Part shown: positions 1 through 64,000 of the stretch, one piece after another
How positions within the stretch are numbered: the stretch's first letter is position 1
Layout of the letters: the number at the start of each line of letters is the position of its first letter
IMG/VR virus record: IMGVR_UViG_3300044731_002337
Span: 124,001 to 188,000 of that record
DNA: 64,000 bases
Direction: 5' to 3' (one strand)
Made by a program: the position numbers and the translations under genes
The notes under the pieces: generated by a model
What the model saw: only the letters and a program-made list of their open reading frames with translations
The model's database searches: none
Told to the model about the DNA's origin: nothing

Positions 1-744
1 GAAGATACCATTGACTACCCCATCTCAAATTGCCATTACTATGAACCGTGAATTGGGGTACTGTCTCTTGACAACATTGTAAAAACGGCGATGTATTACT
101 ATCTTGGGCTAGGCGAATGCATGGTGAAACCCGTGAAGCAGTGGTATGAGTAAATAAATCCAAGACAGGTTTATCATAATACGAATGGAATATATGGGAT
201 CCATCACCTGTTACACGATAGGTAGAGGCTTGATTACACATTAAATTTACAAAACAACCATTCAAAGGATCAATTTGTGTTTCGGTGGTTAAAGTGAGCA
301 TAGATGTATTTCTGAGTTCGGTTGCAAATGATTTGAGAAAGATGAATGGTGAAGATAAACTATGTTCGATACGTAAAGTAGGGTCCTTTGTGGAGAAGGA
401 TAGTATTGTATCGCCAATGGATAAGGATTCCTTCAAGTCTATGGAGTTGTATTGAATGCTATCTTTATCTAAATCAATACGTAAATCGATAGGTACGACT
501 TGAAAGGCAGCATTCACACCTAATAGACGGTTACCATGTGTTGTGTTGAGAGTAAGGTTAGAGGTAGTAATCGATTTAAATGCGACATTATCTGTTGAAC
601 TTAGGAATTGATCTGATTGGCGAAGTATTTCAAATTGTTTGTGTGTAAGGTCTTGTGTAGTATTGGGTCTGAAAAAATTCCATGATACCATAGTTGCTGC
701 ATAAATAGCTATAATGGCTACAATAAATAAAGAATATTTATCAT
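1..744 (-). CDS. Hypothetical protein with N-terminal hydrophobic anchor; runs off the window edge
   Basis: Manual translation from ATG at 744 (MINILYLLLAIIAIYAATMVSWNFF...) stays open to position 1; absent from the ORF track because no stop lies in the window. Confidence 0.6.
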
Positions 745-791
745 ACATTTAGTTTTGTTTTCTATCTCTTTTTTTTTTATTTGTGATTGGT

Positions 792-1829
792 TTAAATAAA
801 TTCTCCAAGGTCGTGAATGATTGTGGTTGTATTTTCGGATTCGTTTTTTAATTGGGCGTAATCAGTTTCCTTCTTCTCAAAAAAGTTGGTTTTCCCAAGC
901 AGTCCAATGCTCTTCATAAAGTCGAAGCGGTTTGAGGCATGAGGGTATAATATGGGAGCACCTATTGCGACTAAGAGGGTATTGGCTACACATTGAATGT
1001 ATTCGCACACATGGCGAAAGGGCAGTTGTGGAATGGGATCATCCGAATCCAATAGATGTTGAGCAAATTCACATTCAAATTCAACAAAGTCATGACAAAT
1101 AGCGTGAACTAGTGGGACTGTAAGTTTTTGATGAATTTCTTGGTAGATGAGAATCCAATTGACACAATGTTTGCCTTCATCCGCCATAATGTATTCGTTA
1201 CCTTCGACGAGGCCGTGGCATTTATTGTAAACGTAGCGAACCATGCATAGGTTGAGAAAGGAGGAAGAGAATAGGATACCTTCAGTGAAGAGCATGATGA
1301 CAACGCGAACAGGGAAAGGAGTCTTGTGAGTACAGAATTGTTGGGCCCAATTAAATTTCGGTTGAATGATGGGATCATGATAGACAGAGGAAAATAATAA
1401 TTCTCGTTCTTCAGGATCAGTTACTAATGTTTGAATGACTTGATTGTAGGTTTCAATATGTACCAACTCCATGGTAGCTGCATATTGAAGCATGAATCGT
1501 ATTTCGGGTACTTGAATGTCTTGTACTAGTTCATCAGCTAGACTTTCCAATACCAGGTTATCTGCATTAGCAAAGAAAGCCAAGGTTTTGAGAAGCATAC
1601 GTTGCACATTTTTGGGTAATGTAACAAAGTCTTGGCGATCAGAGGTATAATGAATCATATCTGCTCGCCATACAGATCGTTCTTGTGCCTTGTATTGATC
1701 CCATGCTTTAGGGTATTGAATAGGAAATAATTGGTAACGCTTTGCATGTAATAATGGTTCCAATTCTGGGTTAAAACGAAATGGATCAATGGGGGGTAAA
1801 GAATGGTTTTTGCGCTGATAGGAAAACAT
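792..1829 (-). CDS. nrdB: Ribonucleotide reductase small (beta/R2) subunit
   Basis: Ferritin-like R2 motifs: FFANADNLVLE, ELVHIETY, FTEGILFSSSF, DEGKH, C-terminal KTNFFEKKETDY. Confidence 0.95.
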   Translation of the reverse strand: MFSYQRKNHSLPPIDPFRFNPELEPLLHAKRYQLFPIQYPKAWDQYKAQERSVWRADMIHYTSDRQDFVTLPKNVQRMLLKTLAFFANADNLVLESLADELVQDIQVPEIRFMLQYAATMELVHIETYNQVIQTLVTDPEERELLFSSVYHDPIIQPKFNWAQQFCTHKTPFPVRVVIMLFTEGILFSSSFLNLCMVRYVYNKCHGLVEGNEYIMADEGKHCVNWILIYQEIHQKLTVPLVHAICHDFVEFECEFAQHLLDSDDPIPQLPFRHVCEYIQCVANTLLVAIGAPILYPHASNRFDFMKSIGLLGKTNFFEKKETDYAQLKNESENTTTIIHDLGEFI

Positions 1830-1895
1830 GCCGTGTCTGTTTTTTTTCTTATGTTATGAGATATGACAAAAAAAAATTGGGATCGGAAATATTTT

Positions 1896-1929
1896 GCTTC
1901 TCATTACCCATGGCAGTATAACAGGTTAA
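1896..1929 (+). mobile_element. Right-end remnant of the TTAA-flanked MITE-like element
   Basis: gcttctcattacccatggcagtataacagg-ttaa resembles the right ends at 4444 and 46437 (gcttctcattacccctggcggtttagaagg-ttaa); the TTAA contains the stop of ORF 1926..2420. Confidence 0.55.
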
Positions 1930-2420
1930 TGGGCATGATGTTCTATAAGGAGTTTCCTGCGTGATTTTTTGGTGGTTGGAGGTTTAATGGGTATCACGCC
2001 TTTATTGAGTCGTTTATGTTGATGATTGACGCGATAAAGTTTATATTTTTCGATATCATCCACTTTGGTAACACGGAAGCGATGTTGAGCGGTGGGGACT
2101 TGATATTCCATCATGACATCGAATTGCTTTTGGGCCATTTGTAAAACTTCTTCATCGGGTAGATCTGGATGGCAATCACGCCAGAATCGTAAGAGGTAAT
2201 TCATGAGATTGAGACGTGTCAGGTTAGGTGTACGTTGAATGAGTTCATGGGTAACCACATAATTATTGGTAATGGGTAATAAATCACCTGGCTGTTTTCC
2301 AAGGAATTCAATCATATCATTCACATTATAGGCTTTTAATTCACTTCGAAGCTTTGATAATTCGGTACGTAAGCAGTGCATATCATATTGAATTTGTGCA
2401 AATCGTTGGTGGGGTTCCAT
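1926..2420 (-). CDS. Hypothetical protein
   Basis: 164 aa ORF with an A-rich upstream run typical of this genome. Confidence 0.65.
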   Translation of the reverse strand: MEPHQRFAQIQYDMHCLRTELSKLRSELKAYNVNDMIEFLGKQPGDLLPITNNYVVTHELIQRTPNLTRLNLMNYLLRFWRDCHPDLPDEEVLQMAQKQFDVMMEYQVPTAQHRFRVTKVDDIEKYKLYRVNHQHKRLNKGVIPIKPPTTKKSRRKLLIEHHAH

Positions 2421-2554
2421 TTTTTTTATTGTTTTTCTTTAGTAGTCATTTGGTTAACTCTTCTAAAACTCGTTTTCTATGTTTTATGATGGCGTATGAG
2501 TCATAAAATTCATGGTTCTGAGAGGGGCAAATAGAATAAAAGAAAAAAAAAAGA

Positions 2555-3865
2555 ATGTGTGATCATGTAGTTAGACGTGTATTGCAGGGTTTGAATGATC
2601 GCCCTGCAGTGAGAGCAGATGGTACATATGATGCAGTGTTACCTTCCATGTTATTTACGAATGATATAGATTGTAATGGTGGGTTGTATAATGAGAATAT
2701 GTTAGAATCTACAGGTATAAAAGCAATAAGAGATGATGATGGTGTGGGTAAAAGTTATGATACATATAAATCATGGATTGGTAGGTCAGTTGATTCGGCG
2801 AATCTTGATATAGCGTATGTGAATACAAATTATCATCAGAAGAGTTATTATTTACCACGAAATAGTCTAGAGTATAGACATGAAGTAGTCTATGCATTTA
2901 ACTCTATGATTTTTCCACCACAGTGTATCGAGATTGAGATAGAAGGATATACGGGGGGTATTACAACCGACCGAGGATTACGACTTCGAAGAAAGATGAG
3001 AGGTCCAACCATCATACATAATACAAGAGCGGTGAAATATGACGAAATGTATAAATTTGGGTCAACTGGTTATGTACCTTTACCTATGTATTACTCGTCA
3101 AGTTCCCAAAGTAGTTTATTGACCTTGGCTAGTGATGATTTGAGAAAAATGGACCACTATGATGCAAATGGTACTTGTTCGGTGCAGCATCGCATCAATA
3201 TAGTGCAAGCCAAGGATGTAGAAGCAATGATTCGAGATTCGTGTATGGGTGATTTACTCTATTATGGAGGATACCTGATAGAGCGTTATGTACCACAAGG
3301 TCCATTTTGTGATGGTTACATGCGACAATATTGTAATCGTAAGGTGAAGGAGGAAGACACGCTGAATATGGACAAGGATATTTGTTCATGTTTCCGTGAA
3401 GAAGCATCGATGATTACCAAGTCGATTACGGCAAAAGTCGAATTACCAGTAGTGTGTAATGGTGTTGATTGTATGGGTAAAAAGAGTTATAAGACTTTGG
3501 CGATGAAGCAGTTACCATGTCGTCGTATGTTGTGTAAACAAGAAATTCAAGGGATAAGGGAAGCTGGAGAGAATGTGATTACTTGTAATGGAACTTATTT
3601 CCACCATGATGCCCAGGTAAGAATTATACAAGAGTATTATGATAAAGCGGCAGAGATGGAAAATATGTCGAAAGAAGAGGTAGTTTATGAATCTAAAGTT
3701 GGTAATGATCGTTTGGAATCTAGTCTTCCTGCTCAGCCAGTGTATGTATGGGTATGTTTGGGTATATCTTATTTATTGATTTTGATTTTTTCATTTATTT
3801 ACTTATTTCCTCCGAGTTTTTTCTCGTTACTGGAAGACAAAGTGAATGAGCAAAAAGTTGAATAG
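2555..3865 (+). CDS. Cys-rich membrane protein resembling the poxvirus G9/A16/J5 entry-fusion family
   Basis: Pattern CDGYMRQYC...ICSCF...PVVCNGVDC..KSYK...PC..LCKQEI followed by a C-terminal TM (VWVCLGISYLLILIFSFIYLF). Confidence 0.6.
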   Translation: MCDHVVRRVLQGLNDRPAVRADGTYDAVLPSMLFTNDIDCNGGLYNENMLESTGIKAIRDDDGVGKSYDTYKSWIGRSVDSANLDIAYVNTNYHQKSYYLPRNSLEYRHEVVYAFNSMIFPPQCIEIEIEGYTGGITTDRGLRLRRKMRGPTIIHNTRAVKYDEMYKFGSTGYVPLPMYYSSSSQSSLLTLASDDLRKMDHYDANGTCSVQHRINIVQAKDVEAMIRDSCMGDLLYYGGYLIERYVPQGPFCDGYMRQYCNRKVKEEDTLNMDKDICSCFREEASMITKSITAKVELPVVCNGVDCMGKKSYKTLAMKQLPCRRMLCKQEIQGIREAGENVITCNGTYFHHDAQVRIIQEYYDKAAEMENMSKEEVVYESKVGNDRLESSLPAQPVYVWVCLGISYLLILIFSFIYLFPPSFFSLLEDKVNEQKVE

Positions 3866-4316
3866 GATTGAAAGGGCAACATGGCAACGGATTCATGTCA
3901 TTAGCTCATCTGATGATGACAATACATATCGAATCTTGGGGACACAGGGAAATGAATACAAGGTCACCATTGACGAGTCGAATTGGAAACATAGTACTTG
4001 TTCATGTCCGGATTTTACTCGACGTCGACGATTATGTAAACATGTTTATTATGTCTTGATTAAGGTGAAGCGAATGACACAAGAACAATTAGAAGGAGGA
4101 GAAGGAAGTAGTAAGGCTATTGAATTCTACAAACCGAATGAGGGTGATGAATGCGCCATTTGTTATGATGGATATAAGGAGAATGAAAAAGCAACATCGT
4201 GTGAAAAGTGTGCAAAACCATTTCATGTGACATGTATTAAGGCCTGGAAGTCACATTGTGAAAAGACCAGAGTCAAAGTAACATGTCCATTATGTAGACA
4301 TAAATTGACTATTTAA
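3846..4316 (+). CDS. SWIM zinc finger plus RING finger protein
   Basis: SWIM CSCPDF...LCKHVYYV; RING CAICYD...CEKCAKPFHVTCIKAW...CPLCR. Confidence 0.9.
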   Translation: MSKKLNRIERATWQRIHVISSSDDDNTYRILGTQGNEYKVTIDESNWKHSTCSCPDFTRRRRLCKHVYYVLIKVKRMTQEQLEGGEGSSKAIEFYKPNEGDECAICYDGYKENEKATSCEKCAKPFHVTCIKAWKSHCEKTRVKVTCPLCRHKLTI

Positions 4317-4444
4317 CCTTTTAGGTTGTACCGAAAAACCGCCAGATTTTATTACGGAATAATAAGTTCTGCATTGCAGTGTTCAAACATAATATTTTTC
4401 GATAAATTCCAAGGGCTTCTTATTACCCCTGGCAGTTTAGAAGG
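4317..4444 (+). mobile_element. piggyBac-like MITE, copy 1 (128 bp), flanked by TTAA
   Basis: TTAA at 4313-4316 and 4445-4448; termini CCTTTTA...TAGAAGG form a short imperfect inverted repeat; near-identical copy at 46289..46437. Confidence 0.7.
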
Positions 4445-4756
4445 TTAATCCAAACGAATAAGGATACCTCCAAGTCCTGTAATAAAGTTCATTTGTTTGG
4501 GGGTAGTAATGTGGGGGATGAGGATATGCTCATGAGGTGGAAAGGAATGGATATCTTGTTCCAGTTGTTGAAAGATGAGATCATGGTCAATTTGTTCTTG
4601 GATAAAAGTAGATCGTTCTTGATCTGAGAGAGGTTGATCGTCAATGAGATTGTGTAAATAATCTTCGGGTAGTAGCATATGGAAACCAAGCTTTTCGAAT
4701 TCGAGGGCTTTGGTCATGCGTGAAATTGGAGTGGCATCCGTTAGACCGACAATCAT
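4445..4756 (-). pseudogene. Degenerate or truncated dNMP-kinase-like protein
   Basis: Starts MIVGLT and ends LIPHITTPKQMNFITGLGGILIRLD (compare V(I/S)DVRFxNE..I...GG.IIRI); P-loop GKS/T is lost; the stop coincides with the MITE TTAA. Confidence 0.35.
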
Positions 4757-4841
4757 GGTTGGGAGAGTTTACGGTCAATGAACATAATAAGAAAGCTTGT
4801 CATCGGATGTTGTTAAAAAAAATAGATACAAAAAAAAAATC

Positions 4842-6653
4842 ATGTTATTATGGGTAACCAATTGGAGTGATGAGAAGTGTCAAGACGAATCCTATATGGT
4901 ACAAGAAGGAAATAAATATAGATTGGAATTTTATGAAGATACCAATGTCTTGGATGTATGGAGACATTATGAAGGATTTCCATGGCGAGCGTATAGTAAA
5001 TATCGTGATGGCTGTGATGTATTTGGTTCAAGGTATGCTGATATTTTAGGGTCAACTGTGAAATTACCCGTAGTAGTGACAGAAGATCAATTTGATATGA
5101 TGTTATATCCTAAGCCTAAACTGAGGAATAGGAAAAGGGTATCTTTAGTGCGGTGTGAGCATGAAAGGAGACAATTAGAAGTGTTTTTAATGTTTCATCA
5201 GCAGGTGCCTGTTGATAGAGCGATTGGGATAGTGGATAATGTGACCAAACAGTTTACATCTCCTTTTGCATTACGAATGAATTTTGGGGCACAACGTTTA
5301 ACTGGGGGTGTAATTATAGGTGATTATTGTAGTTACACTTCATCAACTGTGATTGGTTTCTTTGCCCAAAGTACTGTTGCCTCCATGTTAGCCATTGTAA
5401 AAGATACGGATTATTATACGGTAAGTAAATTGAAGCAAGATTATCCAGATATCTCCGTGTGGTGGGAAGCCAAAGATGTGGATAAAACATCAAGAAAGGT
5501 GGTTATGAATTATAATTTATGGCAAACGTGTGGTCATGAAGTAGTACAAAGGCGATGGCATAACGTGATTATTGATGAATGTCCTATTACGGATCGATTT
5601 TTGACGTCGAGTTTATGGGTAATTGATATAGGGTTTGATCGACAGGATGTATGTAGGTGGCTTGAATTGTTTCAGTGGCATGAATTATTTGGTATGGAGC
5701 AAGTGGATAGTGATGTGGAGGATATGTTTTTATTTTACAATGTTGTACACAATAAACCTGTAGATGTGACTTTACCTAAGATTCAAGTGTCTCATAAGTT
5801 TATGAAGTTTACAGAGGATTATCCGTTCAAGTGGATGTATCGAGCGTTACAAAATGGGCATAGTCGTCCAGTAGAATTATGTAAGCGCCTATTACATATG
5901 GAGATATATGATCAATTTGATGTTTTATTTTTCACAATGATCTTGTCTGATGGTGAGGTATCATCTATGTTGCCATTTGAAGAGTTGCCACATATGGAGA
6001 GAGAAGGGGATTATTCATGTGTAGTATGTCAAGATGAAGAGGCCAAAGGTTTTGTGAGAAATCAAGTGTGCGAACATGTATTGTGTTATAGTTGTATGTA
6101 TCAAGTGAATGTATTGCATCAGAAATGTCCATTGTGTCGAAGAGATTATGGTGGAGAGTTTTATAGATCGATGGTGAATTTTGGGTGGGAGCAAGTGAGA
6201 ATTCCAGAATTATGGAAGAGACCGACATCAGGTAGGATGCAAGAGTTGGTACATTTAGTGGAGGAGTTTATGAATGAGGGGAAGATTGTGATTACTTCAG
6301 GTATAGGTATTCGGTATTTGAGAATGATTGGTCAAGCTTTACAGAAAATGTTTGAGGATAAGTATGTGGTGATATGCCAGGAGTTTAAGTTGATGGATGT
6401 GAATATGGCGGATATTGTATTATTGACTCATGATGATTTATGGTATGTGAGACATCATCCTGGGATACATACATTGATTACATTAGATATAGATTTCAAT
6501 CGAATAGTGAATAAGTGTATTTATTATTATTTTAGGGAGTGTAAGAATAAGTTTGTGGTGGCACCAGCGCAAGGTATGACTGAAGTATTGGCCAATGATG
6601 TACAATGGAGTAACGAGAGAAAACTATTACAACAAATGTTGGACAAGTTTTGA
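4842..6653 (+). CDS. RING-finger protein in a degenerate Rad5/16-like SNF2 scaffold
   Basis: RING CVVCQD...CEHVLCYSC...CPLCR sits between eroded SNF2 motifs (GGVIIGD, VIIDEC, SGRMQELVHLV...KIVITS); no GKT Walker A; likely start ATG 4842. Confidence 0.6.
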   Translation: MLLWVTNWSDEKCQDESYMVQEGNKYRLEFYEDTNVLDVWRHYEGFPWRAYSKYRDGCDVFGSRYADILGSTVKLPVVVTEDQFDMMLYPKPKLRNRKRVSLVRCEHERRQLEVFLMFHQQVPVDRAIGIVDNVTKQFTSPFALRMNFGAQRLTGGVIIGDYCSYTSSTVIGFFAQSTVASMLAIVKDTDYYTVSKLKQDYPDISVWWEAKDVDKTSRKVVMNYNLWQTCGHEVVQRRWHNVIIDECPITDRFLTSSLWVIDIGFDRQDVCRWLELFQWHELFGMEQVDSDVEDMFLFYNVVHNKPVDVTLPKIQVSHKFMKFTEDYPFKWMYRALQNGHSRPVELCKRLLHMEIYDQFDVLFFTMILSDGEVSSMLPFEELPHMEREGDYSCVVCQDEEAKGFVRNQVCEHVLCYSCMYQVNVLHQKCPLCRRDYGGEFYRSMVNFGWEQVRIPELWKRPTSGRMQELVHLVEEFMNEGKIVITSGIGIRYLRMIGQALQKMFEDKYVVICQEFKLMDVNMADIVLLTHDDLWYVRHHPGIHTLITLDIDFNRIVNKCIYYYFRECKNKFVVAPAQGMTEVLANDVQWSNERKLLQQMLDKF

Positions 6654-6674
6654 GGTTGTTTAAAGAGGTTATAA

Positions 6675-7676
6675 GTGAGGTTGAGAGAGTATTCCGATAG
6701 AGGATTTATGGGTTATAAAAAAGATAGAAAGTCGAATTTGTTGAAGAAGATGAGTAAAGTGATGGTAGCGCGAACGATTCCGTCGATATTGGCGGCAGTG
6801 AAAGGGGGGGCAAAGTTGGAGGTGGTGTCGAATACCAAGACGTGGACAGCTGGTGGTGTAAAAGGATCCAAGACATGGGGTGTATTGCATATTGATGGGA
6901 AGGAAACGCCTATAGAGTTTCATGATGTGAGATGTCCTAGAGGATTGCATACCAAGACATTTGATAATAAGTTGTCCGTTTCTTTGAGTGCTTATTGGTC
7001 GGTAGATCAGTTGGCGGAGATACAAGAGTTGGAGAATTTGATTGTGCGTGAGGGTGTATTTGTAACGTATAGATCAAAGCTAACTCAGTTTGAAAAGCCG
7101 GAAGAGTTTCAAAAGTACAAATGGACTGGAGCAGCTCCACCAGCGCAACCTGTCAAGGATAAGAGTGGACTCATCAAGGAGGGGGAATTTTATCCTCGTA
7201 GTTCATATATTGATTGTCCTTTTAGCAAGACCAAAGATGATGGGCATGCACCCAATTTTGAATTGAAGAATGTAGATGGAACTGACGTGGAAATTTGGGG
7301 CAAGTTGGAAGGCTCCAAATTGAATGTAAAGCGCATGTTTGTCTCTTATGAGATTGTAGTGCCTCCAAATGGGGATAAAAATTTCAAGGTGAAGTTGATA
7401 TGTAGGGGAATTACATTGAATGAAGGGGGCAATGTGACAGTGTTGAGTGAATCACAATTGGAAAATAATGCCACCTCGAGTAATAAGAGGGTTATGAGTG
7501 AAGCATCTTCAGAACCGGATAACAAACGAAGAAGAGTGGGCGAATCATCATCATCATCAACTACTACATCTGCACCATCATCAAGCACTACGGAATCGGT
7601 CAAGGCTTCTTCTACTCCTTCTTCTGTTTCTACAGGAACGAAAGAAGCTCTCCCGACTAGAGTTGCTGTCAAGTAA
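6675..7676 (+). CDS. Hypothetical protein with Ser/Thr-rich tail; possibly NCLDV OB-fold ssDNA-binding protein
   Basis: 333 aa ORF; beta-rich core then a low-complexity tail containing NKRRR; the SSB assignment is only a loose resemblance. Confidence 0.55.
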   Translation: MRLREYSDRGFMGYKKDRKSNLLKKMSKVMVARTIPSILAAVKGGAKLEVVSNTKTWTAGGVKGSKTWGVLHIDGKETPIEFHDVRCPRGLHTKTFDNKLSVSLSAYWSVDQLAEIQELENLIVREGVFVTYRSKLTQFEKPEEFQKYKWTGAAPPAQPVKDKSGLIKEGEFYPRSSYIDCPFSKTKDDGHAPNFELKNVDGTDVEIWGKLEGSKLNVKRMFVSYEIVVPPNGDKNFKVKLICRGITLNEGGNVTVLSESQLENNATSSNKRVMSEASSEPDNKRRRVGESSSSSTTTSAPSSSTTESVKASSTPSSVSTGTKEALPTRVAVK

Positions 7677-7812
7677 TTTTTGTTTCCATTGACGGGCATC
7701 ATGAAGTAATTGTTGGTATTCATTACGAATAAACGTCTTGTGTGGTTTATGCTTTTTGACTTTGAATTTATTACTTTTGCGGGATGTTTTGGGTGGATCA
7801 TCAAAAAAAGAA

Positions 7813-8103
7813 ATGGCGTCGATGAGTCCGTACATGATTGCAGGCATAACTATTGCTTGTATTTTCTTTACAGTGTTTGTAGTAATGTGGTATAAGCGCC
7901 GGCTCATTTTCAAAGCAGTCGAGGCCAAGATTGATTTTAGTGATATTAGTTCTAAAGAGGAAGATATTTATCCAGATCGAGCTAAAGGTATGGTTCTACT
8001 CTTTGCAGGTATTGCATGCATGTGTGGATTTTTCATCTTTTTCGTCGTACAACAAAAGAGTGGTTTTATTAATGGTAACAATAAGAGTTCTTTAGAATTT
8101 TAA
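7813..8103 (+). CDS. Small two-TM membrane protein
   Basis: MASMSPYMIAGITIACIFFTVFVVMW and a second hydrophobic segment; A-rich ATG context at 7813. Confidence 0.6.
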   Translation: MASMSPYMIAGITIACIFFTVFVVMWYKRRLIFKAVEAKIDFSDISSKEEDIYPDRAKGMVLLFAGIACMCGFFIFFVVQQKSGFINGNNKSSLEF

Positions 8104-10004
8104 TCGAACATGGTGGTCACATCGAGTGCTTCTTTGGAGGAGGCAGCTAATGTTTTGACTTTTTGGAATATTCGTTCGTCGGATGTACCTTGAGATAAGA
8201 GTACATAATAGTGGACAGGACGTGTTTGGCCGATGCGATAAGTACGGTAGATACCTTGTTCCATAGGCGACCAACAATACCAAGGTTGAATAAAGATGAC
8301 GTGATTGGCTTCCGTCAAGTTGAGACCACGATTACCTAACGCTAGAGTACTAAATAGCATAAATACATTGGGATCCGTTCTAAATTGGCTATAATAAGGT
8401 TCTCGTCGATCAGGTGGTACTTCACCATAAATAAAACGATACTTGTCTTGAAATTCATTGGGTAACGCCTTGATAGCGAGTTGTAGTGGTTTGACTTTAT
8501 TGCCAAATATAATACATTTTTCATTGGCGGCACGAATAGAGGTAATAATGGATACCAATGCAGTTAATTTGCTGGATTTGATTCCTGCTTCACCATTCAC
8601 ATCCGCGAGCCAACTGTTGAATTCAAAACTAAATTGAATAGGGGATAAACCAATGAGAGTTCGATCTTGGCTAGTATCATTAGAGGTGTGATCATCGTCA
8701 CGGTGGATTAAGTGGGCCGCGACACAAAATGATAATTCAGCGTCAACCGTTTGTTTGAGGCGTTCAACGTAGGTTTGGTGGACTTTACCATAGGTGGTAT
8801 GTAATTGCTGTACATTGAATTCGTGTGTTTTCATGATTTGGGAGTGAAGTTGGGCTTCCATGGGATGAAGTGGGATAATGACGATATGTTCATGCTTGGT
8901 TGGGAGTAGACTAGCATCTAGGCATGAATAGTCGCGTAGAACTAGGTGGGGAGCTAGATATTGTTGGAAAAATGGGACACTAATATGTTTGGAAACTTTA
9001 ATGTCATCAGGAAGAATAAAGCCGCAGAAGAGGAGTTGATGGTAGACGTCACGCAAGTGGTTATGAATAGGTGTTCCTGTCATGCAGATTCTACGACTAC
9101 ATTGGAGTCTCATTACACTGCGAAAGTTGAGTGTCTTATCATTACGAATATCATGACTTTCATCTAGAATGGTTCGATACCAGAGTTGTGGAGTAAGAAT
9201 GCAAGCTGGATTTTTCATGTGGTTGGAGAGCATAGCATAACTAATGATGATGACATCGAATTGTTGTATGTCCTTTGAAGTGAGTAACCTGAAGGATTGT
9301 CCTTCCCAATAGCCGGGATGATAGATGGCAACGTTGAGTTGGTGACCAAAGAATTTTTTGAATTCTCGGTGGACAGTACCTACTAGATTGGCAGGACATA
9401 CATAGAGAGTGGGGCATTGTAATGATCGTTGTTCTTTTAACGTGAGCATTGTTAAGTATGCGATGACTAGTGTCTTTCCTAATCCCATGAGCATGGCAAT
9501 GATCCCACCAGAGACGCCTGGAGTGAAATAAGGTACAGCAAGAGGGTTCAGTTCACGTTGATATAGCCAATACACTAATTCTAATTGGTAAGGGTAAATC
9601 GTATAAGGTTTGACAAGTTGAATGTTTTGGGCATCAGGGGGCATAAGTTCATAGATTATATCCGGATCATGGAAAGGTGATGGTGCAGGTGTAGTCTCTG
9701 GTTTGAGTTGGATATACCCTTTATGATGACGTTGATTTGCACGATTGAAACTAATATTTTTGAACATGGAGAGGTCATGACGTGGAATTTTGGAAGGTGG
9801 CGGAAGTGAATCTTGTTGACATGATAAAAACTCTTCGACTTGAGTAGAGAGTTCAGACTCTTCAAATGAGTTGAGTGTATCTCCAGGTTCAGGAATTTTG
9901 AAATCTTCTGGTTCGCTGGAGAGTTCATGATGCTTGCGCTTGGTTATGACGACATCTTCATCGCCCATATCAGTAAAAAGAGGAAATCGGTCGTAAATGG
10001 ACAT
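8100..10004 (-). CDS. SNF2-family helicase/ATPase
   Basis: GGIIAMLMGLGKT, ILDESH, MTGTPIHN, GLNLTEANHVIF, QGIYRTYRIGQTRPV. Confidence 0.93.
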   Translation of the reverse strand: MSIYDRFPLFTDMGDEDVVITKRKHHELSSEPEDFKIPEPGDTLNSFEESELSTQVEEFLSCQQDSLPPPSKIPRHDLSMFKNISFNRANQRHHKGYIQLKPETTPAPSPFHDPDIIYELMPPDAQNIQLVKPYTIYPYQLELVYWLYQRELNPLAVPYFTPGVSGGIIAMLMGLGKTLVIAYLTMLTLKEQRSLQCPTLYVCPANLVGTVHREFKKFFGHQLNVAIYHPGYWEGQSFRLLTSKDIQQFDVIIISYAMLSNHMKNPACILTPQLWYRTILDESHDIRNDKTLNFRSVMRLQCSRRICMTGTPIHNHLRDVYHQLLFCGFILPDDIKVSKHISVPFFQQYLAPHLVLRDYSCLDASLLPTKHEHIVIIPLHPMEAQLHSQIMKTHEFNVQQLHTTYGKVHQTYVERLKQTVDAELSFCVAAHLIHRDDDHTSNDTSQDRTLIGLSPIQFSFEFNSWLADVNGEAGIKSSKLTALVSIITSIRAANEKCIIFGNKVKPLQLAIKALPNEFQDKYRFIYGEVPPDRREPYYSQFRTDPNVFMLFSTLALGNRGLNLTEANHVIFIQPWYCWSPMEQGIYRTYRIGQTRPVHYYVLLSQGTSDERIFQKVKTLAASSKEALDVTTMFD

Positions 10005-10560
10005 TTCTTTATTTTTATGTTATTGGGTGATATGGTTGTTCCACTTGCGTACCTATGTGCAATTCTTACATTTAAATGAAACCAGTTCTAATCTAGTGGC
10101 TATTTATGATCGAGTATTTCAAAAGTTACCTTTGATGGATGCTCAACTCTACATCACCTTTGTCATGGTACTCTTTTATGGGTGTGCGATATATGATATT
10201 TACAAACACAAGGAAAATTGGATAGTCGTATCAGATCACTATTTTTTATTAATTTCAATACGTATGATCATGATGAGCCTATTACCATTGAAGGCTTCGG
10301 ATCAGATGATCAGAGCAAGTGATGTATGGGATGTGTATACAGGGGCCTTGGTGAACGATTTATTCTTTTCTGGCCACGTAAGTTTAATTGCCTTGTTTTA
10401 TTTCCAGTTTGGGGAGCATTGGTATGGTTATTTGGTAATGGGAGTCGCAGTATCCATGGCCATGCTATTATGTCGTATGCATTATACCATTGATATCCTG
10501 GTAGCACCATTTATTAGTTTTGGGGTGGTGCATCTGCGAAAGTCTTGTTTTGGAGCATAG
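9997..10560 (+). CDS. Sphingomyelin/IPC-synthase-like PAP2_C membrane enzyme
   Basis: DLFFSGH and RMHYTIDILVA match the D3 and D4 catalytic motifs (H, H, D triad); multiple TM segments. Confidence 0.8.
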   Translation: MDISLFLCYWVIWLFHLRTYVQFLHLNETSSNLVAIYDRVFQKLPLMDAQLYITFVMVLFYGCAIYDIYKHKENWIVVSDHYFLLISIRMIMMSLLPLKASDQMIRASDVWDVYTGALVNDLFFSGHVSLIALFYFQFGEHWYGYLVMGVAVSMAMLLCRMHYTIDILVAPFISFGVVHLRKSCFGA

Positions 10561-13500
10561 ATAATGATTCAAGTGTATTCAAATCACTAGCGAATATTGC
10601 AAGTTTCTTATCCAAGTGAAGTTTGTTCTTCGTATCAATGGGTGGGAGGCATAAATTGAGGAATTGAGTGAATGCGGAAGTGGATAAATGTGCAGATAAA
10701 CCACAGCCTTTGATGCGTGAATCTTGATAGAGGTTTTGGATGTTGGAACTACTAAAATCTTTGACGACCCAGTTCATGATGTAAAAGTGAATGTGATTGG
10801 GGAGGTATGGGGAGCCAAATTGGAGGTGAATAAGGTAGTCTTTTGTAGCTACGGCGAGAAGATGACATGCCTTGTAAGTATCTTCTATGGTTGTGATGGT
10901 ATCTGAATCATAGGTACGATTTTGTCCTTCATAAAGTGAAAATTGTTTAAGAGGGATTTGTAAGGTCTTTTCAAGTAGTGTCTTGTGTTGAGAAATGAGG
11001 TTGATGATTTTGGCCATGACAACATTTGAATCCATGCCTACGACCACAGTGAGTACATGAGGTACCGTGTGAATCGTTACATGTCGTTGAAAGTTTCGTA
11101 TAGCTGTTTGCTCATCATCATCTTTAATGGGTGCAGTCACATCAACTTTGGGCTTATTATTGGTGATGGATTTTTCTAAGCTTTCTAAACGTTTTTGGAG
11201 AGCAGTTTGACCATTTCGTTGCGCATCAGCTAGGTCCTTCACATTTAAAGGTTCTTTGAGACCAGAAGTTTGTAATAATCGTGTGCTACGCTGTAAACTT
11301 GAATCATAAAGTTCTTGTAGATGAATGATTCGATCACGCTGATTACGTAATTGAATGGATTCATCTTTGACTTGTGCATTTATTTTATCTAAACGATCAC
11401 GTGTAATTTGATTGATCAGTTCATCGTCTTCAGCTTCATTGTCAAGTTGGATAACGATGGCCGGTGCTTTGGTGTCTAGATTTTCTTTCACTTGGGCTGC
11501 AGGGGCAATATCTTGTGTCTTTTGTATGAGGTCAACTTGGGTTAGGAGTGAATTGTGTCGATCTTTGAGTTCATCAATATCCTTGGGTGGATCCTTGGCA
11601 TGGATGAGTTCCTTAATTTGGTCCTGTGATTGACGAAGTTCTTTGACAATTGGTTTTAACCCATTCTCGGTTGTCGCTTCAGGTGCCTTGAGTTTTGCTG
11701 CTAATTTATCTTGTTGATCTCGAATTTGTTTGGGTTGTGGTGGTAGCATGAGTGAGTTGATACGTTCACGGGCGTCATTATATTTCAATGTGCATGCATC
11801 GATGGTGGTTTGGATGATAGTCGACGCCTTGGTTGGGTTTAATTCAAGATCATGGATACCCAACTCTTTGGCGGATCGAAGTTGGAGTAGAGTTTGAGTG
11901 ACAATGTGTTTCATTTGTTCACGAGCCCATTGACGATCAGTCTCTTTTGGGAAACGTTTAGGTAATTGAGAATCCAATAATTTACCCGTATCTTTTAATT
12001 GTTTCTCAATGAGTACAACCGCATCATTCAATTTATTCACCAATTCAGGTTCCTTTTTATTAACTTGTGATTCCAGTTCTTTTATTTTATTCTGTAATTG
12101 ATCTGTTTCCTTTTCATTGGACAAGAAACGATCCTGATACTTACGAAAGATTTGTAATTGTTCACCTTCTAGGGCACGTTTATCCTTAATGGCTTGATAA
12201 TCTGCTACTAAAATATTGTGCTGTTTTTGAGAAGCGATAATACGTTCTTCCAATTGTTTATTGAGAGCCAAAGCTTTCTCTAATTGATCTTGCCTGGATT
12301 CAGCGACTTGTTGGCGTTGTTCTAAATTGAGTACATGTTGTGCTTGACTAGCTGATTTCTTGTGACATGAATCTAGTTCATCGCGTATGGCTAAAATCTC
12401 TTGGTTCATTTGTTCGACATTGTCTGCTGATTTACAATGTTTAATTTTTTGTTTGTATTCCTGAAGCTCGTTTTCTAATTGTGACCGTTCTGCAGCGAGC
12501 ACTTTGGCCGTTTCTAATTGTTTAGCGACCTCGGCTTGAAGTTGCTTCGTAACGGTTTCACAAGTCATGGACGCCTCTTTGAGTTTTTGATTATCGGTTG
12601 CCATGGTCTTGAGACGTTCCAGCTCCAAACTTTGATTCTCAAACATGGCCTTTTTCATGTTGTACTCACTTTCCAATAGTTGATATTTGGTAGGGTCAGA
12701 GTGTGATACAAGTCGTTTGGTGAGTGTCTCGAGTTCTCGTTTTGCCTCCTTAAGTTGTGATTCCATTTCCTTCTTTTCGTTGGTGAGCTGTACAATAACC
12801 TGTGTAATCTTGGTGGTCTCTGGTTTGGTGGATTTCACAGGTGAAGTTGGATCAGTCAGTTTGGCCCGTAATTCTTCTAGACGTGAAATAGTCTCTGTTA
12901 TGGGTACTAACATGGGTTCATCTGCACGAATCGCCTTGACCTGTTCTGCTAATGAATGAATATGTTTCAGAAAGGCTCCATTTTTAGCGACACATGAAGT
13001 ACTGATATCATGGGCGAATCCAACGCGTTGTTCTACTTGTTGGTATTGAGTGTTCAGTTCATTCCAGCGTTTCTCCCAATCTGCTTCTTTCGCTTTCCAC
13101 GCCTTTTCATTGGCATCTTTCTCAGCAAGGATTCGTTTGACAGAAGAGTCTTTATCATCGATAAGCTTGGCAATAGAGGATTCCTTATCCGTCAAGATTT
13201 TTCGCAAGGTAACTTCTTTATCCTCGATAAGTTTCTTAATGGTTGAATCTTTGGAAAGGTTGGAAGCTTGATATTCGTCAGTTAGCTTTTTTATGGTGGA
13301 TTCACGTTCTTTGTGCACTTGATGTAGTTCTTGAGTAAGCTGTTTGATGCGTTGTTCTAATGTATAATATTGGGATTTAGCGTTTGCCAAGTTTTGTTTA
13401 TCAATAGGGGCATCATTGGTTAGGGTGGTAATCAATTCTAAAAGTGATGTCGTATCCTCATAAATGGTTTGTAATGATTGATGTTGGTCAATATAGGCAT

Positions 13501-13888
13501 TGTTTTGGTCCTTCAATTGATCATAAACTAGTTGAAGACGTGCAAGCTTAGTCTGATTATAATTAAATCGGTCAGTAACACGTGTTAGTTCAGCAGCGAC
13601 TTGATCACCTTGTTGAATAAATGTATTGATTTGAGTTTGTGTCTTGGATTTACAATCATCATTGGTACATGCAGCTAGTTCTTTGGTAAGACGATCACGT
13701 TGTTCTTGAAGTTGAAGACGTTGTTTGGTTAGGTCTTGACTTTGTAATTTCGCCTGGTTCATATCTTGGGTTAATTCATCTAATAGTTCTTTATAGTGTT
13801 GAATGATTTGTGTATTGGTTTCTGAACGGCTACGTAAAGAGGTATTATGTTGATTCAACTTTTCACGAATTCGTGTAAGTTCATTCAT
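10514..13888 (-). CDS. Large coiled-coil protein (about 1124 aa)
   Basis: Long heptad-rich Q/E/K/L sequence; likely start MNELTRI at 13888 after an A-run. Confidence 0.75.
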   Translation of the reverse strand: MNELTRIREKLNQHNTSLRSRSETNTQIIQHYKELLDELTQDMNQAKLQSQDLTKQRLQLQEQRDRLTKELAACTNDDCKSKTQTQINTFIQQGDQVAAELTRVTDRFNYNQTKLARLQLVYDQLKDQNNAYIDQHQSLQTIYEDTTSLLELITTLTNDAPIDKQNLANAKSQYYTLEQRIKQLTQELHQVHKERESTIKKLTDEYQASNLSKDSTIKKLIEDKEVTLRKILTDKESSIAKLIDDKDSSVKRILAEKDANEKAWKAKEADWEKRWNELNTQYQQVEQRVGFAHDISTSCVAKNGAFLKHIHSLAEQVKAIRADEPMLVPITETISRLEELRAKLTDPTSPVKSTKPETTKITQVIVQLTNEKKEMESQLKEAKRELETLTKRLVSHSDPTKYQLLESEYNMKKAMFENQSLELERLKTMATDNQKLKEASMTCETVTKQLQAEVAKQLETAKVLAAERSQLENELQEYKQKIKHCKSADNVEQMNQEILAIRDELDSCHKKSASQAQHVLNLEQRQQVAESRQDQLEKALALNKQLEERIIASQKQHNILVADYQAIKDKRALEGEQLQIFRKYQDRFLSNEKETDQLQNKIKELESQVNKKEPELVNKLNDAVVLIEKQLKDTGKLLDSQLPKRFPKETDRQWAREQMKHIVTQTLLQLRSAKELGIHDLELNPTKASTIIQTTIDACTLKYNDARERINSLMLPPQPKQIRDQQDKLAAKLKAPEATTENGLKPIVKELRQSQDQIKELIHAKDPPKDIDELKDRHNSLLTQVDLIQKTQDIAPAAQVKENLDTKAPAIVIQLDNEAEDDELINQITRDRLDKINAQVKDESIQLRNQRDRIIHLQELYDSSLQRSTRLLQTSGLKEPLNVKDLADAQRNGQTALQKRLESLEKSITNNKPKVDVTAPIKDDDEQTAIRNFQRHVTIHTVPHVLTVVVGMDSNVVMAKIINLISQHKTLLEKTLQIPLKQFSLYEGQNRTYDSDTITTIEDTYKACHLLAVATKDYLIHLQFGSPYLPNHIHFYIMNWVVKDFSSSNIQNLYQDSRIKGCGLSAHLSTSAFTQFLNLCLPPIDTKNKLHLDKKLAIFASDLNTLESLSMLQNKTFADAPPQN

Positions 13889-13933
13889 TTGCTCCTTTTT
13901 TTTTTTATTTATGACAGATAAAAGTAAAAAAAA

Positions 13934-14992
13934 ATGAAACATAGAGAGTTAACCCTTGTAACAGAAATCGATACTTTACATGATGTAATCTCACAAGGCG
14001 AAAAATCATGGATGGATCAATTGTCTAAGAAAGTAATCAATCCGCCTAAACTATGGCATAGAGTATATTATTATAAGCGTTTTTATCAACGATTTGCTGA
14101 AGCTCGTTATCGTTTTAATCATTTAATTTTACCAGTATTAGTGTGTAAATATCCTGATGCAACTAGACAAGTTCAATCGCTAGCTACTGCATTAGACATT
14201 TGGTATACGAATCCACAAGAGGACCGTTTCATATGTGATTTGATTCGAGCGATCAAGGTATGGTTACATGAAACACAAAAGAAGAGTGATGAGTATTTGC
14301 CAGTATTTCGAGAGTTGCGGAGGCAATTTGTGGTGGAAATATTGGTGAATAGGGATGTGATGATGGTAAAAAATAATATACATGAATTGATGATGTATTC
14401 TACTTTATTATGGTGTTCTCGAGGAGAGTCTCAATCTGAGATGGAATATAATCGTGGATTACCACATGAAGAGATGGCATCTGATGTACAAGATATATTG
14501 CGCCAGGTAAGGGAATATTGTCGAAAGTTAAGGTTCAAGAGGCCTCAAGAAGGGATTGCTATAAAGCATATGAGTCCATGTGAGCAATGGCATGAATTGG
14601 TATTGTATATCATGTCCTTATTTGAAATGAATCATATCATTGGTAAAGATGCATATGTCACAAGATATGAAAATGTGGATTGGATTTATATGAAGGATTG
14701 TAAAGAGATTGAATCGATTATTGAACATCCAAGTTTTTGGTTGAAGAAAAAGTTTGATATGTCATCTCCCATTGAGTTAAAGTTTAATTATTCGCAATGG
14801 TTACAGTCGAATAAGAATACGGGTTCATTGGATACTTTACCTATTCCATCTTCATTTTCTTATCATGTTAAAAATGATTGGACGGTTCAAGCACAAAAAG
14901 ATTCCCATTTGATTATAACGTCTCTGGCGATAGGCATGTGGATAGTTTACCGATTGAACCATTGGGTTATTGCTCACAGTATTCAACTATAA
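13934..14992 (+). CDS. Hypothetical protein with possible C-terminal TM
   Basis: 352 aa ORF. Confidence 0.7.
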   Translation: MKHRELTLVTEIDTLHDVISQGEKSWMDQLSKKVINPPKLWHRVYYYKRFYQRFAEARYRFNHLILPVLVCKYPDATRQVQSLATALDIWYTNPQEDRFICDLIRAIKVWLHETQKKSDEYLPVFRELRRQFVVEILVNRDVMMVKNNIHELMMYSTLLWCSRGESQSEMEYNRGLPHEEMASDVQDILRQVREYCRKLRFKRPQEGIAIKHMSPCEQWHELVLYIMSLFEMNHIIGKDAYVTRYENVDWIYMKDCKEIESIIEHPSFWLKKKFDMSSPIELKFNYSQWLQSNKNTGSLDTLPIPSSFSYHVKNDWTVQAQKDSHLIITSLAIGMWIVYRLNHWVIAHSIQL

Positions 14993-16414
14993 ATGAGTCA
15001 AGACGATCCTATGACAGCTTGGTTATTAGGAAAGACTTCACCCAAATCTTCTCCATCGCCACCACCAAGGAAACAAGCTTCCATCAAGGAAATGTTTTCG
15101 GTCAAAGCTCCAGAGCCAATTAAGAATATGTCTTCTATAGACGACTTATTCCCATTGACACGATTGACACCACAAGATGAATTTGATAAGATGCAAGTCG
15201 AGGTCCAGGAAAGAAGGGAAGAAAGGAAGAGTTCATTTGGTGTAAGGATAGGTGGAGTGAAATCGTTGGTGAGTAGTGGAGTCAAGTCAAAGCCTTATGA
15301 GATGCCACCACATTATGTGAATGAAGGACACATCAAGAAGGTCAAGGCATGGATCTTGAATACGGAGAGAACATGTCCATTAGCTTGGATTTGTGGTCCT
15401 TGTGGATGCGGAAAGACGTATATTGCTCAAAAAGCGTTGCAAGGAATTACGATCATTTCATTGGACGTTGATAGTGATATGTATACGTTGGAATATTTGC
15501 GAGAGTTATCGAATACTCGTGAATCAGTGGTCTTTGTATTGGACAATGTATCCTTTTCTGAATCTTCGGTGATGACCTTGTTGAAATTAGTAGTGCAACT
15601 ATGGGGTATCAAGAAGGATAAGAAGCAAAAGAGGCCAAAAGGACGATATGTGCCTTTGGTGTTGATTACAGAGGAGACTTATCATGCCAAGTTTAATGAA
15701 CATGTGGCGAATCTGGTGAATCACCTGAAAGTTACGGTAACACTTCCCAGTGAAACCCAAACTGAGGATATGATCAAAAAGTTGAGTTTGTCTCAAGTCA
15801 CGGCGAAGGATGTAGGATGTAATTGGCACAAGTTACGTATTCAAAAAGAGTCTGGAATTCATTATGGCATCATGTATTTGGGTAATTCGATCTTTGAGCA
15901 GTTTAAAATGTTATTCACATTAGCGAATCTGGAGAAATGGTATTACTTGTGGAGACTAGATGAGGAACAATGGATAAACATGATGTGGGAAAATATACCA
16001 AGTCGAGTATCTATTTCTCAATGGAGCAATATCACAGAATCGTTATCAGCCAATGCGATCATGTATTTGAATATTAGGGAAGAAATTGGTCGGTTTATTT
16101 GCCATGAGTTGAAACAGTATACTGAATACGTGTCTTTGCCATCCAAGGTGTATTTTCCAGCTGTGGCTTATGTGGAACGAGAATTGGTCAAGATATTACA
16201 ATTATTGAATAAGGCGGAACTGGATGAATTGATGAAGACGGAAAAGAAGAAGCGTAAAAAGATGGATACAAGTACAATGATTGAGAGACGGATACATCCT
16301 ATCGCAGCATGGAGAGGCGATTGTGATCCAGAAAAGTATGCTCGATTAGTCTTTGAAAATCCATGTCCAGACATTGTGCAAAGATATACCAGTTTATTAA
16401 AATGTACATTATAA
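14993..16414 (+). CDS. AAA+ ATPase, replication factor C large-subunit-like
   Basis: Walker A GPCGCGKT, Walker-B-like FVLDNV, PLVLITEE; TAAATG start context. Confidence 0.7.
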   Translation: MSQDDPMTAWLLGKTSPKSSPSPPPRKQASIKEMFSVKAPEPIKNMSSIDDLFPLTRLTPQDEFDKMQVEVQERREERKSSFGVRIGGVKSLVSSGVKSKPYEMPPHYVNEGHIKKVKAWILNTERTCPLAWICGPCGCGKTYIAQKALQGITIISLDVDSDMYTLEYLRELSNTRESVVFVLDNVSFSESSVMTLLKLVVQLWGIKKDKKQKRPKGRYVPLVLITEETYHAKFNEHVANLVNHLKVTVTLPSETQTEDMIKKLSLSQVTAKDVGCNWHKLRIQKESGIHYGIMYLGNSIFEQFKMLFTLANLEKWYYLWRLDEEQWINMMWENIPSRVSISQWSNITESLSANAIMYLNIREEIGRFICHELKQYTEYVSLPSKVYFPAVAYVERELVKILQLLNKAELDELMKTEKKKRKKMDTSTMIERRIHPIAAWRGDCDPEKYARLVFENPCPDIVQRYTSLLKCTL

Positions 16415-16466
16415 CGTCGTCATGCAAACTTGCGGTAACTTTTGGTTTATTCGAAGAGGTCACATT
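16413..16466 (+). repeat. Solo copy of the dispersed GGTAAC-family repeat
   Basis: 47 of 54 nt identical to 51456..51509; begins at the stop codon of the RFC-like gene. Confidence 0.8.
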
Positions 16467-16527
16467 AAGAATGAATTGTCCGATGAAAGTTGATGGATGA
16501 TTTATAATTTTTTCATTTATGTGAGAA

Positions 16528-17163
16528 ATGTATTTGGTGGGTCTAGATATTAGTTTGCGAAGTCCTGGATGGGTTGTGATTGATGAGGTGAAGAAGGTTA
16601 TACATTTATTTGGGTTACGGCAGAGAGTGAGTGATCCTTTAGGAATGTTTTGTGGGCTATGTAAAGAAGGATATACATTCAAGTTTACCCTACTATTTCA
16701 TCCATCGTTTCATTTATCCTCGGATACGGTGGCCAATCGAACCACTATCTATCAGTACATTAGTATGGCCATCATGTCAAGTTTAGTGTTAGCTATGCCA
16801 GAGCACAAAGTGAGGCCTGTTCATGTTTTGATTGAGAATTATGTGTATGGGGCTGTAGGGAGTCAAGCTATTCATTTATTATGTGAATTGGGCGGTCTAA
16901 TTCGAACCCATATTCATGCTACATTTCCTCAAGCTGTATGGGTTGAAAAGATGGCAGTATCGATTAAGAAATCGTTTACGGGATCAGGAAGAGCTAAGAA
17001 GAAGGATATGATTAATGAGTATCATCGACGGGGTTATCCTGAACTACCAAGTTCGTCTCATCCTTGGGAGGACATGGTGGACGCTTTAGCAATGGCTCTA
17101 TGTTTACGTGATAACTTGGTCAAACCTGCAATCTCATTCACATCGCAATCAAAATTGGGATAA
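16528..17163 (+). CDS. RuvC-like (poxvirus A22-type) Holliday junction resolvase
   Basis: VGLDISLRSPG, VLIENY, KKSFTGSGRAKKKDM, DMVDALAM. Confidence 0.88.
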   Translation: MYLVGLDISLRSPGWVVIDEVKKVIHLFGLRQRVSDPLGMFCGLCKEGYTFKFTLLFHPSFHLSSDTVANRTTIYQYISMAIMSSLVLAMPEHKVRPVHVLIENYVYGAVGSQAIHLLCELGGLIRTHIHATFPQAVWVEKMAVSIKKSFTGSGRAKKKDMINEYHRRGYPELPSSSHPWEDMVDALAMALCLRDNLVKPAISFTSQSKLG

Positions 17164-17525
17164 GCTGCAATGACAGTTTCCATGAAGCTTTGAGTAATAT
17201 GATCATGATAATCATTAATTTGTTTACGTAATGTTTGAAGTTTATGTTCTCCTGTCAGTCCTAAACGACTTTCAGCTTGAAGTGGCCCATTATGACGACG
17301 AACTAACTCATCCATGATAATTTTGGATTCCACTATACCCTGTAATTTGAACATGGGGTGTGATGTATTTGCAGACTCGAGTAATAAACGTGCAGCTTCT
17401 TGTACACGTTCTTGATCAAGTGCAATATCATCACGTTTGCAGCGATAGTTCTCGTGGGCCTGAAAGCTAAGTACGACAACGAGAAGGGCAAAGATGAAAA
17501 AGGCGATGGCGGTAGCAGAGGCCAT
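17058..17525 (-). CDS. Hypothetical protein with N-terminal signal/TM
   Basis: MASATAIAFFIFALLVVVLSF; the 3' end overlaps the resolvase gene. Confidence 0.6.
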   Translation of the reverse strand: MASATAIAFFIFALLVVVLSFQAHENYRCKRDDIALDQERVQEAARLLLESANTSHPMFKLQGIVESKIIMDELVRRHNGPLQAESRLGLTGEHKLQTLRKQINDYHDHITQSFMETVIAAYPNFDCDVNEIAGLTKLSRKHRAIAKASTMSSQG

Positions 17526-17549
17526 TTTAGTTTCTTTTTTTTTTTATTA

Positions 17550-18311
17550 TTAGAATGGTGAAATAGTTATTTTGTTCTCGTCTCGCAGATCCATGACCCA
17601 GTTTTGGGGTGGTAGGTCAAAATGTTTGGCAATGGTAAAATACTCGTGTGCAGGATCAGTTGGCATCATAATGCGAACTCCATTCTTGAAATTCACCGCC
17701 TGATTTTTATCTGAGGTCATTACGATCATAGGTTGTTCATGTAGAAGCCCTTGAGTAATGGGGAGACATCGTTGTAAACAAAGTAATAATTGTCGAATAA
17801 AATGTTTTTCATTATCAATTTCTTTGCTGAATGTATTGTATCCGCCAATATAATGTAACTGTGATCCATTCCAAAAAATAAGGGGATAAGTTCCAAAATA
17901 ATTAGGTATGCGGTCAATGATTCGGTAGTTACCAATGAGGGAATTGAGTTGATTGATTTTTGAATAATGGGTATGATGATACTGGGGATATTTTTTCGAG
18001 GGTAAAGGTTGGTTGAGTAGTGATTTGGCGGCATTCGAGTAGCCGCAAGTGGAAAGGCCTAATCCAAGGAATCCATGTGGAGCTGATTCAAGGATGGATG
18101 GTGGAACAAAATAATTGTAAAAATGACGCATAGCAACAAGGCAATCACCATCTGTATTGTAATCTAGCCAATTTTCCGTGTTCGGTTTACGTAAACGATG
18201 GAGTACACGTTGTTGGGGATCGACGTGACGTGTATTTACGAAATGAGACAAATCACTCAATTGGGATAAGAATGTAGGGTTATGTTCACGTGTTGTCCAA
18301 TTAAGGTTCAT
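17550..18311 (-). CDS. Hypothetical protein
   Basis: 253 aa ORF with an A-run before the ATG. Confidence 0.65.
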   Translation of the reverse strand: MNLNWTTREHNPTFLSQLSDLSHFVNTRHVDPQQRVLHRLRKPNTENWLDYNTDGDCLVAMRHFYNYFVPPSILESAPHGFLGLGLSTCGYSNAAKSLLNQPLPSKKYPQYHHTHYSKINQLNSLIGNYRIIDRIPNYFGTYPLIFWNGSQLHYIGGYNTFSKEIDNEKHFIRQLLLCLQRCLPITQGLLHEQPMIVMTSDKNQAVNFKNGVRIMMPTDPAHEYFTIAKHFDLPPQNWVMDLRDENKITISPF

Positions 18312-18346
18312 TTTTTTTTATAAATAGGGGTATAAAAAAACATCAA

Positions 18347-19777
18347 ATGGCAGCTACTTCTTCTTGGACATCACTGGAGATAGATGATAAGTCCAAAGAC
18401 ATATTTACTAATGCAACCAAGTTCAAAATACTTTTACGTTATGTATACATTCATACGTCAGGATCCACTCCAAGTTTTGAGGATGTAAAAACGGCATTGA
18501 AAACAGTTCACAAGAATAACATTTACCCAATCATGGGGGATACACCAGTTTCAACAGAGAGACCATGGCGTGAAGGTCATATTTATCTCAGTCCAACCTC
18601 AGATTTACCTGATGCCCAAATCGAGGAGATCATTGTGAGTGAATCGGTGTTAAGTGGATTTGTGACCAGAACAAGTACGGTTGCGAATTTAGTTAGCAAG
18701 TTATCATCATTTGTACCTAATGTAGATGGGAGCTTATATATGTTTATTGTACAGAACATGAATCTGAATGGGGTACCTATACCACTGTTGGATACCCATA
18801 GTGAAACAGCTTCGGCTATGATCTCGAGATTTGGATTTGTCTCCTCACAGACATTAAATATCAGTGGTATTGAAAATCCATATCCTTCCTTTAATTCTGG
18901 ATACAAGACGATTTTACATGCATTGGGTCATATGTTGGGACTTCCACATCCGTTCAAGCATGAAGATTGTGGAGCTACATTTACGGATTCATTGAATACA
19001 AATTATTCGGGTCGAACATTGAGCCGTGTACATGATGAGTTGTATGCGGACAAGCAAAAATATGATAATATGTTTGTTACGTTGGATGCTAATGGTCAAG
19101 TCGAGGGAACCAATTCATTTCGGATCAGTAATTTAATTGGAACCAAACCATTGGATATGTTTACTAATTTTCAAAATGCGGCGTTCGATTATACATGTGT
19201 CTCCAAAACAGCCCCACTTCGAGAAGGAGCTAAACGTATGATGGATGTGTCACCGGATGATGTTCGTTTAGGTTTTACAAATGATAATGTGGTATTAATG
19301 CGTCGAAACTTAATGAATTACGACAAGTCAAAGTCGGTTTCTGGGGCTAGTGGAATATTTGGGGTTACATTGGAAAAGGGTACTACAGGTCGAGTACCGG
19401 ATACAAAATGTGATAACGACGCATGTAAGCCTCCCAAACCAACAACACCTCCTCCTGGGACAAATACTGGACTAACAACGGTGAAGACTTCATCCAAACT
19501 GAGTGTAGGGGCCATTATTGGTATTGTATTAGGGGTACTAGCTTTCTTACTCATTGTTGGATATTTTGGCTATCGATATCGTAAAAATAAAATGAAACCC
19601 AAGACGCCATTATTACCTGCAACGAAAGGAGTTGTACCTGCAGCTAATGTAGCACCTGAACTCTATCAAGGTCCTGCTGCAAATCTTGAAATCCTAAAAC
19701 CTATGGAACCTTTAGCTAAGCCAGATCCTAAAGCCAAACCAGTAGAAGGCGAACGTATCGATTGGGATAATATTTAA
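18347..19777 (+). CDS. Pappalysin/M43-like metzincin, probably inactive, type-I membrane protein
   Basis: HALGHMLGLPH (HExxHxxGxxH with Glu replaced by Ala), AAFDY at the NxMDY Met-turn position, C-terminal TM AIIGIVLGVLAFLLIVGYFGY. Confidence 0.75.
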   Translation: MAATSSWTSLEIDDKSKDIFTNATKFKILLRYVYIHTSGSTPSFEDVKTALKTVHKNNIYPIMGDTPVSTERPWREGHIYLSPTSDLPDAQIEEIIVSESVLSGFVTRTSTVANLVSKLSSFVPNVDGSLYMFIVQNMNLNGVPIPLLDTHSETASAMISRFGFVSSQTLNISGIENPYPSFNSGYKTILHALGHMLGLPHPFKHEDCGATFTDSLNTNYSGRTLSRVHDELYADKQKYDNMFVTLDANGQVEGTNSFRISNLIGTKPLDMFTNFQNAAFDYTCVSKTAPLREGAKRMMDVSPDDVRLGFTNDNVVLMRRNLMNYDKSKSVSGASGIFGVTLEKGTTGRVPDTKCDNDACKPPKPTTPPPGTNTGLTTVKTSSKLSVGAIIGIVLGVLAFLLIVGYFGYRYRKNKMKPKTPLLPATKGVVPAANVAPELYQGPAANLEILKPMEPLAKPDPKAKPVEGERIDWDNI

Positions 19778-19975
19778 CCTTGACTAATAAATATGGATCA
19801 TTTTCTAATTTTTTTTTTGGTTCTATTGTTTGGAAAAAAAAAAGGTGGAGTCCAACACCTGACAAAGTGATTAGATTAGAACATGTGTGTACATACATTA
19901 TACATCATAACATCTTACCCATTAAGCTACGCACCAAACACGGCATAATATTGGGGGTACTTAATCCATCCACCT

Positions 19976-20635
19976 TTTTTCCAATTGAAAAACATTTTGT
20001 ACTTCTTTTATCGCCGTGAAAAAATATTTTATTCAAATTGAAAAGACATCGTTACTTCTTCTATTGAGATGGAAAAACATTTTTACTTCTTCGATTTACA
20101 TGGAAAGAGATTTTTATCACCTCGAAATACTTTTGTTCCTAATGAAAAACATTTTTACCTCTTCTATTGCCATGAAAAAATATTTTCAACACCTCGAGAA
20201 ACTTTTTTCTAAATGGAAAAACATTTTTATTCCAGTTGAAAACATTTTTACTTCTTTTATCACCGTGAAAAAACATTTTATTCCAATTGAAAAACATTTT
20301 TTACTTCTTTTATCCAAATGGAAAAATATTTTCTATCACCTCGAAAGGTATTTTACTTCTTTTATCCAAATGCAAAAACATTTTTATTCCAATTGAAAAA
20401 CATTTTTTTACTTCTTCTATTGCCATGAAAAAACATTTTTAACACCTTGAACAACTTTTATTCCAATTGAAAACATTTTTACTTCTATTATCGCCGTGAA
20501 AAACATTTTATTCCAATTGAAAACATTTTTACTCCTTTTATTGCTATGGAAAAACATTTTATTCCAAAGTGAAAACATTTTTTACTTCTTGTATCACCTC
20601 GAAATACTTTTATTCCTGATGAAAAACATTTATTC
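19976..20635. repeat. AT-rich interspersed repeat array with core (T/G)GAAAAA(C/T)ATTTT
   Basis: About 20 cores counted by eye, alternating with TTCCAATT and TACTTCTTTTATC(G/A)CCG linkers; non-coding interval between convergent genes. Confidence 0.9.
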
Positions 20636-20649
20636 GAATGAATAAGAAG

Positions 20650-21015
20650 TTACGTGTCAGAGTCTTCTGTGAGAAAAAGGGCTTGCATAATTTGTTTGGC
20701 GTACCAGTGACAATGGAAACGGTCCAGCATTGTGACTAATGCGGATTCGACGCCACCCAGAGTTCGGTTCCAATCGTTTCGATAGAGAAAGAATACGGCC
20801 TTGTGTTGAAAAGATTTGTGTTCATCATCGTCATCATGCCATGTAATTGTATACATGAGTGTATTGCTATTATGTACTTCGAAACAGCCAAAGAAAATAT
20901 GCCACATCCAATTTTCATCTTTATCATCCATGGAAAAGGGTAATTCAGAACCGATTGCCTTGGAACGAATAAAATCACAAAACTCATCAATCATACTTGG
21001 TACAAAACATGCCAT
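20650..21015 (-). CDS. Hypothetical protein
   Basis: 121 aa ORF. Confidence 0.55.
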   Translation of the reverse strand: MACFVPSMIDEFCDFIRSKAIGSELPFSMDDKDENWMWHIFFGCFEVHNSNTLMYTITWHDDDDEHKSFQHKAVFFLYRNDWNRTLGGVESALVTMLDRFHCHWYAKQIMQALFLTEDSDT

Positions 21016-21097
21016 TCTCCTTATATAGGTTTTTTTTTACCTTCCTATCATGTTATTGTATGTTGTTTTGAGGTTATACGTGAGAAATAAAATAGTT

Positions 21098-21742
21098 TTA
21101 TGAATATGGTTTGATTCTGTACTCCTTATCCATGACCCAATGAGAAACATAAGGTATCATGGCATTAAGGGTTGGATAATTATGAATGATGAGGACATGT
21201 TGGTTCAACGCCTCATGTTGAAGTGTCTCTGCAAGTGTGTATGGATTCATTTCCGGTTTGAGGACATAGAGAGACAAGTCCTTGTAAGAGATATTGAATT
21301 CAAATAGAGAACATTGGACGAGATGAATTTGTCCATCAGGGGGTGAGTTGAGGACCGAGCTAAATGATGGTTTGCTGGGAACAATTTGTCCATGTTCATT
21401 GTATTCATGTGAGGATGAATTCCAAGGTCCAGACACACAAGGTCCATTAAGAAATTCGGGTAAATTCACACTCGCATCATATCGTTTTACAACCAAGTGA
21501 GGAAAGACAAAACTCCATCGTAAAGTTGAATAAATGTATCCAGCATTGATAGGTTTCTCAAATAAGAGTAACACATCAAAGTAAAAAAAGTCCTGATTCG
21601 GTGGATGGACTTGTTTGATCCACCATTCATGAAAAGACTGTTCACGGGACTCTTGTCTTCGGTATTTGAATAACCATGACAATAAAGTTTCAATTGTACT
21701 CTCATCACATCGAGGAACCCGCGCATACCAACAAGAAGACAT
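21098..21742 (-). CDS. Hypothetical protein with faint resemblance to an HUH Rep N-terminus
   Basis: YARVPRCDESTIETLLSWL resembles Rep motif I (FLTYPxC); catalytic HUH and YxxK are not retained. Confidence 0.5.
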   Translation of the reverse strand: MSSCWYARVPRCDESTIETLLSWLFKYRRQESREQSFHEWWIKQVHPPNQDFFYFDVLLLFEKPINAGYIYSTLRWSFVFPHLVVKRYDASVNLPEFLNGPCVSGPWNSSSHEYNEHGQIVPSKPSFSSVLNSPPDGQIHLVQCSLFEFNISYKDLSLYVLKPEMNPYTLAETLQHEALNQHVLIIHNYPTLNAMIPYVSHWVMDKEYRIKPYS

Positions 21743-21822
21743 GAATAAATTTGACTATGTACTGATTCACCATTCTTGGCGGAAAATCCAATAAAAAAAG
21801 ATTCTTCATATGGAAAAAAAAA

Positions 21823-22191
21823 ATGTGGCTTATTATTTTGGTAAGTGTCATTGTGTTATTAGTATTGGATTTGATGTATTTAATGATTATTAAGCATCAT
21901 TTTAATGACCAGGTGAAACGAGTGCAAGGAGAAAATATCCGGTTAAATTATTATGGAGCTGCTATATGTTATATGATTTTATTATTTGGTTTGCATTACT
22001 TTATCTTGTATCCAGAAAAAGGGGCATTTGAAGCCTTACTATTGGGATTGGTGATTTATGGAGTTTATGAATCTACAAATATGGCTATATTCAAGGACTG
22101 GACATGGTATATCTTTATGGTCGATACATTGTGGGGTGGAGTTTTATTGGCGAGCACTACAATTATTGTTCAACGTATAATCCCCCCATAA
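21823..22191 (+). CDS. DUF2177-family membrane protein
   Basis: LLGLVIYGVYESTNMAIFKDW...VDTLWGGVL signature. Confidence 0.85.
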   Translation: MWLIILVSVIVLLVLDLMYLMIIKHHFNDQVKRVQGENIRLNYYGAAICYMILLFGLHYFILYPEKGAFEALLLGLVIYGVYESTNMAIFKDWTWYIFMVDTLWGGVLLASTTIIVQRIIPP

Positions 22192-22708
22192 AAGCGGTAT
22201 GAGGTAAAAGTTTAATGTGTGAATGTTGATCCACATTGTTTTGTTCATAGAGCCAGACATATGGATCACTATGATGCTCTGGGGGGATATGTTGAATAGG
22301 AACATACACATGATAACGGTGGAAAAAGTAGAAATGAGTTGTAGATTTGGCAAATGGAAAAGGTATCACATTAGGGCCCATATTTGAAAAATAGACTTGA
22401 ATGTTTTCCTCTTGAGGTATTGAAAAATGAATGATGGACTTGCCAACAATGCTTACGTAAGATTGATCTTTCATTTGACATAGAAGACTATTAGGTCCTT
22501 TAGAATGCCACTCTTCTTGACATACTCGATCTTTACAATGACAATGTCCATGAAAGATATGTTGCGCTGTGAAATAAAATAAGAATTCACCCTTTTCTTC
22601 TTCTTCAGTCTCTTCATCAAAGTTAATATCATAGACTTTAACTTGCATATGTTCAATCTCCACCCAATAGATCAAATTACCAAAATCAACAATGGGTACA
22701 ATCTGCAT
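22163..22708 (-). CDS. Hypothetical protein of a type seen in large DNA viruses
   Basis: GPNSLL...YVSIVGKSIIHFS...YFSNMGPNVIPFPFA pattern. Confidence 0.6.
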   Translation of the reverse strand: MQIVPIVDFGNLIYWVEIEHMQVKVYDINFDEETEEEEKGEFLFYFTAQHIFHGHCHCKDRVCQEEWHSKGPNSLLCQMKDQSYVSIVGKSIIHFSIPQEENIQVYFSNMGPNVIPFPFAKSTTHFYFFHRYHVYVPIQHIPPEHHSDPYVWLYEQNNVDQHSHIKLLPHTAFMGGLYVEQ

Positions 22709-22779
22709 GGATAATAAATAGAATAGATCACATAAGGAACAAATCGGAATACCTAAATAAATTGTTGTTTATTATTGGT

Positions 22780-25700
22780 TTATGATGAGCAAGTATTGCA
22801 AACAACTGGTGTAGTAAAATTGAATTTGGTGGGCTTATCAATGGTGCGGAAATAGTAGCTGGCTGTTTTGAGGCCAAGATTCCAAGCAAAGCACCAGTAC
22901 TTGACAACTTCGATCGCCATATTCTCTCCACGTTTCATGTAGACATTGAGACTGATACTTTGGTCGACAAAACGAGAGCGATCGGCAGCCATGAGAGTAA
23001 TTTGGGCAAGTGGGATATCTACAATGGATCGGTAACGTTTCTTAATGTAATCCGGAATGGAAGCAATGTCGGTGAGTGATCCATTATTCGCTAGAATTTC
23101 ATCGTGAACAGGAATGGTAGATTTGGCATCAAATTTCCAAAGACCTGCTTCTTTGAGATCTCGTACCAGGTATTTGTTGAAGACATTGTATTCTCCAGTG
23201 TTCATGTATCGTTTGAAGCTACAGGCCAGGGCAGGTTCAAAGCATTCAAAGTTTCCTAAAATGATGGAAGTACCTGCAGTGGGCATATGAGCCATTAACA
23301 GGGAGTTGAGCATTTTGTTGGGTTTGGTCTTGATATCATGACGTAATTGGTCCCAGTTCCATCCGACACTTGTAGTAATATAGTCATGATGGGGTCTCTT
23401 TTCATAAATCTTTTGAGCCTGATTGTATTTGTCCCATAAATCTTGTTGTAAAATACCGGATTCAATGGGTGATCCAGCGATACTAGGATAATTGCCCCGT
23501 TCTTGAGCCAGGTCATGGGAACCTTTTAGGGCGGCATAATACATGGTTTCAGCGATTTGATAATTGAGACGTTGTGCTTCTTTTGAATCAAAGTCGAGTT
23601 TGAGGATCATAAACACATCTGCGAGTCCTTGAATGCCAATGCCAATAGGTCGATGTCTCATGTTGGAACGCCTTGTAGATTCCAGGGGATAAAAATTGAG
23701 GTCAATGACTTGGTTCATATGGTACACTAGATTATATACCACTTCATACAATTCTTGAAAATCGTATTGATCATCATGGATAAATGCCTTGAGGGAAACG
23801 GAGCACAAATTACAAACCGCGGTTTCTTCTGGTGAAGAGTATTCAATGATTTCTGTGCATAGATTAGATGATTTGATGGTACCGAGATTTTTTTGGTTGG
23901 ATTTGTGGTTACAGTGATCTTTGAATAGGATGTAAGGTCCGCCGGATTCGACTTGTGATTTGACAATGGCGAGGACAAACTCTCGAATGGGAACTTGTGC
24001 TTCATAGAGCCCTTGTGATTCATACTGGAGGTAGAGTTGTTCAAAAGCTTCACCATGCACGTCATCTAGCCCTCGACACTTTTGAGGGTTCATGAGGGAC
24101 CATACTTGTGGTTGATTGTGTTGATAATCTAGAATGATACGTTTCATGAACAAGTCGTTAACCCATAGAGCATAGAATAGGTCAGTAGCTGAAATGGTAT
24201 TGGCGGTCAAGGGGGATTTCAATTCTAAGAATTCCAAAACATCTGCATGCCATGGTTCTAGATAGACTGCAATGCTTCCTTTACGTTTACCACCACCATT
24301 ATGAGCGACCATACAGGATGTGACATAGGATGGGTCGGAGGACCTTTCCATTTCCAGGTCGAAGCAGTCATCAATGGTGGGTGGGCTGTGAATTACATTG
24401 TGAATAGGTAGACAGAGGTAGTTTTGGACTTGTATGCATGGTGTGAGGCGGCGACCATCTTGATCCTTGGGTGGCCATATCATACGGTATTCATTAGGAT
24501 AAATCTCCTCAATCAGAGCAAAAGAATATCCAAGTCGGTTAGCACAATATTCCAACGAATGCTTCTTTTGGGGGGAAACATTCTTTAACGTGGGACCTTG
24601 AAGTTCAAGACCTTCCATGAAATCGGCGACTTGGTCTAAGGGGGCGAATAGAATGGAGGCAGGAATGTCTTGTCGATTACATTGAAGTAGACCCATTAAT
24701 TGACCTTCAGGGATAATGATTTCCGTAGTGGAAAGACAGCGAACAGATACAATGGAAGATAACCAGGTTCGATCAATGTCTGGGCTTAGGAGGTGAAAGG
24801 TGATGAGTCCTTCTTGACATTGCCAGTTCATATCTGCGGTGATGAGGCCCAAGAGTTTTAAGAGATTTGAGTCGACATCAGGGATTCGTTTTTGGAGTTC
24901 AATGGTGTTGCAAATAGCGAGCCAGTGTTTGCGGGGATCGATTTCGTGGATGGTGGTGTAAAAGGGGAGAGCTCTTGATCCAAAGGTGTTGTCAATGACG
25001 AGAATAGGGTGAGAATCGGTGATGCCATGTGATACACGGTGATTAGGGAAAACTAAATGGTGGAATTGGAGTGATTTCTTGGTGGAAATAATTTTCTGAA
25101 TATGGTGAAAGTCTCCAAAACGGTTCATGACAAGATCATTGACTTGTAAGGATTGAATTTTGCGCCAACCAGTGGAAGTCATGACCCGGGTATCACCTTG
25201 AAAGCATTGGTCGACATAGCATGCTACAGAGTTATACACTTTGAGCATGGGTCCTACACCTCCAGTGACTCCATTAGTACCCTTGATATACGAATTCTTG
25301 CTACGGGTATTGTGGATGTTGATGCCAATGCCACCCGAGTGTTTGGAGATGATGCTACATTGCTTCCATCGATCAGCAATACCTTCAATGGAATCATCCC
25401 CAGCATATAAGAGAAAACATGAACTCATTTGGGGATGCATGGTTCCCGCGTTAAAGAGAGTAGGTGTAGCCATGATACATTTGCCCAGAGATAAATAATG
25501 ATACAACTGTATAGCTCTCTTGGTATTCATAGGGTTCAGGGCAATCGCTATTCTCATCCACATAAATTGTGGTTCCTCCAAAGGTACTGACACCATGATA
25601 TGCTGCCCATTATGTTCTACTCGCTTGTAAGTGTTGAGAAGGTATTTGCCATTAATAAGTTGGGTAATCGCCGCACAGTCAAATATAATGTTTCGATCAT

Positions 25701-26124
25701 GGTCAATTGTGGCTTCAATGAGGTCCATGTCAGGAATGTGTTCAAATGATTCGTGTAAGAGTGGTGACAACTCTCCCGTGCGTGGATTCACATTAGCGCG
25801 TGCTAGTCGAACATATTCTTTAAACGAATTTGGGGTGGATTTCTGGAGATTGGAGACTATAATTTGGCCGGCAAAGAGGTTATTGTCTGCAAAATAAGTA
25901 TCATGGGCGGCAACATTCGCAGATATAGTATCGAGTTCAGAGGTGGAAATGCCATCTGTAATTTGGTCAACTGTAGCACGGCATATTTTGAAAATTGACA
26001 CATCAATGGGACGTTTTAAGATACGGGTCATATGATCACGTATCGAGTTAAGACGTGCAGTAATTCGTTGAGGATCAATGGGTTCTTTTGTTCCATCACG
26101 GGTAGTAACACATCGAGGTTCCAT
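22780..26124 (-). CDS. nrdA: Ribonucleotide reductase large (alpha/R1) subunit, class Ia, containing an intein
   Basis: N-terminal ATP cone, ATPTLFNAG, MSSCFLL, GGIG, KGTNG, YVDQ/GGGKRKG, LEPWH, SNLCTEI, RPIGIGIQG, MPTAGTS, DQSIS, C-terminal CxxC. Confidence 0.97.
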   Translation of the reverse strand: MEPRCVTTRDGTKEPIDPQRITARLNSIRDHMTRILKRPIDVSIFKICRATVDQITDGISTSELDTISANVAAHDTYFADNNLFAGQIIVSNLQKSTPNSFKEYVRLARANVNPRTGELSPLLHESFEHIPDMDLIEATIDHDRNIIFDCAAITQLINGKYLLNTYKRVEHNGQHIMVSVPLEEPQFMWMRIAIALNPMNTKRAIQLYHYLSLGKCIMATPTLFNAGTMHPQMSSCFLLYAGDDSIEGIADRWKQCSIISKHSGGIGINIHNTRSKNSYIKGTNGVTGGVGPMLKVYNSVACYVDQCFQGDTRVMTSTGWRKIQSLQVNDLVMNRFGDFHHIQKIISTKKSLQFHHLVFPNHRVSHGITDSHPILVIDNTFGSRALPFYTTIHEIDPRKHWLAICNTIELQKRIPDVDSNLLKLLGLITADMNWQCQEGLITFHLLSPDIDRTWLSSIVSVRCLSTTEIIIPEGQLMGLLQCNRQDIPASILFAPLDQVADFMEGLELQGPTLKNVSPQKKHSLEYCANRLGYSFALIEEIYPNEYRMIWPPKDQDGRRLTPCIQVQNYLCLPIHNVIHSPPTIDDCFDLEMERSSDPSYVTSCMVAHNGGGKRKGSIAVYLEPWHADVLEFLELKSPLTANTISATDLFYALWVNDLFMKRIILDYQHNQPQVWSLMNPQKCRGLDDVHGEAFEQLYLQYESQGLYEAQVPIREFVLAIVKSQVESGGPYILFKDHCNHKSNQKNLGTIKSSNLCTEIIEYSSPEETAVCNLCSVSLKAFIHDDQYDFQELYEVVYNLVYHMNQVIDLNFYPLESTRRSNMRHRPIGIGIQGLADVFMILKLDFDSKEAQRLNYQIAETMYYAALKGSHDLAQERGNYPSIAGSPIESGILQQDLWDKYNQAQKIYEKRPHHDYITTSVGWNWDQLRHDIKTKPNKMLNSLLMAHMPTAGTSIILGNFECFEPALACSFKRYMNTGEYNVFNKYLVRDLKEAGLWKFDAKSTIPVHDEILANNGSLTDIASIPDYIKKRYRSIVDIPLAQITLMAADRSRFVDQSISLNVYMKRGENMAIEVVKYWCFAWNLGLKTASYYFRTIDKPTKFNFTTPVVCNTCSS
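24298..25206 (-). mobile_element. Intein (303 aa) with degenerate LAGLIDADG domain; C-extein +1 residue is Gly
   Basis: Starts CFQGDTRVMT, ends CFDLEM...CMVAHN; removal gives seamless YVDQ-GGGKRKGS; blocks LLGLITADM and FMEGLELQG are eroded LAGLIDADG motifs. Confidence 0.92.
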
Positions 26125-26141
26125 AATTTCTCTTTTTATTA

Positions 26142-27770
26142 TTACGGGTTATTTGGTCTCGGAACTTTAGAACCACGTTTTATAGAATTATTTCCGCGCA
26201 CCTTGGCTCGAAGTACTTCCAAACGTTTAATTCTTTCTTTCGTATCCTCTTCACTTTCCTTGGCGAGTTTCTCACTTTCCACGAATTGTTGTTGAACCTC
26301 TTTGAATGTACTGGCAACACCTTGGTTTTGAGTGACAATATCATGAATCAAAGGGAAAAGTTTGGTGTTATTGACTTTCACAATCTCATCCGAAAGTTCA
26401 AAGACGTTGGACATGAGAATGCATGTAATAAAACGTTCATACATGGGCTGCGTAATATTCCATGAGGATTCCCACGCTTTTTGAGATTCATCAAACATAT
26501 GTTTAAAAAAACCAAGAAATTCCTTCTTTTCTTTATCGTTGGGGATATCATTAAACATACGGTTGATAAATGTAACACCATACGTTTTTCGATCATAGTA
26601 GTCCATGGCATCAATATAGGTCATTTCTTGTTGAATCACTCGATGAAGGACTAATTTATGGAAACCATTGCTAGAACAGAGTGATTTGAAATCAATAGCA
26701 TTTTCGTGATAGTCTACGATTCCAGGAAACTTTTTTGGAATGTTATTGGCCAAGTATTGTAGAGAGAGATAGATGAGAGTCTTGATAATGATGGTGAATG
26801 ATTCTACGGGATTGTCTTTTTGGTAATCTTTCAAGTTGGAAGCATTCATGAGATTAATGAAATGTTCCTTGTGAAAAATATAGAGTTCCATGAATAGGAT
26901 AGTCATAAAACGTACAAATTGAACGATGGTAGCGATTAAGATGAGACGTTTATAATAGTGGGTCCCAGGGACTTTATCACTATACCATGTAATATATGTC
27001 TTTTCATTGGCTTCTTTTTCCAACTCAGGCTTACGTGCAAATGTCTGAAAATCGTGAGCGAGGTAAGTGGAAATGTCATCGGGTAGATAACGGTGTAGAA
27101 AATAAATGTGCATGTATTGAGGTACTGTTCTTCGGTCTTCAATCGAGTCAAAATATGCGTGATCGCGTCGAAATTGTTGACGAACACTTGGCATTTTGAT
27201 GGTAACATAATGGGTGCGAAGAATATCATGATGTTCTTGGAGGAAACGGTGAAATGGTCGACAACAAACAGTGAGGCCCATGTAAAAAGGCATGGATCGA
27301 GGATTGGTACATGAATCTAAAAGTCCTGCTTGTTCTTCACATGCAAATACTCTTTTATACTTTTCAGAAGAAAAAGTCACAGGTAATTTATCGATTTGAT
27401 TGGGGTTTAAAAGTGAGACTTGACGTTTTTCAATGGTTTTACTTTGTAACTGACTAAGACCAGCTGAGATGCTAACATTAAATTTCATAAGATCTTCCTT
27501 CTCGATATCAGACATGATCATTAGTGTTACAAGTGCATCTCCATAATCCTGTTTCATCAATGCATCGTTATATTTGAGTTCAATCAATTGTTGAATTCGA
27601 GTATATTGTTCTTTGGTTTTGGTAAGATCTTGTTTGACTATATTGTTTTGGTCTTGCATGGTATTCTTATCATTGGTGATTAAGCTTACCAGCTGATTGA
27701 CTGCATTTACACTTTCAGCTGAGAAACCAGTATATTGATTGGGTATTGGAGCTGGTTGTAATTGGGACAT
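26142..27770 (-). CDS. Hypothetical protein
   Basis: 542 aa ORF with coiled-coil termini. Confidence 0.7.
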   Translation of the reverse strand: MSQLQPAPIPNQYTGFSAESVNAVNQLVSLITNDKNTMQDQNNIVKQDLTKTKEQYTRIQQLIELKYNDALMKQDYGDALVTLMIMSDIEKEDLMKFNVSISAGLSQLQSKTIEKRQVSLLNPNQIDKLPVTFSSEKYKRVFACEEQAGLLDSCTNPRSMPFYMGLTVCCRPFHRFLQEHHDILRTHYVTIKMPSVRQQFRRDHAYFDSIEDRRTVPQYMHIYFLHRYLPDDISTYLAHDFQTFARKPELEKEANEKTYITWYSDKVPGTHYYKRLILIATIVQFVRFMTILFMELYIFHKEHFINLMNASNLKDYQKDNPVESFTIIIKTLIYLSLQYLANNIPKKFPGIVDYHENAIDFKSLCSSNGFHKLVLHRVIQQEMTYIDAMDYYDRKTYGVTFINRMFNDIPNDKEKKEFLGFFKHMFDESQKAWESSWNITQPMYERFITCILMSNVFELSDEIVKVNNTKLFPLIHDIVTQNQGVASTFKEVQQQFVESEKLAKESEEDTKERIKRLEVLRAKVRGNNSIKRGSKVPRPNNP

Positions 27771-27838
27771 GTATTTCTTTTTTTTGAGGTGATAATTTTA
27801 ATAAATTTACAGACATGGGAGGAAAATGATGTTTGGTT

Positions 27839-28441
27839 TTATGTGGTCATGGCTTTCATGGCTTGTCGTAGTTTCATGTAGCAGTGGCCTTGATAGATGG
27901 CGTCTGATAGTGCGTGGTGAATTTCTTCGTGAAGTCGTTTACCCCCTAATCGTTGCATAATGGTGGAGACATTAGTTCGATGCATTCTAGCGTATCCTCG
28001 AGCTAAGGAGATGAGACATTGACATGAAAAGCCTAGTTCAGTCTTATTGGGTGGGCCATACGCTTGAAAGTAGCATTTGAAAAACATCCAGTCGAAGCAA
28101 GCAGGGGAAGCAACCCATGTAATATGATGGAAAGGTGTGAAGAGCTTAAGCCAAGAGTCAATGGCGTTCATGGCTATATGGGGATCAAGTTGATTGATGC
28201 ATACTTCAGTGTAGAGTTTGGGATGTTTTAACCAGAAGTTGGACATACATTTAGGGTCTGCTACTTTGCCTTGTTGTGGTTTTACATTTTGGTAAAAAGT
28301 AGATACAATATGTCCATGTGAGTTGAAAAGTGCGATACCAATGGATAACATGTTGTGTTGTAATGGATTATCCCCATCCGCCTCAATGTCTAACGAGGCA
28401 TACAGTGGTGTCTTGTACATATTTTTATTTGCATTAAACAA
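27839..28441 (-). CDS. DEDDh 3'-5' exoribonuclease (RNase AS/Rv2179c-like)
   Basis: SLDIEADG, MLSIGIA, PACFDWMF, HHALSDAIYQ. Confidence 0.85.
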   Translation of the reverse strand: MFNANKNMYKTPLYASLDIEADGDNPLQHNMLSIGIALFNSHGHIVSTFYQNVKPQQGKVADPKCMSNFWLKHPKLYTEVCINQLDPHIAMNAIDSWLKLFTPFHHITWVASPACFDWMFFKCYFQAYGPPNKTELGFSCQCLISLARGYARMHRTNVSTIMQRLGGKRLHEEIHHALSDAIYQGHCYMKLRQAMKAMTT

Positions 28442-28461
28442 TAAATAAAAAAAGAAAAGAA

Positions 28462-29145
28462 ATGATGAATGTAACCGAAAGAGTGTTAGTAGCGATACTA
28501 GTTCCCGCGATAGCAGGACTATTATTATTACTCGGAATATATTTATATCGTCGTCGAGCCATTATCGCGGAAAGTAAAAATCAAAAGGAGGGTGAACAAC
28601 CATCTAACACAACACAAGTGGGTTTTATGACGGAAGCGAATCAACAGGGTATGGGTCCATGGCAGGATAAGTATTCCATAGAAAAACTAAAAGAGAAGAG
28701 AGATGAAGTGATTAAACTAATACAAGCTTATCAAACGACATTGGGTGAAATTCAAGGAAGTGTACATACTATTACAGCTGAAAATAGGCGAAGAACAGGT
28801 TGGGAAATGACTTTGAATAAGACATCAGCTGGATTGGGTGTAGGGGTTACAAAATCGATAGCCTTTGCATCGAATGCATTTGAAGAACGTAACAAAAAAG
28901 CTCAGAAATGGTTGAAGAAAGTGGATGAAACAGGATGGGACAGCGATTTATTTAGGAAAAGAAAAGATGCATGGGAGACATTACATAAACTAGGGAAGGA
29001 AATTGAGGGGGCTGATAAGGGTTTATTCGCCGAAAAATTAGCCCTAGCTGGATTTGCTGCAGCTGAAAAAGAAAATGCTGATAAATTAGGTCAGGAAATG
29101 AAAGTGTGGTTAGAGTCTCAAGGTAAAAAGCCAACCAATGAATAA
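28462..29145 (+). CDS. Membrane-anchored hypothetical protein
   Basis: N-terminal TM VLVAILVPAIAGLLLLLGIYLY followed by RRR. Confidence 0.65.
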   Translation: MMNVTERVLVAILVPAIAGLLLLLGIYLYRRRAIIAESKNQKEGEQPSNTTQVGFMTEANQQGMGPWQDKYSIEKLKEKRDEVIKLIQAYQTTLGEIQGSVHTITAENRRRTGWEMTLNKTSAGLGVGVTKSIAFASNAFEERNKKAQKWLKKVDETGWDSDLFRKRKDAWETLHKLGKEIEGADKGLFAEKLALAGFAAAEKENADKLGQEMKVWLESQGKKPTNE

Positions 29146-29172
29146 ATAAAAAGAAAAAAAGGGAAAAAAGAA

Positions 29173-29415
29173 ATGTCATGGTTAGAAAGTGCCAAGACTC
29201 AATGTTATGATTTTGTATTTGCAAGACCTATGAAACAAATTAGTGAAAAGACTGGATATCTGAAATGGATGATGATCTTTTGTATTTTAACTTCAGTCAC
29301 TTCATTATTTGTGTGTTGTTATATGTATCACAATGTTAAAGGGATGAAGCAACATATAGTATACCATCGAAACCCTGCTTATACATCAATGAAAAATTAT
29401 CAGCAGCCTACATAG
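29173..29415 (+). CDS. Small single-TM protein
   Basis: 80 aa with a central hydrophobic segment; A-rich start context. Confidence 0.55.
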   Translation: MSWLESAKTQCYDFVFARPMKQISEKTGYLKWMMIFCILTSVTSLFVCCYMYHNVKGMKQHIVYHRNPAYTSMKNYQQPT

Positions 29416-29436
29416 AAAAAACAAGAGTATAAAAAA

Positions 29437-30582
29437 ATGTCGGATTATTGTTCGACGCCACAGCCAAGCCATGAAGAGGTCGTGGCTAAGAATACACCGG
29501 ATTATTTTCGCACATTAGAGCAACATCGTACGAATGATACGATCTATGTAGCAGTGAAATATGTATTTATTCAGCAGCATCCAACTGAGCAATTACCATT
29601 ATATCTAGTGCAAGCGAATCATGATCAATTGAATCAGAGTTTTTTGGGTAAGAATGTGCAGGAGATAGATACTTTACCGAATACGAGTAAACAGCCATGG
29701 AAGGATCTAGTAGCAGTAGCGAATATTCAATTTTTACCGTTGAAGAGTAGTGAAGTGACATTGGAGGTATTGACTACGAATAAGGTATTGGATAATCAGA
29801 ATCCATTGAATGATTGTGTGGAGATAGCGTGTAGTCATGATAATATAATTAATGTGTATTTTGCCAAGTTGAGTGGGCAGACGAGTACGTTGGGAATAGC
29901 GAGGTTAGCGTCCAATATTATATTTTGTGATATGCGAACTGTGGGGAGTATAGCTGTCCCAGGAATGATGACTGGATATAGTCTGGGTAAAGTATTGGTA
30001 CATGAAATGGGGCATGCATTAGGGTTGTATCATACATTTTCGGATGCGACTAATCGTTGTGATAATCATAAACGGTATCCGGACATTCCAGAGCAATTGA
30101 GTCCAAATTTTGTAGCATCGGTGGAATACCGTGGTGGTCAATGGGTTCAAGTGAATGATAACCGTGATCGTGAACTCGCCGGTGAATCAGATATTCGCTC
30201 ATGTGCAAAAGTTGTTGGACAAATTGATGGCCAGTTAAGTGAACAAGCAGTCAATTATATGGATTATGCACGCGATCCAGATTCACGAATGTTTACTCAA
30301 AGTCAAGTTGATGTTATGCGAGCCCATTTAGTGAAGCATTCCAATTATACTCGAGAATCTGGTGTGACCACTACGAATACCACTGCAGCACAATCCGCCA
30401 TTCCCGAAGATTGTCATGATGATACCAGTGACTCGAGTGGACTATCAACTGCTGCCATTGTTGGCATTGTCATTGCTGCGGCGACTCTATTAGTTATCAT
30501 CATTGGATTCTTGATATGGAGAAATTATTATCAAGCTCCGATTCGAGAAGAGTTGAGAAATGTAAAACAACAAGAAAGATGA
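29437..30582 (+). CDS. Pappalysin/M43-family zinc metalloprotease, type-I membrane protein
   Basis: HEMGHALGLYHTF, Met-turn NYMDY, MFTQSQVDVMR, C-terminal TM. Confidence 0.9.
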   Translation: MSDYCSTPQPSHEEVVAKNTPDYFRTLEQHRTNDTIYVAVKYVFIQQHPTEQLPLYLVQANHDQLNQSFLGKNVQEIDTLPNTSKQPWKDLVAVANIQFLPLKSSEVTLEVLTTNKVLDNQNPLNDCVEIACSHDNIINVYFAKLSGQTSTLGIARLASNIIFCDMRTVGSIAVPGMMTGYSLGKVLVHEMGHALGLYHTFSDATNRCDNHKRYPDIPEQLSPNFVASVEYRGGQWVQVNDNRDRELAGESDIRSCAKVVGQIDGQLSEQAVNYMDYARDPDSRMFTQSQVDVMRAHLVKHSNYTRESGVTTTNTTAAQSAIPEDCHDDTSDSSGLSTAAIVGIVIAAATLLVIIIGFLIWRNYYQAPIREELRNVKQQER

Positions 30583-31623
30583 GTTGTAATGCATCTCAGA
30601 CATTGGTCCATGCGTGTCGATTCATGGAATGTTTAATGGAAAAAAATGGTGTTAGTAAACAAGAGGTGAAGCATATGTACTCATCTGGACAAGAATGTGC
30701 ATTCTTATATCATCCCAAGATTAGTGTGATATTGTTTCGCCCTGATGATCCTACAACAACAACTTATTTAAAAATGAGTGTGTTAGATCCAGTATTCATT
30801 CCTACCGATACAGTGATTGAACAAGGGAAGAAGAAAACAGAAATACAAACCTCCAACTTAACTGAATCAGTGTGGAAACATTTTAGGGTATTTATTCTTT
30901 TTTTTTTGTCTTTCTCTTGTTTGTTTGTTTAATGTTATGATAGGCTACGTATCCTCTTGTGAAACGATGGATTATGGTCTCCTCAGACATTAATACATTT
31001 ACCAATACTCTATTACTAGAACTAATGTGGATGTCTGAATCAATGTCTATGCAACACTTTAAGTACATTGAATTGGGAGATCCTCGAATTATTACTGAAC
31101 ACAAGTTTCAACCATTGAGTGTGGAAAGAGTGGATAAGGCTCCAACTGAAAACTGTCGACAAATTCTAGTGCATGATATCTTTGCACGATTTTATGGAGC
31201 ACAAGTAGGGCATGTATTGAAATGTCAAGGTATCCATAGACAATCTGGTGAACAAACAGATTATTTACAGGTATATTTTTTTTCGTTTACATGTACTTTA
31301 CAGCTTATACTATGTTTTAGGTATCTTATATTCATTACATTAAAGGAAATAAGTTGAAACCAGCAAAACTTCCAGAACAAGCAAAACAGGAAAGTATTGT
31401 GTTGGAAGAAGAGGAAGAGGAGGATGAGGAACTGGAAGAAGAAGAAGAAGAAGAGGAGGAAGATGAAATAGAGGAAGTACAAGTAGAGGAAGAAACATCA
31501 GAGTCTGAAACTGAATCGGAAGAGGAATCGGAATCCGAGTCTGAGGATGAAGAGGAAGATGAAGATGATTCTGAATCGGATGAGGAGGACGAAGAGGATG
31601 ATGATGATGATGATGAGCAATAA
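30579..31623 (+). CDS. rpb5: RNA polymerase subunit RPB5 homolog with acidic C-terminal tail; three exons join(30579..30887,30944..31270,31321..31623)
   Basis: RPB5 C-domain ITEHKFQP...QILVHDIFARFYGAQVGHVLKC...YLQV; three track ORFs join in frame (939 nt) after removing two GT-AG introns. Confidence 0.8.
30888..30943 (+). other. Spliceosomal-type intron 1 of RPB5 (56 nt, phase 0)
   Basis: AGG|GTATTT...T-rich...TTTAAT...GATAG|GCT; splicing joins WKHFR to ATYPLVKRWIM in the frame of ORF 30959. Confidence 0.8.
31271..31320 (+). other. Spliceosomal-type intron 2 of RPB5 (50 nt, phase 0)
   Basis: CAG|GTATAT...TTTTAG|GTA; joins DYLQ to VSYIHYIKGNKLKPAK in the frame of acidic ORF 31354. Confidence 0.7.
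31405..31616 (+). repeat. Poly-Glu/Asp low-complexity coding repeat
   Basis: GAA/GAG/GAT runs. Confidence 0.9.
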
Positions 31624-31629
31624 ACACAT

Positions 31630-33669
31630 TTATGATAAAGAAGGTGGTTCTGGTGGTTGAGGTGGTGAAATGGAAGGTGAAGTGGGTAAGGAAGCTGGTA
31701 GTATATCTCGCGGTAATGAATCAAATGGAGGTAGATTTGATATCATAGTAATACGTTCATTGATACGTCGTTTCCATTGATCTGTAAAAGGTTGTTGTTC
31801 CAGGTCATCTACCAATGTAACGAAAAAGGGAATAGAAGCCCAGTTAGCTGACGTATGTTGTAAAGCACTTCGTAACGCATCATAAGGTTCTTCTAAAGGA
31901 TATTTCTGTAAAGCATAATTGAAAAAAGTGGATAGTAAATTAGGATTAGGTGGTAGTTCAGTCAGATTTACATAGAGTATTTGTCCATCGAGAGTTGTAG
32001 CTTGTTGAGTGAGCAAGTTGTACTGCATGACTTGTGGACTATAATCAAAAAACTTACGAATGGTAGCAAACACTTGATTGGCTTGTTGGCGAGTAAGTTC
32101 ACCTCGAATATCTAATTGCCGTTGTGGGTTAAGTTGTTTTCGCAAATACTCCCGTTTACTTAATCGATTAAATGCAGACCTAAATTCAATAGCACTTGAA
32201 AGTTTCATGGATGGGAAATGGTTAGCGTCATTATTAGTCGACATCATCTCTAGTTGAGAAGGATCTTGTTCGCGGCGTTGTACAACTTCATAAATAGGGG
32301 TTTTCAATAATTCATTCAATGTATGTGTATTTCTTTCATGTAATTCTTTGGCCTTGTCACGAACATCTGCTCGAGCTGGAATGACTGCAACGACGGGTTG
32401 GGCAGCGACTTCAGCCACATTATCTTTTTGAATGAGATTTCCTAGGCAAGTAGTAAATTGTTTAATGGCATCATAATTATCAATTTGAATATTGGCGGAT
32501 GCAGCCTTTCGATCATCATCTGGTGGCGTTGGAGCCGGATGTTTCATAAAATAAAGCAACATATCAAACATGGTCGTCAATAAATAATTCGCATTTGCCG
32601 CATCGAGTTCATATTCCTCAGTAAGAATTTGAAATAGATTGATTTGGGGATCACATGCATATTGATTGTCACCAAACAGGAAATTGGCTACATCATCTTC
32701 ATTTTGAGTGTACTTGCGAAATACATCTATAACATTCTTCCTAGTTTTGCATTTGAGTGTTATGTTATTACGGCGATATAAGGATAAGGCTGCAGTGCGC
32801 CAGGAAATGAGAAACTCGCATGCATATTGATGGTTTAGAATTTGACTACGATCTTCAGGAAAGCTGTAGGTTACGTGTGTGAATACATGGGAGAAAATAT
32901 TGGCAAAGTTGGAGGAGCTTTGATTGGTATGTCTCCAGAATAAGTTGAAAGGTGATTGTTTGAATTCAAATACCTTTTTGTTGTTCAAAGCTCGTGGTTT
33001 CAAGTGTTTGATGGGGCATGATTTATGTTTGTAGAGTCCACCTTGTTTATCTTGTGTGGATAAAGGTTCATGGCAAGCGGGGCACTGAATAGGTTTTTGG
33101 AAACATTCATGACAGACAGCATGTTCTTCTACGCCTTGATTATGAGTGTCGCAAACATAGTTCGTTTTGCAATAAAAACATGGGGCTATATTGGTGCGTG
33201 ATTGACATTCGTAGCATGTGATGGGGCATTTATGGTTGAATTCTTGTATGCCGCAAATGGGGCACTTTTGGATGGTGATGGTTGTACCTCCATATTCGGT
33301 GAGAACTGGGGAGCCATTATCTAATAGGGTGGATTTGAGACGATGAATGCGTAGCCAAGTGATGGTAATAGGATCGACATCCGTTTTGGGTAAGTACCAT
33401 TCTTTGGAGACGTCATAATAGGTATCTGTCTTATTTTGGAAGCGCATGAAATCGTACCATACGAGATCACCACGGACATGTCTACGCCAATAGACTTGAT
33501 GTTGACCTAATGAGAGGGATGGACAATGACGAATATCATCAGGTGGAATAACTTGGGGTAATGTTTTGGGTAAAGAATAAGGAGGCATCAATGGTCGAAG
33601 ATATTGTTCTTGAAAACATCTTATAAATGGTATTTCATTCTCATGATAACAAGAAGGTAAATGAATCAT
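31630..33669 (-). CDS. Hypothetical protein with multiple CxxC zinc-binding motifs
   Basis: CPICG, CYEC, CFYC, CHEC, CPACH. Confidence 0.7.
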   Translation of the reverse strand: MIHLPSCYHENEIPFIRCFQEQYLRPLMPPYSLPKTLPQVIPPDDIRHCPSLSLGQHQVYWRRHVRGDLVWYDFMRFQNKTDTYYDVSKEWYLPKTDVDPITITWLRIHRLKSTLLDNGSPVLTEYGGTTITIQKCPICGIQEFNHKCPITCYECQSRTNIAPCFYCKTNYVCDTHNQGVEEHAVCHECFQKPIQCPACHEPLSTQDKQGGLYKHKSCPIKHLKPRALNNKKVFEFKQSPFNLFWRHTNQSSSNFANIFSHVFTHVTYSFPEDRSQILNHQYACEFLISWRTAALSLYRRNNITLKCKTRKNVIDVFRKYTQNEDDVANFLFGDNQYACDPQINLFQILTEEYELDAANANYLLTTMFDMLLYFMKHPAPTPPDDDRKAASANIQIDNYDAIKQFTTCLGNLIQKDNVAEVAAQPVVAVIPARADVRDKAKELHERNTHTLNELLKTPIYEVVQRREQDPSQLEMMSTNNDANHFPSMKLSSAIEFRSAFNRLSKREYLRKQLNPQRQLDIRGELTRQQANQVFATIRKFFDYSPQVMQYNLLTQQATTLDGQILYVNLTELPPNPNLLSTFFNYALQKYPLEEPYDALRSALQHTSANWASIPFFVTLVDDLEQQPFTDQWKRRINERITMISNLPPFDSLPRDILPASLPTSPSISPPQPPEPPSLS

Positions 33670-33696
33670 GTTTGTTTTTTTTTTCTTGTTTTTTTT

Positions 33697-34272
33697 TTAT
33701 TTTGTGACTGAATAAATTTTTGGTGTTGTAATACTCCATTCACTTAAGTTTTCTTTCGATTTCTCATAAGTCTGTTGTAACCAGGAGATTAATGATTCGT
33801 TACTATTGGTAAATTGAATATCTGATTTTTTCATGACGACCAATGTGGCCGCGAAAGCCGCTAACGTATGCCATATAGAATGCCACAATTCATATTTGAA
33901 CGTAGTAACACTGGTATCTTCACGTGATCCATGAGTAAGGTAGGCAACGAATGCGGTAATACCCGTGCTGAAAATGGCCAATACACGCCAATGGAAGAAT
34001 CCGAGTTCAGCAGTTAATCGTAGGCCTAGAACTAGGATCACCATGACGGTAAGGCTAGCCCAAATTTCATCCGAGGTTGCGTGTCTGCATTCATTGGACA
34101 AGTGATACAGTGTAGAGAAGATGGCAGCCATAAAGAGGATGACAGATATGGCAACAGGTTGAGTGTAAAGAGAGATAAGGGCAGGGACAAACATAAGGGT
34201 GGAGGATACTTTTAAATACACTCTCATGTTCGAGTCATAATTGTTGTTGCTGTGATGATAATGATGATTCAT
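33697..34272 (-). CDS. CREST-superfamily multi-TM protein (TMEM8, ceramidase or PAQR-like)
   Basis: FSTLYH (SxxxH), a conserved Asp (SDEIW), HSIWH (HxxxH), several TM segments. Confidence 0.7.
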   Translation of the reverse strand: MNHHYHHSNNNYDSNMRVYLKVSSTLMFVPALISLYTQPVAISVILFMAAIFSTLYHLSNECRHATSDEIWASLTVMVILVLGLRLTAELGFFHWRVLAIFSTGITAFVAYLTHGSREDTSVTTFKYELWHSIWHTLAAFAATLVVMKKSDIQFTNSNESLISWLQQTYEKSKENLSEWSITTPKIYSVTK

Positions 34273-34805
34273 GATAATGTTGTTTTTTTATGATTTGTGA
34301 TTTTCTTTGTATGGTCATGACAGAGAATAATTCCCAATATAGAAGGCGTTCCCTGAAATCCACATCGACATGGTAGATATTTACAATGGAGTTCTCGATC
34401 CACACAATATTCGCACATGTCATCATTGTGTTGAAAATAATTCCAACAACAGTTATTGCAAAAAAAGTTGATAGGCCATGCTTGAGCCCATAATTGTTTC
34501 CAAGATACTTCTGCTTCTTTACACCATAGCCACCAATAATATCGAACACTTGTCCAAGGTAAGGAATAAGGTACATAGCCTTCACGTCGTAAAAAACTTC
34601 GCAAATCATTACCCTTTAAGTTGGTGGAAAGAGCATATTCAATCATTCGTTTTACAAGAATAGGCCATAAAGCAGTTAATTCTTCTATATTGATAAATGG
34701 GGCGGTTTTACGTAATGTATTCGGTGTCACCCAAGAACATAATTCAAGTAGAACAGTACGATTCATTTTTAATTGTGGATTTCTAAATGGGTATCGGAAG
34801 AACAA
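34269..34805 (-). CDS. Hypothetical Cys-rich protein
   Basis: 178 aa with CNNCC, CEYC and CRCG motifs. Confidence 0.6.
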   Translation of the reverse strand: MFFRYPFRNPQLKMNRTVLLELCSWVTPNTLRKTAPFINIEELTALWPILVKRMIEYALSTNLKGNDLRSFLRREGYVPYSLPWTSVRYYWWLWCKEAEVSWKQLWAQAWPINFFCNNCCWNYFQHNDDMCEYCVDRELHCKYLPCRCGFQGTPSILGIILCHDHTKKITNHKKTTLS

Positions 34806-34813
34806 AAGTAAAA

Positions 34814-35914
34814 CTATAAAAGTTTCCTGGCTTGATTCTTGACTGCTGAACTGAATTGTAAAACTTTACCTCCTGCATGTAATAAGATGGGTGCCCTGAG
34901 TGCAATGAAAATTTGATAGAAAATCAAGAGAAAGACAACGCCCACAATGACCATGACAAGGCTTGGTACTTGTTCAACAATTCTAGATAAAAGTTTGAAT
35001 ACCGTTACACCAATGAGAACTGTGTTATCGATGAATTCAGTTAAGGAGGATTGTAGTTCGATAACTTTGGATTTGGTTTTATAATCAATGGCTACCATCA
35101 TACGTGATTGTGTAATGTGTGATGAAACGAGTGTACTGTACATGGCAAGAGAAAGACGTTGTGTCACATTTTGAAGAAGTACAGAAGTTGAGCCAGGTTC
35201 AATGGTAACGCCTTGCATAATAATGGCTTGGCTTTTAATGGATTGTAAAGTAGAGGAAGTGATTATGTTTCGAATGGAATCCACCATGGACACACTAAAC
35301 CTATCAATTTCATTATCAGATTCAAGTTTAGTCCCCATTTGTTTCAATTTATCACGGTTTCTTTCCACTTCAATTTTGGCTTGGTTTTTCATACCGAATA
35401 CAAAGGCTTTTTGGAATTGGTTTGACGTGACATCGCATTCCAGGGTCATGGTGGCACTAAGTTCTTGGTTTAGGTTGACAACGAGACATTGGGAGCATAC
35501 ATAGTTGCATGTAGCTCGTAAATCTTGTAATTGCTGTGCAGTAAACTCTTGTGGAGTATATTGTGATTCAGGTAAAGATGCAGCCAAAGATTCTAATGAG
35601 ATGCGATCTTGGATAACTCGTTCAATTTGGGTTCGACAATAAGTGCAATTGGGATTTGTGCTTACACGTGTACCCATATCTGCATCACATGAGATATTCA
35701 CAGATTGACGTATATAAGAACCTTGGTCACATAGAGTAGTTGCATACATTAATCCATAAGCGATGATATTCGAGATGACCGTATTGGCAGTACTACCTAC
35801 CAGTCCAGTGACTTGATCTGCTTTGTAAAATGTAGCAATGTGATCTGCACCTGGAGTGTTATTGACCCCAACACAGTTTAGTCCTGTTTGAGTCTCCCAA
35901 TCACGCGAACACAT
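34814..35914 (-). CDS. Putative virion membrane protein, L1R/F9L-like
   Basis: Cys pattern QSVNISC...CTYC...CNYVCSQCLVVNLNQ...LEC and a C-terminal TM; no N-terminal myristoyl Gly. Confidence 0.45.
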   Translation of the reverse strand: MCSRDWETQTGLNCVGVNNTPGADHIATFYKADQVTGLVGSTANTVISNIIAYGLMYATTLCDQGSYIRQSVNISCDADMGTRVSTNPNCTYCRTQIERVIQDRISLESLAASLPESQYTPQEFTAQQLQDLRATCNYVCSQCLVVNLNQELSATMTLECDVTSNQFQKAFVFGMKNQAKIEVERNRDKLKQMGTKLESDNEIDRFSVSMVDSIRNIITSSTLQSIKSQAIIMQGVTIEPGSTSVLLQNVTQRLSLAMYSTLVSSHITQSRMMVAIDYKTKSKVIELQSSLTEFIDNTVLIGVTVFKLLSRIVEQVPSLVMVIVGVVFLLIFYQIFIALRAPILLHAGGKVLQFSSAVKNQARKLL

Positions 35915-35941
35915 GTTTTTCTTTTTTTTTCTTATATAAAA

Positions 35942-36502
35942 ATGTCATCATTGACCTTGTTAAAAGGTATTGGTAAAAAGAGAAGTGAAGAGTTTGAGTC
36001 ACAAGGTATCTATACAATAGAACAATTATCACAAGCTACTAAACTGACTCCTACCCAAGAAAAGTATCAAAAAGCAGCTATTGAATACTTACAATCAAAA
36101 GGAATTACAACTGTATCAACGACGACGACTCATAATACTTCAAGTGAAGAAGTAGACGAGACAAGTGAAAATGTGTGTATGAATTATGTATTTGATAAGC
36201 ATACATGGTTAGGTAAACAGGTTAAAATACCAGTTGGCGCGAATAATGTTATTCATAACGCTATCATTAAGGAATTATTATTAGAACATGGTGAACGATT
36301 AGTCATTTTATGTAAAGATATGGTGACTAAGAAAACATCCTTTTGGCAAATTCCTACATTGGCTACATTGAACTTTGAATTACCCCCTTTACGTATTACT
36401 CTTAGTGAAGCAGACATGGAATTGATTCAACATAATCTGGAATATATTTTGAGCACTCTTTGGCAAAGTGATTATATTCGTAGTTGTATTCAACCAGAGT
36501 AA
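35942..36502 (+). CDS. Protein with N-terminal helix-hairpin-helix DNA-binding motif
   Basis: LTLLKGIGKKRSEEFESQGIYTIEQL; start ATG 35942. Confidence 0.7.
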   Translation: MSSLTLLKGIGKKRSEEFESQGIYTIEQLSQATKLTPTQEKYQKAAIEYLQSKGITTVSTTTTHNTSSEEVDETSENVCMNYVFDKHTWLGKQVKIPVGANNVIHNAIIKELLLEHGERLVILCKDMVTKKTSFWQIPTLATLNFELPPLRITLSEADMELIQHNLEYILSTLWQSDYIRSCIQPE

Positions 36503-36507
36503 CTTCT

Positions 36508-37830
36508 TTAGGAATATAAATCCGGAAGTATTGGAATCGTATTGTACAAAGTAATAAAAAGTGCAAAGGTAAATAGTGTAGTTACTATAATCGTAAACCC
36601 ATTTGAATTGGTTTTTTCTGCTTCTGCTTCTTCTTGTGTTGATGATAAAAGTGAGGAAGTTATAGTTTTCAATTCATGTAGTATTTCATCGCATCGATGG
36701 GCTACCTCTTCGATTGAACAAGAAGTTACCTGCTCATTGATAGTTGTATTTATGGTATCCATACAGGTATTGTGAAGAGTGAGTATGACTCCATGTTGCG
36801 CCTTGAGACATTGTGTCAGTTCATTGTAGTGACGGGTACATTGGGCTAATATAGTTTGCTGTAATGCGTCAATGTGTCGTTGTTGTATTTGATTATTGTC
36901 TTGAAGATCCATTTGCCCCATAATTCGTTGAACAGTATTGTCATGATATAAAGTCATTTGTTGTTGCAACTCTGAACTAATGAAATGTTGGAGTTCTTGA
37001 TAATCTTTTTCGAGTCCATCGCAAAGACGTGTACCCAATTCCTCAGTTGTATTCTGCATAGCTGTGATAATATCCTCCTTACATGTAACACCATGATCCA
37101 TAAACGTATTGTGGAGCTTATCACTCTCTAACATAAATGTATTCTGAAGCAAAGTCGTCACATGATGGTGAAATTTGTCAAGTTGTCGTTTGTCATGTAA
37201 AAACCATTCTTCCTTGGAAGGTAAATGGGCAAATAATTCTTCCTTCGAAGGTAAATGGGTAAACAATTCTTCCTTGGTGGGTAAGCTGCGTGACAGATCA
37301 TCTTTAGAAGGTAAATGGCGAAATATTTCATCACGATAGGGTAATTGGCGAATCACATCTTCCTTTGTGGGCAGGTGTTTTACAATATCTTGTTTGGTTG
37401 GTAAACGGTTTTGTATTGTTGCTTCTGTTTTGGATAAGAATTCTTCCTTGGTTGGTAATAGGTGGTGAGAGGGAAGGTGAGCCATTATTTCATCCCGTGT
37501 TGGAAAATGATTAAGAATTTCTTGCTTCATTGGTAGTTGACTCACTAGCTCTTCCTTGGAGGGTAATCGATTAAGTATCTCTTCTCTGGTAGGTAAATGA
37601 GAGGTGAATTCTAGCTTGGAGGGTAATCGATTAAGTATCTCTTCTCTGGTAGGTAAACGTTGTAATAACTCTTCCTTGGTAGGTTCATCTTTGGAAAGGT
37701 GGTGTTTCTTAGGCTTGGGATGTTTCTTATGTTCATGGCAAGGATGTTGAGAGAGACAAGAGGTTGGACTAGGTAGAATAAATGATTCATTCGTACCATG
37801 GTTGTTAGGTAGTTGCTTGTGTTTATTCAT
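36508..37830 (-). CDS. Membrane-anchored protein with tandem 11-aa LP(T/S)KEE repeats
   Basis: More than a dozen LP(T/S)(K/R)(E/D)E-type units; C-terminal TM FTIIVTTLFTFALFITLY. Confidence 0.75.
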   Translation of the reverse strand: MNKHKQLPNNHGTNESFILPSPTSCLSQHPCHEHKKHPKPKKHHLSKDEPTKEELLQRLPTREEILNRLPSKLEFTSHLPTREEILNRLPSKEELVSQLPMKQEILNHFPTRDEIMAHLPSHHLLPTKEEFLSKTEATIQNRLPTKQDIVKHLPTKEDVIRQLPYRDEIFRHLPSKDDLSRSLPTKEELFTHLPSKEELFAHLPSKEEWFLHDKRQLDKFHHHVTTLLQNTFMLESDKLHNTFMDHGVTCKEDIITAMQNTTEELGTRLCDGLEKDYQELQHFISSELQQQMTLYHDNTVQRIMGQMDLQDNNQIQQRHIDALQQTILAQCTRHYNELTQCLKAQHGVILTLHNTCMDTINTTINEQVTSCSIEEVAHRCDEILHELKTITSSLLSSTQEEAEAEKTNSNGFTIIVTTLFTFALFITLYNTIPILPDLYS

Positions 37831-37883
37831 TGGCCTTTTTTATACACTTATTTCTGTTACGAGACCAATGCGACTAAACACGA

Positions 37884-37965
37884 GTTACCTCTCCAAATGA
37901 ACCTAAATGTTACCTCTCCAAATGAACCTAAATGTTACCTCTCCAAATGAACCTAAATGTTACCT
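37884..37965 (-). repeat. 25-bp tandem repeat (3 copies plus a partial), GGTAAC family in reverse orientation
   Basis: (gttacctctccaaatgaacctaaat) x3; reverse complement ggtaacatttaggttcatttggagaggtaac matches ggtaacttctggttcattcgaagaggtaac at 51.4 kb. Confidence 0.9.
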
Positions 37966-38028
37966 AAAGTGTGCATGATAATGGCTTGACAATAGTTCTT
38001 TTTGCATAAAAATGTGACTAATTTTATT

Positions 38029-38980
38029 TCATTGGATTACGGGAAAGGGAAGTAGTTCATTCACAGAAATATTTTCAGCAATGGCGATAATGGTGTCTGT
38101 AACTTGTTTCCATGTAAAAGGTAGTGATTGTGAGGGACCAGAAATGATCCATTGTGCATCACGGTATTCGCATGCCACAACAGCATTCTTGGGGAGAGGA
38201 TAAGGACAAATAGCGGCCGAAATGATGACATTATCTTTGGATTTGAGTAGATAGTCGCCTTGATAGAAGCGGTAGTATTGTACTGTCGAAGGAGTTCCAT
38301 CAGGCCAAGGTAATTCTCGAATCGATTCAAATGGTTGAATAGTACAATAAATGCGATGTGATCGTAATCGTAATTGGGGTATTACTTTAGATCCGTATGA
38401 TGATGAAGAAGAAGAAGAAGAAGATAATGCTTCAGATGAAGTATCCATGAAATCCAAGGCTTCAATAGGTAGCATGTAGGTAAATTTTAGAATATGACTC
38501 ATTTCCACTAGTGGTTTGACATGAAGTCCAAAGGGAATTTCAGGATGATGCACTACCTTATTATACAATGTGGGGTAAAGTGATGATTTCACTACGCAAG
38601 GGGATACAGAGATGGAGGTAGTTGAAGCAGTAGGACATTTCGAGATCATTTGAATGGCTTGAATGGCTAATTCCCATCGTTGATCGTACCTGAGATGTTT
38701 GGCAGGGTTTCCACACATCATATAACAATCCATAATCGTAAAGCAAAATCCTTGGTCGTTAAGTTGAACCATTTCTCCATCGAGTACGGTTCCAGCAAAT
38801 AATGGGATAGGTAGTTTGGAAGGCATATGTTTCAGTTTGGTGGTCTTCTTTTGTTGATCCATGAGAAAGAGTTGTATGCAGTTCTTGTATGTGGTGAATA
38901 ATAATAGCCCGCGGATACCATTTAAGTAAGGTACCATGACATAACGTTGAGGTTGGAATTCGAGTTTCTTGGGTCGAAAG
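38029..38980 (-). other. Degenerate mRNA-capping guanylyltransferase plus OB domain fused to RPB1
   Basis: YVMVPYLNGIR (motif I KxDG changed to YLNG), TVLDGEMV (III), FTIMDCYMMCG (IIIa), YDQRW, VVACEY...W, TIIAIAENISVNELL. Confidence 0.75.
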
Positions 38981-41900
38981 GGGATTACATCTTGAATCAT
39001 TTGAAAGTGATAGCCACTACCAAGACCCATATTCTTATTGCACATGGCAGCAGCTGCAATAGTATTCCCTGGATCCCACCTTCCCATATCTACATTTTCC
39101 ATAACGTGTCTAGATGACTCTTCAAACGAGGCTTGCTGCATAGGTGCAATACGTTTGGCAGCTTCATTCTTCTTGTATCCTTCATGTATACCAGTCATGG
39201 TCATGTATCGAGCCATGAGTTCCAAGTGTCGTGCATCAGTAGAATCTCCCATGACTAACACGAATTCATGGGTCAACACTTGGGTTGTGGCATAAACGCC
39301 CATAAACTTTTGGGTATCGCCGGTATGAGTGCTGTACGATTGCTGAACATCGACTAATGGGTGCGTATTCCAAATTGAAAAATCAGATTGGTCCGTAATG
39401 CATACCCAGCGATTTGAAGCTTGTTGTTCAATAATATACTTGGAGATGCCATCCAATTTACCCCTCACAATGGTTTGGTGAAAGATATTGTAAGCGACGC
39501 CGTACAGGGCATGTGTGGTTGGATTCTTGACCTTGCACTTGATTTGTCTCAAGGCGAAAGTCCAAATGCCCACGGAAGGTGTTAAACGAATACAAAATAG
39601 GGTCTTGTCTACTTTGTGAATCGCGGAAATGGGAATTTGGATGGTATGGTGTAATGCGAGAATGATATTGTAGTCTTGTACCAAATAATATGCTTTGAGC
39701 TTCGGGTCAATATGGAGGCGGATAGTCATACTTGATTCATCAATCTTAGGGTAGTCAGAGAGGATTTCAGAGAGATATACAGTTCTCCAGGTCATGGCCG
39801 TATAATGGACTTCAGCTTCCGTGACATGAGGTAGAAAGACAATATTCATCATGGCTAGGCTATTATTGGCATCAATCAAGTTATTCAATTTGTTGACTCC
39901 TGTAACTTGCGTATTCTTTTTCCCAGAGGAGTGAGGCGACTTTAAATTACCTTGTGTGTATACTTCTCCCACACTATGAGTCGCATTCATTCCAATAGCT
40001 TCTCCTGGCAAAATGGTTCTTCTTTGTATCGTATGGTAAATCAATCGAAGTAACTTGTACCAGGCAACACTAGACAACTTCCATACCACCAATACATTAT
40101 GAGGGCAGCACCACACACGTAATAAAACATGAAGCTTGTGGTGTTGGGCAGGAACAAGTCTCTCCTTGACCATACTTTGCCAGATATAGGTAAACGACGT
40201 AATGATTTCGGTTTCCATAAGATCAGGTGATGAAGTATAAGTGGTGGCTTGTTGAAAGAGATGCTTGATATGAAAGGGAGATTTGAATGTCAAGTCTTGA
40301 TCCTTGATTTTATCCCAAAGTAACCATGACTCACGATAGAATACATGATGATGATGATTAGGCCAAAGTTCTAGAGTTGGCGGTGTAATTGTTTCCCATA
40401 CCAAGTATTGAGGGTCAAGAGAATCACCTCCATAAGTAAACCAAACGGTTGGACCAGGTTTATGGATATCTTCTTTGCGAAAGGCATGTTGTCTTCGATT
40501 GCCAGAATAACTGTCTACTGCATGGCCAAAAGTGTCTGCAATAATACCCATATTACAATAGGCCATCTTCTTCTCCAAGTAGCCTGATTGTGAAGTACCC
40601 TTGATCTTGTTGATCACTGATTCCGTGGTAGGTTGTGCTTGGGTCATTAGATCATGAAAAGTGAGACCCATAGCATAAGGATGTTTGATAAAGCCATGCG
40701 CTACAAGTGATTTGTCGTGAGGGTGGAAATGGCTAGTCACATTAGGAATTCGTTCATGTGTGAGATACGCTTGTCCCACAACACCCATCATTTGAGATAA
40801 GGATGCCCAATTTGCCTTGGTGCCACTTTGAATCATAGCCAAGTATCCATTGTGTAACGTATTTCGATCCCTTGCTGTTACCAACTCTTCAATCCGATCT
40901 TGAATCGACTTGGTGTAAAACTGAATGTGCTGTCCAACTACATCTTCAGGTTGCTCCTGCATATTTTGAAGCTTGTGATAATTGGGACATGAATCCGCAT
41001 CTTCCCAATACATTTGGTGATAGCTACAAGAGTGTCCACGCATGTCTAGATATTCTTGGGTGATTAGATAGCCTTCATACAGGAAATCCATGGCTTCATC
41101 GAGGGAATGGTACATGATGATATCTCTAAGGACGCCATTGAGAACTTTTTCCGTAAACACGGTATGAATGTGAATGGAGCTAGGTAGGATACAATGCATC
41201 ACTTGTCTCCCGGTCCATAATTGGCGAGGTTTCCAAACTGCAGGTGGAGGTATGGTGATGAACCGAGTCACATGTCCTAGTAACACCGAGACTTGATCCT
41301 TGGTCAAAAATGTATCTTCATGGGTCAATAAAAAAGCGCCAATCACTGGATTTTGACTGAATTTAATCCATAGTCCTCCATCTTTCATGGTGTGAAACTT
41401 GACCGCCATAATCTCCATCACCTCTGCCCGAGCTTCAATGGTTTGAGGAATGTGTACACTTAGTTCATCGCCATCACAATCCGCATTAAAAGGTAAAAAA
41501 ACACTCACGTGAAGATTAATGACAAACGAATTGGGAATCACTTTGACTTTGAATCCCATAGTCGATCCACGATGGAGTGTTGGTGCTCGATTCACAATCA
41601 CCCAATCATCCTCCAAAATGTGACGACGAACATAAGCCACGTCATGCACGTTAATGTCGCGACGGTTATCATAGTATTCCAAATCAATGGTGCGTCCATC
41701 CTTCATTTGCATGGAATTGGCGCCAGGATAGTGATGTGGGCCATTCAAAATCCATTTGTGAGCTTGGTTCATGTTGAAGGAAGATACGGGGACGTTAATG
41801 GTCAGTCCCATACATGTGGATTGCGGGAGGCCACAGTAAGTAGGGTGAATCCATGTACAACCTTCCAATACAAGTCGTGCATAATGATATTTTCGCCACG

Positions 41901-43109
41901 CCACAATAAAGCCTTGCATACGGCTACTTTGTTTCGATTTGCTAGTCTTCTTAAACTTGGTATCCACTGAATTGGGGGTTTTACCATATTGGGCATTCTT
42001 GGGGATTAGTTTGCGATACTTTTCAAAGTGGAATGCAGAGATTTGGTTTTGGAGGTTTCGCCAGGCACATTGATTGGTCACGTTGCCACAAGACGCTTCA
42101 TTGGAAAGTTTACATTTGCTCAGTTTCTGGTTAATGAGTTGAAGCTGGGCCCGGTATTGTTGCCGTTGTTGAATATTGAGTTGTTTTCGTTCTTCGCTGG
42201 TTAAGGATTCTTTTTGAAAGCAAACTTTAAAATCTGGATGAATGAATCCCTTGTATAGATATTGGGAAAGAATAATGGGGTCCTTGGATTGTTGCAATTT
42301 CATTTCGAGTAAAAGTTTGCTTTGGAGGACATTTTTGAGCATCTTGGTCCAATCATTGGGGTATTGTTTAGAGCCATTTTTGGTAGGGAAAGTACTATTA
42401 GGTCTAGTGGTGAGTGCCGGGACAGCTAGAGCCGAAAACATTCGAGCCTTGGGTAAGTTGTATTGTCCAAGTCCCATAATATGCATCATTTGTTCATTCT
42501 TCGAAATGTCCTCCAAGAGTTTTTGAATTTCAAATGGACCAAACGAAATGGGCTTCCATGATGGATTGGATTGGTAAAGTTGAAAATCAGTCTTGGAAAG
42601 TGTTACAACTCCCCGTATAATATTATCATGACCCGATTCTGTTGTCCATTTGATATAGGATTTACCACATTCACATGCCCTGAAGAAACGAGTATATTTA
42701 AGTAACGTATTGAGTCGTTTTTCAGAGGGTAGTTGAAGAACTTTCTCGCACATATGGGAAGTAATGCGGAGGCGTTGACAATAAAAGCAAACTAGATTGA
42801 GTATTTTCAAAAGGGTTGACATGGCGCCTACATGGAAACAGGGAATAGGTAATTCCATATGTCCAGTATGTCCAGGACAATTATGGGTTGTCTCTCCACA
42901 TTGCTCACATAATGAATCCCATGATTTACATCCCAAAACACCTACAAGAAGAAAAGTAAAGAAAGATCAAAGGGCGAAAAAAAAAATGTACCTGAAGTAA
43001 GATCTGTATTGGTTTTGATTTCTAATACACTTTGTTTACGAACACGATCCGAGTCAATAAGGAAACATTGTAATGCATCTACTTCACGTAATGGTGGAAG
43101 TGAATCCAT
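38029..43109 (-). CDS. rpb1: RNA polymerase largest subunit (RPB1) with fused C-terminal guanylyltransferase-like domain; exons complement(join(38029..42941,42992..43109))
   Basis: CEQC...CPGHTGH, CFYC, NRAPTLH, FNADCDGDE, GTSQSGYLEKK, PGEAIG, EVYTQGNLKSPHSSG, LGSGYHF; exon 1 supplies RVRKQSVLEI; spliced length 5031 nt is in frame; an upstream in-frame ATG at 43178 is possible. Confidence 0.93.
42942..42991 (-). other. Spliceosomal-type intron in RPB1 (50 nt, phase 1)
   Basis: CAG|GTACAT...polypyrimidine...TTGTAG|GTG; joins TDLTSG to VLGCKSWDSLCEQC. Confidence 0.85.
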
Positions 43110-43161
43110 TGTGATTACATTACTTTTATTATGTTGGTTTTTTTCGGATCGGAATCTTGAG

Positions 43162-43419
43162 TTATTTGGTAATGACAACTGTAGTGCGTGGTGATTTGGT
43201 GAACCAATCTTTGATAGAGGTAAGAATTTGTACGGAATATTTGATGAGGATAAAGGCTACACGAACAAAGATGAGAAAGGATAGTAGGGCAATAATGACG
43301 ATCAGATATGTTTTGTAATTGGTTTCAGGGGGTGTTGGATTTGGATTGGTTGAAAGGTTTTGTAAAAAGGCTTCATCTAGTTTAGCTAATTCTTCTGGCG
43401 TTGGAGATTTCAAAGACAT
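43162..43419 (-). CDS. Small single-TM protein
   Basis: 85 aa with a TM (YLIVIIALLSFLIFVRVAFILI). Confidence 0.6.
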   Translation of the reverse strand: MSLKSPTPEELAKLDEAFLQNLSTNPNPTPPETNYKTYLIVIIALLSFLIFVRVAFILIKYSVQILTSIKDWFTKSPRTTVVITK

Positions 43420-43485
43420 TTCTCTTTTTTTTTTATTTTACTTTGCTTATGGTTTTTTTTTTCTCCGATAGGGGATAGAATCATA

Positions 43486-44259
43486 ATGTGGGAAAAAAAA
43501 GTTTTGGTACTTATTATGGAAGGTCAATGGGCATTGGCCAATGAAGCGACTTATGGCTTTTGGGTACATATGATGGTTCTAGGACCAGACAATTCGAAAG
43601 GTCAATCATTTTTCAGTTACGAACAAGTCCATGAGGGTTTATTTGTGGTGATTGATTTCTTAGCATGTATCAATACGCTATCATTAAGACCATTTTTTCA
43701 TGAGGAGTGGAAGGAGATTATGGTGAACATTCAAACGTTGATGTGCTATTGGTTCCCCGATTGTGTGGTGAAGAGATCAGAGGGTAAAGAAGTGCCCAAG
43801 TTATTGCCCAAGTCGAAAGGGATATGGATTCCTGATCATGTCATCTACAAATTCATGCATCGTTTATGGACATCACATCGAGTGGAAATTGCAAATGTGA
43901 TTAAAAAATCAAAAACCTTGGCAAGTCCACCGAAAAAGTTTGATACGTTGGAAAAAGTGTACAAGAATCATTGGTTACAATTGTGTCGAACTACCTTTTT
44001 CGCTGTACAACAGTCCAAAGAAATAGAGGCAAAGAATACCATGTTTGGACCCTTTTTTTCACATGTCATGAACATCAATGAACAAGGCAAGATGCAGATG
44101 GATAAATTACGTAAGAGTACAAAGAGGAAAACTATGTCAACCACTACTTTGTCAAGTCCTTCTCCAATGAATGCATGTTTATTATCATTTCCGGAGGAAC
44201 CTTTACGATATGTTCACCAATTACCCTTTCCATCCATGAGAAGACGATTATCCTGTTAG
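43486..44259 (+). CDS. Hypothetical protein
   Basis: 257 aa ORF. Confidence 0.6.
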   Translation: MWEKKVLVLIMEGQWALANEATYGFWVHMMVLGPDNSKGQSFFSYEQVHEGLFVVIDFLACINTLSLRPFFHEEWKEIMVNIQTLMCYWFPDCVVKRSEGKEVPKLLPKSKGIWIPDHVIYKFMHRLWTSHRVEIANVIKKSKTLASPPKKFDTLEKVYKNHWLQLCRTTFFAVQQSKEIEAKNTMFGPFFSHVMNINEQGKMQMDKLRKSTKRKTMSTTTLSSPSPMNACLLSFPEEPLRYVHQLPFPSMRRRLSC

Positions 44260-44262
44260 TCT

Positions 44263-45915
44263 TTATGTGGTTTGTTGTTCTGATTCGTCTTGGTTCTTTT
44301 TTTGTCTACTGTAATCTTTAAATTTTGGGACGTCTATACGGAAGAGGCGTTGCACATTTTCGCGTAAACTTTGCTTTAGCATTTCACAATTACTTTCTTC
44401 AAGTGCAGTGGGTAGTTGGCCCTCAATAAAAAATCGATAGTAAGCATACATCTGCACATGATTTTTTGAAAACTTTTCTTTTTCCATATATTTACCATTC
44501 AAAAACTGTGTTTGGTATTCTCCAAATTCGTCAGCATGTTTTGTAAGGTACATTTGATGCAAGGTATACTTACCGTCTTCTTTTTCTTTTTCGTCACCTA
44601 ACAATTCAAGTTGCGATAAACCATTTTTGAAAACATCTTGAAGAATAGTGACATCCGATCCATTTTTGTATTTGTAATCTGCGTTAAAATATTCACGTAA
44701 GGATGCAAGGTACACTCGAACTCGATTTTTGATTCGGAGATATTGCTCAGGCGAAAAGTGTTGGTCAGGATTCTGTTGTTTCTGTTCTTTTAGATATTGG
44801 CCAATGTTTTGAAGGCATGTTGCGAATAGAGCTTTAGGTGATGGAATTGCACCGGTAATGCCTAGGTTTTCATATTCACCAGTTTGGTTCAACTTGGCAT
44901 AAGGAAACAACTTGTTTATAAAGTATTGTTCAATTTCATCCTTACCGATGGAAAGGGAAGACCAGTTGATCTCGATTTCTCTAGCCCAATATTGATCTTC
45001 AAACAAATAGTTTGCCATTTTTCTGGCGTGTTTATAGTGGTTCGCAGCAAGTTCTTCATGACTCTTAGCATTTTCGCCGCCGCCTTTTGGTTTTTTATCA
45101 TCAAAGCGTTCGATTTTTTGTTCGAATGTTAGGAAATTCTTATCCCAACTCCGGTAAGTGTAGCCAAGCGTGAAGCCACCTCGTAATGACGCAATACCCA
45201 ACCCAACAGCAGAGATGACTATAGATAAGATCCATAATGCATTGGTTTGAAACAAGCTACCATATTGAACGGAAAAGATGAGAAAGGTAATCGTAACAAA
45301 AAACACGTGTAAAGGGATGATGGTAAACAGACCATCACTCCAGCTATAGTGAGTACCATATTTCCGGTTGATGAAGAAGTAGAGAAACAAGGGGATAAAA
45401 ATTAGGATGAATAAAGTTGAATACATCATACCTTCTGTGCTACTTGAGTTCATACTTACAATGAAAAAAATACCTGCTAAATAGAATAGTGGCATAGCAA
45501 GCCATAACTCTTTCCCTCCACCAGGCCAGCTTAACATCCATGTCGATGCAGACCATACCTTCGCTCTGAAACTCTTTTTTGTTGCCTTTTCTTTGTAGAG
45601 AAGAGGTTTCTCTTCTGATGTAGTTTGTCCGTCGTCTGGTTTGTCTGTGACTGGTACTTCATTTGGTTGTGGAGGTAGTGCTGGAGGTACTGCTGGAGGT
45701 AGTTTTGAACGTATTGCTGGAGTCTCTGTCATTGGTACTACAGTTCTCTTAGTCAATGGTGATTTTGATGCTGTTCGTGGAGCCGCGCCGAATGTGAAAG
45801 GGATTGCTGGAGTCTCTGTCATTGGTACTACAGTTCTCTTAGTCAATGGTGATTTTGATGCTGTTCGTGGAGCCGCGCCGAATGTGAAAGGGATTGCTGT
45901 TTCGGGAGTGTCCAT
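44263..45915 (-). CDS. Multi-TM membrane protein with duplicated Pro-rich N-terminus
   Basis: Start MDTPETA at 45915; four hydrophobic segments; 30-aa duplication. Confidence 0.7.
   Translation of the reverse strand: MDTPETAIPFTFGAAPRTASKSPLTKRTVVPMTETPAIPFTFGAAPRTASKSPLTKRTVVPMTETPAIRSKLPPAVPPALPPQPNEVPVTDKPDDGQTTSEEKPLLYKEKATKKSFRAKVWSASTWMLSWPGGGKELWLAMPLFYLAGIFFIVSMNSSSTEGMMYSTLFILIFIPLFLYFFINRKYGTHYSWSDGLFTIIPLHVFFVTITFLIFSVQYGSLFQTNALWILSIVISAVGLGIASLRGGFTLGYTYRSWDKNFLTFEQKIERFDDKKPKGGGENAKSHEELAANHYKHARKMANYLFEDQYWAREIEINWSSLSIGKDEIEQYFINKLFPYAKLNQTGEYENLGITGAIPSPKALFATCLQNIGQYLKEQKQQNPDQHFSPEQYLRIKNRVRVYLASLREYFNADYKYKNGSDVTILQDVFKNGLSQLELLGDEKEKEDGKYTLHQMYLTKHADEFGEYQTQFLNGKYMEKEKFSKNHVQMYAYYRFFIEGQLPTALEESNCEMLKQSLRENVQRLFRIDVPKFKDYSRQKKNQDESEQQTT
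45713..45899. repeat. Exact 90-bp tandem duplication within the CDS
   Basis: AIPFTFGAAPRTASKSPLTKRTVVPMTETP occurs twice; DNA offset is 90 (45713 and 45803). Confidence 0.92.
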
Positions 45916-45982
45916 TTTCTCTTTTTTATTAATATGATTTTTTTTCAGGGGGAAAGGAAAAAAGAATTGTGGGTGATAAGAA

Positions 45983-46288
45983 ATGAGGTATGGATATCGT
46001 GAAGAACGGAAGTATATTGAAGAAACTAGGCCCAATTCTTATCTAGAACTTTCCCCGCCACCAGTGAATCAAGGTACAGCTGAAGTAAAATGGTGGCGCA
46101 TCAGTGATATTTCATCATTTCTCGTATGGTATAAACGTCCATGTAAATATATAATTCATGAGGTGTTAAATGAGGGGGAGGTTCAGACGCCGCCATGGAA
46201 AGATGATTATGTAAACTTTATCAAACTGGCAGACAGAAAGTCAATGTATGAGTATTATTATGTTATGACCAATAAAGGATATATTTAA
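45983..46288 (+). CDS. Hypothetical protein
   Basis: 101 aa; the stop codon lies in the MITE left TTAA. Confidence 0.55.
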   Translation: MRYGYREERKYIEETRPNSYLELSPPPVNQGTAEVKWWRISDISSFLVWYKRPCKYIIHEVLNEGEVQTPPWKDDYVNFIKLADRKSMYEYYYVMTNKGYI

Positions 46289-46437
46289 CCTTTTAGGTTG
46301 TACCGAAAAACCGCCAGATTTTATTACGGAATACAAAAAAATCGTAGGATCATAATAAGTTCTGCGTTGCAGAGTTCAAACATAATAATTTTTAATAAAT
46401 TCCAAGGGCTTCTCATTACCCCTGGCGGTTTAGAAGG
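46289..46437 (+). mobile_element. piggyBac-like MITE, copy 2 (149 bp), flanked by TTAA
   Basis: TTAA at 46285-46288 and 46438-46441; nearly identical to 4317..4444 apart from an internal insert of about 21 bp. Confidence 0.7.
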
Positions 46438-46490
46438 TTAATAAACTATTTTTTTTTTATTTTTATTGTGAATCACACACATGTATTTGT

Positions 46491-48245
46491 TTAGTAGGCA
46501 AAGTAGTTGAGGTTAAGTCCAGGGGTCATGGCGCGGTTATCAGCATTACCTTGGAAGTTCAGAAGGTTACTGGCGGCACTTCCAACACCTGAGCTGAGGA
46601 AGATGGCAGGTGCATTTTCGTAAGTGGTGAGGCCGACACATGATCCAACGGTATTGAGGAGGCCATCATTCATGTAGAGACTACTGTAGGCCACGGTTGT
46701 TTCACCAGTCACATAGGCGTACATGGGTAGGTTTTGGTAGCGTGTCTCAGTTTCATCACTGGCGACTTGGAATAAAACTCCCCATTCACCTGTAGTTTGA
46801 ACGGAGGCAGCGAAAGTACCATTACACTTGTATTTGAGGGTCTTGACATTGGCGCTAGGGAAGGAAATGACACCTGCCGTATTGAGCGAGTAGCAGTATT
46901 CCAACTTACCAGAAGTAGCATTTTGCCAAACTGCGACCAATTGGCTGGGTGAGACGTGCAACAGAGCAAAGTCAGAATAATTGGTAGCATCCACGGTAGT
47001 TGCTGGTGCCACATCAATCTTAGTGAAGGTAGGGGTCACTAAATCAGCAGAGGCGGATAGATAAGCGACACCAGTATTATTGGAAGTTCCAGCTACGGTA
47101 AAGCTAACCGCCAATCGTTTGGTTCCATCTGGATGAGTGAATGGGGTTAGGTTAAGGGATCGAGAGTTAGCAGCAAGAGCAGAGAGACCTCCAGAGGCAG
47201 AAGTGATGACATTGACTGGGGTACCAAATGTGAAGGTGGAAACATTGGGATCAGAAGAGCTCACAGTAGGAGTTCCTACGACAATCTTGACCTTGTACAC
47301 AGGATCTGAATTCACTACTAGATATCCAATGACAACCTTACCATCAAATTCGCACATGGCCAAAGTACCAGCCACAAAGCCAGTACCAGCATTCACTAAC
47401 GAGTCTGTGGTATCAATATTATTGAAAGCACAGTCAGCTTCAGCCGAAGACAAGGCGCTGTGGAGACGTCTAAACTTAATTTGTGTAGCACTGGCATTAG
47501 GATCAACCCAGGCTAATGCTGCATGCTCAGCAAGGGAACAAACCGCGAAATCGAAAGGGTAACCATACTTGGTGGCACTGCTAACCGTCCTGTTATATTG
47601 GGTAATCATTTGGGGTAGAATCCACGAGTGAGTTAAAGGGGAATAGAAAGTGTACATAAGACTGGAATTTCTAGTAGTGGACAAAGTTAAGTCGCCACCA
47701 GCAGTATAGTCGGTGTAATACATGCAGCATAATCCATTTACCTTGTCAGAAGCATTCACGGTAGCAGTAGAGGAAATGGATAAGGTGACAGGTGCAGCCT
47801 TGATTTGATTTCGGTGATGACGGTGATCAGCGCGGGAGGTAGAGATAGTAAAGGTATCAGTTACACCACTCGCAGACAAGACTTTTGTTTGTTTACCACC
47901 AGCTTCCCAATCCGGTTGTAATTGGACCACAGCCTTGGTACTGGTTAATTCTCGAATGGAAGTAGGTCGAACATATCCATCTAGAGTGCTTCGTGATTCT
48001 AAGAGAAAGAAAGGGTTGGCCGTATGAGGCTTAGTAAAAGTTAATTCGTAATCATTGGGTAATGACAAGGTGTCAGGTGTGGGAACATGTTTAGACACAG
48101 CTTCTTGCTCTCTCACTGGGGGAGGAACGGAGCCAAGCTTATTAGCCTTGTTGTTGTAGTTGTGAATACCTAATCCCATACCAGCGACACCACAAGCCAC
48201 TGCACAAAGGAGTACAAACCAAAGAACCATGTGAGTTACTTCCAT
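46491..48245 (-). CDS. Putative virion surface or fibre protein with N-terminal TM and beta-rich body
   Basis: Start MEVTHMVLWFVLLCAVACGVAGMGLGI at 48245; A/S/T/G-rich beta-strand sequence. Confidence 0.65.
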   Translation of the reverse strand: MEVTHMVLWFVLLCAVACGVAGMGLGIHNYNNKANKLGSVPPPVREQEAVSKHVPTPDTLSLPNDYELTFTKPHTANPFFLLESRSTLDGYVRPTSIRELTSTKAVVQLQPDWEAGGKQTKVLSASGVTDTFTISTSRADHRHHRNQIKAAPVTLSISSTATVNASDKVNGLCCMYYTDYTAGGDLTLSTTRNSSLMYTFYSPLTHSWILPQMITQYNRTVSSATKYGYPFDFAVCSLAEHAALAWVDPNASATQIKFRRLHSALSSAEADCAFNNIDTTDSLVNAGTGFVAGTLAMCEFDGKVVIGYLVVNSDPVYKVKIVVGTPTVSSSDPNVSTFTFGTPVNVITSASGGLSALAANSRSLNLTPFTHPDGTKRLAVSFTVAGTSNNTGVAYLSASADLVTPTFTKIDVAPATTVDATNYSDFALLHVSPSQLVAVWQNATSGKLEYCYSLNTAGVISFPSANVKTLKYKCNGTFAASVQTTGEWGVLFQVASDETETRYQNLPMYAYVTGETTVAYSSLYMNDGLLNTVGSCVGLTTYENAPAIFLSSGVGSAASNLLNFQGNADNRAMTPGLNLNYFAY

Positions 48246-48343
48246 TTTTTTTCGGTAAGTCTTCTTTTTGTTTTTTTTTATGCAGTGTGTAAAAAAATTT
48301 TTCAAGGACTCAAGAACATGTAGATAAAAAAAAAAGATTATGT

Positions 48344-48790
48344 TTATTGTCCATTTACCCATTCTAAAACTCCTTGGCTTGAACCATCGCCATCAGGGCG
48401 TCGTACACGCGTTGATAATTTAAGATTGCGCTTTTCCCCTCTCTTTTTCTCTTCTCGATAACGTTCGACCATTTGTTCTGCGGACAATTGTTCATTTCTT
48501 CGCCATGAATCGATAAAGGAGGAAAATAAACGTACTAAATCTTCTTCTTTTAATGTGGGTTCAGATTTGTGTTTATCTACCGTAATCCATGGACCAGCAC
48601 CTTGACCGGAGATATCGATACACGACTTATTAAAACCTCTCAACATGACTTCAATAATTTCCTTTTCATACTTGTCAATAGTTGTCTTTTTTTCTTTGAC
48701 ACCACTATTAATGGATTCAATTTCAGACTTACCTTGTCGGTATGCAGAGTACTTTTCTACTAGTATCTGTTTCGCTTGTTCTGAATTCAT
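48344..48790 (-). CDS. Hypothetical coiled-coil protein (DUF5760-like)
   Basis: KEKKTTIDKYEKEIIEVM pattern; TAAATG start. Confidence 0.55.
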   Translation of the reverse strand: MNSEQAKQILVEKYSAYRQGKSEIESINSGVKEKKTTIDKYEKEIIEVMLRGFNKSCIDISGQGAGPWITVDKHKSEPTLKEEDLVRLFSSFIDSWRRNEQLSAEQMVERYREEKKRGEKRNLKLSTRVRRPDGDGSSQGVLEWVNGQ

Positions 48791-48871
48791 TTATATATAC
48801 TTTTTTTTTTCTAATATTTGTGACTGGATCTTTTTTTATTTCGCGTTTGTTCCGATCTGGAGGGGACATAG

Positions 48872-49798
48872 TTGGAAGGAAACAATTTGATCATGCATCA
48901 TTTATGGAAGCAGTTAATGATGAGCAAGGTATATATGACGGATGTGTTTAAAGTTTGGAAGTTTGAGATGTATATCAAGGATCGTCGACCAATTACATCA
49001 GTTCATTTGGCAAAGAATTCGCAAGGTGCCTGGTGTGTGTTCAAGACGATTAATGTGGGCCGTTGTATGTCCATGTTTGTTGAAGTCTTGGTGTTACGTG
49101 TCATGCAAAATACGCCGGGAATAGTACGTATGGAAGAGTGGGCATACAATGTGGCACATGATGTAGTGATTATTCAATTTCCTCGAATGGTGATGGATTT
49201 GCAGCAGTTCATGTATAAGTGGCGTCATCATGCAAGGGTACGTCGAAAATATATGTTGGCCAATGTAGCGGGTCTATTGGAGACATTGGTGGAAGTGCAT
49301 CGCCATGGTATTGTTCATCGAGATCTCAAGCCCGCCAACATTTTATTGGATGACAAGGAATATTGGTTTTTGCATGATTTTGGAAATTCGATATGGGAGC
49401 ATAAGCCGGGACAAGAGTATGCTACAGACATGGCAAATACAGTAACACACCGTCCTCCGGAATGTATGGGTAAAGATCGAATGGTAGCCTATGATCAAAA
49501 GATTGACGTTTGGGCTTTGGGAATCATATGTTATGAATTGTGGTTTGGATCATTACCTATTGAAAGCTACGAGTACAATGTGATTCGTGATTTCTATCTA
49601 CTAAATCCTGTGGAAACATGGGCAACTTTATGGTCCTTACCTGAACCATGGATGAACTTTTTTTACAAGTGTCTCCAATCCAACCCTCAACATCGATTTT
49701 CAGCATATCAACTCATGGCATTACCTTTATTCAAGGAGGTCTTACCTGGTAATGCCAAGAATTCCCGATCTCCTATCGCCATTCCATTACATACCTGA
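48872..49798 (+). CDS. Ser/Thr protein kinase
   Basis: VFK, HRDLKPANIL, DFG, THRPPE, DVWALG; no canonical Gly-rich loop. Confidence 0.92.
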   Translation: MEGNNLIMHHLWKQLMMSKVYMTDVFKVWKFEMYIKDRRPITSVHLAKNSQGAWCVFKTINVGRCMSMFVEVLVLRVMQNTPGIVRMEEWAYNVAHDVVIIQFPRMVMDLQQFMYKWRHHARVRRKYMLANVAGLLETLVEVHRHGIVHRDLKPANILLDDKEYWFLHDFGNSIWEHKPGQEYATDMANTVTHRPPECMGKDRMVAYDQKIDVWALGIICYELWFGSLPIESYEYNVIRDFYLLNPVETWATLWSLPEPWMNFFYKCLQSNPQHRFSAYQLMALPLFKEVLPGNAKNSRSPIAIPLHT

Positions 49799-49804
49799 CG
49801 AGTG

Positions 49805-51783
49805 ATGGATAACAATATATGTCCTGTTTGTTCAATTCAATGTGCCAATGTCGAGTCATTTCGTGACCATGTAGCCCATGAACATGAAGACTATAAACAT
49901 TTTGCATGTGAATTGCATATTGCGGAACAACCTTGCAAGGCTAGATACAAGTATAAGAAGGATCTACTCATTCATCAAAAGAAAGTGATTCATGATCAAG
50001 TGAGGCAATATGTATCTCCAGCGTATCATCAACTAAGATTAAGGACAAAACATGCTACGTCATGGGTGCATTGGACCTCATTGTATGTTCAATATAAATC
50101 TCCCAGTGATCCGGTATTGTCGAATGAGCAAAAAATGTCAGTGGAGCAGTTGATGAGTAGGCTGAAGCAGGAGGAGATGTGGGTGGAAGAAGCAGTTTAT
50201 GATTCATGGCAATTTGAAGAAATGGTGGAGCAATTGGAGAATTATTGGAATCAGGCCAAGACAATTGGAAATCAATTACGTCTATTATTTTGGCATGTCC
50301 TGTATAAGTTCTGTGTGGATCCTTTACTTTCGGATTCGGTGGTTCATTTTTTACACAAGAGGTCCAGTAAATATTTTATCAAGGCGACCAAAATTGTGCA
50401 AGGATCATTAGGTGTACAAATCATGGACCCTTATCAAATGGTGGAACTACGTTATCGAATCTTGGTAGAACTTCAAAAGCAACAGCAAGAAGTATTGGAT
50501 CCATTTATTCTTCAATACTATCGTGAGAGATCATCTAAGATGCCATTACTCGAGTTTGGATTGAAATTAAGGTGTTGGATAGATTTGATGATTCGGTTTA
50601 CCAATATTCCTATGAGAATTCAAGCGACCAAGGAACTTCATTTAGGGTATCCGTTTCGAAAGACGGATGTGGCCGAACATCATGTGGCAAGATTATTATA
50701 TGAGAATGGTGTCTTTACCCGTTTATTCATGTTTGATAAAGTGGGCAAAACAGGTAAGCATTAATGATTTTTTTGTTTGTTTGTTTGTTGTTAACTATGC
50801 ACAAAAAAGGTGCTCATCGTCCAATTCGATGTCCTTTACCAGGATTTATAACTCCTTACTTATTATTCTACATTAAGTATTGTCGACCAACGGAAAAGGA
50901 GAATTCCTTGGTATTTCTCAATGCGACGGGCAGTGCATGGAAACAAGCATCAAGGGATATTAAGATGTATATGCAAGATGTATTGGACATTCAAGTGAAT
51001 GCATTAGATCCTTCAGGTCGTTTTGTTCATGGGTCAAGGTCTATCATGTTGGCGAATTATGCATTGCGTGTACGATTTGATCCATTGAAGTTACAACAAT
51101 TTGCTACCTTGATGAGACATTCGTTTGCGACGATGAATTCTTATTACTTGTTATGGACGGATTGGGCGACAGCGAGACTTGCCATGTCCGACTTTAATCA
51201 AGCGTTTGGTTTATCTGCCCCCGAAGAAAAACCATGTGATTTTTCAGCCTTTGATGTCCATTTTTCTTTCACTCAGGGTATAATGGAAGAAAAAGAAGTA
51301 TCGCCACAGATTGAAACATTATCATGTAAACCTGCAGTAAATTCTCGTTCATTCGAAGAGGTAACATCGTCATTCGAAGAGGTAACTTCTGGTTCATTTG
51401 AAGGGGTAACATCGTCATGCAAACCTTTGGTAACTTCTGGTTCATTTGAAGGGGTAACATCGTCATGCAAACCTTTGGTAACTTCTGGTTCATTCGAAGA
51501 GGTAACATTGTCATGCAAACCTGCGGAAACATCGTCATGCAAACCTGCGGTACAAGAGCAAAAGAGTGGAAATGGTTGTGACAAGTGTGGTAAAGTAATG
51601 ACGATTTATGGTCCTTATGGGAAGAGGAAGCATGTGAAGCAATATGGATGTTATTGGTATGAATGTAAGGATTGTGAGTTGAAGAAATGGATACCATTAG
51701 GATATATGACGGAATATAGTCATTCACGAAAATCCAAGAATCACGATAAGATTATGGCATTTATTAAAGCTTCTTTGAAATAA
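49805..51783 (+). CDS. C2H2 zinc finger plus tyrosine-recombinase-like protein; exons join(49805..50753,50810..51783)
   Basis: N-terminal CPVC...HVAHEH and C...HQKKVIH; TNIPMR, DK, HGSR, MRH and SYY give the R-K-H-R-H-Y set; two track ORFs join in frame (1923 nt). Confidence 0.7.
50754..50809 (+). other. Spliceosomal-type intron (56 nt, phase 1)
   Basis: CAG|GTAAGC...TTAAC branch-like...AAAAG|GTG; the spliced product DKVGKTGAHRPIRCPL aligns with the intronless paralog DDKNMNSHLPIIVPV. Confidence 0.85.
51314..51550 (+). repeat. Tandem array of 48-bp GGTAAC-family units and sub-units inside the CDS
   Basis: VTSGSFEGVTSSCKPL repeats with degenerate flanking copies. Confidence 0.9.
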
Positions 51784-51792
51784 TAGATCTTG

Positions 51793-52263
51793 TTACTTGA
51801 CAAGGTACATGTTGGCTTCGGTTCCAGCGTGTAAAAGTTGCCAATTAGGGTGAACGGGTTATTGTGGTTTCACTGGAATTTGACCTAGTAGACCAACAAT
51901 AACCCATTCAGGTCGTTGAGATCTGGGGACATACACTTTAGAGGCATCAAATGTAGGGTTCAAGCGATCTCGTGTAATGGTATTGGTCACAGGATTGGTG
52001 GGAATGATTTTGCTCTTGAGTTCTGCGGTAAGGATGGTTACGCGAGCATTGGTGACCAAGGAGTTGAAGGATGTATTTTCGGGTGTAACAACTACGTCAT
52101 AGTTAGGAATGGTTGGGTTGGTTGTAGTTTCAAATTGATGAAATGCTCCGGCTTCATCACGCCATGATACAACTTGAATTTGTTCGGTCAAGGTATTACC
52201 AAATGGCCCTTTAATATATTTACCTTTCCATTTATTCCATTGCGAATTACCTACAAGAGCTGC
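51793..52263 (-). pseudogene. Peptidase_G2/IMC (fibre autocleavage chaperone) C-terminal fragment with an in-frame stop
   Basis: ALVGNSQWNKWKGKYIKGPFG...YVPRSQRPEWVIVGLLGQIPVKPQ*PVHPNWQLLHAGTEANMYLVK*; no in-frame ATG upstream. Confidence 0.7.
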
Positions 52264-52363
52264 AAAAAAAAAGTATCATACTACCACCAATCATTTTGAT
52301 GTTTGTGGCGTGTTATTCCTTGTCGTGATGCATGGTGGGTTTTTTTTTGTAGAGATGGATAGT

Positions 52364-53404
52364 TTATCTGTCCCGTTTAAGGACTAGACTTTTGAGTTGT
52401 TGAACATTGAGGTCTATTGCCGGGTTAAATTGGATGCGATGATTAGGGAAGCAAGCGGTGAGTGATTCTTGCAGAGTAGTATCCGTTTTAGGTGGTAATT
52501 CTGGGAAGTGTTGAAATAAAGGGTGAGAGTCGAATAAGAGTGTACATCGAGATAATGTTTCGATGGGGATGACATGAGTGGTTACTGTGGTACCCCATTG
52601 AAAGTTACCTTGTCGAATAGCTTGACCCATATCTTCCCAACTTTGTAAAGTGGATCGATTGGAAGGGTATAAGAGTTTTACATTTTCATGTTGATTATAG
52701 GATTGGTGATCGTAGAGTGAAGTAGATACTTGACCCCATTTTGTACCTGTAGCATATCGTTCTTGTTGCATTTGGTGTGTATGTCGCATTACTAAACTCA
52801 CATCATGCATAATGGATTGATTAAAATTGGTAACGACTCCAATGGTATCTGCTATAATATGGCGCATGTTATGGAGTAAACGTGGTCGAATAATTCGTTC
52901 GAGTTTCAAGTGTGTGGCTATAAACGTCTTGACATCTGAGGCGATACGTGTCCAAGGTGTGGCGCCATGAAATAGGTAAGGTCCAGGGGCTCGTAAATGG
53001 AGAATATAATATGCTAAATAATAGGATAATGTATCTCCAACAGGTACAATGATAGGTAGATGACTATTCATATTTTTATCATCGTACCAAATGCGATGAA
53101 AGCGTTTATTACGAAATATAAGTTTGCTTGTATAGGGTACATGATGTAGGGATCCTTGTTCTTCCCAAATCAAATGTTCAGAGGCTTGACTACGATGAGG
53201 TACATTAGTCACACGTAATGCTAGGTCAATCCAACATTTGAAAAACATTTCTTTATTGGGTATACCATCTATTCGGCTTGGATGATTCGTCATAAACAGT
53301 TCCATATCAGGTTGCCATTTTGCAAGTTCATGTACAATGACATTACGAAGAATATAACGATCAAAAGCAGTCAAATCTTCTACAGCAGGCATTTGTAAGT
53401 TCAT
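52364..53404 (-). CDS. Tyrosine-recombinase-like protein, paralog of 49805..51783
   Basis: TNVPHR, DDK, LHNMRH, VMRHT, QERY. Confidence 0.7.
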   Translation of the reverse strand: MNLQMPAVEDLTAFDRYILRNVIVHELAKWQPDMELFMTNHPSRIDGIPNKEMFFKCWIDLALRVTNVPHRSQASEHLIWEEQGSLHHVPYTSKLIFRNKRFHRIWYDDKNMNSHLPIIVPVGDTLSYYLAYYILHLRAPGPYLFHGATPWTRIASDVKTFIATHLKLERIIRPRLLHNMRHIIADTIGVVTNFNQSIMHDVSLVMRHTHQMQQERYATGTKWGQVSTSLYDHQSYNQHENVKLLYPSNRSTLQSWEDMGQAIRQGNFQWGTTVTTHVIPIETLSRCTLLFDSHPLFQHFPELPPKTDTTLQESLTACFPNHRIQFNPAIDLNVQQLKSLVLKRDR

Positions 53405-53447
53405 CTTGTTATTATTTTTTCTTCTTCAACAGGATATGGAAAAAAAA

Positions 53448-53951
53448 TTATAGATAACGTTTTTCGGTTATGCGCCACGGTCGATGTAATGTATCCAAGG
53501 TTTTACATTCCTCGAATAAAGATAATATGTAATTATCCTTGGTCTTGTCATGTCCTTGATTCATAACAATGAGTACTACGGATTCCATAAGACTATACAC
53601 TCGAAAACAATCAATATCCAATTGATCTTTTCTGTCTTCTGTAAAATGCAAGTAAAACCAATTCATCATTTGCTCATCGACTGTTAGATCAAGGGGTTTA
53701 TCCAAATTATGAGTAGTCATAAATGTCTTGAGCCTTTCTCGTACATAAGCTCCCATTGATCCTTCTCTTGTGGAAGGGATAGTTGTGGATTGGCTATACG
53801 TCTTGCAACATGGCATTTTAAGTTTATTCCATAACGTTAGCATAGCTATATTATGTCTTGTGCAATACTCCATAGCTTGGCGAAAATGAGTAGCCCATTC
53901 ATCAGTACTCATGTTGTACTCTTTTGTTTTATCTACTCGAATCTTACTCAT
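53448..53951 (-). CDS. Hypothetical protein
   Basis: 167 aa ORF. Confidence 0.6.
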   Translation of the reverse strand: MSKIRVDKTKEYNMSTDEWATHFRQAMEYCTRHNIAMLTLWNKLKMPCCKTYSQSTTIPSTREGSMGAYVRERLKTFMTTHNLDKPLDLTVDEQMMNWFYLHFTEDRKDQLDIDCFRVYSLMESVVLIVMNQGHDKTKDNYILSLFEECKTLDTLHRPWRITEKRYL

Positions 53952-54107
53952 CTACTAACTAATAAAAAAAAATAGAAAAAAATGTGTTTATATCCTTGAT
54001 CTCATTTGGGAAATGTCGTGTAATAAAAATGGCTAGTCCCATTACTCGAGTTAACTTGTCTACTGTTCCCTTTCCTGAAGAAGTATTTCCATCAGGGGGA
54101 TTCGGCT

Positions 54108-54497
54108 GTGTTTGTAGGTGCATGGATGTGTGTGGAAGATGCCAATGCATTTGTAACCAAAGTGAATAATACTGACAAGGCTCGAGAGTATCCATCAGCA
54201 CGTATGTATATTCTCAATGAGCATATGAATCAAGAGGGTATTGAAAAGTTGGCTTTGGTGTATTTCAATTGTGTATTGTCATTATTTTGTTATATGATGG
54301 AATTGCATGCAGGTTCAACACAACATTTGAGGGTTGATGGAATGGATGGATGGTTTCATTTGTATCGTAAATATGTGGAAGAATGGTTATCTTATGAAGG
54401 TGAACCAAGACAATGGTTGAAAGAAATGAATGTTAATGCAAACTGGTCTGTATGGGCATATAATGAACATCTAACCACGGATGATAATGGTCATTGA
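54108..54497 (+). CDS. Hypothetical protein, start uncertain
   Basis: 129 aa ORF overlapping a short upstream ORF in another frame. Confidence 0.5.
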   Translation: MFVGAWMCVEDANAFVTKVNNTDKAREYPSARMYILNEHMNQEGIEKLALVYFNCVLSLFCYMMELHAGSTQHLRVDGMDGWFHLYRKYVEEWLSYEGEPRQWLKEMNVNANWSVWAYNEHLTTDDNGH

Positions 54498-54573
54498 CAT
54501 ACCCGTACAATTGAATTCGTTGAACTCGATCATTAACTTTAGATGATAAGAATAAAAATAAAAAGATTGTGTA

Positions 54574-55254
54574 ATGACGTCTTTGGTTTTGTTGCAGGCA
54601 AAGTTTTTGTTTCAGAAATTCAAGTTGTATGATATGAATAGTGTACAGAGAGCTTTATGGTATTATAAGGATACAATGAAGGGGGAAAGTAAAATGACAA
54701 CTCGAAAGTTTTTACATGCGATGTATAAATTGATACCTCATCATTTGCAGTGGGTAGGAGAGGCGAGTAAAATAGATAGTATAGTACATCGATTTATGAA
54801 TTATCAGAACCGTTTGCCTCGATGTGGGGTAATTTTATTATGTCAGAATAAGGTATTGGTGTTGAGGTCATTGTATGGGAGGAATTTGATGTTTCCAATG
54901 GGGAAGCAATTGAGGAATGAATCAAGTCACAAGTGTGCTGAAAGGGAATGTGTAGAAGAAACTGGATTGCAAGTTTATTTGGGGGAACATAGTGAACGGG
55001 TTGAGTTAAAGATGAATGGTCATACACCACGATACTTATATATTTACAAATTAGAATGTAATATTAATTTATTAAGGATTTCACCGCAGACACATTATGA
55101 AGTAAGTAATTATCGTTGGGTAGATTGGGAATGGTTTAATGAAGACAAACCATTTCGTGGATTTACAGGTCAAGGTTGGAAGTGGCTTATTCACTATCTT
55201 CATCATCGAATATATCCTCCCCTTTTGCTAACGCATGTTCCACCAGTACTGTGA
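54574..55254 (+). CDS. Nudix hydrolase, Dcp2-like mRNA decapping enzyme
   Basis: YQNRLPRCGVILL (Dcp2-like) and Nudix box FPMGKQ...CAERECVEETGL. Confidence 0.85.
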   Translation: MTSLVLLQAKFLFQKFKLYDMNSVQRALWYYKDTMKGESKMTTRKFLHAMYKLIPHHLQWVGEASKIDSIVHRFMNYQNRLPRCGVILLCQNKVLVLRSLYGRNLMFPMGKQLRNESSHKCAERECVEETGLQVYLGEHSERVELKMNGHTPRYLYIYKLECNINLLRISPQTHYEVSNYRWVDWEWFNEDKPFRGFTGQGWKWLIHYLHHRIYPPLLLTHVPPVL

Positions 55255-55409
55255 GTCTAGCACAATATTCATTCATCAAACGTAATTGATTGGTTACTGT
55301 ATCCATTTGTTCAATGATACTATCAAGACGGGTTAAAACATCTGTGGGTGGAGTGGACATGATTGAGTTTTCTTTTTTGCGAATTTGAAAAAAAAAAGAA
55401 TGGATAGGT

Positions 55410-55670
55410 GTGAGTATACGAATAAGAAGTAGAAAAAAAAAAGCAAGGAAGAGAAATTTTTGGATGAAAGAGCAAAGGTGTTGGTATTGGGTATCAGTAT
55501 TAATTCAGATAACAATAGTCATTTGGTTTATTATTATATTCTTCCGTATGAAACATTTTGAAGCAATGGCATTAACATGTAAGAATTTGTGTCATGAAAA
55601 CTTTGAGCGATTACAAAAAATAAATGGGAAAGTGGGAAACTCTATGGCACCAAACATTACCTCAACGTGA
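55410..55670 (+). CDS. Small single-TM protein
   Basis: WYWVSVLIQITIVIWFIIIFF; the true start is probably the internal ATG (MKEQR). Confidence 0.45.
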   Translation: MSIRIRSRKKKARKRNFWMKEQRCWYWVSVLIQITIVIWFIIIFFRMKHFEAMALTCKNLCHENFERLQKINGKVGNSMAPNITST

Positions 55671-56337
55671 AATATCTCGGCGCATACAGGAGCAGATTGA
55701 GCAATTTCGAGACTCATATGAATTGACTGAAGCCTATATTGAGAGAGTGTTCAAGTATATTGATCGTGTATGGGGTGATGATATTTTATTGGGAGATTGT
55801 AAAGTGGTGATGGAGTACAAGGTATACCATGTTGGGGTTCCAGATGATTTAAGGGCAGCAGCAGCATGGGTCGCTGGAAACTTATTATGTGTAAATGCTG
55901 AATTACTGAATCAATTGTTCGTGACTGAAAAGTATTATTATGTAGGCGGGATTCAATTATGTGATGTGTTTAGTGTGTTGATGCATGTTCTGTTACATGA
56001 GTATGTCCATGTATTTATGCACTATGCGAGAAGGTGTGGAATGTATGATTGGCGAGATGTACATGGGCCGGAATTTATGAAACGAATTCAATTATGGTAT
56101 GGTCACACTGATCACCAGCATAGTTTAATCCCTGGATTTCAAGAGAATCGAATTATGCGTCAAGCCGAAGTAGGACAAAAAGTAAGAATCTTTGTGGATC
56201 GAGATCATTATGTGCTAGGTCATATTGTTGAACGAACGGGTAATGAAATTAAGGTGAAAGGATGTTTATGCCCTTCTGATCGAGCAATTCAAGGTGTTGT
56301 CACGCATGTTGGAAGAATTATTTGTATTATTAACTAA
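55624..56337 (+). CDS. SprT-like zinc metalloprotease
   Basis: VLLHEYVH...HGPEF. Confidence 0.85.
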   Translation: MGKWETLWHQTLPQREISRRIQEQIEQFRDSYELTEAYIERVFKYIDRVWGDDILLGDCKVVMEYKVYHVGVPDDLRAAAAWVAGNLLCVNAELLNQLFVTEKYYYVGGIQLCDVFSVLMHVLLHEYVHVFMHYARRCGMYDWRDVHGPEFMKRIQLWYGHTDHQHSLIPGFQENRIMRQAEVGQKVRIFVDRDHYVLGHIVERTGNEIKVKGCLCPSDRAIQGVVTHVGRIICIIN

Positions 56338-56340
56338 TGT

Positions 56341-57012
56341 TTACGTATTCTTGGCCTTGAGATAGGATAACGCATCTACGGTATGGGGCGTCATGGTATG
56401 TAGGTCGATATAATTCGCTTTGATGGTCACTATATTATCCACAAGATTAGTGAGGGATAAGTTTTCAAGTGAATCGACAAAGACGGATCGAACATATTTG
56501 TGACCATCAATAATGGCGCGACCTGTCTTTTGTTGAGGATCAATGGTAATGACAAAAGGAATTAATTGTTTCAAAAGACGATCACCATTCCATCTCATTA
56601 ATAGAGTTGTGTCATCAATTTTAGTTGTGGTAACACCGTAAGCAACTTGTGTTTCTAATAGAGAGAGTTCGACGCGGTCATGAAGTTTACCTGCATCTCG
56701 ACTACGTTTACGGTAAGGTTCTGAGAGTTCAAGCCAATAAGGTTCAATAGTAAATGATTGATCTGGTTTTTGAATCAGTTCATAGACTACAATGTTTTCA
56801 TTTTTGCTTCGATAAACAATGAAAATAACAGAGGGATGAATTCGTTGTATATCACTTAGGAGTTTATCTTTGGAAAATTGTACATTGTGTTCTGGATTTT
56901 CAAAGCTCTTTACCGTAGTTGATTTTTTAGGACTAAGAAGATCAGAAACAATACGAAACATAATTTGTTCTTCTTCTTCTTTTTTTTTTAGTTTCTTTTT
57001 TTTCCCCGACAT
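56341..57012 (-). CDS. DUF4833-like protein
   Basis: FIVYRSKNENIVVYE...PYW...ELSLLE..AYG. Confidence 0.65.
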   Translation of the reverse strand: MSGKKKKLKKKEEEEQIMFRIVSDLLSPKKSTTVKSFENPEHNVQFSKDKLLSDIQRIHPSVIFIVYRSKNENIVVYELIQKPDQSFTIEPYWLELSEPYRKRSRDAGKLHDRVELSLLETQVAYGVTTTKIDDTTLLMRWNGDRLLKQLIPFVITIDPQQKTGRAIIDGHKYVRSVFVDSLENLSLTNLVDNIVTIKANYIDLHTMTPHTVDALSYLKAKNT

Positions 57013-57039
57013 GATGAGTGGGTATGAGTTTTGTGATTT

Positions 57040-57531
57040 GTGAGAATGACATCATGTGTGGTGAAGGAATGTGATGAAGATGGAATTTATTGCGAGGCTT
57101 GCTGTAAGACATGTGGATGTTATTTTCATTTGAATGTATGCAAGAAGCAAGTTTGCCAATTGTGCAATGCGGGATATGAACCATGGAAGGAAGATTCTCA
57201 TTTGTGTACATCCTGTGATGGGTTAAAGGAGGTTCGACTTCAATGTGCTTTTGAACAGTGCAAGGCTGTATTTGGAATTCAACGTGTACATTGTTGTGAA
57301 AGTTATTTCTGCAATGAGCATTACAAGTATCAAGATTGGCGCAAGTGTTGTTCGGCATGTACGAGGAATAGTACATTATGTATTGTGTGTGTCAAAACTA
57401 AGAATTGTCCATGTGGATTTCAACCCTGTGTGGAATGTGAACGATTTTTTCACAAGGATCAATTGGATGAAGAAGGACAATGTTTATTATGTTTCCATTC
57501 ACCTTACTATCATATGAATGTGGAACCATGA
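57040..57531 (+). CDS. Cys-rich zinc-binding protein
   Basis: More than 25 Cys in CxxC pairs. Confidence 0.65.
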   Translation: MRMTSCVVKECDEDGIYCEACCKTCGCYFHLNVCKKQVCQLCNAGYEPWKEDSHLCTSCDGLKEVRLQCAFEQCKAVFGIQRVHCCESYFCNEHYKYQDWRKCCSACTRNSTLCIVCVKTKNCPCGFQPCVECERFFHKDQLDEEGQCLLCFHSPYYHMNVEP

Positions 57532-58158
57532 TCCAAGTGAATACAGTGAATCCCAAAGGACGCAATTGTGTGATCTTGTTTGTTGTGTGAATATGGTTTG
57601 TGGGGTTTGGGTGGATAGAGGGATTGGAGGGGAATGCCATACACCAGGTAAGATAGCAAGACCTTGTGGATCACCGGGTTCTTGGTTGAAAATGAGTGCT
57701 GAGATTAGGGTGGTATCTAAAGGTCCAGGTGGGGCGAGTAGCATTAGGTAAGGATTCCGTGGTTGCTGGTGAAAAAAATGTTGACTACTATCCGGGTGAT
57801 AATTTAGTTCGCGAAGGAAAAGGTCAGAGGTGCGATGTAAAAGGGCGACACGATAAGGTTTCGAATTGACAGCATGATTTTTGGCCATGAGGTATTGAAT
57901 GTGTGAAGAATAAGATTTGTACTCCAGTGTGAAATTACCAGATGATATAGTGGGATCACATAGTACAGTGTCTCCTGAAGCTAATATCATGGGTTTGGTA
58001 ATGGTTTGATTTGGAGTAATAGGCCAATGAGTCTTGTAAAGCGGTTGTACATAATTAGAGCAAACCGATAAGGAAGCAGATGTACATGGAATTGTCAAAC
58101 GTTGGTGTAATGGAAATTGGCGGGTCACTGAAAACTTGGCATAGCCACTAATTGACAT
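57499..58158 (-). CDS. Ureidoglycolate lyase (AllA)-like cupin
   Basis: LNYHPDSSQHFF (compare ERHxxxSQAF), MLLAPPG, QGLAILPGVWH. Confidence 0.7.
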   Translation of the reverse strand: MSISGYAKFSVTRQFPLHQRLTIPCTSASLSVCSNYVQPLYKTHWPITPNQTITKPMILASGDTVLCDPTISSGNFTLEYKSYSSHIQYLMAKNHAVNSKPYRVALLHRTSDLFLRELNYHPDSSQHFFHQQPRNPYLMLLAPPGPLDTTLISALIFNQEPGDPQGLAILPGVWHSPPIPLSTQTPQTIFTQQTRSHNCVLWDSLYSLGSWFHIHMIVR

Positions 58159-58255
58159 TCTTTTTTTTATCTTGATTATTTTATATTGTGATTTTATAGT
58201 TGTGATCGGGATTTAGACATGTTCCGATATAGTGAGACAGGTTTGAGTGTAGAAA

Positions 58256-58870
58256 ATGGAACTGTCAAGTAGAATACAAACTATTTCGGATTGGTATGAA
58301 TGGGCAAATCAATTATCATTGAGGGATGCGTTATACATTTTACGAAAGCATGAGAGTGAATGGGTGGTAATGGATCAACGTTTTTATGGGATTTTGTATC
58401 CTTTGGGGTTATCCTTATTTCATTATCAACCCATGATTGAAATGTTTCAAAACAACCTGTCCTTATGGTGTGAATCGATTGTCCGGGTAACGTTTCATGT
58501 TCCTTTTGATGACATGGATGTAAAGTTGATTCGAATTTTGAGTGGATTAGTACCGAAGCAAGTCATGGTGAATGAGGTGTTGAGTAATTGTGGGAAGCCA
58601 TTTTTGGAATGTTTTCAATGTTTGTTGTTGCAAGGGTTTTCCATTGAGGATTTGGTACCTATCATTAAGAGGGCATGCAATCAAAGAGATACACGGTTAT
58701 TATGGTGGTTGGTGAATTCTGGGTATGATTGGATTTGTGTACGCGAGGCAAGTGATCAAGATTATATGGGTACAATATTGGGTATACGAAACTTGGAATG
58801 GTGTAAACAGAATTATTGTCTTGGTGGAGATGTTCATCTATGGTCATGCGTTTCCAAGTTTATTTACTAG
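58256..58870 (+). CDS. Hypothetical protein
   Basis: 204 aa ORF. Confidence 0.55.
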   Translation: MELSSRIQTISDWYEWANQLSLRDALYILRKHESEWVVMDQRFYGILYPLGLSLFHYQPMIEMFQNNLSLWCESIVRVTFHVPFDDMDVKLIRILSGLVPKQVMVNEVLSNCGKPFLECFQCLLLQGFSIEDLVPIIKRACNQRDTRLLWWLVNSGYDWICVREASDQDYMGTILGIRNLEWCKQNYCLGGDVHLWSCVSKFIY

Positions 58871-58916
58871 GTTGGAAAAAAAAAGAATAAGTGTGAGAAA
58901 AAAAAAAGTAATAAGC

Positions 58917-59207
58917 ATGGATAACTTGTCACAAAAAGCTAAGGACGAAATTGAGAAATTTATTGCGAGTAAATTACAACAACAACCAAAAGGTGAACCT
59001 CATGAATATACTGAATTTGTGAGCGAAACATTATCAGTTACCCAAAAATTACCCAAACAATGCCGTGGAGATGCGGTGCAATACATTTATCAAAAAGTAT
59101 CTGCGGACCAATCGAATGGATTTAAACCGGATTATGATATTACAACATTGATTAACATGATGTCTGAAATCAGAGCTATGGGATGTAAATGTGGGTTTAT
59201 GAAATAA
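58917..59207 (+). CDS. Hypothetical protein
   Basis: MDNLSQKAK..., ATG 58917 after an A-run; the track ORF over-extends upstream. Confidence 0.55.
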   Translation: MDNLSQKAKDEIEKFIASKLQQQPKGEPHEYTEFVSETLSVTQKLPKQCRGDAVQYIYQKVSADQSNGFKPDYDITTLINMMSEIRAMGCKCGFMK

Positions 59208-59326
59208 AAAAATGGTTATGCTTTGGGGTGCATTGTAGTCATTTGAAATTGATATAAATGAAAGTTAGGGGAAAAGTTCCGATAGGGGGTTATTAGGGTT
59301 TACTTTTTATCTGTTGTTTGGTGATT

Positions 59327-62300
59327 ATGGATGAGGAACAGTGCCATATATTGCGTAAGGAGTTGTTGCAATTATGGATTCAAAAGATAGGATTTCAAAC
59401 TGATGAAGCACAAAATTATGATTCGGGGCTTGAATCTGTGTTGGAAATGTTGAAGGAGTTGTTGGTGGTATCTGAAGTGCACAATGGGGAGAAGCATGAA
59501 ATTAAGTTGGCAAATTGTTATTTTGTACGCCCATATGAGAATGGTGTAGGATTGGATACGCCATTAAAAGCCTTGTTACATGGAAGTTATGATGCGTTGA
59601 TAAAGGGTGATTTCTTGTATTCCAAGTATGGTGAAGGAGGACAATTATTATTTCAAAACAAGATTACGGGATATACGATATGTGAATTTCCAGTCATGTT
59701 GGGGTCAGTGTTGGATCATCAATCTACAGGGTTGACTTCAGCGCAAATCTATCACAAGCGTTATCTCAAGTCATCATGTTTCATAAGCAACATGCATGTA
59801 CGAATATTCCCAGCAGAAGAGTTTATTGTGAATAACCGGATATTGCATCGGCCGGCAAATGGATCTGAAGTGAGATCGACGTTTTTCTTTGGGGAGAGAC
59901 GATACCGTACGAATAGTACATTGCAAATAGGCTGGAAACTCAAGAATAACAAGGGTATTAAGTGGTGGCGAGAATATCCTAGATTGGAGATTAAGGTGCC
60001 GTACGAAAATCCTCCCATATTTATTTCCTTGATGGTGGTGGTGATGGGCTTAGGATATATAGTGGAGGAGTTTGTGGAATGGATTGCTCGGTTTCGACGT
60101 GTACCTGCTTCGACCAAGACACTCTCCTTACAACAAGTCGTTTTATCTGATGTCTGTGGATGCCAAAATTCGTATGATGCCTTGCTATTGATTGCCAAGT
60201 TGTTCAAGAGGACACATAAGATTAATTTGGACCAGGACAAGGCAGAGTCAGCCAAGGAAATCTTGAGACGGGAGATATTACCGCATTTAACGCACTATTC
60301 TCAAAGTACCAATGAAGCGGTATTGTTATGGGAAAGACGACGCAAGATGGTGATGTTCGCTATGATTGTGGCTGATATATTTGATCGTATGGATGGAAAG
60401 AGTTCGAATGTGAATAGCCGAAGTTACAAGTTTATTCGGTTCAAAACACCTATTCAATTCATGTTGGAGTTGATGAGGAAGAATGTGAAGAATGCTTGTA
60501 CGGTAGCCAAGGCGAAATTGCAGCATATGTTGAATAACAAGTTGCCCATTTTGTTGCATTACATGTTGCAGCCATCGATGTTTGAATTGACAACGGCGAT
60601 TAAGAATGGTAATTTTAATCCTTCGGGGAGGAAGAATACCAAGTCGAGTACGCACAATACGGGCAAGACGGATGTTATTACGTTGGGATATTGTTCTGAT
60701 TCCTATCCGGAGCAAACTGGCAAGATTATTAAGAAGCCAACGCAACAGTGTCATGATTTGAAGGCGAATGTATCTGATCCGTCGCAAGTAGGGTATGTTT
60801 GTATGTACATGACCCCTCAAAGTAAGCATTGTGGTGTATTTCGTCACAAGGCTATGGGAGCTCGATTTTCCCCAAATGTGAATATGATCAAACTGCAACA
60901 ACAATTGGAGCGTTTGGTTGGAGAATGGATTGTTGACGACTATGTTCATGGTGCCTGTGTCATGTATGACGTCTTTGGTGGATTCATGGGCTGGATATTG
61001 AATCCTCGAGAGTTTTGTGGTTACCTGATTGAAAAGAGACGACAAGGTTTATGGTATCGTCATGGAAATATTGAGTATATTGAGGAGGAGAACCAGATAT
61101 GGTGTAATGTAGGGGGTGATCGATTGGTACGGCCATTGATTGTTGCTTCAGCTTGGCCCAAGTTATGTCATGGTTTGGATCGATATCGTTTACAATTTTC
61201 CTTGTTGCAACAAGAGGGGATTATTGAATGGTTGGATCCGAATGAGGAGCAATGTGGATTGGTCAAGGTGGCAGCTACATTTGAGGAAATTATGGATCCA
61301 TTAGGTGGATATACTCATATTGAGATTCATGTATCATTGGTATTGGCAGTGAATATGACTCGAGCGTTTTTCAATTACAATTCGGGTCCACGAGAATTAT
61401 ATACTGGATTAATGAATACCAAAGCGTTATCCACCAAGTTACCAGACATTGGGGCTACCAAGTCTCATATGGTGTATGGTCAGCAATTCCCTTTAATGTC
61501 TGATCCTGTGACGGAGGCGTTAGGGAATCGAGCGCGTGAGCCAAACGGGACGAATGTGACAATTGCAATCATGCCTGCCCATGGGAATATGGAGGATTCA
61601 GTAGAGTTTTCTCAAGGATGTGTGGATTTAGGGATGTTCATGTCGGTGCAACATAACATGGAGCTGGTGGTGAGGAATGAAGAGTGTGAGATTCGCAAAC
61701 CGGATGCTCGATGTGAGTTGAAGAGTAGTGAACATGCGTATCGACATTTGGATGATAATGGCATTGTGAAGATTGGATCCCAGTTGGAAGTTGGTGATGC
61801 GATTGTAGGGATGGTGAATATGAAGAAGCGTAAAAGGTTACGATGTGTAAGTCAATTTCTAACCTCTGGAACGGGTGGTCGAGTTACGGATATCAAGACT
61901 TATATGGATGATAAGAAAAAGATCAAAATAGTGCATGTGACGTATGTATCAGCTCACAATCCAACGGTAGGGGACAAGTTTTTCATTGGACATGGACAAA
62001 AATTTACGGTGGCTCGAATGGTGAGACGAGAAGATATGCCATTTAATCCTATGACGGGGATGAGTCCAGATTTGTTATTCAATCCTCATAGTTTAACTCG
62101 ATCCACTATGGGGATGTTATTGGATATACTTTTCAGCAAAGGGAGGACATTGGAGCCAGAGTTGATTGATGCGTTTGATACGGTGATGTTACATCCGGAG
62201 TTGCATAAGAAGAAGTTACGGAAGGTGGAGGAAGTGTTATTGCGTCATGGATTTTCGATAAGTGGTACAGAGATGATGTGTAATGGGAAAACGGGTGAGA

Positions 62301-62758
62301 TGATGGAATGTCCAATCTTGATGGGTCCAGTGTATGTACACGTGTTGAATCATATCGCCAAGCAAAAATGTCGTCATCGTGATACGGGTCCTATGGCGGA
62401 TGGTACGCATGATCCTCAACTAGGAATGAGGCATGGTGCAATGGAAGGATGGAATTTATTAAGTCAAGGATGTACTGAAGTATTCAAAAGCACCAATCGT
62501 GAAGAAGGAGATAAGTTTCAAGATTTTTTCTGGTGTGAGAAACATGAAATGCCTGCTAATGGATCTATCGCATTGAAAGTATTCCATTGTCAAGCGTGTG
62601 GCAATGCAGATCATGTAGTTCGGTTACAATTACCTTACAAGTTTATATTGATTATGCAAGAGACATTTGCAGCTCATATGGGTCATTCATTACATATCAA
62701 ACCAGGAGATGTACCATTTGTGCATGATCCAACTTTGAATTTTTGGAATCAATCATGA
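59327..62758 (+). CDS. rpb2: RNA polymerase second-largest subunit (RPB2), highly divergent
   Basis: EFPVMLGS, GYVCMYMTPQSKHCG, RLVRPL, GNMEDS, GDKFFIGHGQK, PDLLFNPHS, LMGPVYVHVLNH, C-terminal zinc ribbon CQAC and LPYKFILIMQE. Confidence 0.93.
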   Translation: MDEEQCHILRKELLQLWIQKIGFQTDEAQNYDSGLESVLEMLKELLVVSEVHNGEKHEIKLANCYFVRPYENGVGLDTPLKALLHGSYDALIKGDFLYSKYGEGGQLLFQNKITGYTICEFPVMLGSVLDHQSTGLTSAQIYHKRYLKSSCFISNMHVRIFPAEEFIVNNRILHRPANGSEVRSTFFFGERRYRTNSTLQIGWKLKNNKGIKWWREYPRLEIKVPYENPPIFISLMVVVMGLGYIVEEFVEWIARFRRVPASTKTLSLQQVVLSDVCGCQNSYDALLLIAKLFKRTHKINLDQDKAESAKEILRREILPHLTHYSQSTNEAVLLWERRRKMVMFAMIVADIFDRMDGKSSNVNSRSYKFIRFKTPIQFMLELMRKNVKNACTVAKAKLQHMLNNKLPILLHYMLQPSMFELTTAIKNGNFNPSGRKNTKSSTHNTGKTDVITLGYCSDSYPEQTGKIIKKPTQQCHDLKANVSDPSQVGYVCMYMTPQSKHCGVFRHKAMGARFSPNVNMIKLQQQLERLVGEWIVDDYVHGACVMYDVFGGFMGWILNPREFCGYLIEKRRQGLWYRHGNIEYIEEENQIWCNVGGDRLVRPLIVASAWPKLCHGLDRYRLQFSLLQQEGIIEWLDPNEEQCGLVKVAATFEEIMDPLGGYTHIEIHVSLVLAVNMTRAFFNYNSGPRELYTGLMNTKALSTKLPDIGATKSHMVYGQQFPLMSDPVTEALGNRAREPNGTNVTIAIMPAHGNMEDSVEFSQGCVDLGMFMSVQHNMELVVRNEECEIRKPDARCELKSSEHAYRHLDDNGIVKIGSQLEVGDAIVGMVNMKKRKRLRCVSQFLTSGTGGRVTDIKTYMDDKKKIKIVHVTYVSAHNPTVGDKFFIGHGQKFTVARMVRREDMPFNPMTGMSPDLLFNPHSLTRSTMGMLLDILFSKGRTLEPELIDAFDTVMLHPELHKKKLRKVEEVLLRHGFSISGTEMMCNGKTGEMMECPILMGPVYVHVLNHIAKQKCRHRDTGPMADGTHDPQLGMRHGAMEGWNLLSQGCTEVFKSTNREEGDKFQDFFWCEKHEMPANGSIALKVFHCQACGNADHVVRLQLPYKFILIMQETFAAHMGHSLHIKPGDVPFVHDPTLNFWNQS

Positions 62759-63144
62759 AAAGAAAAAAAGGCATGAAGTTGATTCGTCAAGTTACGAAAA
62801 AGGATCGTATTGATAAAACAGATGGTGTATGTGAACCTATTGATAATTCACAGTATCGATGGATGAAGTGGTGTTATCGTGTTGTCATTATGCAAACATT
62901 TATTGGATGTCTAGTAGCTTATAGTATGGCAGACATGTCAAAAACTTCCAAATGGTTAGGTTTTGCAATATCACTTGCAATAGGTAATGTATTGATGTTA
63001 ATGTTTACCTTGAATACATCATTAAGTGAAATGGGTACACATCAATATACGAATGTTGAACCGAATAAGCCATGGAATCAAGAGTTTCGAGATCGAATAA
63101 AACAAATTATTGGACCAGGGTATGAAAAATATGTATTAGAATAG
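62743..63144 (+). CDS. Two-TM membrane protein
   Basis: Two hydrophobic segments. Confidence 0.55.
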   Translation: MESIMKRKKGMKLIRQVTKKDRIDKTDGVCEPIDNSQYRWMKWCYRVVIMQTFIGCLVAYSMADMSKTSKWLGFAISLAIGNVLMLMFTLNTSLSEMGTHQYTNVEPNKPWNQEFRDRIKQIIGPGYEKYVLE

Positions 63145-63155
63145 AAAAAAAAAAG

Positions 63156-63371
63156 ATGATGAATAGTCGAGTAAGTACACCTTTATCACCACCTGGTATG
63201 TCTTCAACTCCCCCAAGACCTAAACGTTTATCTGGAAATTATGATCCACAAGCAAATGATATTGATGTCTCATTAGTTAAGATTGTTATGCATCCATCCG
63301 CAGAACATGCCATACTACATCATGCTTTAACAATGATCAAATTAAAGAATATTCGTCCATCATCTACATGA
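63156..63371 (+). CDS. Small hypothetical protein
   Basis: 71 aa with an A-run before the ATG. Confidence 0.4.
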   Translation: MMNSRVSTPLSPPGMSSTPPRPKRLSGNYDPQANDIDVSLVKIVMHPSAEHAILHHALTMIKLKNIRPSST

Positions 63372-63433
63372 TGAAAAGAAGACCTTCCGATGTGTAAAAA
63401 ATGGGGGTTTGAAAGAAGGAAATTCATTTACTA

Positions 63434-64000
63434 ATGTCGCAAGCCTTGTCACCATTCGTAGTGGATCGTGGATCAATAAATGGCCATGATAATTATCAAG
63501 GATCAAGAGATTTGTCTCAGCAGCAACAACAACAACAACAACAGCAACAATTGACAGCGCCTCTAATGTTAATGATGCAAGTACTACAAGAAATGTTAAA
63601 GTTGATGCAATGTATGAGGGAAGAAGTTATGTTACGATTACCAAAGAAACGACTTTTGGAAGAAGAAGAAGAGGAAGAATTGGAAGATGAACTAAAGGAG
63701 AGGAAGAAGAAGAAGAAGAAACCTAAACTAATGAAAAAGGTGGAAGGTGATGTCCAGTGTCGAGTTTTTAATTATGAATTGGTATTGATATCGACATTCT
63801 TGATGACCAGAGTTGGATTGGAAAGTGTTTGTATGTTGGAGTTTAATAAGACGTGGGCAGTGGCTGTGAATTCGACTGTCTTGTCTAAAAAATTGGCCGA
63901 ATTGATGAAAAAGAATGGGATGTTATCTCATGTGGAAAGGAGGCAAATGAATAAGAATGGAACAAAACCTTTACGAACATTTTCCAAGGCGAGTTTGAAA
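63434..64000 (+). CDS. Hypothetical protein with poly-Q, poly-E and poly-K tracts; runs off the window edge
   Basis: Manual translation MSQALSPFVVDRGS...LSQQQQQQQQQQQLTAP...EEEEEELEDELKERKKKKKK is open to 64000. Confidence 0.6.
   Translation, partial: MSQALSPFVVDRGSINGHDNYQGSRDLSQQQQQQQQQQQLTAPLMLMMQVLQEMLKLMQCMREEVMLRLPKKRLLEEEEEEELEDELKERKKKKKKPKLMKKVEGDVQCRVFNYELVLISTFLMTRVGLESVCMLEFNKTWAVAVNSTVLSKKLAELMKKNGMLSHVERRQMNKNGTKPLRTFSKASLK

What the first reader, a model, noticed from the sequence alone, without database searches (positions are those of the whole stretch)
4313..46441. TTAA-flanked piggyBac-like MITE family inserted at stop codons
Seen: two near-identical elements (128 bp at 4317..4444 and 149 bp at 46289..46437) bounded by TTAA with CCTT...AAGG ends, plus a right-end remnant at 1896..1929. 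Four of the five TTAA sites overlap the TAA stop of a flanking gene; copy 1 sits exactly between two convergent stops. Established: TTAA target duplication with CC...GG termini characterises piggyBac-type elements. Inference: a eukaryotic non-autonomous transposon has colonised the viral genome at harmless sites, consistent with nuclear exposure. No transposase is present in the window.
Basis: partly seen in the sequence, partly recalled or inferred. Interest (0 to 1): 0.6.

Follow-up and report, generated by a model that had tools for sequence, protein, structure and literature searches.

The report
TTAA-flanked miniature transposons in giant virus
A freshwater giant-virus genome carries about ten copies of a 120-185 bp non-coding mobile element that inserts at the sequence TTAA. 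Almost every copy sits on the TAA stop codon of a gene, where the TTAA on each side of the element leaves the gene intact.

Summary
Window 4317-4444 and 46289-46437 are 95% identical apart from one 21-bp indel, both lie between TTAA tetranucleotides, and 1896-1929 is a right-end remnant. Four of the five TTAA overlap a TAA stop.

The 295-kb contig is a Nucleocytoviricota virus from lake metagenomes. It holds about ten copies: 4 full-length and 6 truncated.

The ends are a 7-bp inverted repeat (CCTTYTA) plus a 9-bp subterminal inverted repeat (AACCGCCAG). The subterminal repeat lies 13 bp from the left tip but directly against the right one.

Evidence for mobility:
- The orthologous sites of all three window copies are empty in related viruses.
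- A more distant relative carries two other families with different interiors but the same ends and TTAA flanks.
- One of those families is nested in the other with an exact element-plus-4-bp gain.

Nine of ten loci touch a T-TAA stop (P about 1e-5).

No transposase was found on the contig, and no host copy or polymorphic empty allele was seen.

Best reading: an old, fixed, TTAA-specific MITE family. It is piggyBac-like in target and termini, but superfamily membership is unproven. Host origin and nuclear exposure are unsupported. It is a new member of a known kind, of moderate interest.

The parts
4313..4316 (.). TTAA on the left of copy 1; bases 4314-4316 are the TAA stop of ORF 3846-4316(+)
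4317..4444 (+). Copy 1, a 128-bp full-length element that lacks the 27-bp and 21-bp internal segments of the longest copy
4317..4323 (+). Left terminal inverted repeat CCTTTTA
   Evidence: left end compared with the reverse complement of the right end
4324..4336 (+). 13-bp spacer found only in the left arm. Together with the tip it forms a short palindrome (AACCT TTT AGGTT)
4337..4345 (+). Left subterminal inverted repeat AACCGCCAG
4429..4437 (+). Right subterminal inverted repeat CTGGCAGTT. It has one mismatch to the left arm here and is a perfect match in copy 2
4438..4444 (+). Right terminal inverted repeat TAGAAGG
4445..4448 (.). TTAA on the right of copy 1; bases 4445-4447 are the stop (TAA on the - strand) of ORF 4445-4756(-)
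46285..46288 (.). TTAA on the left of copy 2; bases 46286-46288 are the TAA stop of ORF 45983-46288(+)
46289..46437 (+). Copy 2, a 149-bp full-length element that keeps the 21-bp internal segment and has perfect subterminal repeats (46309-46317 and 46422-46430)
46438..46441 (.). TTAA on the right of copy 2; it touches no stop. The convergent ORF 46491-48362(-) ends 49 nt further on
1896..1925 (+). Right-end remnant (copy F), the last ~30 nt of the element at 85% identity
1926..1929 (.). TTAA on the right of the remnant; bases 1926-1928 are the stop of ORF 1926-2420(-)
3846..4316 (+). SWIM + RING finger gene whose stop lies in the left TTAA of copy 1
   Evidence: ortholog in relative L033
4445..4756 (-). 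103-aa gene whose stop lies in the right TTAA of copy 1
45983..46288 (+). 101-aa gene whose stop lies in the left TTAA of copy 2
8100..8103 (.). Context: an unoccupied TTAA shared as overlapping stops by convergent ORFs ending at 8103(+) and 8100(-). It models the state of the copy 1 site before insertion

Best explanation
The two elements and the remnant belong to a family of about ten small, non-coding, non-autonomous cut-and-paste DNA transposons (MITEs). They live in the genome of a freshwater giant virus (Nucleocytoviricota).

Anatomy: each intact copy reads TTAA, then CCTTTTA, a 13-bp spacer, AACCGCCAG, an interior, CTGGCRGTT, TAGAAGG, then TTAA. That is a 7-bp terminal inverted repeat plus a 9-bp subterminal inverted repeat whose distance from the tip differs between the two ends.

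Mechanism: a transposase supplied in trans (not on the 295 kb in hand) recognised these ends and integrated the element at TTAA, duplicating the TTAA. The transposase is most probably of the piggyBac superfamily.

Why stop codons: the insertion leaves TTAA on both sides. An insertion into a T-TAA stop, or into a TTAA shared by two convergent stops, therefore leaves every reading frame and stop intact. In a 90%-coding genome those are the insertions that persist.

Decay: copies then erode by deletion from the side that is not held in place by a gene, leaving stop-adjacent remnants.

Shown here: the family, its ends, the TTAA flanks, empty orthologous sites, sister families with the same ends, a nested insertion, and the stop-codon enrichment.

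Inferred: TTAA duplication as opposed to an element-borne TTAA, the piggyBac-type enzyme, and selection as the cause of the stop bias.

My odds: a TTAA-specific mobile element about 0.85; a piggyBac-superfamily enzyme specifically about 0.55.
For: 1. Family. Ten loci on the contig share the sequence, with 86-95% identity among the four full copies. Internal 27-bp and 21-bp indels and truncations are typical of a decaying MITE family.

2. Boundaries. All 5 recognisable left ends and 9 of 10 right ends abut TTAA; the tenth has TTGA.

3. Ends. The left end and the reverse complement of the right end align as CCTTYTA plus AACCGCCAG, with a 13-bp spacer on the left only.

4. Empty orthologous sites.
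- In relative L033 the convergent orthologs of the genes flanking copy 1 have adjacent stops with nothing between them.
- The ortholog of the gene beside the remnant also ends in a TTAA. It has only a 31-nt spacer and no remnant.
- At the copy 2 site, relative L037 has a 49-nt spacer. The window has 202 nt, which is 49 + 149 + 4. Another relative has 14 nt by its gene calls.

5. Sister families. Six contigs of a related giant virus (30-65% amino-acid identity) carry two other families. Their interiors are unrelated, but they have the same right end, a similar left end and TTAA flanks.

6. Nested insertion. In L023 one family interrupts the other by exactly 150 + 4 bp, with TTAA on both sides. 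Three uninterrupted copies have 4 nt at that point. Neighbouring elements also share a TTAA.

7. The pre-insertion state is realistic. Three other convergent gene pairs on the contig share one TTAA as overlapping stops.

8. Stop bias. 9 of 10 loci sit at T-TAA stops, against 19-27% expected from intergenic TTAA sites (P = 3e-6 to 7e-5).

9. piggyBac signature. A published bona fide piggyBac family has a TTAA duplication and a terminal repeat starting CCCTTT (PMC2997546). The sister families here start CCCTTTA.
Against: - No transposase. PF13843 (piggyBac) and eight other transposase or recombinase families give no hit on the contig. The PF13843 search had no positive control genome.
- No element longer than about 190 bp with these ends was found anywhere: eight scans of viral contigs, one metagenome scan and two scans of prokaryotic genomes.
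- No polymorphic empty allele was seen. Five assemblies and four independent runs all carry copy 1, although only assembled contigs could be laid.
- The terminal repeat is short (7 + 9 bp). In this virus it starts CCTT rather than the usual CCC.
- Sequence alone cannot separate a duplicated TTAA from an element that carries its own 3' TTAA and inserts next to a TTAA.
- Left ends carry a palindrome whose sequence varies while the pairing is kept. That is more typical of structure-recognising enzymes.
- The relatives used for empty sites are only 38-71% identical in protein, so the non-coding DNA is not alignable base by base.
Confidence: 0.72

Rival explanations
1. It is a mobile element of another mechanism. 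One option is a single-strand HUH/Y1 transposon derivative (IS200/IS605-type, palindrome-associated) that inserts 3' of TTAA and itself ends in TTAA. Another is a Crypton-like element integrated by site-specific recombination at a TTAA core. In either case the second TTAA is not a target duplication.
For: 14 of 15 left ends in the three families carry a palindrome of at least 5 bp starting within 0-7 nt of the TTAA, against 7% of control TTAA sites. The stem sequences differ between families, so the pairing rather than the sequence is conserved. Right ends have a subterminal hairpin about 12 nt before the tip, a spacing reminiscent of IS608 right ends and Helitron 3' ends (from memory). The nested insertion and the shared TTAA are equally well explained. 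No DDE transposase was found.
Against: The two ends are inverted copies of each other (7 + 9 bp). That is expected for DDE transposases and not for IS200/IS605, Helitrons or Cryptons. No Y1, TnpB, tyrosine or serine recombinase is on the contig. The end motifs are absent from 185,579 prokaryotic species genomes. Orientation is 7 plus to 3 minus, which is no clear strand bias.
Confidence: 0.15
2. It is a TTAA MITE as in the best explanation, but it is a host (cellular eukaryote) transposon mobilised by a host-encoded transposase while viral DNA was in the nucleus.
For: No transposase is on the 295 kb in hand. MITEs previously found in giant viruses had autonomous partners in their amoebal hosts (PMC6004678). 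Five loose ends in the read laying belong to copies that are not on this contig.
Against: No cellular copy was found, although no eukaryotic genome collection could be searched directly. The virus has its own RNA polymerase subunits, so a nuclear phase is not implied. Three families with the same ends occur in two giant viruses that share only about 50% RNR identity. This needs either a shared host or an enzyme that travels with the viruses. The extra flanks are AT-rich like the virus, and CheckV rates the contig only 55% complete, so they may simply be the rest of the genome.
Confidence: 0.3
3. It is not mobile. It is a conserved 3' regulatory element (transcript 3'-end or terminator hairpin, or a small structured RNA) placed directly after stop codons.
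For: 9 of 10 loci start at a stop codon. The minus strand of copy 1 folds better than shuffles (z = -3.3). The 60 nt after element-bearing stops fold at -10 to -13 kcal/mol for several of those genes, against a genome mean of -5.4.
Against: The element is absent from the orthologous gene ends in relatives. Either end of the element can face the gene, so there is no fixed orientation. Only about 10 of 258 genes have it. There is no Rfam match. RNAalifold gives a covariation term of +0.38 with one compensatory pair in 33. The genome shows no general hairpin rule after stops. The interiors of sister families are unrelated while the tips are conserved.
Confidence: 0.04

Closest known systems
piggyBac superfamily non-autonomous elements (for example npiggy MITEs of mammals; piggyBac/IFP2 and tagalong insertions in baculovirus genomes)
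   Same: - Obligate TTAA on both sides.
- Tips of the CCY...RGG type. A published piggyBac family has the terminal repeat CCCTTTGCACTCG (PMC2997546), and the sister families here start CCCTTTA.
- Terminal plus subterminal repeats with unequal spacing at the two ends, as in Trichoplusia ni piggyBac (3 versus 31 bp spacers, from memory).
- Small size and no ORF.
- Residence in a large DNA virus has a precedent in baculovirus few-polyhedra mutants (from memory).
   Different: - No DDE_Tnp_1_7 transposase was found with matching ends.
- The terminal repeat is only 7 + 9 bp and starts CCTT in this virus.
- The host genome is a protist-type giant virus from lake water, not an insect virus.
- The copies are old and fixed rather than new laboratory insertions.
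- The left ends carry a structure-conserved palindrome.
MITEs of giant viruses (Submariner in Pandoravirus salinus; hAT, CMC and IS200/IS605-derived MITEs in the 2018 survey of 5,170 viral genomes)
   Same: Multi-copy, non-autonomous, intergenic elements in Nucleocytoviricota genomes, with the transposase absent from the virus (PMC4495683, PMC6004678).
   Different: That survey found four superfamilies (hAT, CMC, Tc1/mariner, IS200/IS605). Its text contains neither 'piggyBac' nor 'TTAA'. The published cases have host partners, and none is known here. The near-exclusive placement on stop codons is not described there.
IS200/IS605-derived palindrome-associated elements (PATEs)
   Same: Hairpins near both ends, insertion next to a fixed tetranucleotide, and small non-coding derivatives.
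   Different: Those elements lack inverted-repeat ends and depend on a Y1 transposase. Here the ends are inverted repeats and no Y1 or TnpB gene is present.

Membership tests
MITE (generic definition) | Short (<600 bp), no coding capacity, multiple copies at non-homologous loci | tested here: met
   120-185 bp, ten loci on the contig, and no ORF of its own
MITE (generic definition) | Terminal inverted repeats and a flanking direct repeat of the target | tested here: met
   CCTTYTA plus AACCGCCAG inverted at the two ends; TTAA on both sides of every intact end
MITE (generic definition) | Presence/absence at orthologous or paralogous sites | tested here: met
   Empty orthologous sites for the three window loci. 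Nested insertion compared with uninterrupted paralogous copies in a relative. No polymorphism within the virus population
piggyBac superfamily | 4-bp TTAA target-site duplication | tested here: inconclusive
   TTAA flanks are universal. The nested insertion adds exactly element + 4 bp between two TTAA, and adjacent elements share a TTAA. An element-borne 3' TTAA inserted beside a TTAA would look the same.
piggyBac superfamily | Terminal inverted repeats beginning 5'-CCY and ending RGG-3' | tested here: met
   CCTTTTA...TAGAAGG here and CCCTTTA...TAGAAGG in the sister families. Compare CCCTTTGCACTCG in a published piggyBac family
piggyBac superfamily | Subterminal repeats with asymmetric spacing at the left and right ends | tested here: met
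   AACCGCCAG lies 13 bp from the left tip and 0 bp from the right tip, in families 1 and 2. The comparison with T. ni piggyBac is from memory
piggyBac superfamily | Autonomous partner encoding a DDE_Tnp_1_7 (PF13843) transposase between matching ends | tested here: not met
   No PF13843 hit on the 295-kb contig (no positive control available). No long element with these ends in any collection scanned. The contig is estimated at 55% of the genome, and no host genome could be searched
piggyBac superfamily | Precise excision restoring a single TTAA | not testable with these tools
   Only assembled contigs of public runs could be laid, and no excised allele was seen
IS200/IS605-type PATE | No inverted-repeat ends; subterminal hairpins; Y1 (HUH) transposase | tested here: not met
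   Hairpins are present, but the ends are inverted repeats and PF01797 and PF07282 are absent
Viral 3'-end hairpin signal (Mimivirus 'hairpin rule') | Present after most genes, fixed orientation, conserved at orthologous gene ends | tested here: not met
   The 60 nt after stops fold less well than coding windows genome-wide. The element is absent in orthologs, occurs in either orientation and shows no covariation

The most novel reading that the evidence does not exclude
The TTAA transposon system is resident in a lineage of freshwater giant viruses rather than borrowed from a host. At least three MITE families with unrelated interiors but the same 8-20 nt termini occur in two viruses that share only about 50% protein identity. 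This would imply a transposase carried by the viruses themselves, or by a virophage or transpoviron-like companion, and acting in the virus factory. That enzyme would be either a divergent piggyBac or an undescribed TTAA-specific enzyme that reads the structure-conserved left-terminal palindrome. The stop-codon placement might then reflect real target choice or a recruited 3'-end function, not only selection.
Probability: 0.25. Interest if true: 0.75.

Novelty: new member of a known kind. Interest (0 to 1): 0.5.

Why it matters
Transposable elements in giant viruses are few and mostly known from amoeba-grown isolates. A TTAA-specific, piggyBac-like family has not turned up in the surveys I could read. 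Here it occurs in an uncultured lake virus that is found nearly unchanged in at least eight studies.

The case shows compactly how the target sequence decides which insertions a dense genome can keep. Because TTAA contains TAA on both strands, the element can sit on a stop codon, or between two convergent stops, without altering any protein.

Shared termini across families in two distant relatives give a concrete handle for finding the enzyme. The two end motifs can be used to look for a transposase active on giant-virus DNA.

If that enzyme proves to be virus-borne, it would be a new route of gene flow among giant viruses.

Tried and rejected
**Transposase on the contig.** Six-frame HMM searches for PF13843, PF01609, PF01797, PF07282, PF13359, PF00665, PF13358, PF00589 and PF00239 all gave no hit.

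**The 390-aa genes upstream of the partial copies A and D.** They looked like candidate cargo of an autonomous element. One is kinase-like and the other tubulin-like, they are unrelated to each other, and no left end lies upstream. Rejected.

**ORFs next to the MITE clusters of the related virus.** No transposase domains.

**More copies or an autonomous element in public collections.**
- Eight scans of IMG/VR contigs (end motifs, a degenerate left-end pattern, one protein query, two loose-end flanks) found nothing.
- Two scans of prokaryotic genomes found nothing.
- The single metagenome scan gave 19 loci. Six are real sister elements. The other 13 share only the 18-mer and look like chance, including L021, whose match runs 8 nt into the flank but which has no protein similarity to the virus.

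**Polymorphic empty sites.** Logan contigs of four runs laid on window 1200-7000 (5,801 letters, within the operators' limit) show no joint across copy 1. The one joint seen (4378 to 4417) is copy B mapping onto copy 1. All five assemblies with the flanking protein carry the element.

**Structured RNA.** No Rfam hit and no covariation.

**Hairpin rule for 3' ends.** Not a feature of this genome.

**A weak right-end-like match at window 46545-46569.** It lies inside ORF 46491-48362 with E = 0.36 and is taken as chance.

**Virus classification.** No Capsid_NCLDV hit on the contig (and the control rang nowhere). Rpb2 has only two relatives at E < 1e-50. The Atlas places it with Nucleocytoviricota clusters. 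Order and host remain unknown.

**Not used.** The large representative-protein search, structure prediction and complex prediction were not used, because no claim needed them. No genetic code other than the standard stops was invoked.


Full report
**What the window is.** The window is bases 124,001-188,000 of a 294,773-bp IMG/VR virus contig that CheckV rates 55% complete. It encodes RNA polymerase Rpb1 and Rpb2, both subunits of ribonucleotide reductase, an SNF2 helicase and RING proteins. It is about 90% coding by a simple ORF model. Its Rpb2 groups with Nucleocytoviricota clusters. Nearly identical sequence is present in lake-water metagenomes from at least eight studies and in five assemblies. 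I take it to be a free giant virus of an uncultured freshwater lineage. Its Rpb2 has only two relatives below E = 1e-50, at 78% and 56% identity.

**The observation.**
- Copy 1 (4317-4444, 128 bp) and copy 2 (46289-46437, 149 bp) each lie between two TTAA. They begin CCTTTT and end GAAGG.
- They are 94.9% identical apart from one 21-bp indel.
- The end motifs occur twice in the window, against none in shuffles.
- Window 1896-1929 is a 34-nt right-end remnant that also ends in TTAA.
- Four of the five TTAA overlap the TAA stop of an ORF. Copy 1 sits exactly between the stops of two convergent ORFs.

**The whole family.** Searching the full contig gives ten loci.
- There are four full-length copies: copy 1, copy 2, E at contig 112,501-112,683 and H at 224,135-224,256.
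- There are six partial ones: A, B, C, D, F (the window remnant) and I.
- E is the longest at 175 bp. It holds a 27-bp and a 21-bp segment that other copies lack in different combinations.
- Copy C has expanded the 27-bp segment to four tandem units.
- Full copies are 86-95% identical to each other.
- All five recognisable left ends and nine of ten right ends abut TTAA; the tenth has TTGA.
- Read laying also revealed five flanks that are not on this contig, so more copies exist in the unassembled part of the genome or elsewhere in the samples.

**Anatomy of the ends.** Aligning the left end with the reverse complement of the right end gives a 7-bp terminal inverted repeat, CCTTTTA against CCTTCTA. 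A 9-bp subterminal inverted repeat, AACCGCCAG, follows it. That repeat is perfect in copy 2 and has one mismatch in copy 1. It lies 13 bp inside the left tip but directly against the right terminal repeat. The element has no ORF.

**Is it mobile, or a conserved 3' element?** Four lines of evidence bear on this.

1. *Orthologous sites in relatives are empty.*
- Contig L033 has RNR small subunit 71% identical and the same gene order. In it, the orthologs of the two genes flanking copy 1 (52% and 38% identity) have adjacent stops, TTA next to TGA, with nothing between them.
- The ortholog of the gene beside the remnant is also 164 aa and also ends in a TTAA. Only 31 nt separate it from the RNR gene, and there is no remnant.
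- At the copy 2 site, relative L037 has 49 nt between the convergent orthologs. The window has 202 nt, which is 49 plus the 149-bp element plus 4.
- A further relative has 14 nt there by its gene calls.

- These contigs carry two other element families with unrelated interiors, of about 150 bp and about 71 bp.
- Both have TTAA flanks, a left end CCCTTTA and the same right end TAGAAGG.
- In the larger family the AAACCGCC subterminal repeat has the same left-only spacer.
- Conserved tips with free interiors is what a shared transposase predicts.

3. *A nested insertion.* In L023 the 150-bp family sits inside a copy of the 71-bp family. Against three uninterrupted copies, the gain is exactly 154 bp bounded by TTAA on both sides, where the intact copies have four bases. 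Several neighbouring elements in those contigs share a single TTAA between them.

4. *No support for an RNA or terminator role.*
- There is no Rfam hit.
- RNAalifold finds essentially no covariation beyond the pairing of the two tips.
- Either end of the element can face the adjacent gene.
- This genome shows no general tendency to hairpins after stops.

It is therefore not met, and the mobile-element reading stands.

What I did not find is mobility within the present population. Every assembly and every run examined has copy 1 in place. The insertions are old and fixed.

**The stop-codon pattern.** Nine of ten loci have a flanking TTAA that overlaps the TAA stop of an ORF of 100 aa or more.
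- With a crude gene set of 258 ORFs, the contig has about 31 pre-insertion T-TAA stop sites.
- It has 132 other intergenic TTAA, or 82 after removing those within 60 nt upstream of a start codon.
- Nine of ten at stops is then improbable (P = 3e-6 and 7e-5).

My explanation, which is inference, has three parts.
- TTAA contains TAA on both strands and is present on both sides after insertion. A stop-codon TTAA is therefore the one target where nothing is changed in any protein, and the insertion lies as far as possible from the next promoter.
- Three other convergent gene pairs on the contig share one TTAA as overlapping stops, one of them at window 8100-8103. This is exactly the state that removing copy 1 and one TTAA would restore.
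- Survivorship adds to the bias. In every partial copy, the end that is retained is the one that abuts the stop codon. This is expected if deletions erode the element from the unconstrained side but cannot run into the gene.

Among the four full-length copies, three touch a stop. The fourth ends 2 nt past one. A real target preference or a recruited function is not excluded.

In the related virus, which has longer intergenic regions, the elements cluster with each other rather than on stops. This favours selection over enzyme preference.

**Which enzyme?** No transposase or recombinase of nine families is detectable on the contig. The genes beside the partial copies A and D are kinase-like and tubulin-like, not transposases. 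The ORFs around the MITE clusters of the relative have no transposase domains. No long element with these ends was found in any collection.

The assignment therefore rests on signature. An obligate TTAA on both sides, together with CCY...RGG tips and asymmetric subterminal repeats, is the piggyBac pattern. A published piggyBac family has the terminal repeat CCCTTTGCACTCG next to its TTAA duplication (PMC2997546).

Two points count against a confident assignment.
- The repeats are short.
- Left ends carry a palindrome starting within a few bases of the TTAA in 14 of 15 ends across the three families, against 7% of control TTAA sites. At least six different stem sequences occur. Right ends have a subterminal hairpin about 12 nt from the tip.

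That could be the binding site of a dimeric DNA-binding domain. It could also point to an enzyme that reads DNA structure, such as the HUH transposases, in which case the second TTAA would belong to the element. Sequence alone cannot separate these. I give piggyBac-type about 0.55, another mechanism about 0.15-0.2, and a mobile element of some kind about 0.85.

**Origin.** The virus has its own transcription enzymes. Sister families with the same ends occur in a second, distant member of the clade, whereas a closer relative lacks the element at three sites and in about 16 kb examined. This fits repeated activity of an enzyme that accompanies these viruses or a shared host. No eukaryotic genome collection was available to search.

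**Comparison with the literature.** MITEs in giant viruses are established, from the Pandoravirus Submariner family (PMC4495683) and a survey of 5,170 viral genomes (PMC6004678). That survey reports hAT, CMC, Tc1/mariner and IS200/IS605 derivatives, and its text contains neither 'piggyBac' nor 'TTAA'. Searches combining piggyBac with giant-virus terms gave no report of such a family. TTAA elements in large DNA viruses are classical for baculoviruses (from memory). I therefore rate this a new member of a known kind. It has two features worth a specialist's attention: the stop-codon nesting, and the shared termini and left palindromes across families.

Noticed in passing
window 1-64000; contig G000 1-294773: There is strong strand asymmetry. 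GC skew on the + strand is +0.09 to +0.34 in every 4-kb bin of the window, whatever the gene orientation, and +0.10 to +0.26 along the contig. In the last ~15 kb (from ~280 kb) it flips to -0.13. This may mark a replication terminus or origin, or an inverted terminal segment.
   Followed up: partly
L012, L013, L017, L020, L023, L025 and G000 copies (left ends): The left tips of all three TTAA-element families carry a palindrome of at least 5 bp that starts 0-7 nt from the TTAA, in 14 of 15 ends against 7% of control TTAA sites. The stem sequences differ, so the pairing rather than the sequence is conserved. This is unexplained.
   Followed up: partly
window 8100-8103; G000 45012-45015 and 191419-191422: Three convergent gene pairs share a single TTAA as overlapping stop codons on the two strands. 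These are unoccupied sites of the kind that copy 1 occupies.
   Followed up: yes
window 22780-26124 (-): The ribonucleotide reductase large subunit is 1,114 aa. It has a weak Hint-domain hit at residues 307-354, between the all-alpha and barrel domains, so it probably carries an intein.
   Followed up: no
window 19975-20631: A ~650-bp AT-rich array of degenerate tandem repeats (periods about 21, 50, 72 and 106 nt) lies in an apparently non-coding stretch. It could be a promoter cluster or a replication-related region.
   Followed up: no
window 51315-51550; also window 16412-16466 and 37880-37983, and G000 1-107, 31795-31896, 42202-42492, 44528-44702, 72828-72927, 219613-219690, 231062-231114, 266471-266566: A second dispersed repeat family is built of 24/48-nt tandem units at ten or more loci. 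The contig starts inside one such array, which may be why the assembly broke there.
   Followed up: no
window 45713-45899, inside ORF 44263-46035 (-): A perfect 90-bp tandem duplication (2.1 copies, 100% identity) lies inside a coding region. It is a very recent in-frame duplication of 30 codons.
   Followed up: no
G000 78011-78118 (copy C, outside the window): A 27-bp internal segment of the element is expanded to four tandem units in one copy. The same segment is single in copies B and E and absent from copies 1, 2 and H.
   Followed up: yes
G000 83720-84892 and 10034-22060 (outside the window): There is a 390-aa tubulin-like ORF with a GGTGGG motif, and a tandem pair of ~2,000-aa paralogous ORFs.
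   Followed up: no
L035 10843 / L036 10624: A sequence resembling a family-3 left end (TTAA, CCCGTTCC, then a hairpin) lies inside the called 899-aa gene of the related virus, with no matching right end nearby. It may be chance or an old in-gene insertion.
   Followed up: no

What the first reader, a model, noticed from the sequence alone, without database searches (positions are those of the whole stretch)
16413..51550. One GGTAAC-N4/5-GGTTCATTYGRAGAGGTAAC motif family at three distant loci, always sense-oriented at gene 3' ends
Seen: a solo 54-nt copy starts at the RFC stop codon (16413..16466, 47 of 54 identical to 51456..51509); a 25-bp x3 tandem lies about 60 nt downstream of the RPB1 stop on the minus strand (37884..37965); a 48-bp array is translated inside the 3' part of the recombinase-like gene (51314..51550). 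GGTAAC recurs as a direct repeat. Inference: a mobile minisatellite, a 3'-end RNA signal, or binding/recombination sites for the zinc-finger recombinase that carries the array.
Basis: partly seen in the sequence, partly recalled or inferred. Interest (0 to 1): 0.6.

Follow-up and report, generated by a model that had tools for sequence, protein, structure and literature searches.

The report
Private scattered minisatellite family in giant virus
A lake-water giant virus carries its own family of about 24-base tandem repeats, all ending in GGTAAC, scattered through genes and spacers in both orientations. It behaves as a DNA-level repeat that proteins tolerate in flexible linkers, not as a transcript-end signal.

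Summary
All three window sites exist as described, 47 of 54 bases match between two of them, and no shuffle gives a motif hit.

The window is part of a 294,773-bp giant-virus contig from lake water. Across the contig the family has about 70 units at 20 loci. There are three unit types, A, B and C, of 23-27 nt, and all end in GGTAAC.

"Always sense, at gene 3' ends" fails genome-wide:
- Thirteen loci lie inside ORFs, six sense and seven antisense.
- Unit A is translated in three frames and unit B in four, so this is a DNA repeat, not a protein repeat.
- Arrays inside ORFs always have a 24-nt period in a stop-free frame. Arrays with 23- or 25-nt periods occur only outside ORFs.
- Four ORFs that read into an array in the sense direction stop in its first hexamer or first unit (in the P-loop gene, TAA lies in a degenerate GGTAAC). 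This explains the apparent 3'-end link.

Paralogue and orthologue comparisons mark solo copies as insertions. Syntenic relatives and public collections lack the units. No hairpin or Rfam match was found.

Best reading: a lineage-private, GGTAAC-anchored compound minisatellite, spread by templated copying and slippage and filtered by selection. The host gene does have a tyrosine-recombinase fold with a zinc ribbon, but nothing ties it to the repeats.

The parts
16413..16466 (+). Solo compound copy: one B unit followed by one A unit. It starts inside the TAA stop codon (16412..16414) of the upstream ORF. The hexamer before it is a degenerate TATAAC.
   Evidence: 47 of 54 identical to 51456..51509. 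The orthologous spacer in relative L053 is 25 nt, against 113 nt here.
14993..16414 (+).
   Evidence: Only weak AAA_14, AAA_22 and NPHP3_N hits, and no PDB match. One syntenic orthologue, P0071, at 30% identity.
36701..36730 (-). Solo A unit preceded by GGTAAC, translated in the sense frame (QVTSCSIEEVA) inside ORF 36508..37830.
   Evidence: Contigs from three other studies' lake metagenomes also carry it.
36508..37830 (-). 440-aa ORF with its own 10-aa LP[ST]KEE-type repeats. It hosts the solo A unit and lies just downstream of the 25-nt array.
37884..37965 (-). Intergenic A-type array with a 25-nt period, 3.3 copies, 100% identical. It lies 63 nt after the RPB1 stop and 53 nt before the next ORF's start. 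All six frames contain stops.
   Evidence: Short-read contigs break in it, and variant unit junctions appear in two other samples.
38029..42936 (-). RPB1 gene (largest subunit of RNA polymerase).
   Evidence: Pfam Rpb1 domains 1-5. The best PDB matches are eukaryotic Pol II RPB1.
51314..51554 (+). Compound array of alternating A and B units (48-nt super-period, about 10 units, including one 21-nt A/B hybrid). It is translated as an S/T/E-rich linker.
   Evidence: It occupies the hypervariable linker of the protein family, which the model of a homologue leaves disordered (pLDDT 24-30).
49802..50753 (+). Exon 1 of the tyrosine-recombinase-like gene (open frame; the true start codon is not fixed).
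   Evidence: 30% identity to the N-terminal half of the full-length homologue P0010. It ends at ...DKVGKT-G.
50754..50809 (+). Candidate 56-nt GT..AG spliceosomal-type intron that splits a Gly codon.
   Evidence: Removing it restores the conserved DKVGKTGAHRPIRCPL. Relative L050 has a 46-nt GT..AG insert at the same position. Homologue P0005 lacks it.
50810..51783 (+). Exon 2. It holds the HxxR...RH...Y catalytic core, the repeat-filled linker and a C-terminal zinc ribbon.
   Evidence: Fold match to XerH, Cre and XerA at Z 11-12.

Best explanation
The motif belongs to a dispersed compound minisatellite that is private to this virus lineage. Its units are 23-27 nt long, come in three types (A, B and C, plus A/B hybrids) and all end in GGTAAC.

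It propagates as DNA. One or a few units are copied from an existing array into a new place, most likely by template switching or ectopic gene conversion primed on GGTAAC- or TAAC-like microhomology. Local slippage or unequal recombination then amplifies the seed into an array with its own variant.

Selection decides where copies persist:
- Intergenic spacers, where any period is tolerated.
- The very end of a gene. One sense frame of the unit reads TAA inside GGTAAC, so an ORF running into a unit in that frame ends there.
- Flexible linkers or loops of proteins, where only 24-nt periods in the four stop-free frames survive and are translated as hydrophilic 8-residue repeats.

What is shown and what is inferred:
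- Shown: the census, the orientations, the frames, the rule linking period to coding status, the overlap with stop codons, the insertion-like gaps, and the absence from relatives.
- Inferred: the copying mechanism and the role of GGTAAC as its anchor.

No sequence-specific function for the virus is needed to explain the pattern.
For: - Census: about 45 A units (nhmmer E <= 0.01), about 20 B units and 5 C units at 20 loci.
- Orientation and frames: 13 loci lie in ORFs, six sense and seven antisense. A is read as SGSFEEVT, VTSSNEPE or LPLRMNxK. B is read as SSCKPAVT, (I/N)VMQTCGN, VTAGLHD(D/N) or LPQVAMTM. That is three of the four stop-free frames for A and all four for B.
- Period rule: every array inside an ORF has a 24-nt period. 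The 23- and 25-nt arrays have stops in all frames and lie outside ORFs.
- Anchor hexamer: first units are nearly always preceded by GGTAAC or a close variant such as TGTAAC, CGTAAC, GGTCAC or TATAAC.
- Stops: four ORFs that enter arrays in the sense direction stop in that hexamer or in the first unit.
- Insertion-like gaps: solo A is a 10-aa gap between conserved blocks of two 43%-identical paralogues. Solo B is an 8-aa gap against a paralogue.
- Transfer between loci: the same B-to-A junction occurs at 16413 and in the 51314 array. The TTCTCG spacer variant is shared by four loci.
- Local amplification: identity within arrays is 94-100% and each array has its own variant.
- Private to the lineage: the units are absent from syntenic relatives L050 and L052 and from IMG/VR and JGI metagenome scans.
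Against: - No empty-site allele was found, so the exact insertion junctions are not seen, including whether GGTAAC or TAAC pre-existed at the target.
- The paralogues used for the gap test are divergent (27-43% identity).
- GGTAAC is conserved across three otherwise different units. That could instead reflect a protein or enzyme that recognises it, which would mean a function.
- Copy-number variation in populations is only hinted at. The variant 23-nt unit junctions in two samples could come from an unassembled locus.
- The contig is about 55% of the genome by CheckV's estimate, so the census is incomplete.
Confidence: 0.6

Rival explanations
1. The arrays are cis-acting binding sites for a viral DNA-binding protein. 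They would work like the dispersed 'homologous regions' of baculoviruses (enhancers or replication origins), or as sites for the neighbouring zinc-ribbon tyrosine-recombinase-like protein, with GGTAAC as the recognised core.
For: - GGTAAC is the one element shared by unit types A, B and C.
- GTAAC is an instance of the palindromic pattern GTNAC.
- Arrays are spread over the whole contig at about one per 15 kb.
- One array sits in a gene with a tyrosine-recombinase fold, and a paralogue lies next to it.
Against: - Thirteen of 20 loci are inside ORFs.
- The units have no inverted-repeat arms or palindrome of the kind used by hrs or by recombinase core sites, and they do not fold.
- Relatives that keep the recombinase-like gene in the same synteny lack the units.
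- Outside the arrays GGTAAC is not over-represented. There are 94 and 73 copies on the two strands, against 67 and 49 expected from composition, and the array copies account for roughly the excess.
Confidence: 0.15
2. The motif is a 3'-end formation or termination signal read on the RNA in the sense orientation.
For: In the window all four copies are in the sense orientation and lie near gene 3' ends. Genome-wide, four ORFs stop where a sense array begins.
Against: - Seven in-ORF loci are antisense. Others lie in the middle of a gene, for example 775 residues into a 1,997-aa ORF.
- Two loci lie between divergent genes.
- No secondary structure forms (z +0.2 to +1.3) and Rfam gives nothing.
- The TAA in one sense frame explains the abutment to stop codons.
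Confidence: 0.03
3. The repeats are selected at the protein level, for example as Ser/Thr-rich, possibly glycosylated spacers, and spread by exon-like shuffling of a peptide module.
For: The most used frames (VTSSNEPE, SGSFEEVT, SSCKPAVT) are hydrophilic and rich in Ser and Thr. They sit in linkers.
Against: - The same DNA is read in seven different frame and orientation combinations that give unrelated peptides (LPLRMNEK, NVMQTCGN, VTAGLHDN).
- Seven loci are non-coding, with 23- or 25-nt periods among them.
Confidence: 0.07
4. Sense A units, which begin with GT and end with AG, act as splice-donor-like or mini-intron (introner-like) sequences in a virus that has spliceosomal introns.
For: - A 56-nt GT..AG intron exists in the very gene that carries the array.
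- AG|GTAAC resembles a 5' splice site.
- Removing whole 24-nt units would keep the reading frame.
Against: - B and C units do not end in AG.
- A single unit is far shorter than the two candidate introns seen (46 and 56 nt).
- All in-ORF arrays are free of stops and have a 24-nt period. Spliced sequence would not need either property.
- Half of the coding copies are antisense.
Confidence: 0.05

Closest known systems
Compound minisatellites and megasatellite families of Candida glabrata and other yeasts (PMC2566889, PMC2919712)
   Same: - Tandem units of two intermingled types share a common end.
- The same motif occurs in non-homologous genes.
- The period is a multiple of three inside genes.
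- Short direct repeats bracket the unit, as in the slippage-origin model.
- The proposed spread is motif transfer between arrays plus ectopic recombination.
   Different: - Yeast motifs are found in coding regions and kept as one peptide motif under purifying selection.
- Here the same DNA is read in up to four frames and in both orientations, and it also forms non-coding arrays with periods that are not multiples of three.
- The host is a virus genome of a few hundred kb.
Rickettsia palindromic elements (PMC1779305, PMC10969869)
   Same: A DNA-level repeat inserted in frame into many unrelated ORFs and tolerated as extra peptide segments.
   Different: By my own knowledge, RPEs are about 100-150 bp, palindromic and not tandemly amplified. 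The units here are 24 nt, non-palindromic and tandem.
Baculovirus homologous regions (hrs) (PMC4535591)
   Same: Several dispersed arrays of one short tandem unit around a large dsDNA virus genome.
   Different: - hrs units contain an imperfect palindrome, and the cited paper shows that they work as enhancers and origins. That they lie between genes is my own knowledge.
- These units have no palindrome, and two thirds of the loci lie in ORFs.
Repeat invasion of pithovirus genomes (PMC10664404)
   Same: A lineage-specific burst of one repeat family in a giant virus, absent from close relatives.
   Different: By my own knowledge, pithovirus repeats are longer, MITE-like inverted-repeat units that form large non-coding blocks. 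They are not 24-nt units embedded in reading frames.

Membership tests
Dispersed (compound) minisatellite family | Head-to-tail tandem units of about 10-100 bp | tested here: met
   Units of 23-27 nt with up to 12 copies and 94-100% identity.
Dispersed (compound) minisatellite family | The same unit at several unlinked loci or in non-homologous genes | tested here: met
   20 loci over 294 kb. The host ORFs are mostly unrelated.
Dispersed (compound) minisatellite family | Two unit types intermingled in one array | tested here: met
   A and B alternate at 51314..51554. B+A and A+B+B composites occur at two other loci.
Dispersed (compound) minisatellite family | Copy-number polymorphism between individuals or strains | tested here: inconclusive
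   Short-read contigs break in the array. Two samples hold variant 23-nt unit junctions, which may be allelic or may come from an unassembled locus.
Baculovirus-type homologous regions | Imperfect palindrome in each unit | tested here: not met
   Only a central TTCGAA in unit A. Folding is no better than shuffles.
Baculovirus-type homologous regions | Intergenic location | tested here: not met
   13 of 20 loci are inside ORFs.
Baculovirus-type homologous regions | Enhancer or origin activity | not testable with these tools
   This needs a replication or reporter assay.
MITE / DNA transposon | Terminal inverted repeats | tested here: not met
   Unit ends are direct GGTAAC repeats. No inverted arms are present.
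MITE / DNA transposon | Target-site duplication | tested here: inconclusive
   GGTAAC-like hexamers flank solo units, but no empty site is available to show duplication.
Hairpin-type transcript 3'-end signal of giant viruses | Stable palindromic hairpin downstream of stop codons, in the sense orientation | tested here: not met
   z-scores of +0.2 to +1.3. Orientation and position are mixed.
Tyrosine-recombinase core site | Two inverted binding arms around a short spacer, kept together with the recombinase | tested here: not met
   The repeats are direct only. Relatives with the orthologous gene lack the units.
Tyrosine recombinase (the host protein, not the repeat) | Catalytic-domain fold | tested here: met
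   In the model of homologue P0005, residues 87-334 match XerH, Cre and XerA at Z 11-12 (rmsd 3.5-4.8 Å over 175-190 residues). Foldseek puts XerH first with probability 0.99 and E 0.024. Mean pLDDT is only 59.7.
Tyrosine recombinase (the host protein, not the repeat) | Catalytic residues R-K-H-x-x-R-H/W-Y | tested here: inconclusive
   H89-x-x-R92, then H119 after 26 residues and Y128 after 8 more, are invariant with canonical spacing. The first Arg (RIQAT) and the Lys (DKVGKT) were assigned by eye in exon 1. Activity was not tested.
Introner / mini-intron | GT..AG ends, a length within the genome's intron range, and no coding constraint | tested here: not met
   Only sense A units have GT..AG. 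A unit is 24 nt, against 46-56 nt for the candidate introns. In-ORF arrays are all stop-free with a 24-nt period.

The most novel reading that the evidence does not exclude
GGTAAC is the recognition or priming site of a dedicated copying activity. This could be a virus-encoded nicking enzyme or recombinase (the zinc-ribbon tyrosine-recombinase-like protein and its neighbouring paralogue are candidates), or a polymerase prone to template switching at this hexamer. Such an activity would insert 24-nt cassettes flanked by GGTAAC. That would make this an ultra-short mobile element, far below MITE size, which writes new 8-residue modules into viral proteins in either orientation.
Probability: 0.12. 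Interest if true: 0.7.

Novelty: new variant of a known kind. Interest (0 to 1): 0.4.

Why it matters
This is a clean natural example of one short DNA repeat being written into many unrelated viral genes, in both orientations and in seven reading frames. It shows that linker and loop sequences of giant-virus proteins can arise from a selfish or neutral DNA process rather than from selection on the peptide.

It has practical uses:
- It warns annotators that ORF ends and 'low-complexity domains' in such genomes may be by-products of the repeat.
- It explains why assemblies break; this contig ends in one such array.
- It offers strain-typing (VNTR) markers for a virus seen in several lake studies.

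If GGTAAC proves to be an enzymatic target, it would define a new and very small class of mobile sequence.

Tried and rejected
- IMG/VR scan with the A core 18-mer gave 13 single hits. I estimate that as about what chance gives; the tool reports no expectation for collection scans. No record had several copies.
- IMG/VR scan with the B unit gave 0 hits.
- Two scans of JGI metagenome contigs, one for two A units in tandem and one for GGTAAC-A-GGTAAC, gave 0 hits.
- The search for related loci with RPB1 in IMG/VR found no relatives.
- The genome search on loci L050 and L052 failed because those records are not held.
- Pfam, PHROGs and PDB sequence searches of the array-bearing protein gave nothing. 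Only the fold search identified it.
- Pfam and PDB searches did not support 'RFC' for ORF 14993..16414.
- ssDNA folding of four arrays showed no structure beyond shuffles. Rfam on the whole window gave nothing.
- No terminal inverted repeat was found between the two contig ends.
- Capsid_NCLDV (PF04451) was not found on this contig. The tool's own control did not register the family in any genome, so this says nothing about classification.
- No RNA runs hold the virus, so 3'-end mapping and splicing could not be tested.
Full report
**1. The observation**

All three sites are as described.
- The 54-nt solo copy at 16413..16466 matches 51456..51509 at 47 of 54 positions. The best match in 20 shuffles of the window was 31.
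- The 25-nt x 3.3 array at 37884..37965 is perfect and lies 63 nt beyond the RPB1 stop on the minus strand.
- The array at about 51314..51554 has a 48-nt super-period and is translated in ORF 50764..51783.
- The 20-nt core has 10 hits in the window at up to 3 mismatches, against none in 100 dinucleotide shuffles.

**2. Context**

The window is bases 124001-188000 of a 294,773-bp IMG/VR virus record that CheckV rates 55% complete.
- Gene content: it encodes RPB1, a family-B DNA polymerase and a ribonucleotide reductase.
- RPB1 relatives: only three are close (65-79% identity). The next drop to about 35% and carry no names.
- Classification: I leave this open as a large virus of a eukaryote of uncertain placement. 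The test for the nucleocytovirus capsid was uninformative.
- Where it occurs: the same sequence is present at about 99-100% identity in lake-water metagenomes from several independent studies.

**3. Census**

I laid the whole contig in the script box and searched it with patterns, a profile and Tandem Repeats Finder. The family has three unit types, all ending in GGTAAC:
- A: TTCTGGTTCATTCGAAGAGGTAAC, with 23-, 25- and 27-nt variants.
- B: ATCGTCATGCAAACCTGCGGTAAC.
- C: a 23-nt unit in one array at genome 288808-288932.

There are about 45 A units, about 20 B units and 5 C units at 20 loci. GGTAAC-ended arrays are 12 of the tandem arrays TRF lists on the contig, and most of those with a 20-30-nt period. 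A 21-nt A/B hybrid unit sits in the window array, and B+A or A+B+B composites occur at three loci. A and B therefore recombine.

**4. Orientation and frames**

- Thirteen loci lie inside ORFs, six in the sense orientation and seven antisense.
- A is read as SGSFEEVT (the window gene and ORF 36508..37830), as VTSSNEPE (four ORFs, including a 1,997-aa one) and as LPLRMNEK (one ORF).
- B is read as SSCKPAVT, (I/N)VMQTCGN, VTAGLHD(D/N) and LPQVAMTM.
- For both units exactly four of the six frames are stop-free. Three of these are used for A and all four for B.

One DNA sequence giving seven unrelated peptides cannot be a protein-level repeat. It is a DNA-level family.

**5. Period rule**

Every array inside an ORF has a 24-nt period. 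The 23-nt and 25-nt arrays have stops in all six frames and lie only outside ORFs. This is what selection on translated insertions would produce. It also argues that the in-ORF arrays are translated rather than spliced out.

**6. Why the family looks tied to 3' ends**

In one sense frame GGTAAC reads ..GG TAA C... Four ORFs that enter an array in the sense direction stop in the hexamer before the first unit, or in the first unit:
- The P-loop gene of the window (TA-TAA-C, stop at 16412..16414).
- ORF 111..632 (GAT-TAA-C).
- ORF 40784..41584 (TTG-TGA-C).
- ORF 288925..289944, which stops in the first C unit.

Other non-coding loci lie between divergent genes (genome 6093 and 293601) or between tandem genes (window 37884). 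The 3'-end association is therefore a consequence of the stop codon in the unit plus selection. It is not a signal.

**7. Insertions**

- The 1,997-aa ORF and its 43%-identical tandem paralogue align from end to end. The solo A copy with its flanking hexamer is exactly a 10-residue gap between conserved blocks.
- A solo B copy in ORF 26598..27995 is an 8-residue gap against one paralogue.
- The orthologue of the P-loop gene in a syntenic relative is followed by a 25-nt spacer. Here the spacer is 113 nt and contains the 54-nt copy.
- In the recombinase-like family the array fills a linker that differs in length and sequence in every homologue. The linker is disordered in the model.

**8. Private to the lineage**

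Two syntenic relatives share the gene order RPB1, kinase, recombinase-like, NUDIX, RPB2. Neither has an A, B or C unit. Scans of IMG/VR and of JGI metagenome contigs found no arrays elsewhere. Within arrays identity is 94-100% and each array has its own spacer variant, while some variants (TTCTCG) are shared by four loci. This pattern fits seeding by transfer between loci followed by local amplification.

**9. Population data**

I laid contigs of four other samples on 3,001 bases of the window, within the operators' 6,000-letter limit.
- The solo copy at 36701 is present in three of the samples.
- Contigs break in the 25-nt array, as expected for k-mer assemblies.
- Two samples also hold unit junctions with a 3-nt spacer in place of the 5-nt one, giving 23-nt units. 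This may be array polymorphism or a locus missing from this contig.
- No RNA run holds the virus.

**10. No RNA or DNA structure**

Four arrays folded as single strands are no more stable than shuffles (z +0.2 to +1.3). Rfam finds nothing in the window.

**11. The gene that carries the array**

- ORFs 49802..50764 and 50764..51783 are two exons of one gene. Removing 50754..50809 (56 nt, GT..AG) restores the conserved DKVGKTGAHRPIRCPL.
- A relative has a 46-nt GT..AG insert at the same codon, and another homologue is continuous there.
They were aligned and searched separately by reference.
- A model of the continuous homologue P0005 (mean pLDDT 59.7) matches the catalytic domain of XerH, Cre and XerA at Z 11-12. 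Its C-terminus resembles RPB9/C11-type zinc ribbons weakly (Z 3-4).
- The HxxR...H...Y residues are invariant with canonical spacing.
- A paralogue lies next to it at window 52364..53404 (-).

**12. Mechanism**

- Shown: a DNA-level, bidirectional, frame-independent family with GGTAAC-delimited units, insertion-like gaps, array-specific variants, and coding-dependent filtering.
- Inferred: new copies arise when a replicating or repairing 3' end switches to an existing array at GGTAAC/TAAC microhomology, copies one or more units and returns. Slippage or unequal recombination then changes copy number.
- The stop codon TAA followed by C offers such a microhomology at a neutral place. This would explain copies that start at stop codons.

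**13. Comparison with what is known**

- The closest analogues are the compound minisatellites and megasatellite families of Candida glabrata. Their motifs share a common end, occur in unrelated genes and are thought to move between arrays (PMC2566889, PMC2919712). Those motifs are kept as one peptide motif, which is not the case here.
- Rickettsia palindromic elements share the in-frame, DNA-level insertion into ORFs but are long and palindromic.
- Baculovirus hrs share the dispersed arrays but are palindromic, intergenic and functional (PMC4535591).
- Pithovirus repeats share the lineage-specific burst (PMC10664404).
- I found no report of a comparable family in giant viruses.

**14. Verdict**

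It is a variant of a known kind of sequence, the dispersed minisatellite, in an unusual host genome. It has two unusual properties: it is used in seven frame and orientation combinations, and one hexamer anchor is shared by three unit types. Interest is moderate. It would be higher if GGTAAC proved to be an enzymatic target.

Noticed in passing
window 50754..50809; L050 9860..9905: Candidate spliceosomal-type intron (56 nt, GT..AG, TTAAC near its 3' end) that splits a Gly codon of the recombinase-like gene. A 46-nt GT..AG insert sits at the same codon in a relative, and it is absent from homologue P0005. This suggests a nuclear phase for this virus clade.
   Followed up: partly
whole contig; switch near genome 282,000: The plus strand has G 22.4% and C 15.6%. 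GC skew is +0.10 to +0.26 in every 20-kb window up to about 280 kb, whichever way the genes run (+0.24 for plus-strand ORFs, +0.16 for minus-strand ORFs). It reverses to about -0.15 to -0.35 over the last 12 kb. This may mark a replication origin or terminus.
   Followed up: partly
window 22780..26124 (-): The ribonucleotide reductase large subunit is 1,114 aa, with a weak Hint-domain hit at residues 307-354 (20.7 bits, below Pfam's 28.4-bit cut-off) between the N-terminal and barrel domains. This may be an intein.
   Followed up: no
window 38029..42936 (-): RPB1 has a C-terminal extension with a weak match to the mRNA capping enzyme catalytic domain (E 0.0023). Most of its metagenomic relatives carry PF01331 fused to RPB1.
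   Followed up: no
genome 1..113 (contig left end): The contig begins inside a perfect 27-nt x 4.2 A-type array. The assembly probably broke in a longer array. No terminal inverted repeat with the other end was found.
   Followed up: partly
window 19975..20631: A 650-bp AT-rich block of nested tandem repeats (periods of about 22, 31, 50-53, 72 and 103-106 nt) built on a recurring '...GAAAAACATTTTT...' unit. It has almost no long ORF and the lowest GC in the window (0.33). It is unrelated to the GGTAAC family.
   Followed up: no
window 37201..37684 (ORF 36508..37830, -): About a dozen 10-residue LP[ST][KR][ED]E[LI]-type repeats (30/60-nt period) give a sub-threshold HNH_repeat hit. On the plus strand their DNA unit contains TTCCTTGGA(A/G)GGTAA. 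This loosely resembles the A core in the opposite orientation to the neighbouring 25-nt array. The A profile does not detect it.
   Followed up: partly
window 52364..53404 (-): A second, divergent paralogue (27-30% identity) of the tyrosine-recombinase-like core lies convergent with the first and about 0.6 kb from it. It has no repeat array.
   Followed up: no
window 45713..45899 (ORF 44263..46035, -): A perfect 90-nt x 2.1 tandem duplication inside a 590-aa ORF, next to 12/24-nt repeats. It is unrelated to the GGTAAC family.
   Followed up: no
genome 10034..16027 and 16046..22060 (-): Two adjacent paralogous genes of about 2,000 aa (43% identity) with weak DUF3638/DUF3645 hits. One carries a solo A unit and the other a solo B unit.
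   Followed up: partly
genome 41584..42501: An ankyrin-repeat ORF (41701..42501, -) is bracketed by two A-type arrays in the same orientation: 12 units forming its first 100 codons and a 23-nt x 4 array just past its stop. Its real start may lie downstream of the array.
   Followed up: no

What the first reader, a model, noticed from the sequence alone, without database searches (positions are those of the whole stretch)
24298..25206. RNR intein with Gly at +1 lacks the nucleophile needed for canonical splicing
Seen: YVDQ|CFQGD...VAHN|GGGKRKG. The intein has Cys1 and terminal His-Asn, but the first C-extein residue is Gly rather than Cys, Ser or Thr. Established: standard splicing needs the +1 nucleophile, and the R1 catalytic cysteines lie on both sides of this site (SSCF upstream, NLCTE downstream), so both halves are required. 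Inference: either non-canonical ligation (aminolysis of the thioester by the freed Gly amine, as proposed for BIL domains), double cleavage giving a two-chain RNR, or tolerance of the unspliced insert. The LAGLIDADG motifs look eroded, so homing is probably lost.
Basis: partly seen in the sequence, partly recalled or inferred. Interest (0 to 1): 0.75.

Follow-up and report, generated by a model that had tools for sequence, protein, structure and literature searches.

The report
Glycine-flanked intein in viral RNR
A self-excising protein insert (intein) in a giant virus's ribonucleotide reductase is followed by glycine, not the cysteine, serine or threonine that textbook protein splicing needs; this is the conserved state of a large, apparently working intein family in giant viruses and bacteria, which suggests a splicing route without a side-chain nucleophile that has not been described for true inteins.

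Summary
The RNR large-subunit gene (22780-26124, minus strand) carries a 303-aa intein (24298-25206) reading YVDQ|CFQGD...VAHN|GGGKRKG. Contigs from four metagenome runs show no variant at the Gly+1 codon (GGT).

It is not a one-off defect. The intein sits in specificity loop 2, between the residues matching yeast/human Q288 and G289. Of 133 diverged RNRs with an intein at this site, 100 have Gly+1 and 33 have Ser+1 (the catalogued CroV allele). The Gly+1 set keeps Cys1/Ser1 (100/100), block-B His (100), block-F Asp (99), penultimate His (97) and terminal Asn (100). On the intein tree the +1 state changes only twice.

Gly+1 carriers include Pandoravirus and Cedratvirus isolates (listed as inteins in a 2018 census, without comment), the only RNR of a complete Neolewinella chromosome, mini-inteins and naturally split inteins.

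Best explanation (inferred, about 0.55): a thioester forms at Cys1, Asn609 cyclises, and the freed Gly alpha-amine attacks the thioester, as proposed for type-A BIL domains. This restores a native QGGG loop. The main rival is cleavage at both junctions giving a two-chain RNR. An unspliced insert is unlikely.

I found no paper discussing the missing nucleophile.

The parts
22780..26124 (-). RNR large (alpha) subunit gene, 1114 codons, interrupted in frame by one intein. It is the only PF02867 gene in the 295-kb virus record.
25207..26124 (-). N-extein (aa 1-306). It has a weak ATP-cone match, the all-alpha domain, the catalytic Cys in SSCF (aa 234-237, 25414-25425), and ends with loop-2 YVDQ (25207-25218).
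   Evidence: profile positions 1-15 align to human RRM1 and yeast Rnr1 residues 274-288
24298..25206 (-). Intein, 303 aa (aa 307-609): a HINT splicing domain with a nested, diverged LAGLIDADG-like domain.
   Evidence: AF2 model pLDDT 81, pTM 0.83; Foldseek top hits are the TliVMA, PhoVMA and PI-SceI inteins, E 1e-12; Pfam Hint_2 weak hit
25183..25206 (-). Intein block A, CFQGDTRV. The Cys1 codon is TGC at 25204-25206.
   Evidence: Cys or Ser at this position in 100/100 Gly+1 relatives
25009..25020 (-). Intein block B, TDSH (T369, H372).
   Evidence: His 100/100 and Thr 89/100 in Gly+1 relatives
24829..24864 (-). LAGLIDADG motif 1, LLKLLGLITADM. The acidic residue D431 is kept; the final Gly is replaced by Met.
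24592..24621 (-). LAGLIDADG motif 2, FMEGLELQGP. The catalytic acid is replaced by Gln509.
24319..24366 (-). Intein block F, CFDLEM...DPSYVT. Asp589 (F:4) is kept. The usual block-F His is Pro598 in this clade.
24298..24312 (-). Intein block G, MVAHN. Penultimate His608 and terminal Asn609 (AAT at 24298-24300).
   Evidence: Asn 100/100 and His 97/100 in Gly+1 relatives
24277..24297 (-). Start of the C-extein, GGGKRKG, the second half of loop 2. Gly+1 is GGT at 24295-24297. There is no Cys, Ser or Thr before +8.
   Evidence: no variant in the contigs
22780..24297 (-). C-extein (aa 610-1114). It holds the thiyl-radical finger loop SSNLCTEI (23848-23871), the YY radical-transfer pair (22846-22860) and the C-terminal CNTC redox pair (22783-22800).
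792..1829 (-). RNR small (beta) subunit gene, intact. It shows the virus encodes both subunits.
   Evidence: PF00268, 203 bits

Best explanation
The insert is a real intein with intact splicing chemistry. It belongs to a large family that occupies one site in class I RNR alpha subunits, in the middle of specificity loop 2, between the residues matching yeast/human Q288 and G289. The usual first C-extein residue in this family is the host's own Gly, not Cys, Ser or Thr.

The most likely way it works has three steps, all inferred. (1) Cys307 makes the N-S acyl shift, turning the Q306-C307 peptide bond into a thioester. (2) Asn609 cyclises to a succinimide and cuts the intein from the C-extein, freeing the alpha-amine of Gly610. 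(3) That amine is unhindered and is held in place because the two RNR halves are already folded together (or, in the split versions, by the joined intein halves). It attacks the thioester directly and forms the native Q-G peptide bond.

The product is a continuous RNR with loop 2 reading YVDQGGGKRKG, as in intein-free relatives, with no scar. This is the chemistry proposed for type-A bacterial intein-like (BIL) domains, here in an element that is otherwise a class 1 intein.

Shown here: the sequence, the site, the fold, conservation of every catalytic residue except +1, the depth and stability of the Gly+1 state, and carriage by the only RNR of a bacterium. Inferred: that ligation occurs, and that it occurs by aminolysis.
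For: Sequence and fold:
- The junctions are confirmed. The AF2 model and Foldseek give a HINT plus LAGLIDADG intein fold.
- Site: profile positions 1-15 align to human RRM1 and yeast Rnr1 residues 274-288, so -1 is Q288 and +5 is R293. These loop-2 residues contact substrates and effectors, and mutating them unbalances dNTP pools or is lethal (PMC2896522).

Family:
- A profile search of 1.84 billion representatives gave 467 hits at E<=1e-30.
- Among the best 150 plus earlier hits, 133 RNRs carry an intein at this site: 100 Gly+1 (GGG 60, GGK 23, GGR 10) and 33 Ser+1.
- In the Gly+1 set: Cys1 98 plus Ser1 2, block-B His 100, Thr 89, block-F Asp 99, penultimate His 97, terminal Asn 100.
- The +1 state needs only 2 changes on a 133-row intein tree (shuffled mean 29.5; 0 of 500 shuffles as low), with branch lengths above 1 substitution per site inside Gly+1 clades.
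- About 60 IMG/VR giant-virus loci with both junctions are all Gly+1, including mini-inteins of 148-195 aa.

The host enzyme is needed and under selection:
- In a complete Neolewinella chromosome the Gly+1 gene is the only PF02867 hit, and no NrdD was found.
- In the window clade, extein dN/dS is about 0.05, and the HINT-N and endonuclease-like regions 0.06-0.17.
- The virus also encodes the beta subunit.

Other support:
- Naturally split Gly+1 inteins at the same site keep Cys1, TxxH, block-F Asp and HN.
- Removing the intein exactly gives YVDQGGGKRKGS. Intein-free NCLDV RNRs read YVNQGGGKRKGS, YVNQGGKRNGS and YVDQGGRRKGS.
- Precedent: type-A BILs have a C-terminal His-Asn and no +1 nucleophile, and they splice by this proposed route (PMC4031507 section 8; PMC7664689).
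Against: - There is no biochemical evidence for any member. Nothing here shows a ligated product.
- In type-A BILs and in class 1 inteins mutated at +1, cleavage products dominate over splicing. Efficient aminolysis would therefore need an adaptation that I cannot point to.
- The residues that differ between Gly+1 and Ser+1 inteins (Pro after the block-B His; block F:6) may only reflect lineage.
- Conservation of Cys1 and His-Asn fits double cleavage without ligation equally well.
- A split NrdA is fully active in phage Aeh1 (PMC3045599).
- Two Gly+1 inteins begin with Ser1. The resulting oxyester would be aminolysed more slowly.
- The 100:33 ratio is biased, because the query profile included GGGKRKG flanks and only the best 150 hits were listed.
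- The Neolewinella record is a MAG labelled complete, not an isolate.
- dS is saturated, so the dN/dS values are rough.
Confidence: 0.55

Rival explanations
1. Double cleavage without ligation. Thioester hydrolysis at Cys1 and Asn cyclisation release the intein. The two RNR halves (aa 1-306 and 610-1114) stay together non-covalently as a two-chain alpha subunit with a nicked loop 2.
For: Cleavage is the main outcome for type-A BILs and for inteins that lack a +1 nucleophile. Phage Aeh1 has a fully active NrdA encoded as two polypeptides (PMC3045599). Conservation of Cys1, TxxH and His-Asn fits this reading as well as it fits ligation. The RNR barrel halves are interlocked.
Against: The nick would fall between Q288 and G289 in the loop that carries specificity information and contacts substrates. 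Point mutations there already unbalance dNTP pools or are lethal. The Aeh1 split is at a different site (between the C439 and C462 equivalents), and it needs special tails; without them activity drops about 2000-fold. None of 1200 nrdA genes surveyed was split. Uncatalysed thioester hydrolysis is slow next to a nearby amine (general chemistry). If two chains were enough, the split-gene lineages would not need to keep catalytic intein halves.
Confidence: 0.22
2. The intein is not removed. RNR works with a 303-aa domain hanging from loop 2, or the gene is a dead relic and the host supplies dNTPs.
For: Viruses of eukaryotes can use the host RNR. Loop 2 is a surface-exposed flexible loop. The window clade sits on a long branch (2.42 substitutions per site) and has lost one LAGLIDADG acid and the block-F His.
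Against: All splicing residues are conserved across 100 diverged clusters, which an inert insert would not need. Extein dN/dS is about 0.05 with every RNR catalytic residue intact, so the gene is not a relic. A bacterium carries the allele in its only RNR. Loop 2 must reach both the specificity site and the catalytic site. Mini, full-length and split forms (148-535 aa) all occupy the site, which argues against a specific structural role for the insert.
Confidence: 0.05
3. Splicing uses another nucleophile instead of the Gly alpha-amine. Candidates are a branched intermediate on an intein side chain (as in class 3), a Lys epsilon-amine of GGGKRKG, Ser at +8, or a host factor.
For: [quoted passage not shown] A BIL domain linked to ubiquitin-like conjugation appears among the fold matches (6y75). 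The window clade has Ser at +8.
Against: Block F:4 is Asp in 99/100, not the Cys of the class 3 WCT motif, and Cys1 is present. Ser +8 is Ala in most relatives, and the Lys positions shift or become Arg, Val or Asn (GGKRKG, GGRRKG, GGVRKG, GGNKRPG). An isopeptide product would not restore loop 2. Carriers span bacteria, giant viruses of amoebae and of algae, so a shared host factor is unlikely.
Confidence: 0.1
4. Artefact. The Gly codon is a sequencing or assembly error, or the intein boundaries are misplaced.
For: GGT is one substitution away from AGT (Ser) or TGT (Cys). The record is a metagenome assembly.
Against: There is no variant at the codon in contigs of four runs. The junction is identical in five relatives that are only 65-68% identical in the intein and in about 100 distant ones. 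It is also identical in isolate genomes listed by others (Pandoravirus, Cedratvirus). Both boundaries are fixed by the extein alignment (YVDQ / GGGKRKG) and by intein blocks A and G.
Confidence: 0.01

Closest known systems
Pandoravirus salinus, dulcis and inopinatum, and Cedratvirus A11, RNR large-subunit inteins, as catalogued in Green, Novikova & Belfort 2018 (PMC5784728, supplementary file 3)
   Same: Same host protein and same site (…YVDQ| or …YVNQ|C…HN|GGGKRKG or GGRRKG). Gly at +1, Cys1 and terminal His-Asn. They are members of the same allele family.
   Different: About 25-35% identical to the window intein. The Pandoravirus inteins are larger (488-535 aa). They were listed as inteins with no remark on the missing nucleophile and no biochemistry. 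The window intein belongs to a separate, fast-evolving freshwater clade with a degraded endonuclease motif.
Cafeteria roenbergensis virus (CroV) RIR1 intein (InBase; YP_003970087)
   Same: Same insertion site in loop 2 (…RYVNQ|C…GIVHN|SGRRKG). Related HINT and LAGLIDADG sequence. It represents the 33 Ser+1 relatives.
   Different: It has the canonical Ser at +1, replacing the first loop-2 Gly, so the standard class 1 mechanism applies and the spliced host carries QSG rather than QGG.
Type-A bacterial intein-like (BIL) domains, e.g. Clostridium thermocellum BIL (PDB 2lwy)
   Same: A HINT domain with Cys1, a C-terminal His-Asn and a non-nucleophilic +1 residue. The proposed route is thioester formation, Asn cyclisation, then aminolysis by the freed amine. 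There is a weak sequence match (E 4e-5) and a fold match.
   Different: BILs sit in variable bacterial proteins rather than at conserved sites of essential enzymes. They lack homing endonucleases and give mostly cleavage. The window element matches canonical inteins (VMA, PI-SceI, gp41-1) at least as well as it matches BILs.
Class 1 LAGLIDADG inteins with solved structures (TliVMA 7qsu, PhoVMA 7qst, PI-SceI 1vde, PI-PkoII 2cw7)
   Same: Best sequence and fold matches over both the HINT and endonuclease domains. Blocks A, B, F and G are all present.
   Different: All of them have Cys, Ser or Thr at +1.
CIV-type viral RIR1 inteins (Chilo iridescent virus, chloroviruses, marseilleviruses)
   Same: Inteins in NCLDV RNR large subunits.
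   Different: They use a different site (SNL|C[T/S/M]E, at the thiyl-radical Cys) with canonical Cys+1. Many end in Gln instead of Asn.
Phage Aeh1 split NrdA (NrdA-a / mobE / NrdA-b)
   Same: An RNR alpha subunit broken by a mobile element yet active. It is the precedent for the two-chain rival.
   Different: It has no intein, the break is between the C439 and C462 equivalents, and assembly depends on special tails.

Membership tests
Intein (class 1, canonical) | HINT fold, inserted in frame in a host protein | tested here: met
   AF2 model pLDDT 81. Foldseek E about 1e-12 to VMA and PI-SceI inteins. Profile hits to PDB inteins. Weak Pfam Hint_2 hit, 20.7-22.7 bits, below the 28.4 cut-off.
Intein (class 1, canonical) | N-terminal Cys or Ser (block A) and block B TxxH | tested here: met
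   C307 and T369-D-S-H372. Conserved in relatives.
Intein (class 1, canonical) | C-terminal His-Asn (block G) and block F Asp | tested here: met
   H608, N609 and D589. Asn 100/100, His 97/100 and Asp 99/100 in Gly+1 relatives.
Intein (class 1, canonical) | Cys, Ser or Thr as the first C-extein residue (+1) | tested here: not met
   Gly610 (GGT, 24295-24297), supported by contigs and by 100 of 133 same-site relatives.
Intein (class 1, canonical) | Conserved site of an essential host protein, shared with a catalogued intein allele | tested here: met
   RNR loop 2, Q288|G289 equivalent. Same site as the CroV RIR1 intein listed in InBase.
Intein (class 1, canonical) | Demonstrated protein splicing (excision plus ligation) | not testable with these tools
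   No biochemical or proteomic data are reachable. Function is inferred from conservation and from carriage in the sole RNR.
LAGLIDADG homing endonuclease (active) | Two LAGLIDADG motifs, each with a catalytic Asp or Glu | tested here: not met
   Motif 1 keeps D431. Motif 2 has Q509 (ELQG) in all four window-clade members shown. No PF14528 hit. The fold is retained and dN/dS is about 0.1-0.15.
Type-A BIL domain | HINT domain with Cys1, C-terminal His-Asn and a non-nucleophilic C-flank | tested here: met
   definition from PMC4031507
Type-A BIL domain | Found in variable, non-conserved bacterial proteins; no homing endonuclease; not at conserved enzyme sites | tested here: not met
   It sits in a conserved loop of an essential enzyme with a nested LAGLIDADG domain, and mostly in giant viruses. 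The context criterion rests partly on my own knowledge of BIL literature.
Class 2 intein | No N-terminal nucleophile (e.g. Ala1); the +1 nucleophile attacks the N-junction directly | tested here: not met
   Cys1 is present and the +1 nucleophile is absent.
Class 3 intein | WCT motif: Trp in block B, Cys at F:4, Thr at G:5; no Cys1 or Ser1 | tested here: not met
   F:4 is Asp589, G:5 is Ala607, and Cys1 is present.
Class I RNR alpha subunit (NrdA / eukaryote-like R1) | Barrel domain with SSCF Cys, NxCxE finger loop, YY pair and C-terminal CxxC | tested here: met
   TIGR02506 564 bits (cut-off 341) and PF02867 532 bits. Residues C236, N754, C756, E758, Y1090, Y1091, C1109 and C1112.

The most novel reading that the evidence does not exclude
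The loop-2 RNR inteins with Gly+1 are a fourth mechanistic class of true inteins. They are mobile, carry homing endonucleases, sit in an essential enzyme, and splice efficiently with no C-extein side-chain nucleophile, by direct attack of the freed Gly alpha-amine on the Cys1 thioester. The class is widespread in giant viruses and some Bacteroidota, includes natural split versions, and has been catalogued but never recognised as mechanistically different.
Probability: 0.4. Interest if true: 0.9.

Novelty: new variant of a known kind. Interest (0 to 1): 0.78.

Why it matters
The rule that a +1 Cys, Ser or Thr is required underlies how inteins are defined, how they are found in genomes, and where they can be used in protein engineering.

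A large natural family that appears to give working RNR with Gly at +1 would have several consequences:
- It would show that true inteins, not only BIL domains, can ligate through the backbone amine.
- It would explain how an intein can occupy a site whose native residue is Gly without leaving a scar in a loop that controls dNTP balance.
- It would mean that intein censuses which require a +1 nucleophile under-count inteins. One apparently un-annotated example sits inside a listed 'N-extein' of CeV01.
- It would offer contiguous, mini and naturally split scaffolds for traceless ligation at Gly, without a Cys or Ser scar.

If these inteins only cleave, then many giant viruses and a bacterium run on a two-chain RNR nicked in its specificity loop. 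That would also be unexpected for RNR enzymology.

Tried and rejected
- **Sequencing error at +1.** Rejected by contigs from four runs and by relatives.
- **Shifted intein boundaries or a nearby nucleophile.** Rejected. The exteins align residue for residue with intein-free RNRs. Ser +8 and the Lys positions are not conserved.
- **Class 2 or class 3 mechanism.** Rejected on motif grounds.
- **Sporadic inactivating mutation of a Ser+1 intein.** Rejected. The +1 state changes only twice on the tree, and all other catalytic residues are kept.
- **Aeh1 split site as a same-site precedent.** It is a different site. The split NrdA inteins of Dassa 2009 are at the thiyl-Cys site, not loop 2.
- **Aquifex RNR intein.** It is in the beta subunit and is not relevant.
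- **Literature.** Eight full-text searches and several papers gave no discussion of a Gly+1 intein. Two wanted papers (PMC1851037, PMC5487555) and the supplement of Novikova 2016 are not held.
- **Close relatives in IMG/VR.** A search with exact peptide patterns found none. The alignment-based scan found L011.
- **DNA for relative P0003.** It could not be fetched.
- **Other RNR genes in Pandoravirus and large IMG/VR records.** The records are not held.
- **Sample of 200 genomes of the Neolewinella order.** Only that genome carries the allele. This fits a sporadic mobile element but adds no further essential-gene cases.
- **dN/dS.** dS is saturated in many pairs, so I use only the qualitative result that dN is much smaller than dS.
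Full report
**1. What is in the window**

The ORF at 22780..26124 on the minus strand encodes a 1114-aa class I ribonucleotide reductase large subunit. It scores 564 bits against TIGR02506 (cut-off 341) and 532 bits against PF02867, the latter split into two stretches. Translation across the reported interval reads ...VYNSVACYVDQ|CFQGDTRVMTS...SYVTSCMVAHN|GGGKRKGSIAVYLEPWH.

Cys1 is TGC at 25204-25206, Asn609 is AAT at 24298-24300, and Gly+1 is GGT at 24295-24297. SSCF (aa 234-237) lies upstream. The NLCTE finger loop (752-759), the YY pair and the C-terminal CNTC lie downstream.

The window is part of a 294,773-base IMG/VR virus record. It also encodes Rpb1- and Rpb2-like RNA polymerase subunits, an SNF2 helicase and an intact RNR small subunit at 792-1829. 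This is a giant virus (Nucleocytoviricota) from lake water. The intein-bearing gene is the only RNR alpha gene in the record.

**2. Is Gly+1 real?**

Contigs from four lake or freshwater metagenome runs, from four studies, cover the stretch. The only difference listed is A>G at 25051 in one run, and nothing differs at the +1 codon. Two of the runs may be the source sample, and contigs drop rare variants.

The stronger evidence is that relatives only 65-68% identical in the intein, from other assemblies (P0002-P0005 and L011), all read AHN|GGGKRKG.

**3. It is an intein by fold and motifs**

An AlphaFold2 model of the intein with 15-residue flanks has mean pLDDT 81 and pTM 0.83. Its best Foldseek matches are endonuclease-containing inteins (TliVMA, PhoVMA, PI-SceI, PI-PkoII) at E of 1e-12 to 1e-8. 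Mini-inteins, hedgehog and BIL domains match the HINT part. A profile of the family finds the same PDB inteins by sequence.

Block A (CFQGDTRV), block B (TDSH), block F (FDLEM...SYVT) and block G (VAHN) are all present. In the endonuclease part, motif 1 (LLGLITADM) keeps its Asp, while motif 2 (EGLELQGP) has Gln where relatives have the catalytic Asp. Pfam no longer reports a LAGLIDADG domain.

**4. Where it sits**

The 15 N-extein residues of the profile align to residues 274-288 of human RRM1 and yeast Rnr1. The junction therefore lies between the residues matching Q288 and G289, and R293 is at +5.

This is loop 2, which carries information from the specificity site to the catalytic site. 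Q288 contacts substrates. Mutations at Y285, D287, Q288 and R293 unbalance dNTP pools, and some are lethal (PMC2896522). A 303-aa domain left in this loop, or a nick in it, should matter to the enzyme.

Removing the insert exactly gives YVDQGGGKRKGS. This matches intein-free NCLDV enzymes, for example YVNQGGGKRKGS in Yellowstone lake phycodnavirus 2, YVNQGGKRNGS in AaV and YVDQGGRRKGS in Marseillevirus.

**5. Gly+1 is the conserved state of a large family**

The first homology search already showed that distant same-site inteins (28-41% identical, several with Pfam LAGLIDADG and intein-splicing domains) also read HN|GG(G)KRKG.

A profile of the intein plus flanks, searched against 1.84 billion representative proteins, gave 467 hits at E<=1e-30. 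I aligned the best 150, the earlier hits and three bacterial loci to the profile. That gave 133 RNRs with both junctions at this site: 100 with Gly+1 (GGG 60, GGK 23, GGR 10, others 7) and 33 with Ser+1 (SGK or SGR).

In the Gly+1 set the catalytic residues are kept as follows:

| Residue | Kept in Gly+1 set (of 100) |
|---|---|
| Position 1 | Cys 98, Ser 2 |
| Block-B His | 100 |
| Block-B Thr | 89 |
| Block-F Asp | 99 |
| Penultimate His | 97 |
| Terminal Asn | 100 |

On a maximum-likelihood tree of the 133 inteins (exteins and +1 excluded) the +1 state needs only two changes. The shuffled mean is 29.5, and 0 of 500 shuffles were as low. Gly+1 clades are separated by more than one substitution per site. 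Gly+1 is therefore old, stable and diversified. It is not a scatter of recent inactivations. Most Ser+1 inteins form one clade of 28.

There is a caveat. The profile contained GGGKRKG flanks and only the top 150 hits were returned, so the 100:33 ratio is biased. The existence of about 100 diverged Gly+1 clusters is not affected.

**6. Who carries it**

- IMG/VR holds at least 86 loci. About 60 of the 80 fetched have both junctions, and all of those are Gly+1. They include mini-inteins of 148-195 aa and inteins of 488-535 aa on contigs of 1,908,524, 2,243,109 and 2,473,870 bases.
- From memory, those three sizes match the Pandoravirus dulcis, inopinatum and salinus genomes. The N-terminal intein sequence (CFSGDTLVLTAE...) matches the Pandoravirus entries in the supplement of Green, Novikova & Belfort 2018.
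- That supplement lists the three Pandoravirus RNR inteins and the Cedratvirus A11 intein with C-exteins starting GGGKRKG or GGRRKG. It makes no remark on the +1 residue. The main text mentions nucleophiles only in general terms.
- The same supplement lists the CroV RIR1 intein (an InBase entry) at this site with Ser+1...RYVNQ|C...GIVHN|SGRRKG.
- It gives a CeV01 'N-extein' that contains what looks like an un-annotated loop-2 intein (ARYIDQCVVPETY...).
- Bacterial carriers include two Bacteroidota MAGs and a complete Neolewinella chromosome. In that chromosome the Gly+1 gene is the only PF02867 hit and no NrdD was found. A free-living bacterium therefore appears to depend on this precursor.
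- In a sample of 200 other genomes of the same order, none had the allele. That fits a sporadic mobile element.
- Both LAGLIDADG acids are kept in 42 of 100 Gly+1 inteins and 16 of 33 Ser+1 inteins. The Gly+1 elements look no less mobile.

**7. Split versions**

Eleven IMG/VR loci (two of them truncated) encode the RNR in two ORFs broken inside the intein at this same site. The N-ORF ends with YVDQ|C followed by a 107-108-aa N-intein. The C-ORF starts with a 65-70-aa C-intein ending (I/L/V)VHN|GGG(R/K)RKG.

In some loci the two ORFs abut or overlap. In others a 296-aa ORF lies between them. It matches DUF7487 (69 bits) and has weak similarity to PD-(D/E)xK nucleases, so it is probably a free-standing homing endonuclease. 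This is the 'fractured gene' layout described by Dassa et al. 2009, whose NrdA cases are at a different site. Cys1, TxxH, the block-F Asp and His-Asn are all kept in these split inteins.

**8. Selection in the window clade**

For the window, L009, L010 and L011, dN is far below dS in every region:

| Region | dN/dS |
|---|---|
| Exteins | about 0.05 |
| HINT-N | 0.06-0.17 |
| Endonuclease-like region | 0.09-0.15 |

dS is saturated, so these numbers are rough. The clade sits on a long branch, and the usual block-F His is Pro. The intein is nevertheless not decaying neutrally.

**9. Mechanism**

What is shown is that every residue needed for thioester formation and for Asn cyclisation is kept, that the nucleophile needed for transesterification is missing, and that the host enzyme is under selection and in one case is the only RNR.

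The simplest reading is the route proposed for type-A BIL domains: N-S acyl shift at Cys1, C-terminal cleavage by Asn cyclisation, then attack of the freed alpha-amine on the thioester (PMC4031507 section 8; PMC7664689).

I infer two site-specific advantages. Gly gives the least hindered amine. The two RNR halves are already interlocked, so the amine cannot diffuse away. The payoff would be a native QGG loop rather than the QSG left by the Ser+1 allele. I put this at about 0.55.

The rivals are:
- **Double cleavage to a two-chain RNR (about 0.22).** Cleavage dominates in BILs, and phage Aeh1 shows that a split NrdA can work. That split is at another site and needs special tails.
- **Another nucleophile (about 0.1).** There is no conserved candidate.
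- **An unprocessed insert or dead gene (about 0.05).**
- **An artefact (about 0.01).**

**10. Known or new**

Inteins at this site are known (CroV, Ser+1). Gly+1 members from isolates sit in a published table. The window's intein is a new member of an existing allele family.

Eight full-text searches and the intein reviews and censuses I read contain no statement that these inteins lack the +1 nucleophile, and no test of how they process. The library omits most subscription journals, so a description elsewhere cannot be excluded.

I rate it a new variant of a known kind. It is an intein in every respect except the one residue that defines the canonical mechanism, and it probably works like a type-A BIL.

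Noticed in passing
L030:2182-6258 (also L032, L033, L046, L058, L059; with a spacer ORF in L022, L024, L025, L029, L031): Naturally split inteins at the same RNR loop-2 site, all with Gly+1. The N-ORF ends YVDQ|C plus a 107-108-aa N-intein. The next ORF starts with a 65-70-aa C-intein ending VHN|GGG(R/K)RKG. The halves abut or overlap in some loci and are about 0.93 kb apart in others.
   Followed up: partly
L031:3411-4301 (+): A 296-aa ORF lies between the two split-intein halves. It matches DUF7487 (69 bits) and has weak similarity to PD-(D/E)xK nucleases (phage endonuclease I, TnsA-N, AHJR-like). It is probably a free-standing homing endonuclease, present in some loci and absent in others.
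   Followed up: partly
L030:3382-6258 (+): The C-terminal RNR ORF of this split locus carries a second, contiguous intein at the thiyl-radical site (SSNL|CIAGDQ...LTYN|CTEILEY) with canonical Cys+1. One RNR gene therefore hosts a Gly+1 split intein and a canonical intein.
   Followed up: no
Green et al. 2018 (PMC5784728), supplementary file 3, CeV01 YP_009173474 entry: The 'N-extein' given for the Chrysochromulina ericina virus RNR contains ARYIDQCVVPETYIYTKNG...EITPQHPILV. This looks like an un-annotated loop-2 intein of the family studied here. The C-junction is cut off in the table, so its +1 residue was not seen.
   Followed up: partly
L088, L089, L090 (contigs of 1.91, 2.24 and 2.47 Mb): The loop-2 inteins on these contigs, whose sizes match Pandoravirus genomes, are unusually long (488-535 aa). 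They have a low-complexity acidic insert and end GACHN|GGGKRKGAFA. P. salinus has a second, canonical intein further downstream in the same gene.
   Followed up: partly
P0107 and P0113: Two related bacterial-type RNR inteins combine Ser1 (AVNQ|S...) with Gly+1, and one has GSKRKG. An oxyester plus an amine nucleophile would be an even less favourable pairing.
   Followed up: no
profile columns 82 and 336 of /scratch/all.sto (window P373, E590): The residue after the block-B His is Pro in 82% of Gly+1 inteins but Gln, Glu or Asp in Ser+1 inteins. Block F:6 is Glu, Lys or Gln against Asn. This could be a lineage effect or an adaptation to the missing nucleophile.
   Followed up: no
window 792-1829 (-), 38029-42936 (-), 59318-62758 (+), 8100-10004 (-), 27839-28441 (-): Context genes: RNR small subunit, Rpb1-like and Rpb2-like RNA polymerase subunits, an SNF2-family helicase and an Rv2179c-like 3'-5' exonuclease. 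This is typical of a giant-virus genome. Several long ORFs (10514-13942, 31630-33669, 44263-46035, 46491-48362, 26142-27770) have no Pfam match.
   Followed up: partly
window 24298-25206: The intein DNA is slightly richer in G+C (44.4%) than the exteins (41.5-42.5%) and the window as a whole (38.6%).
   Followed up: no
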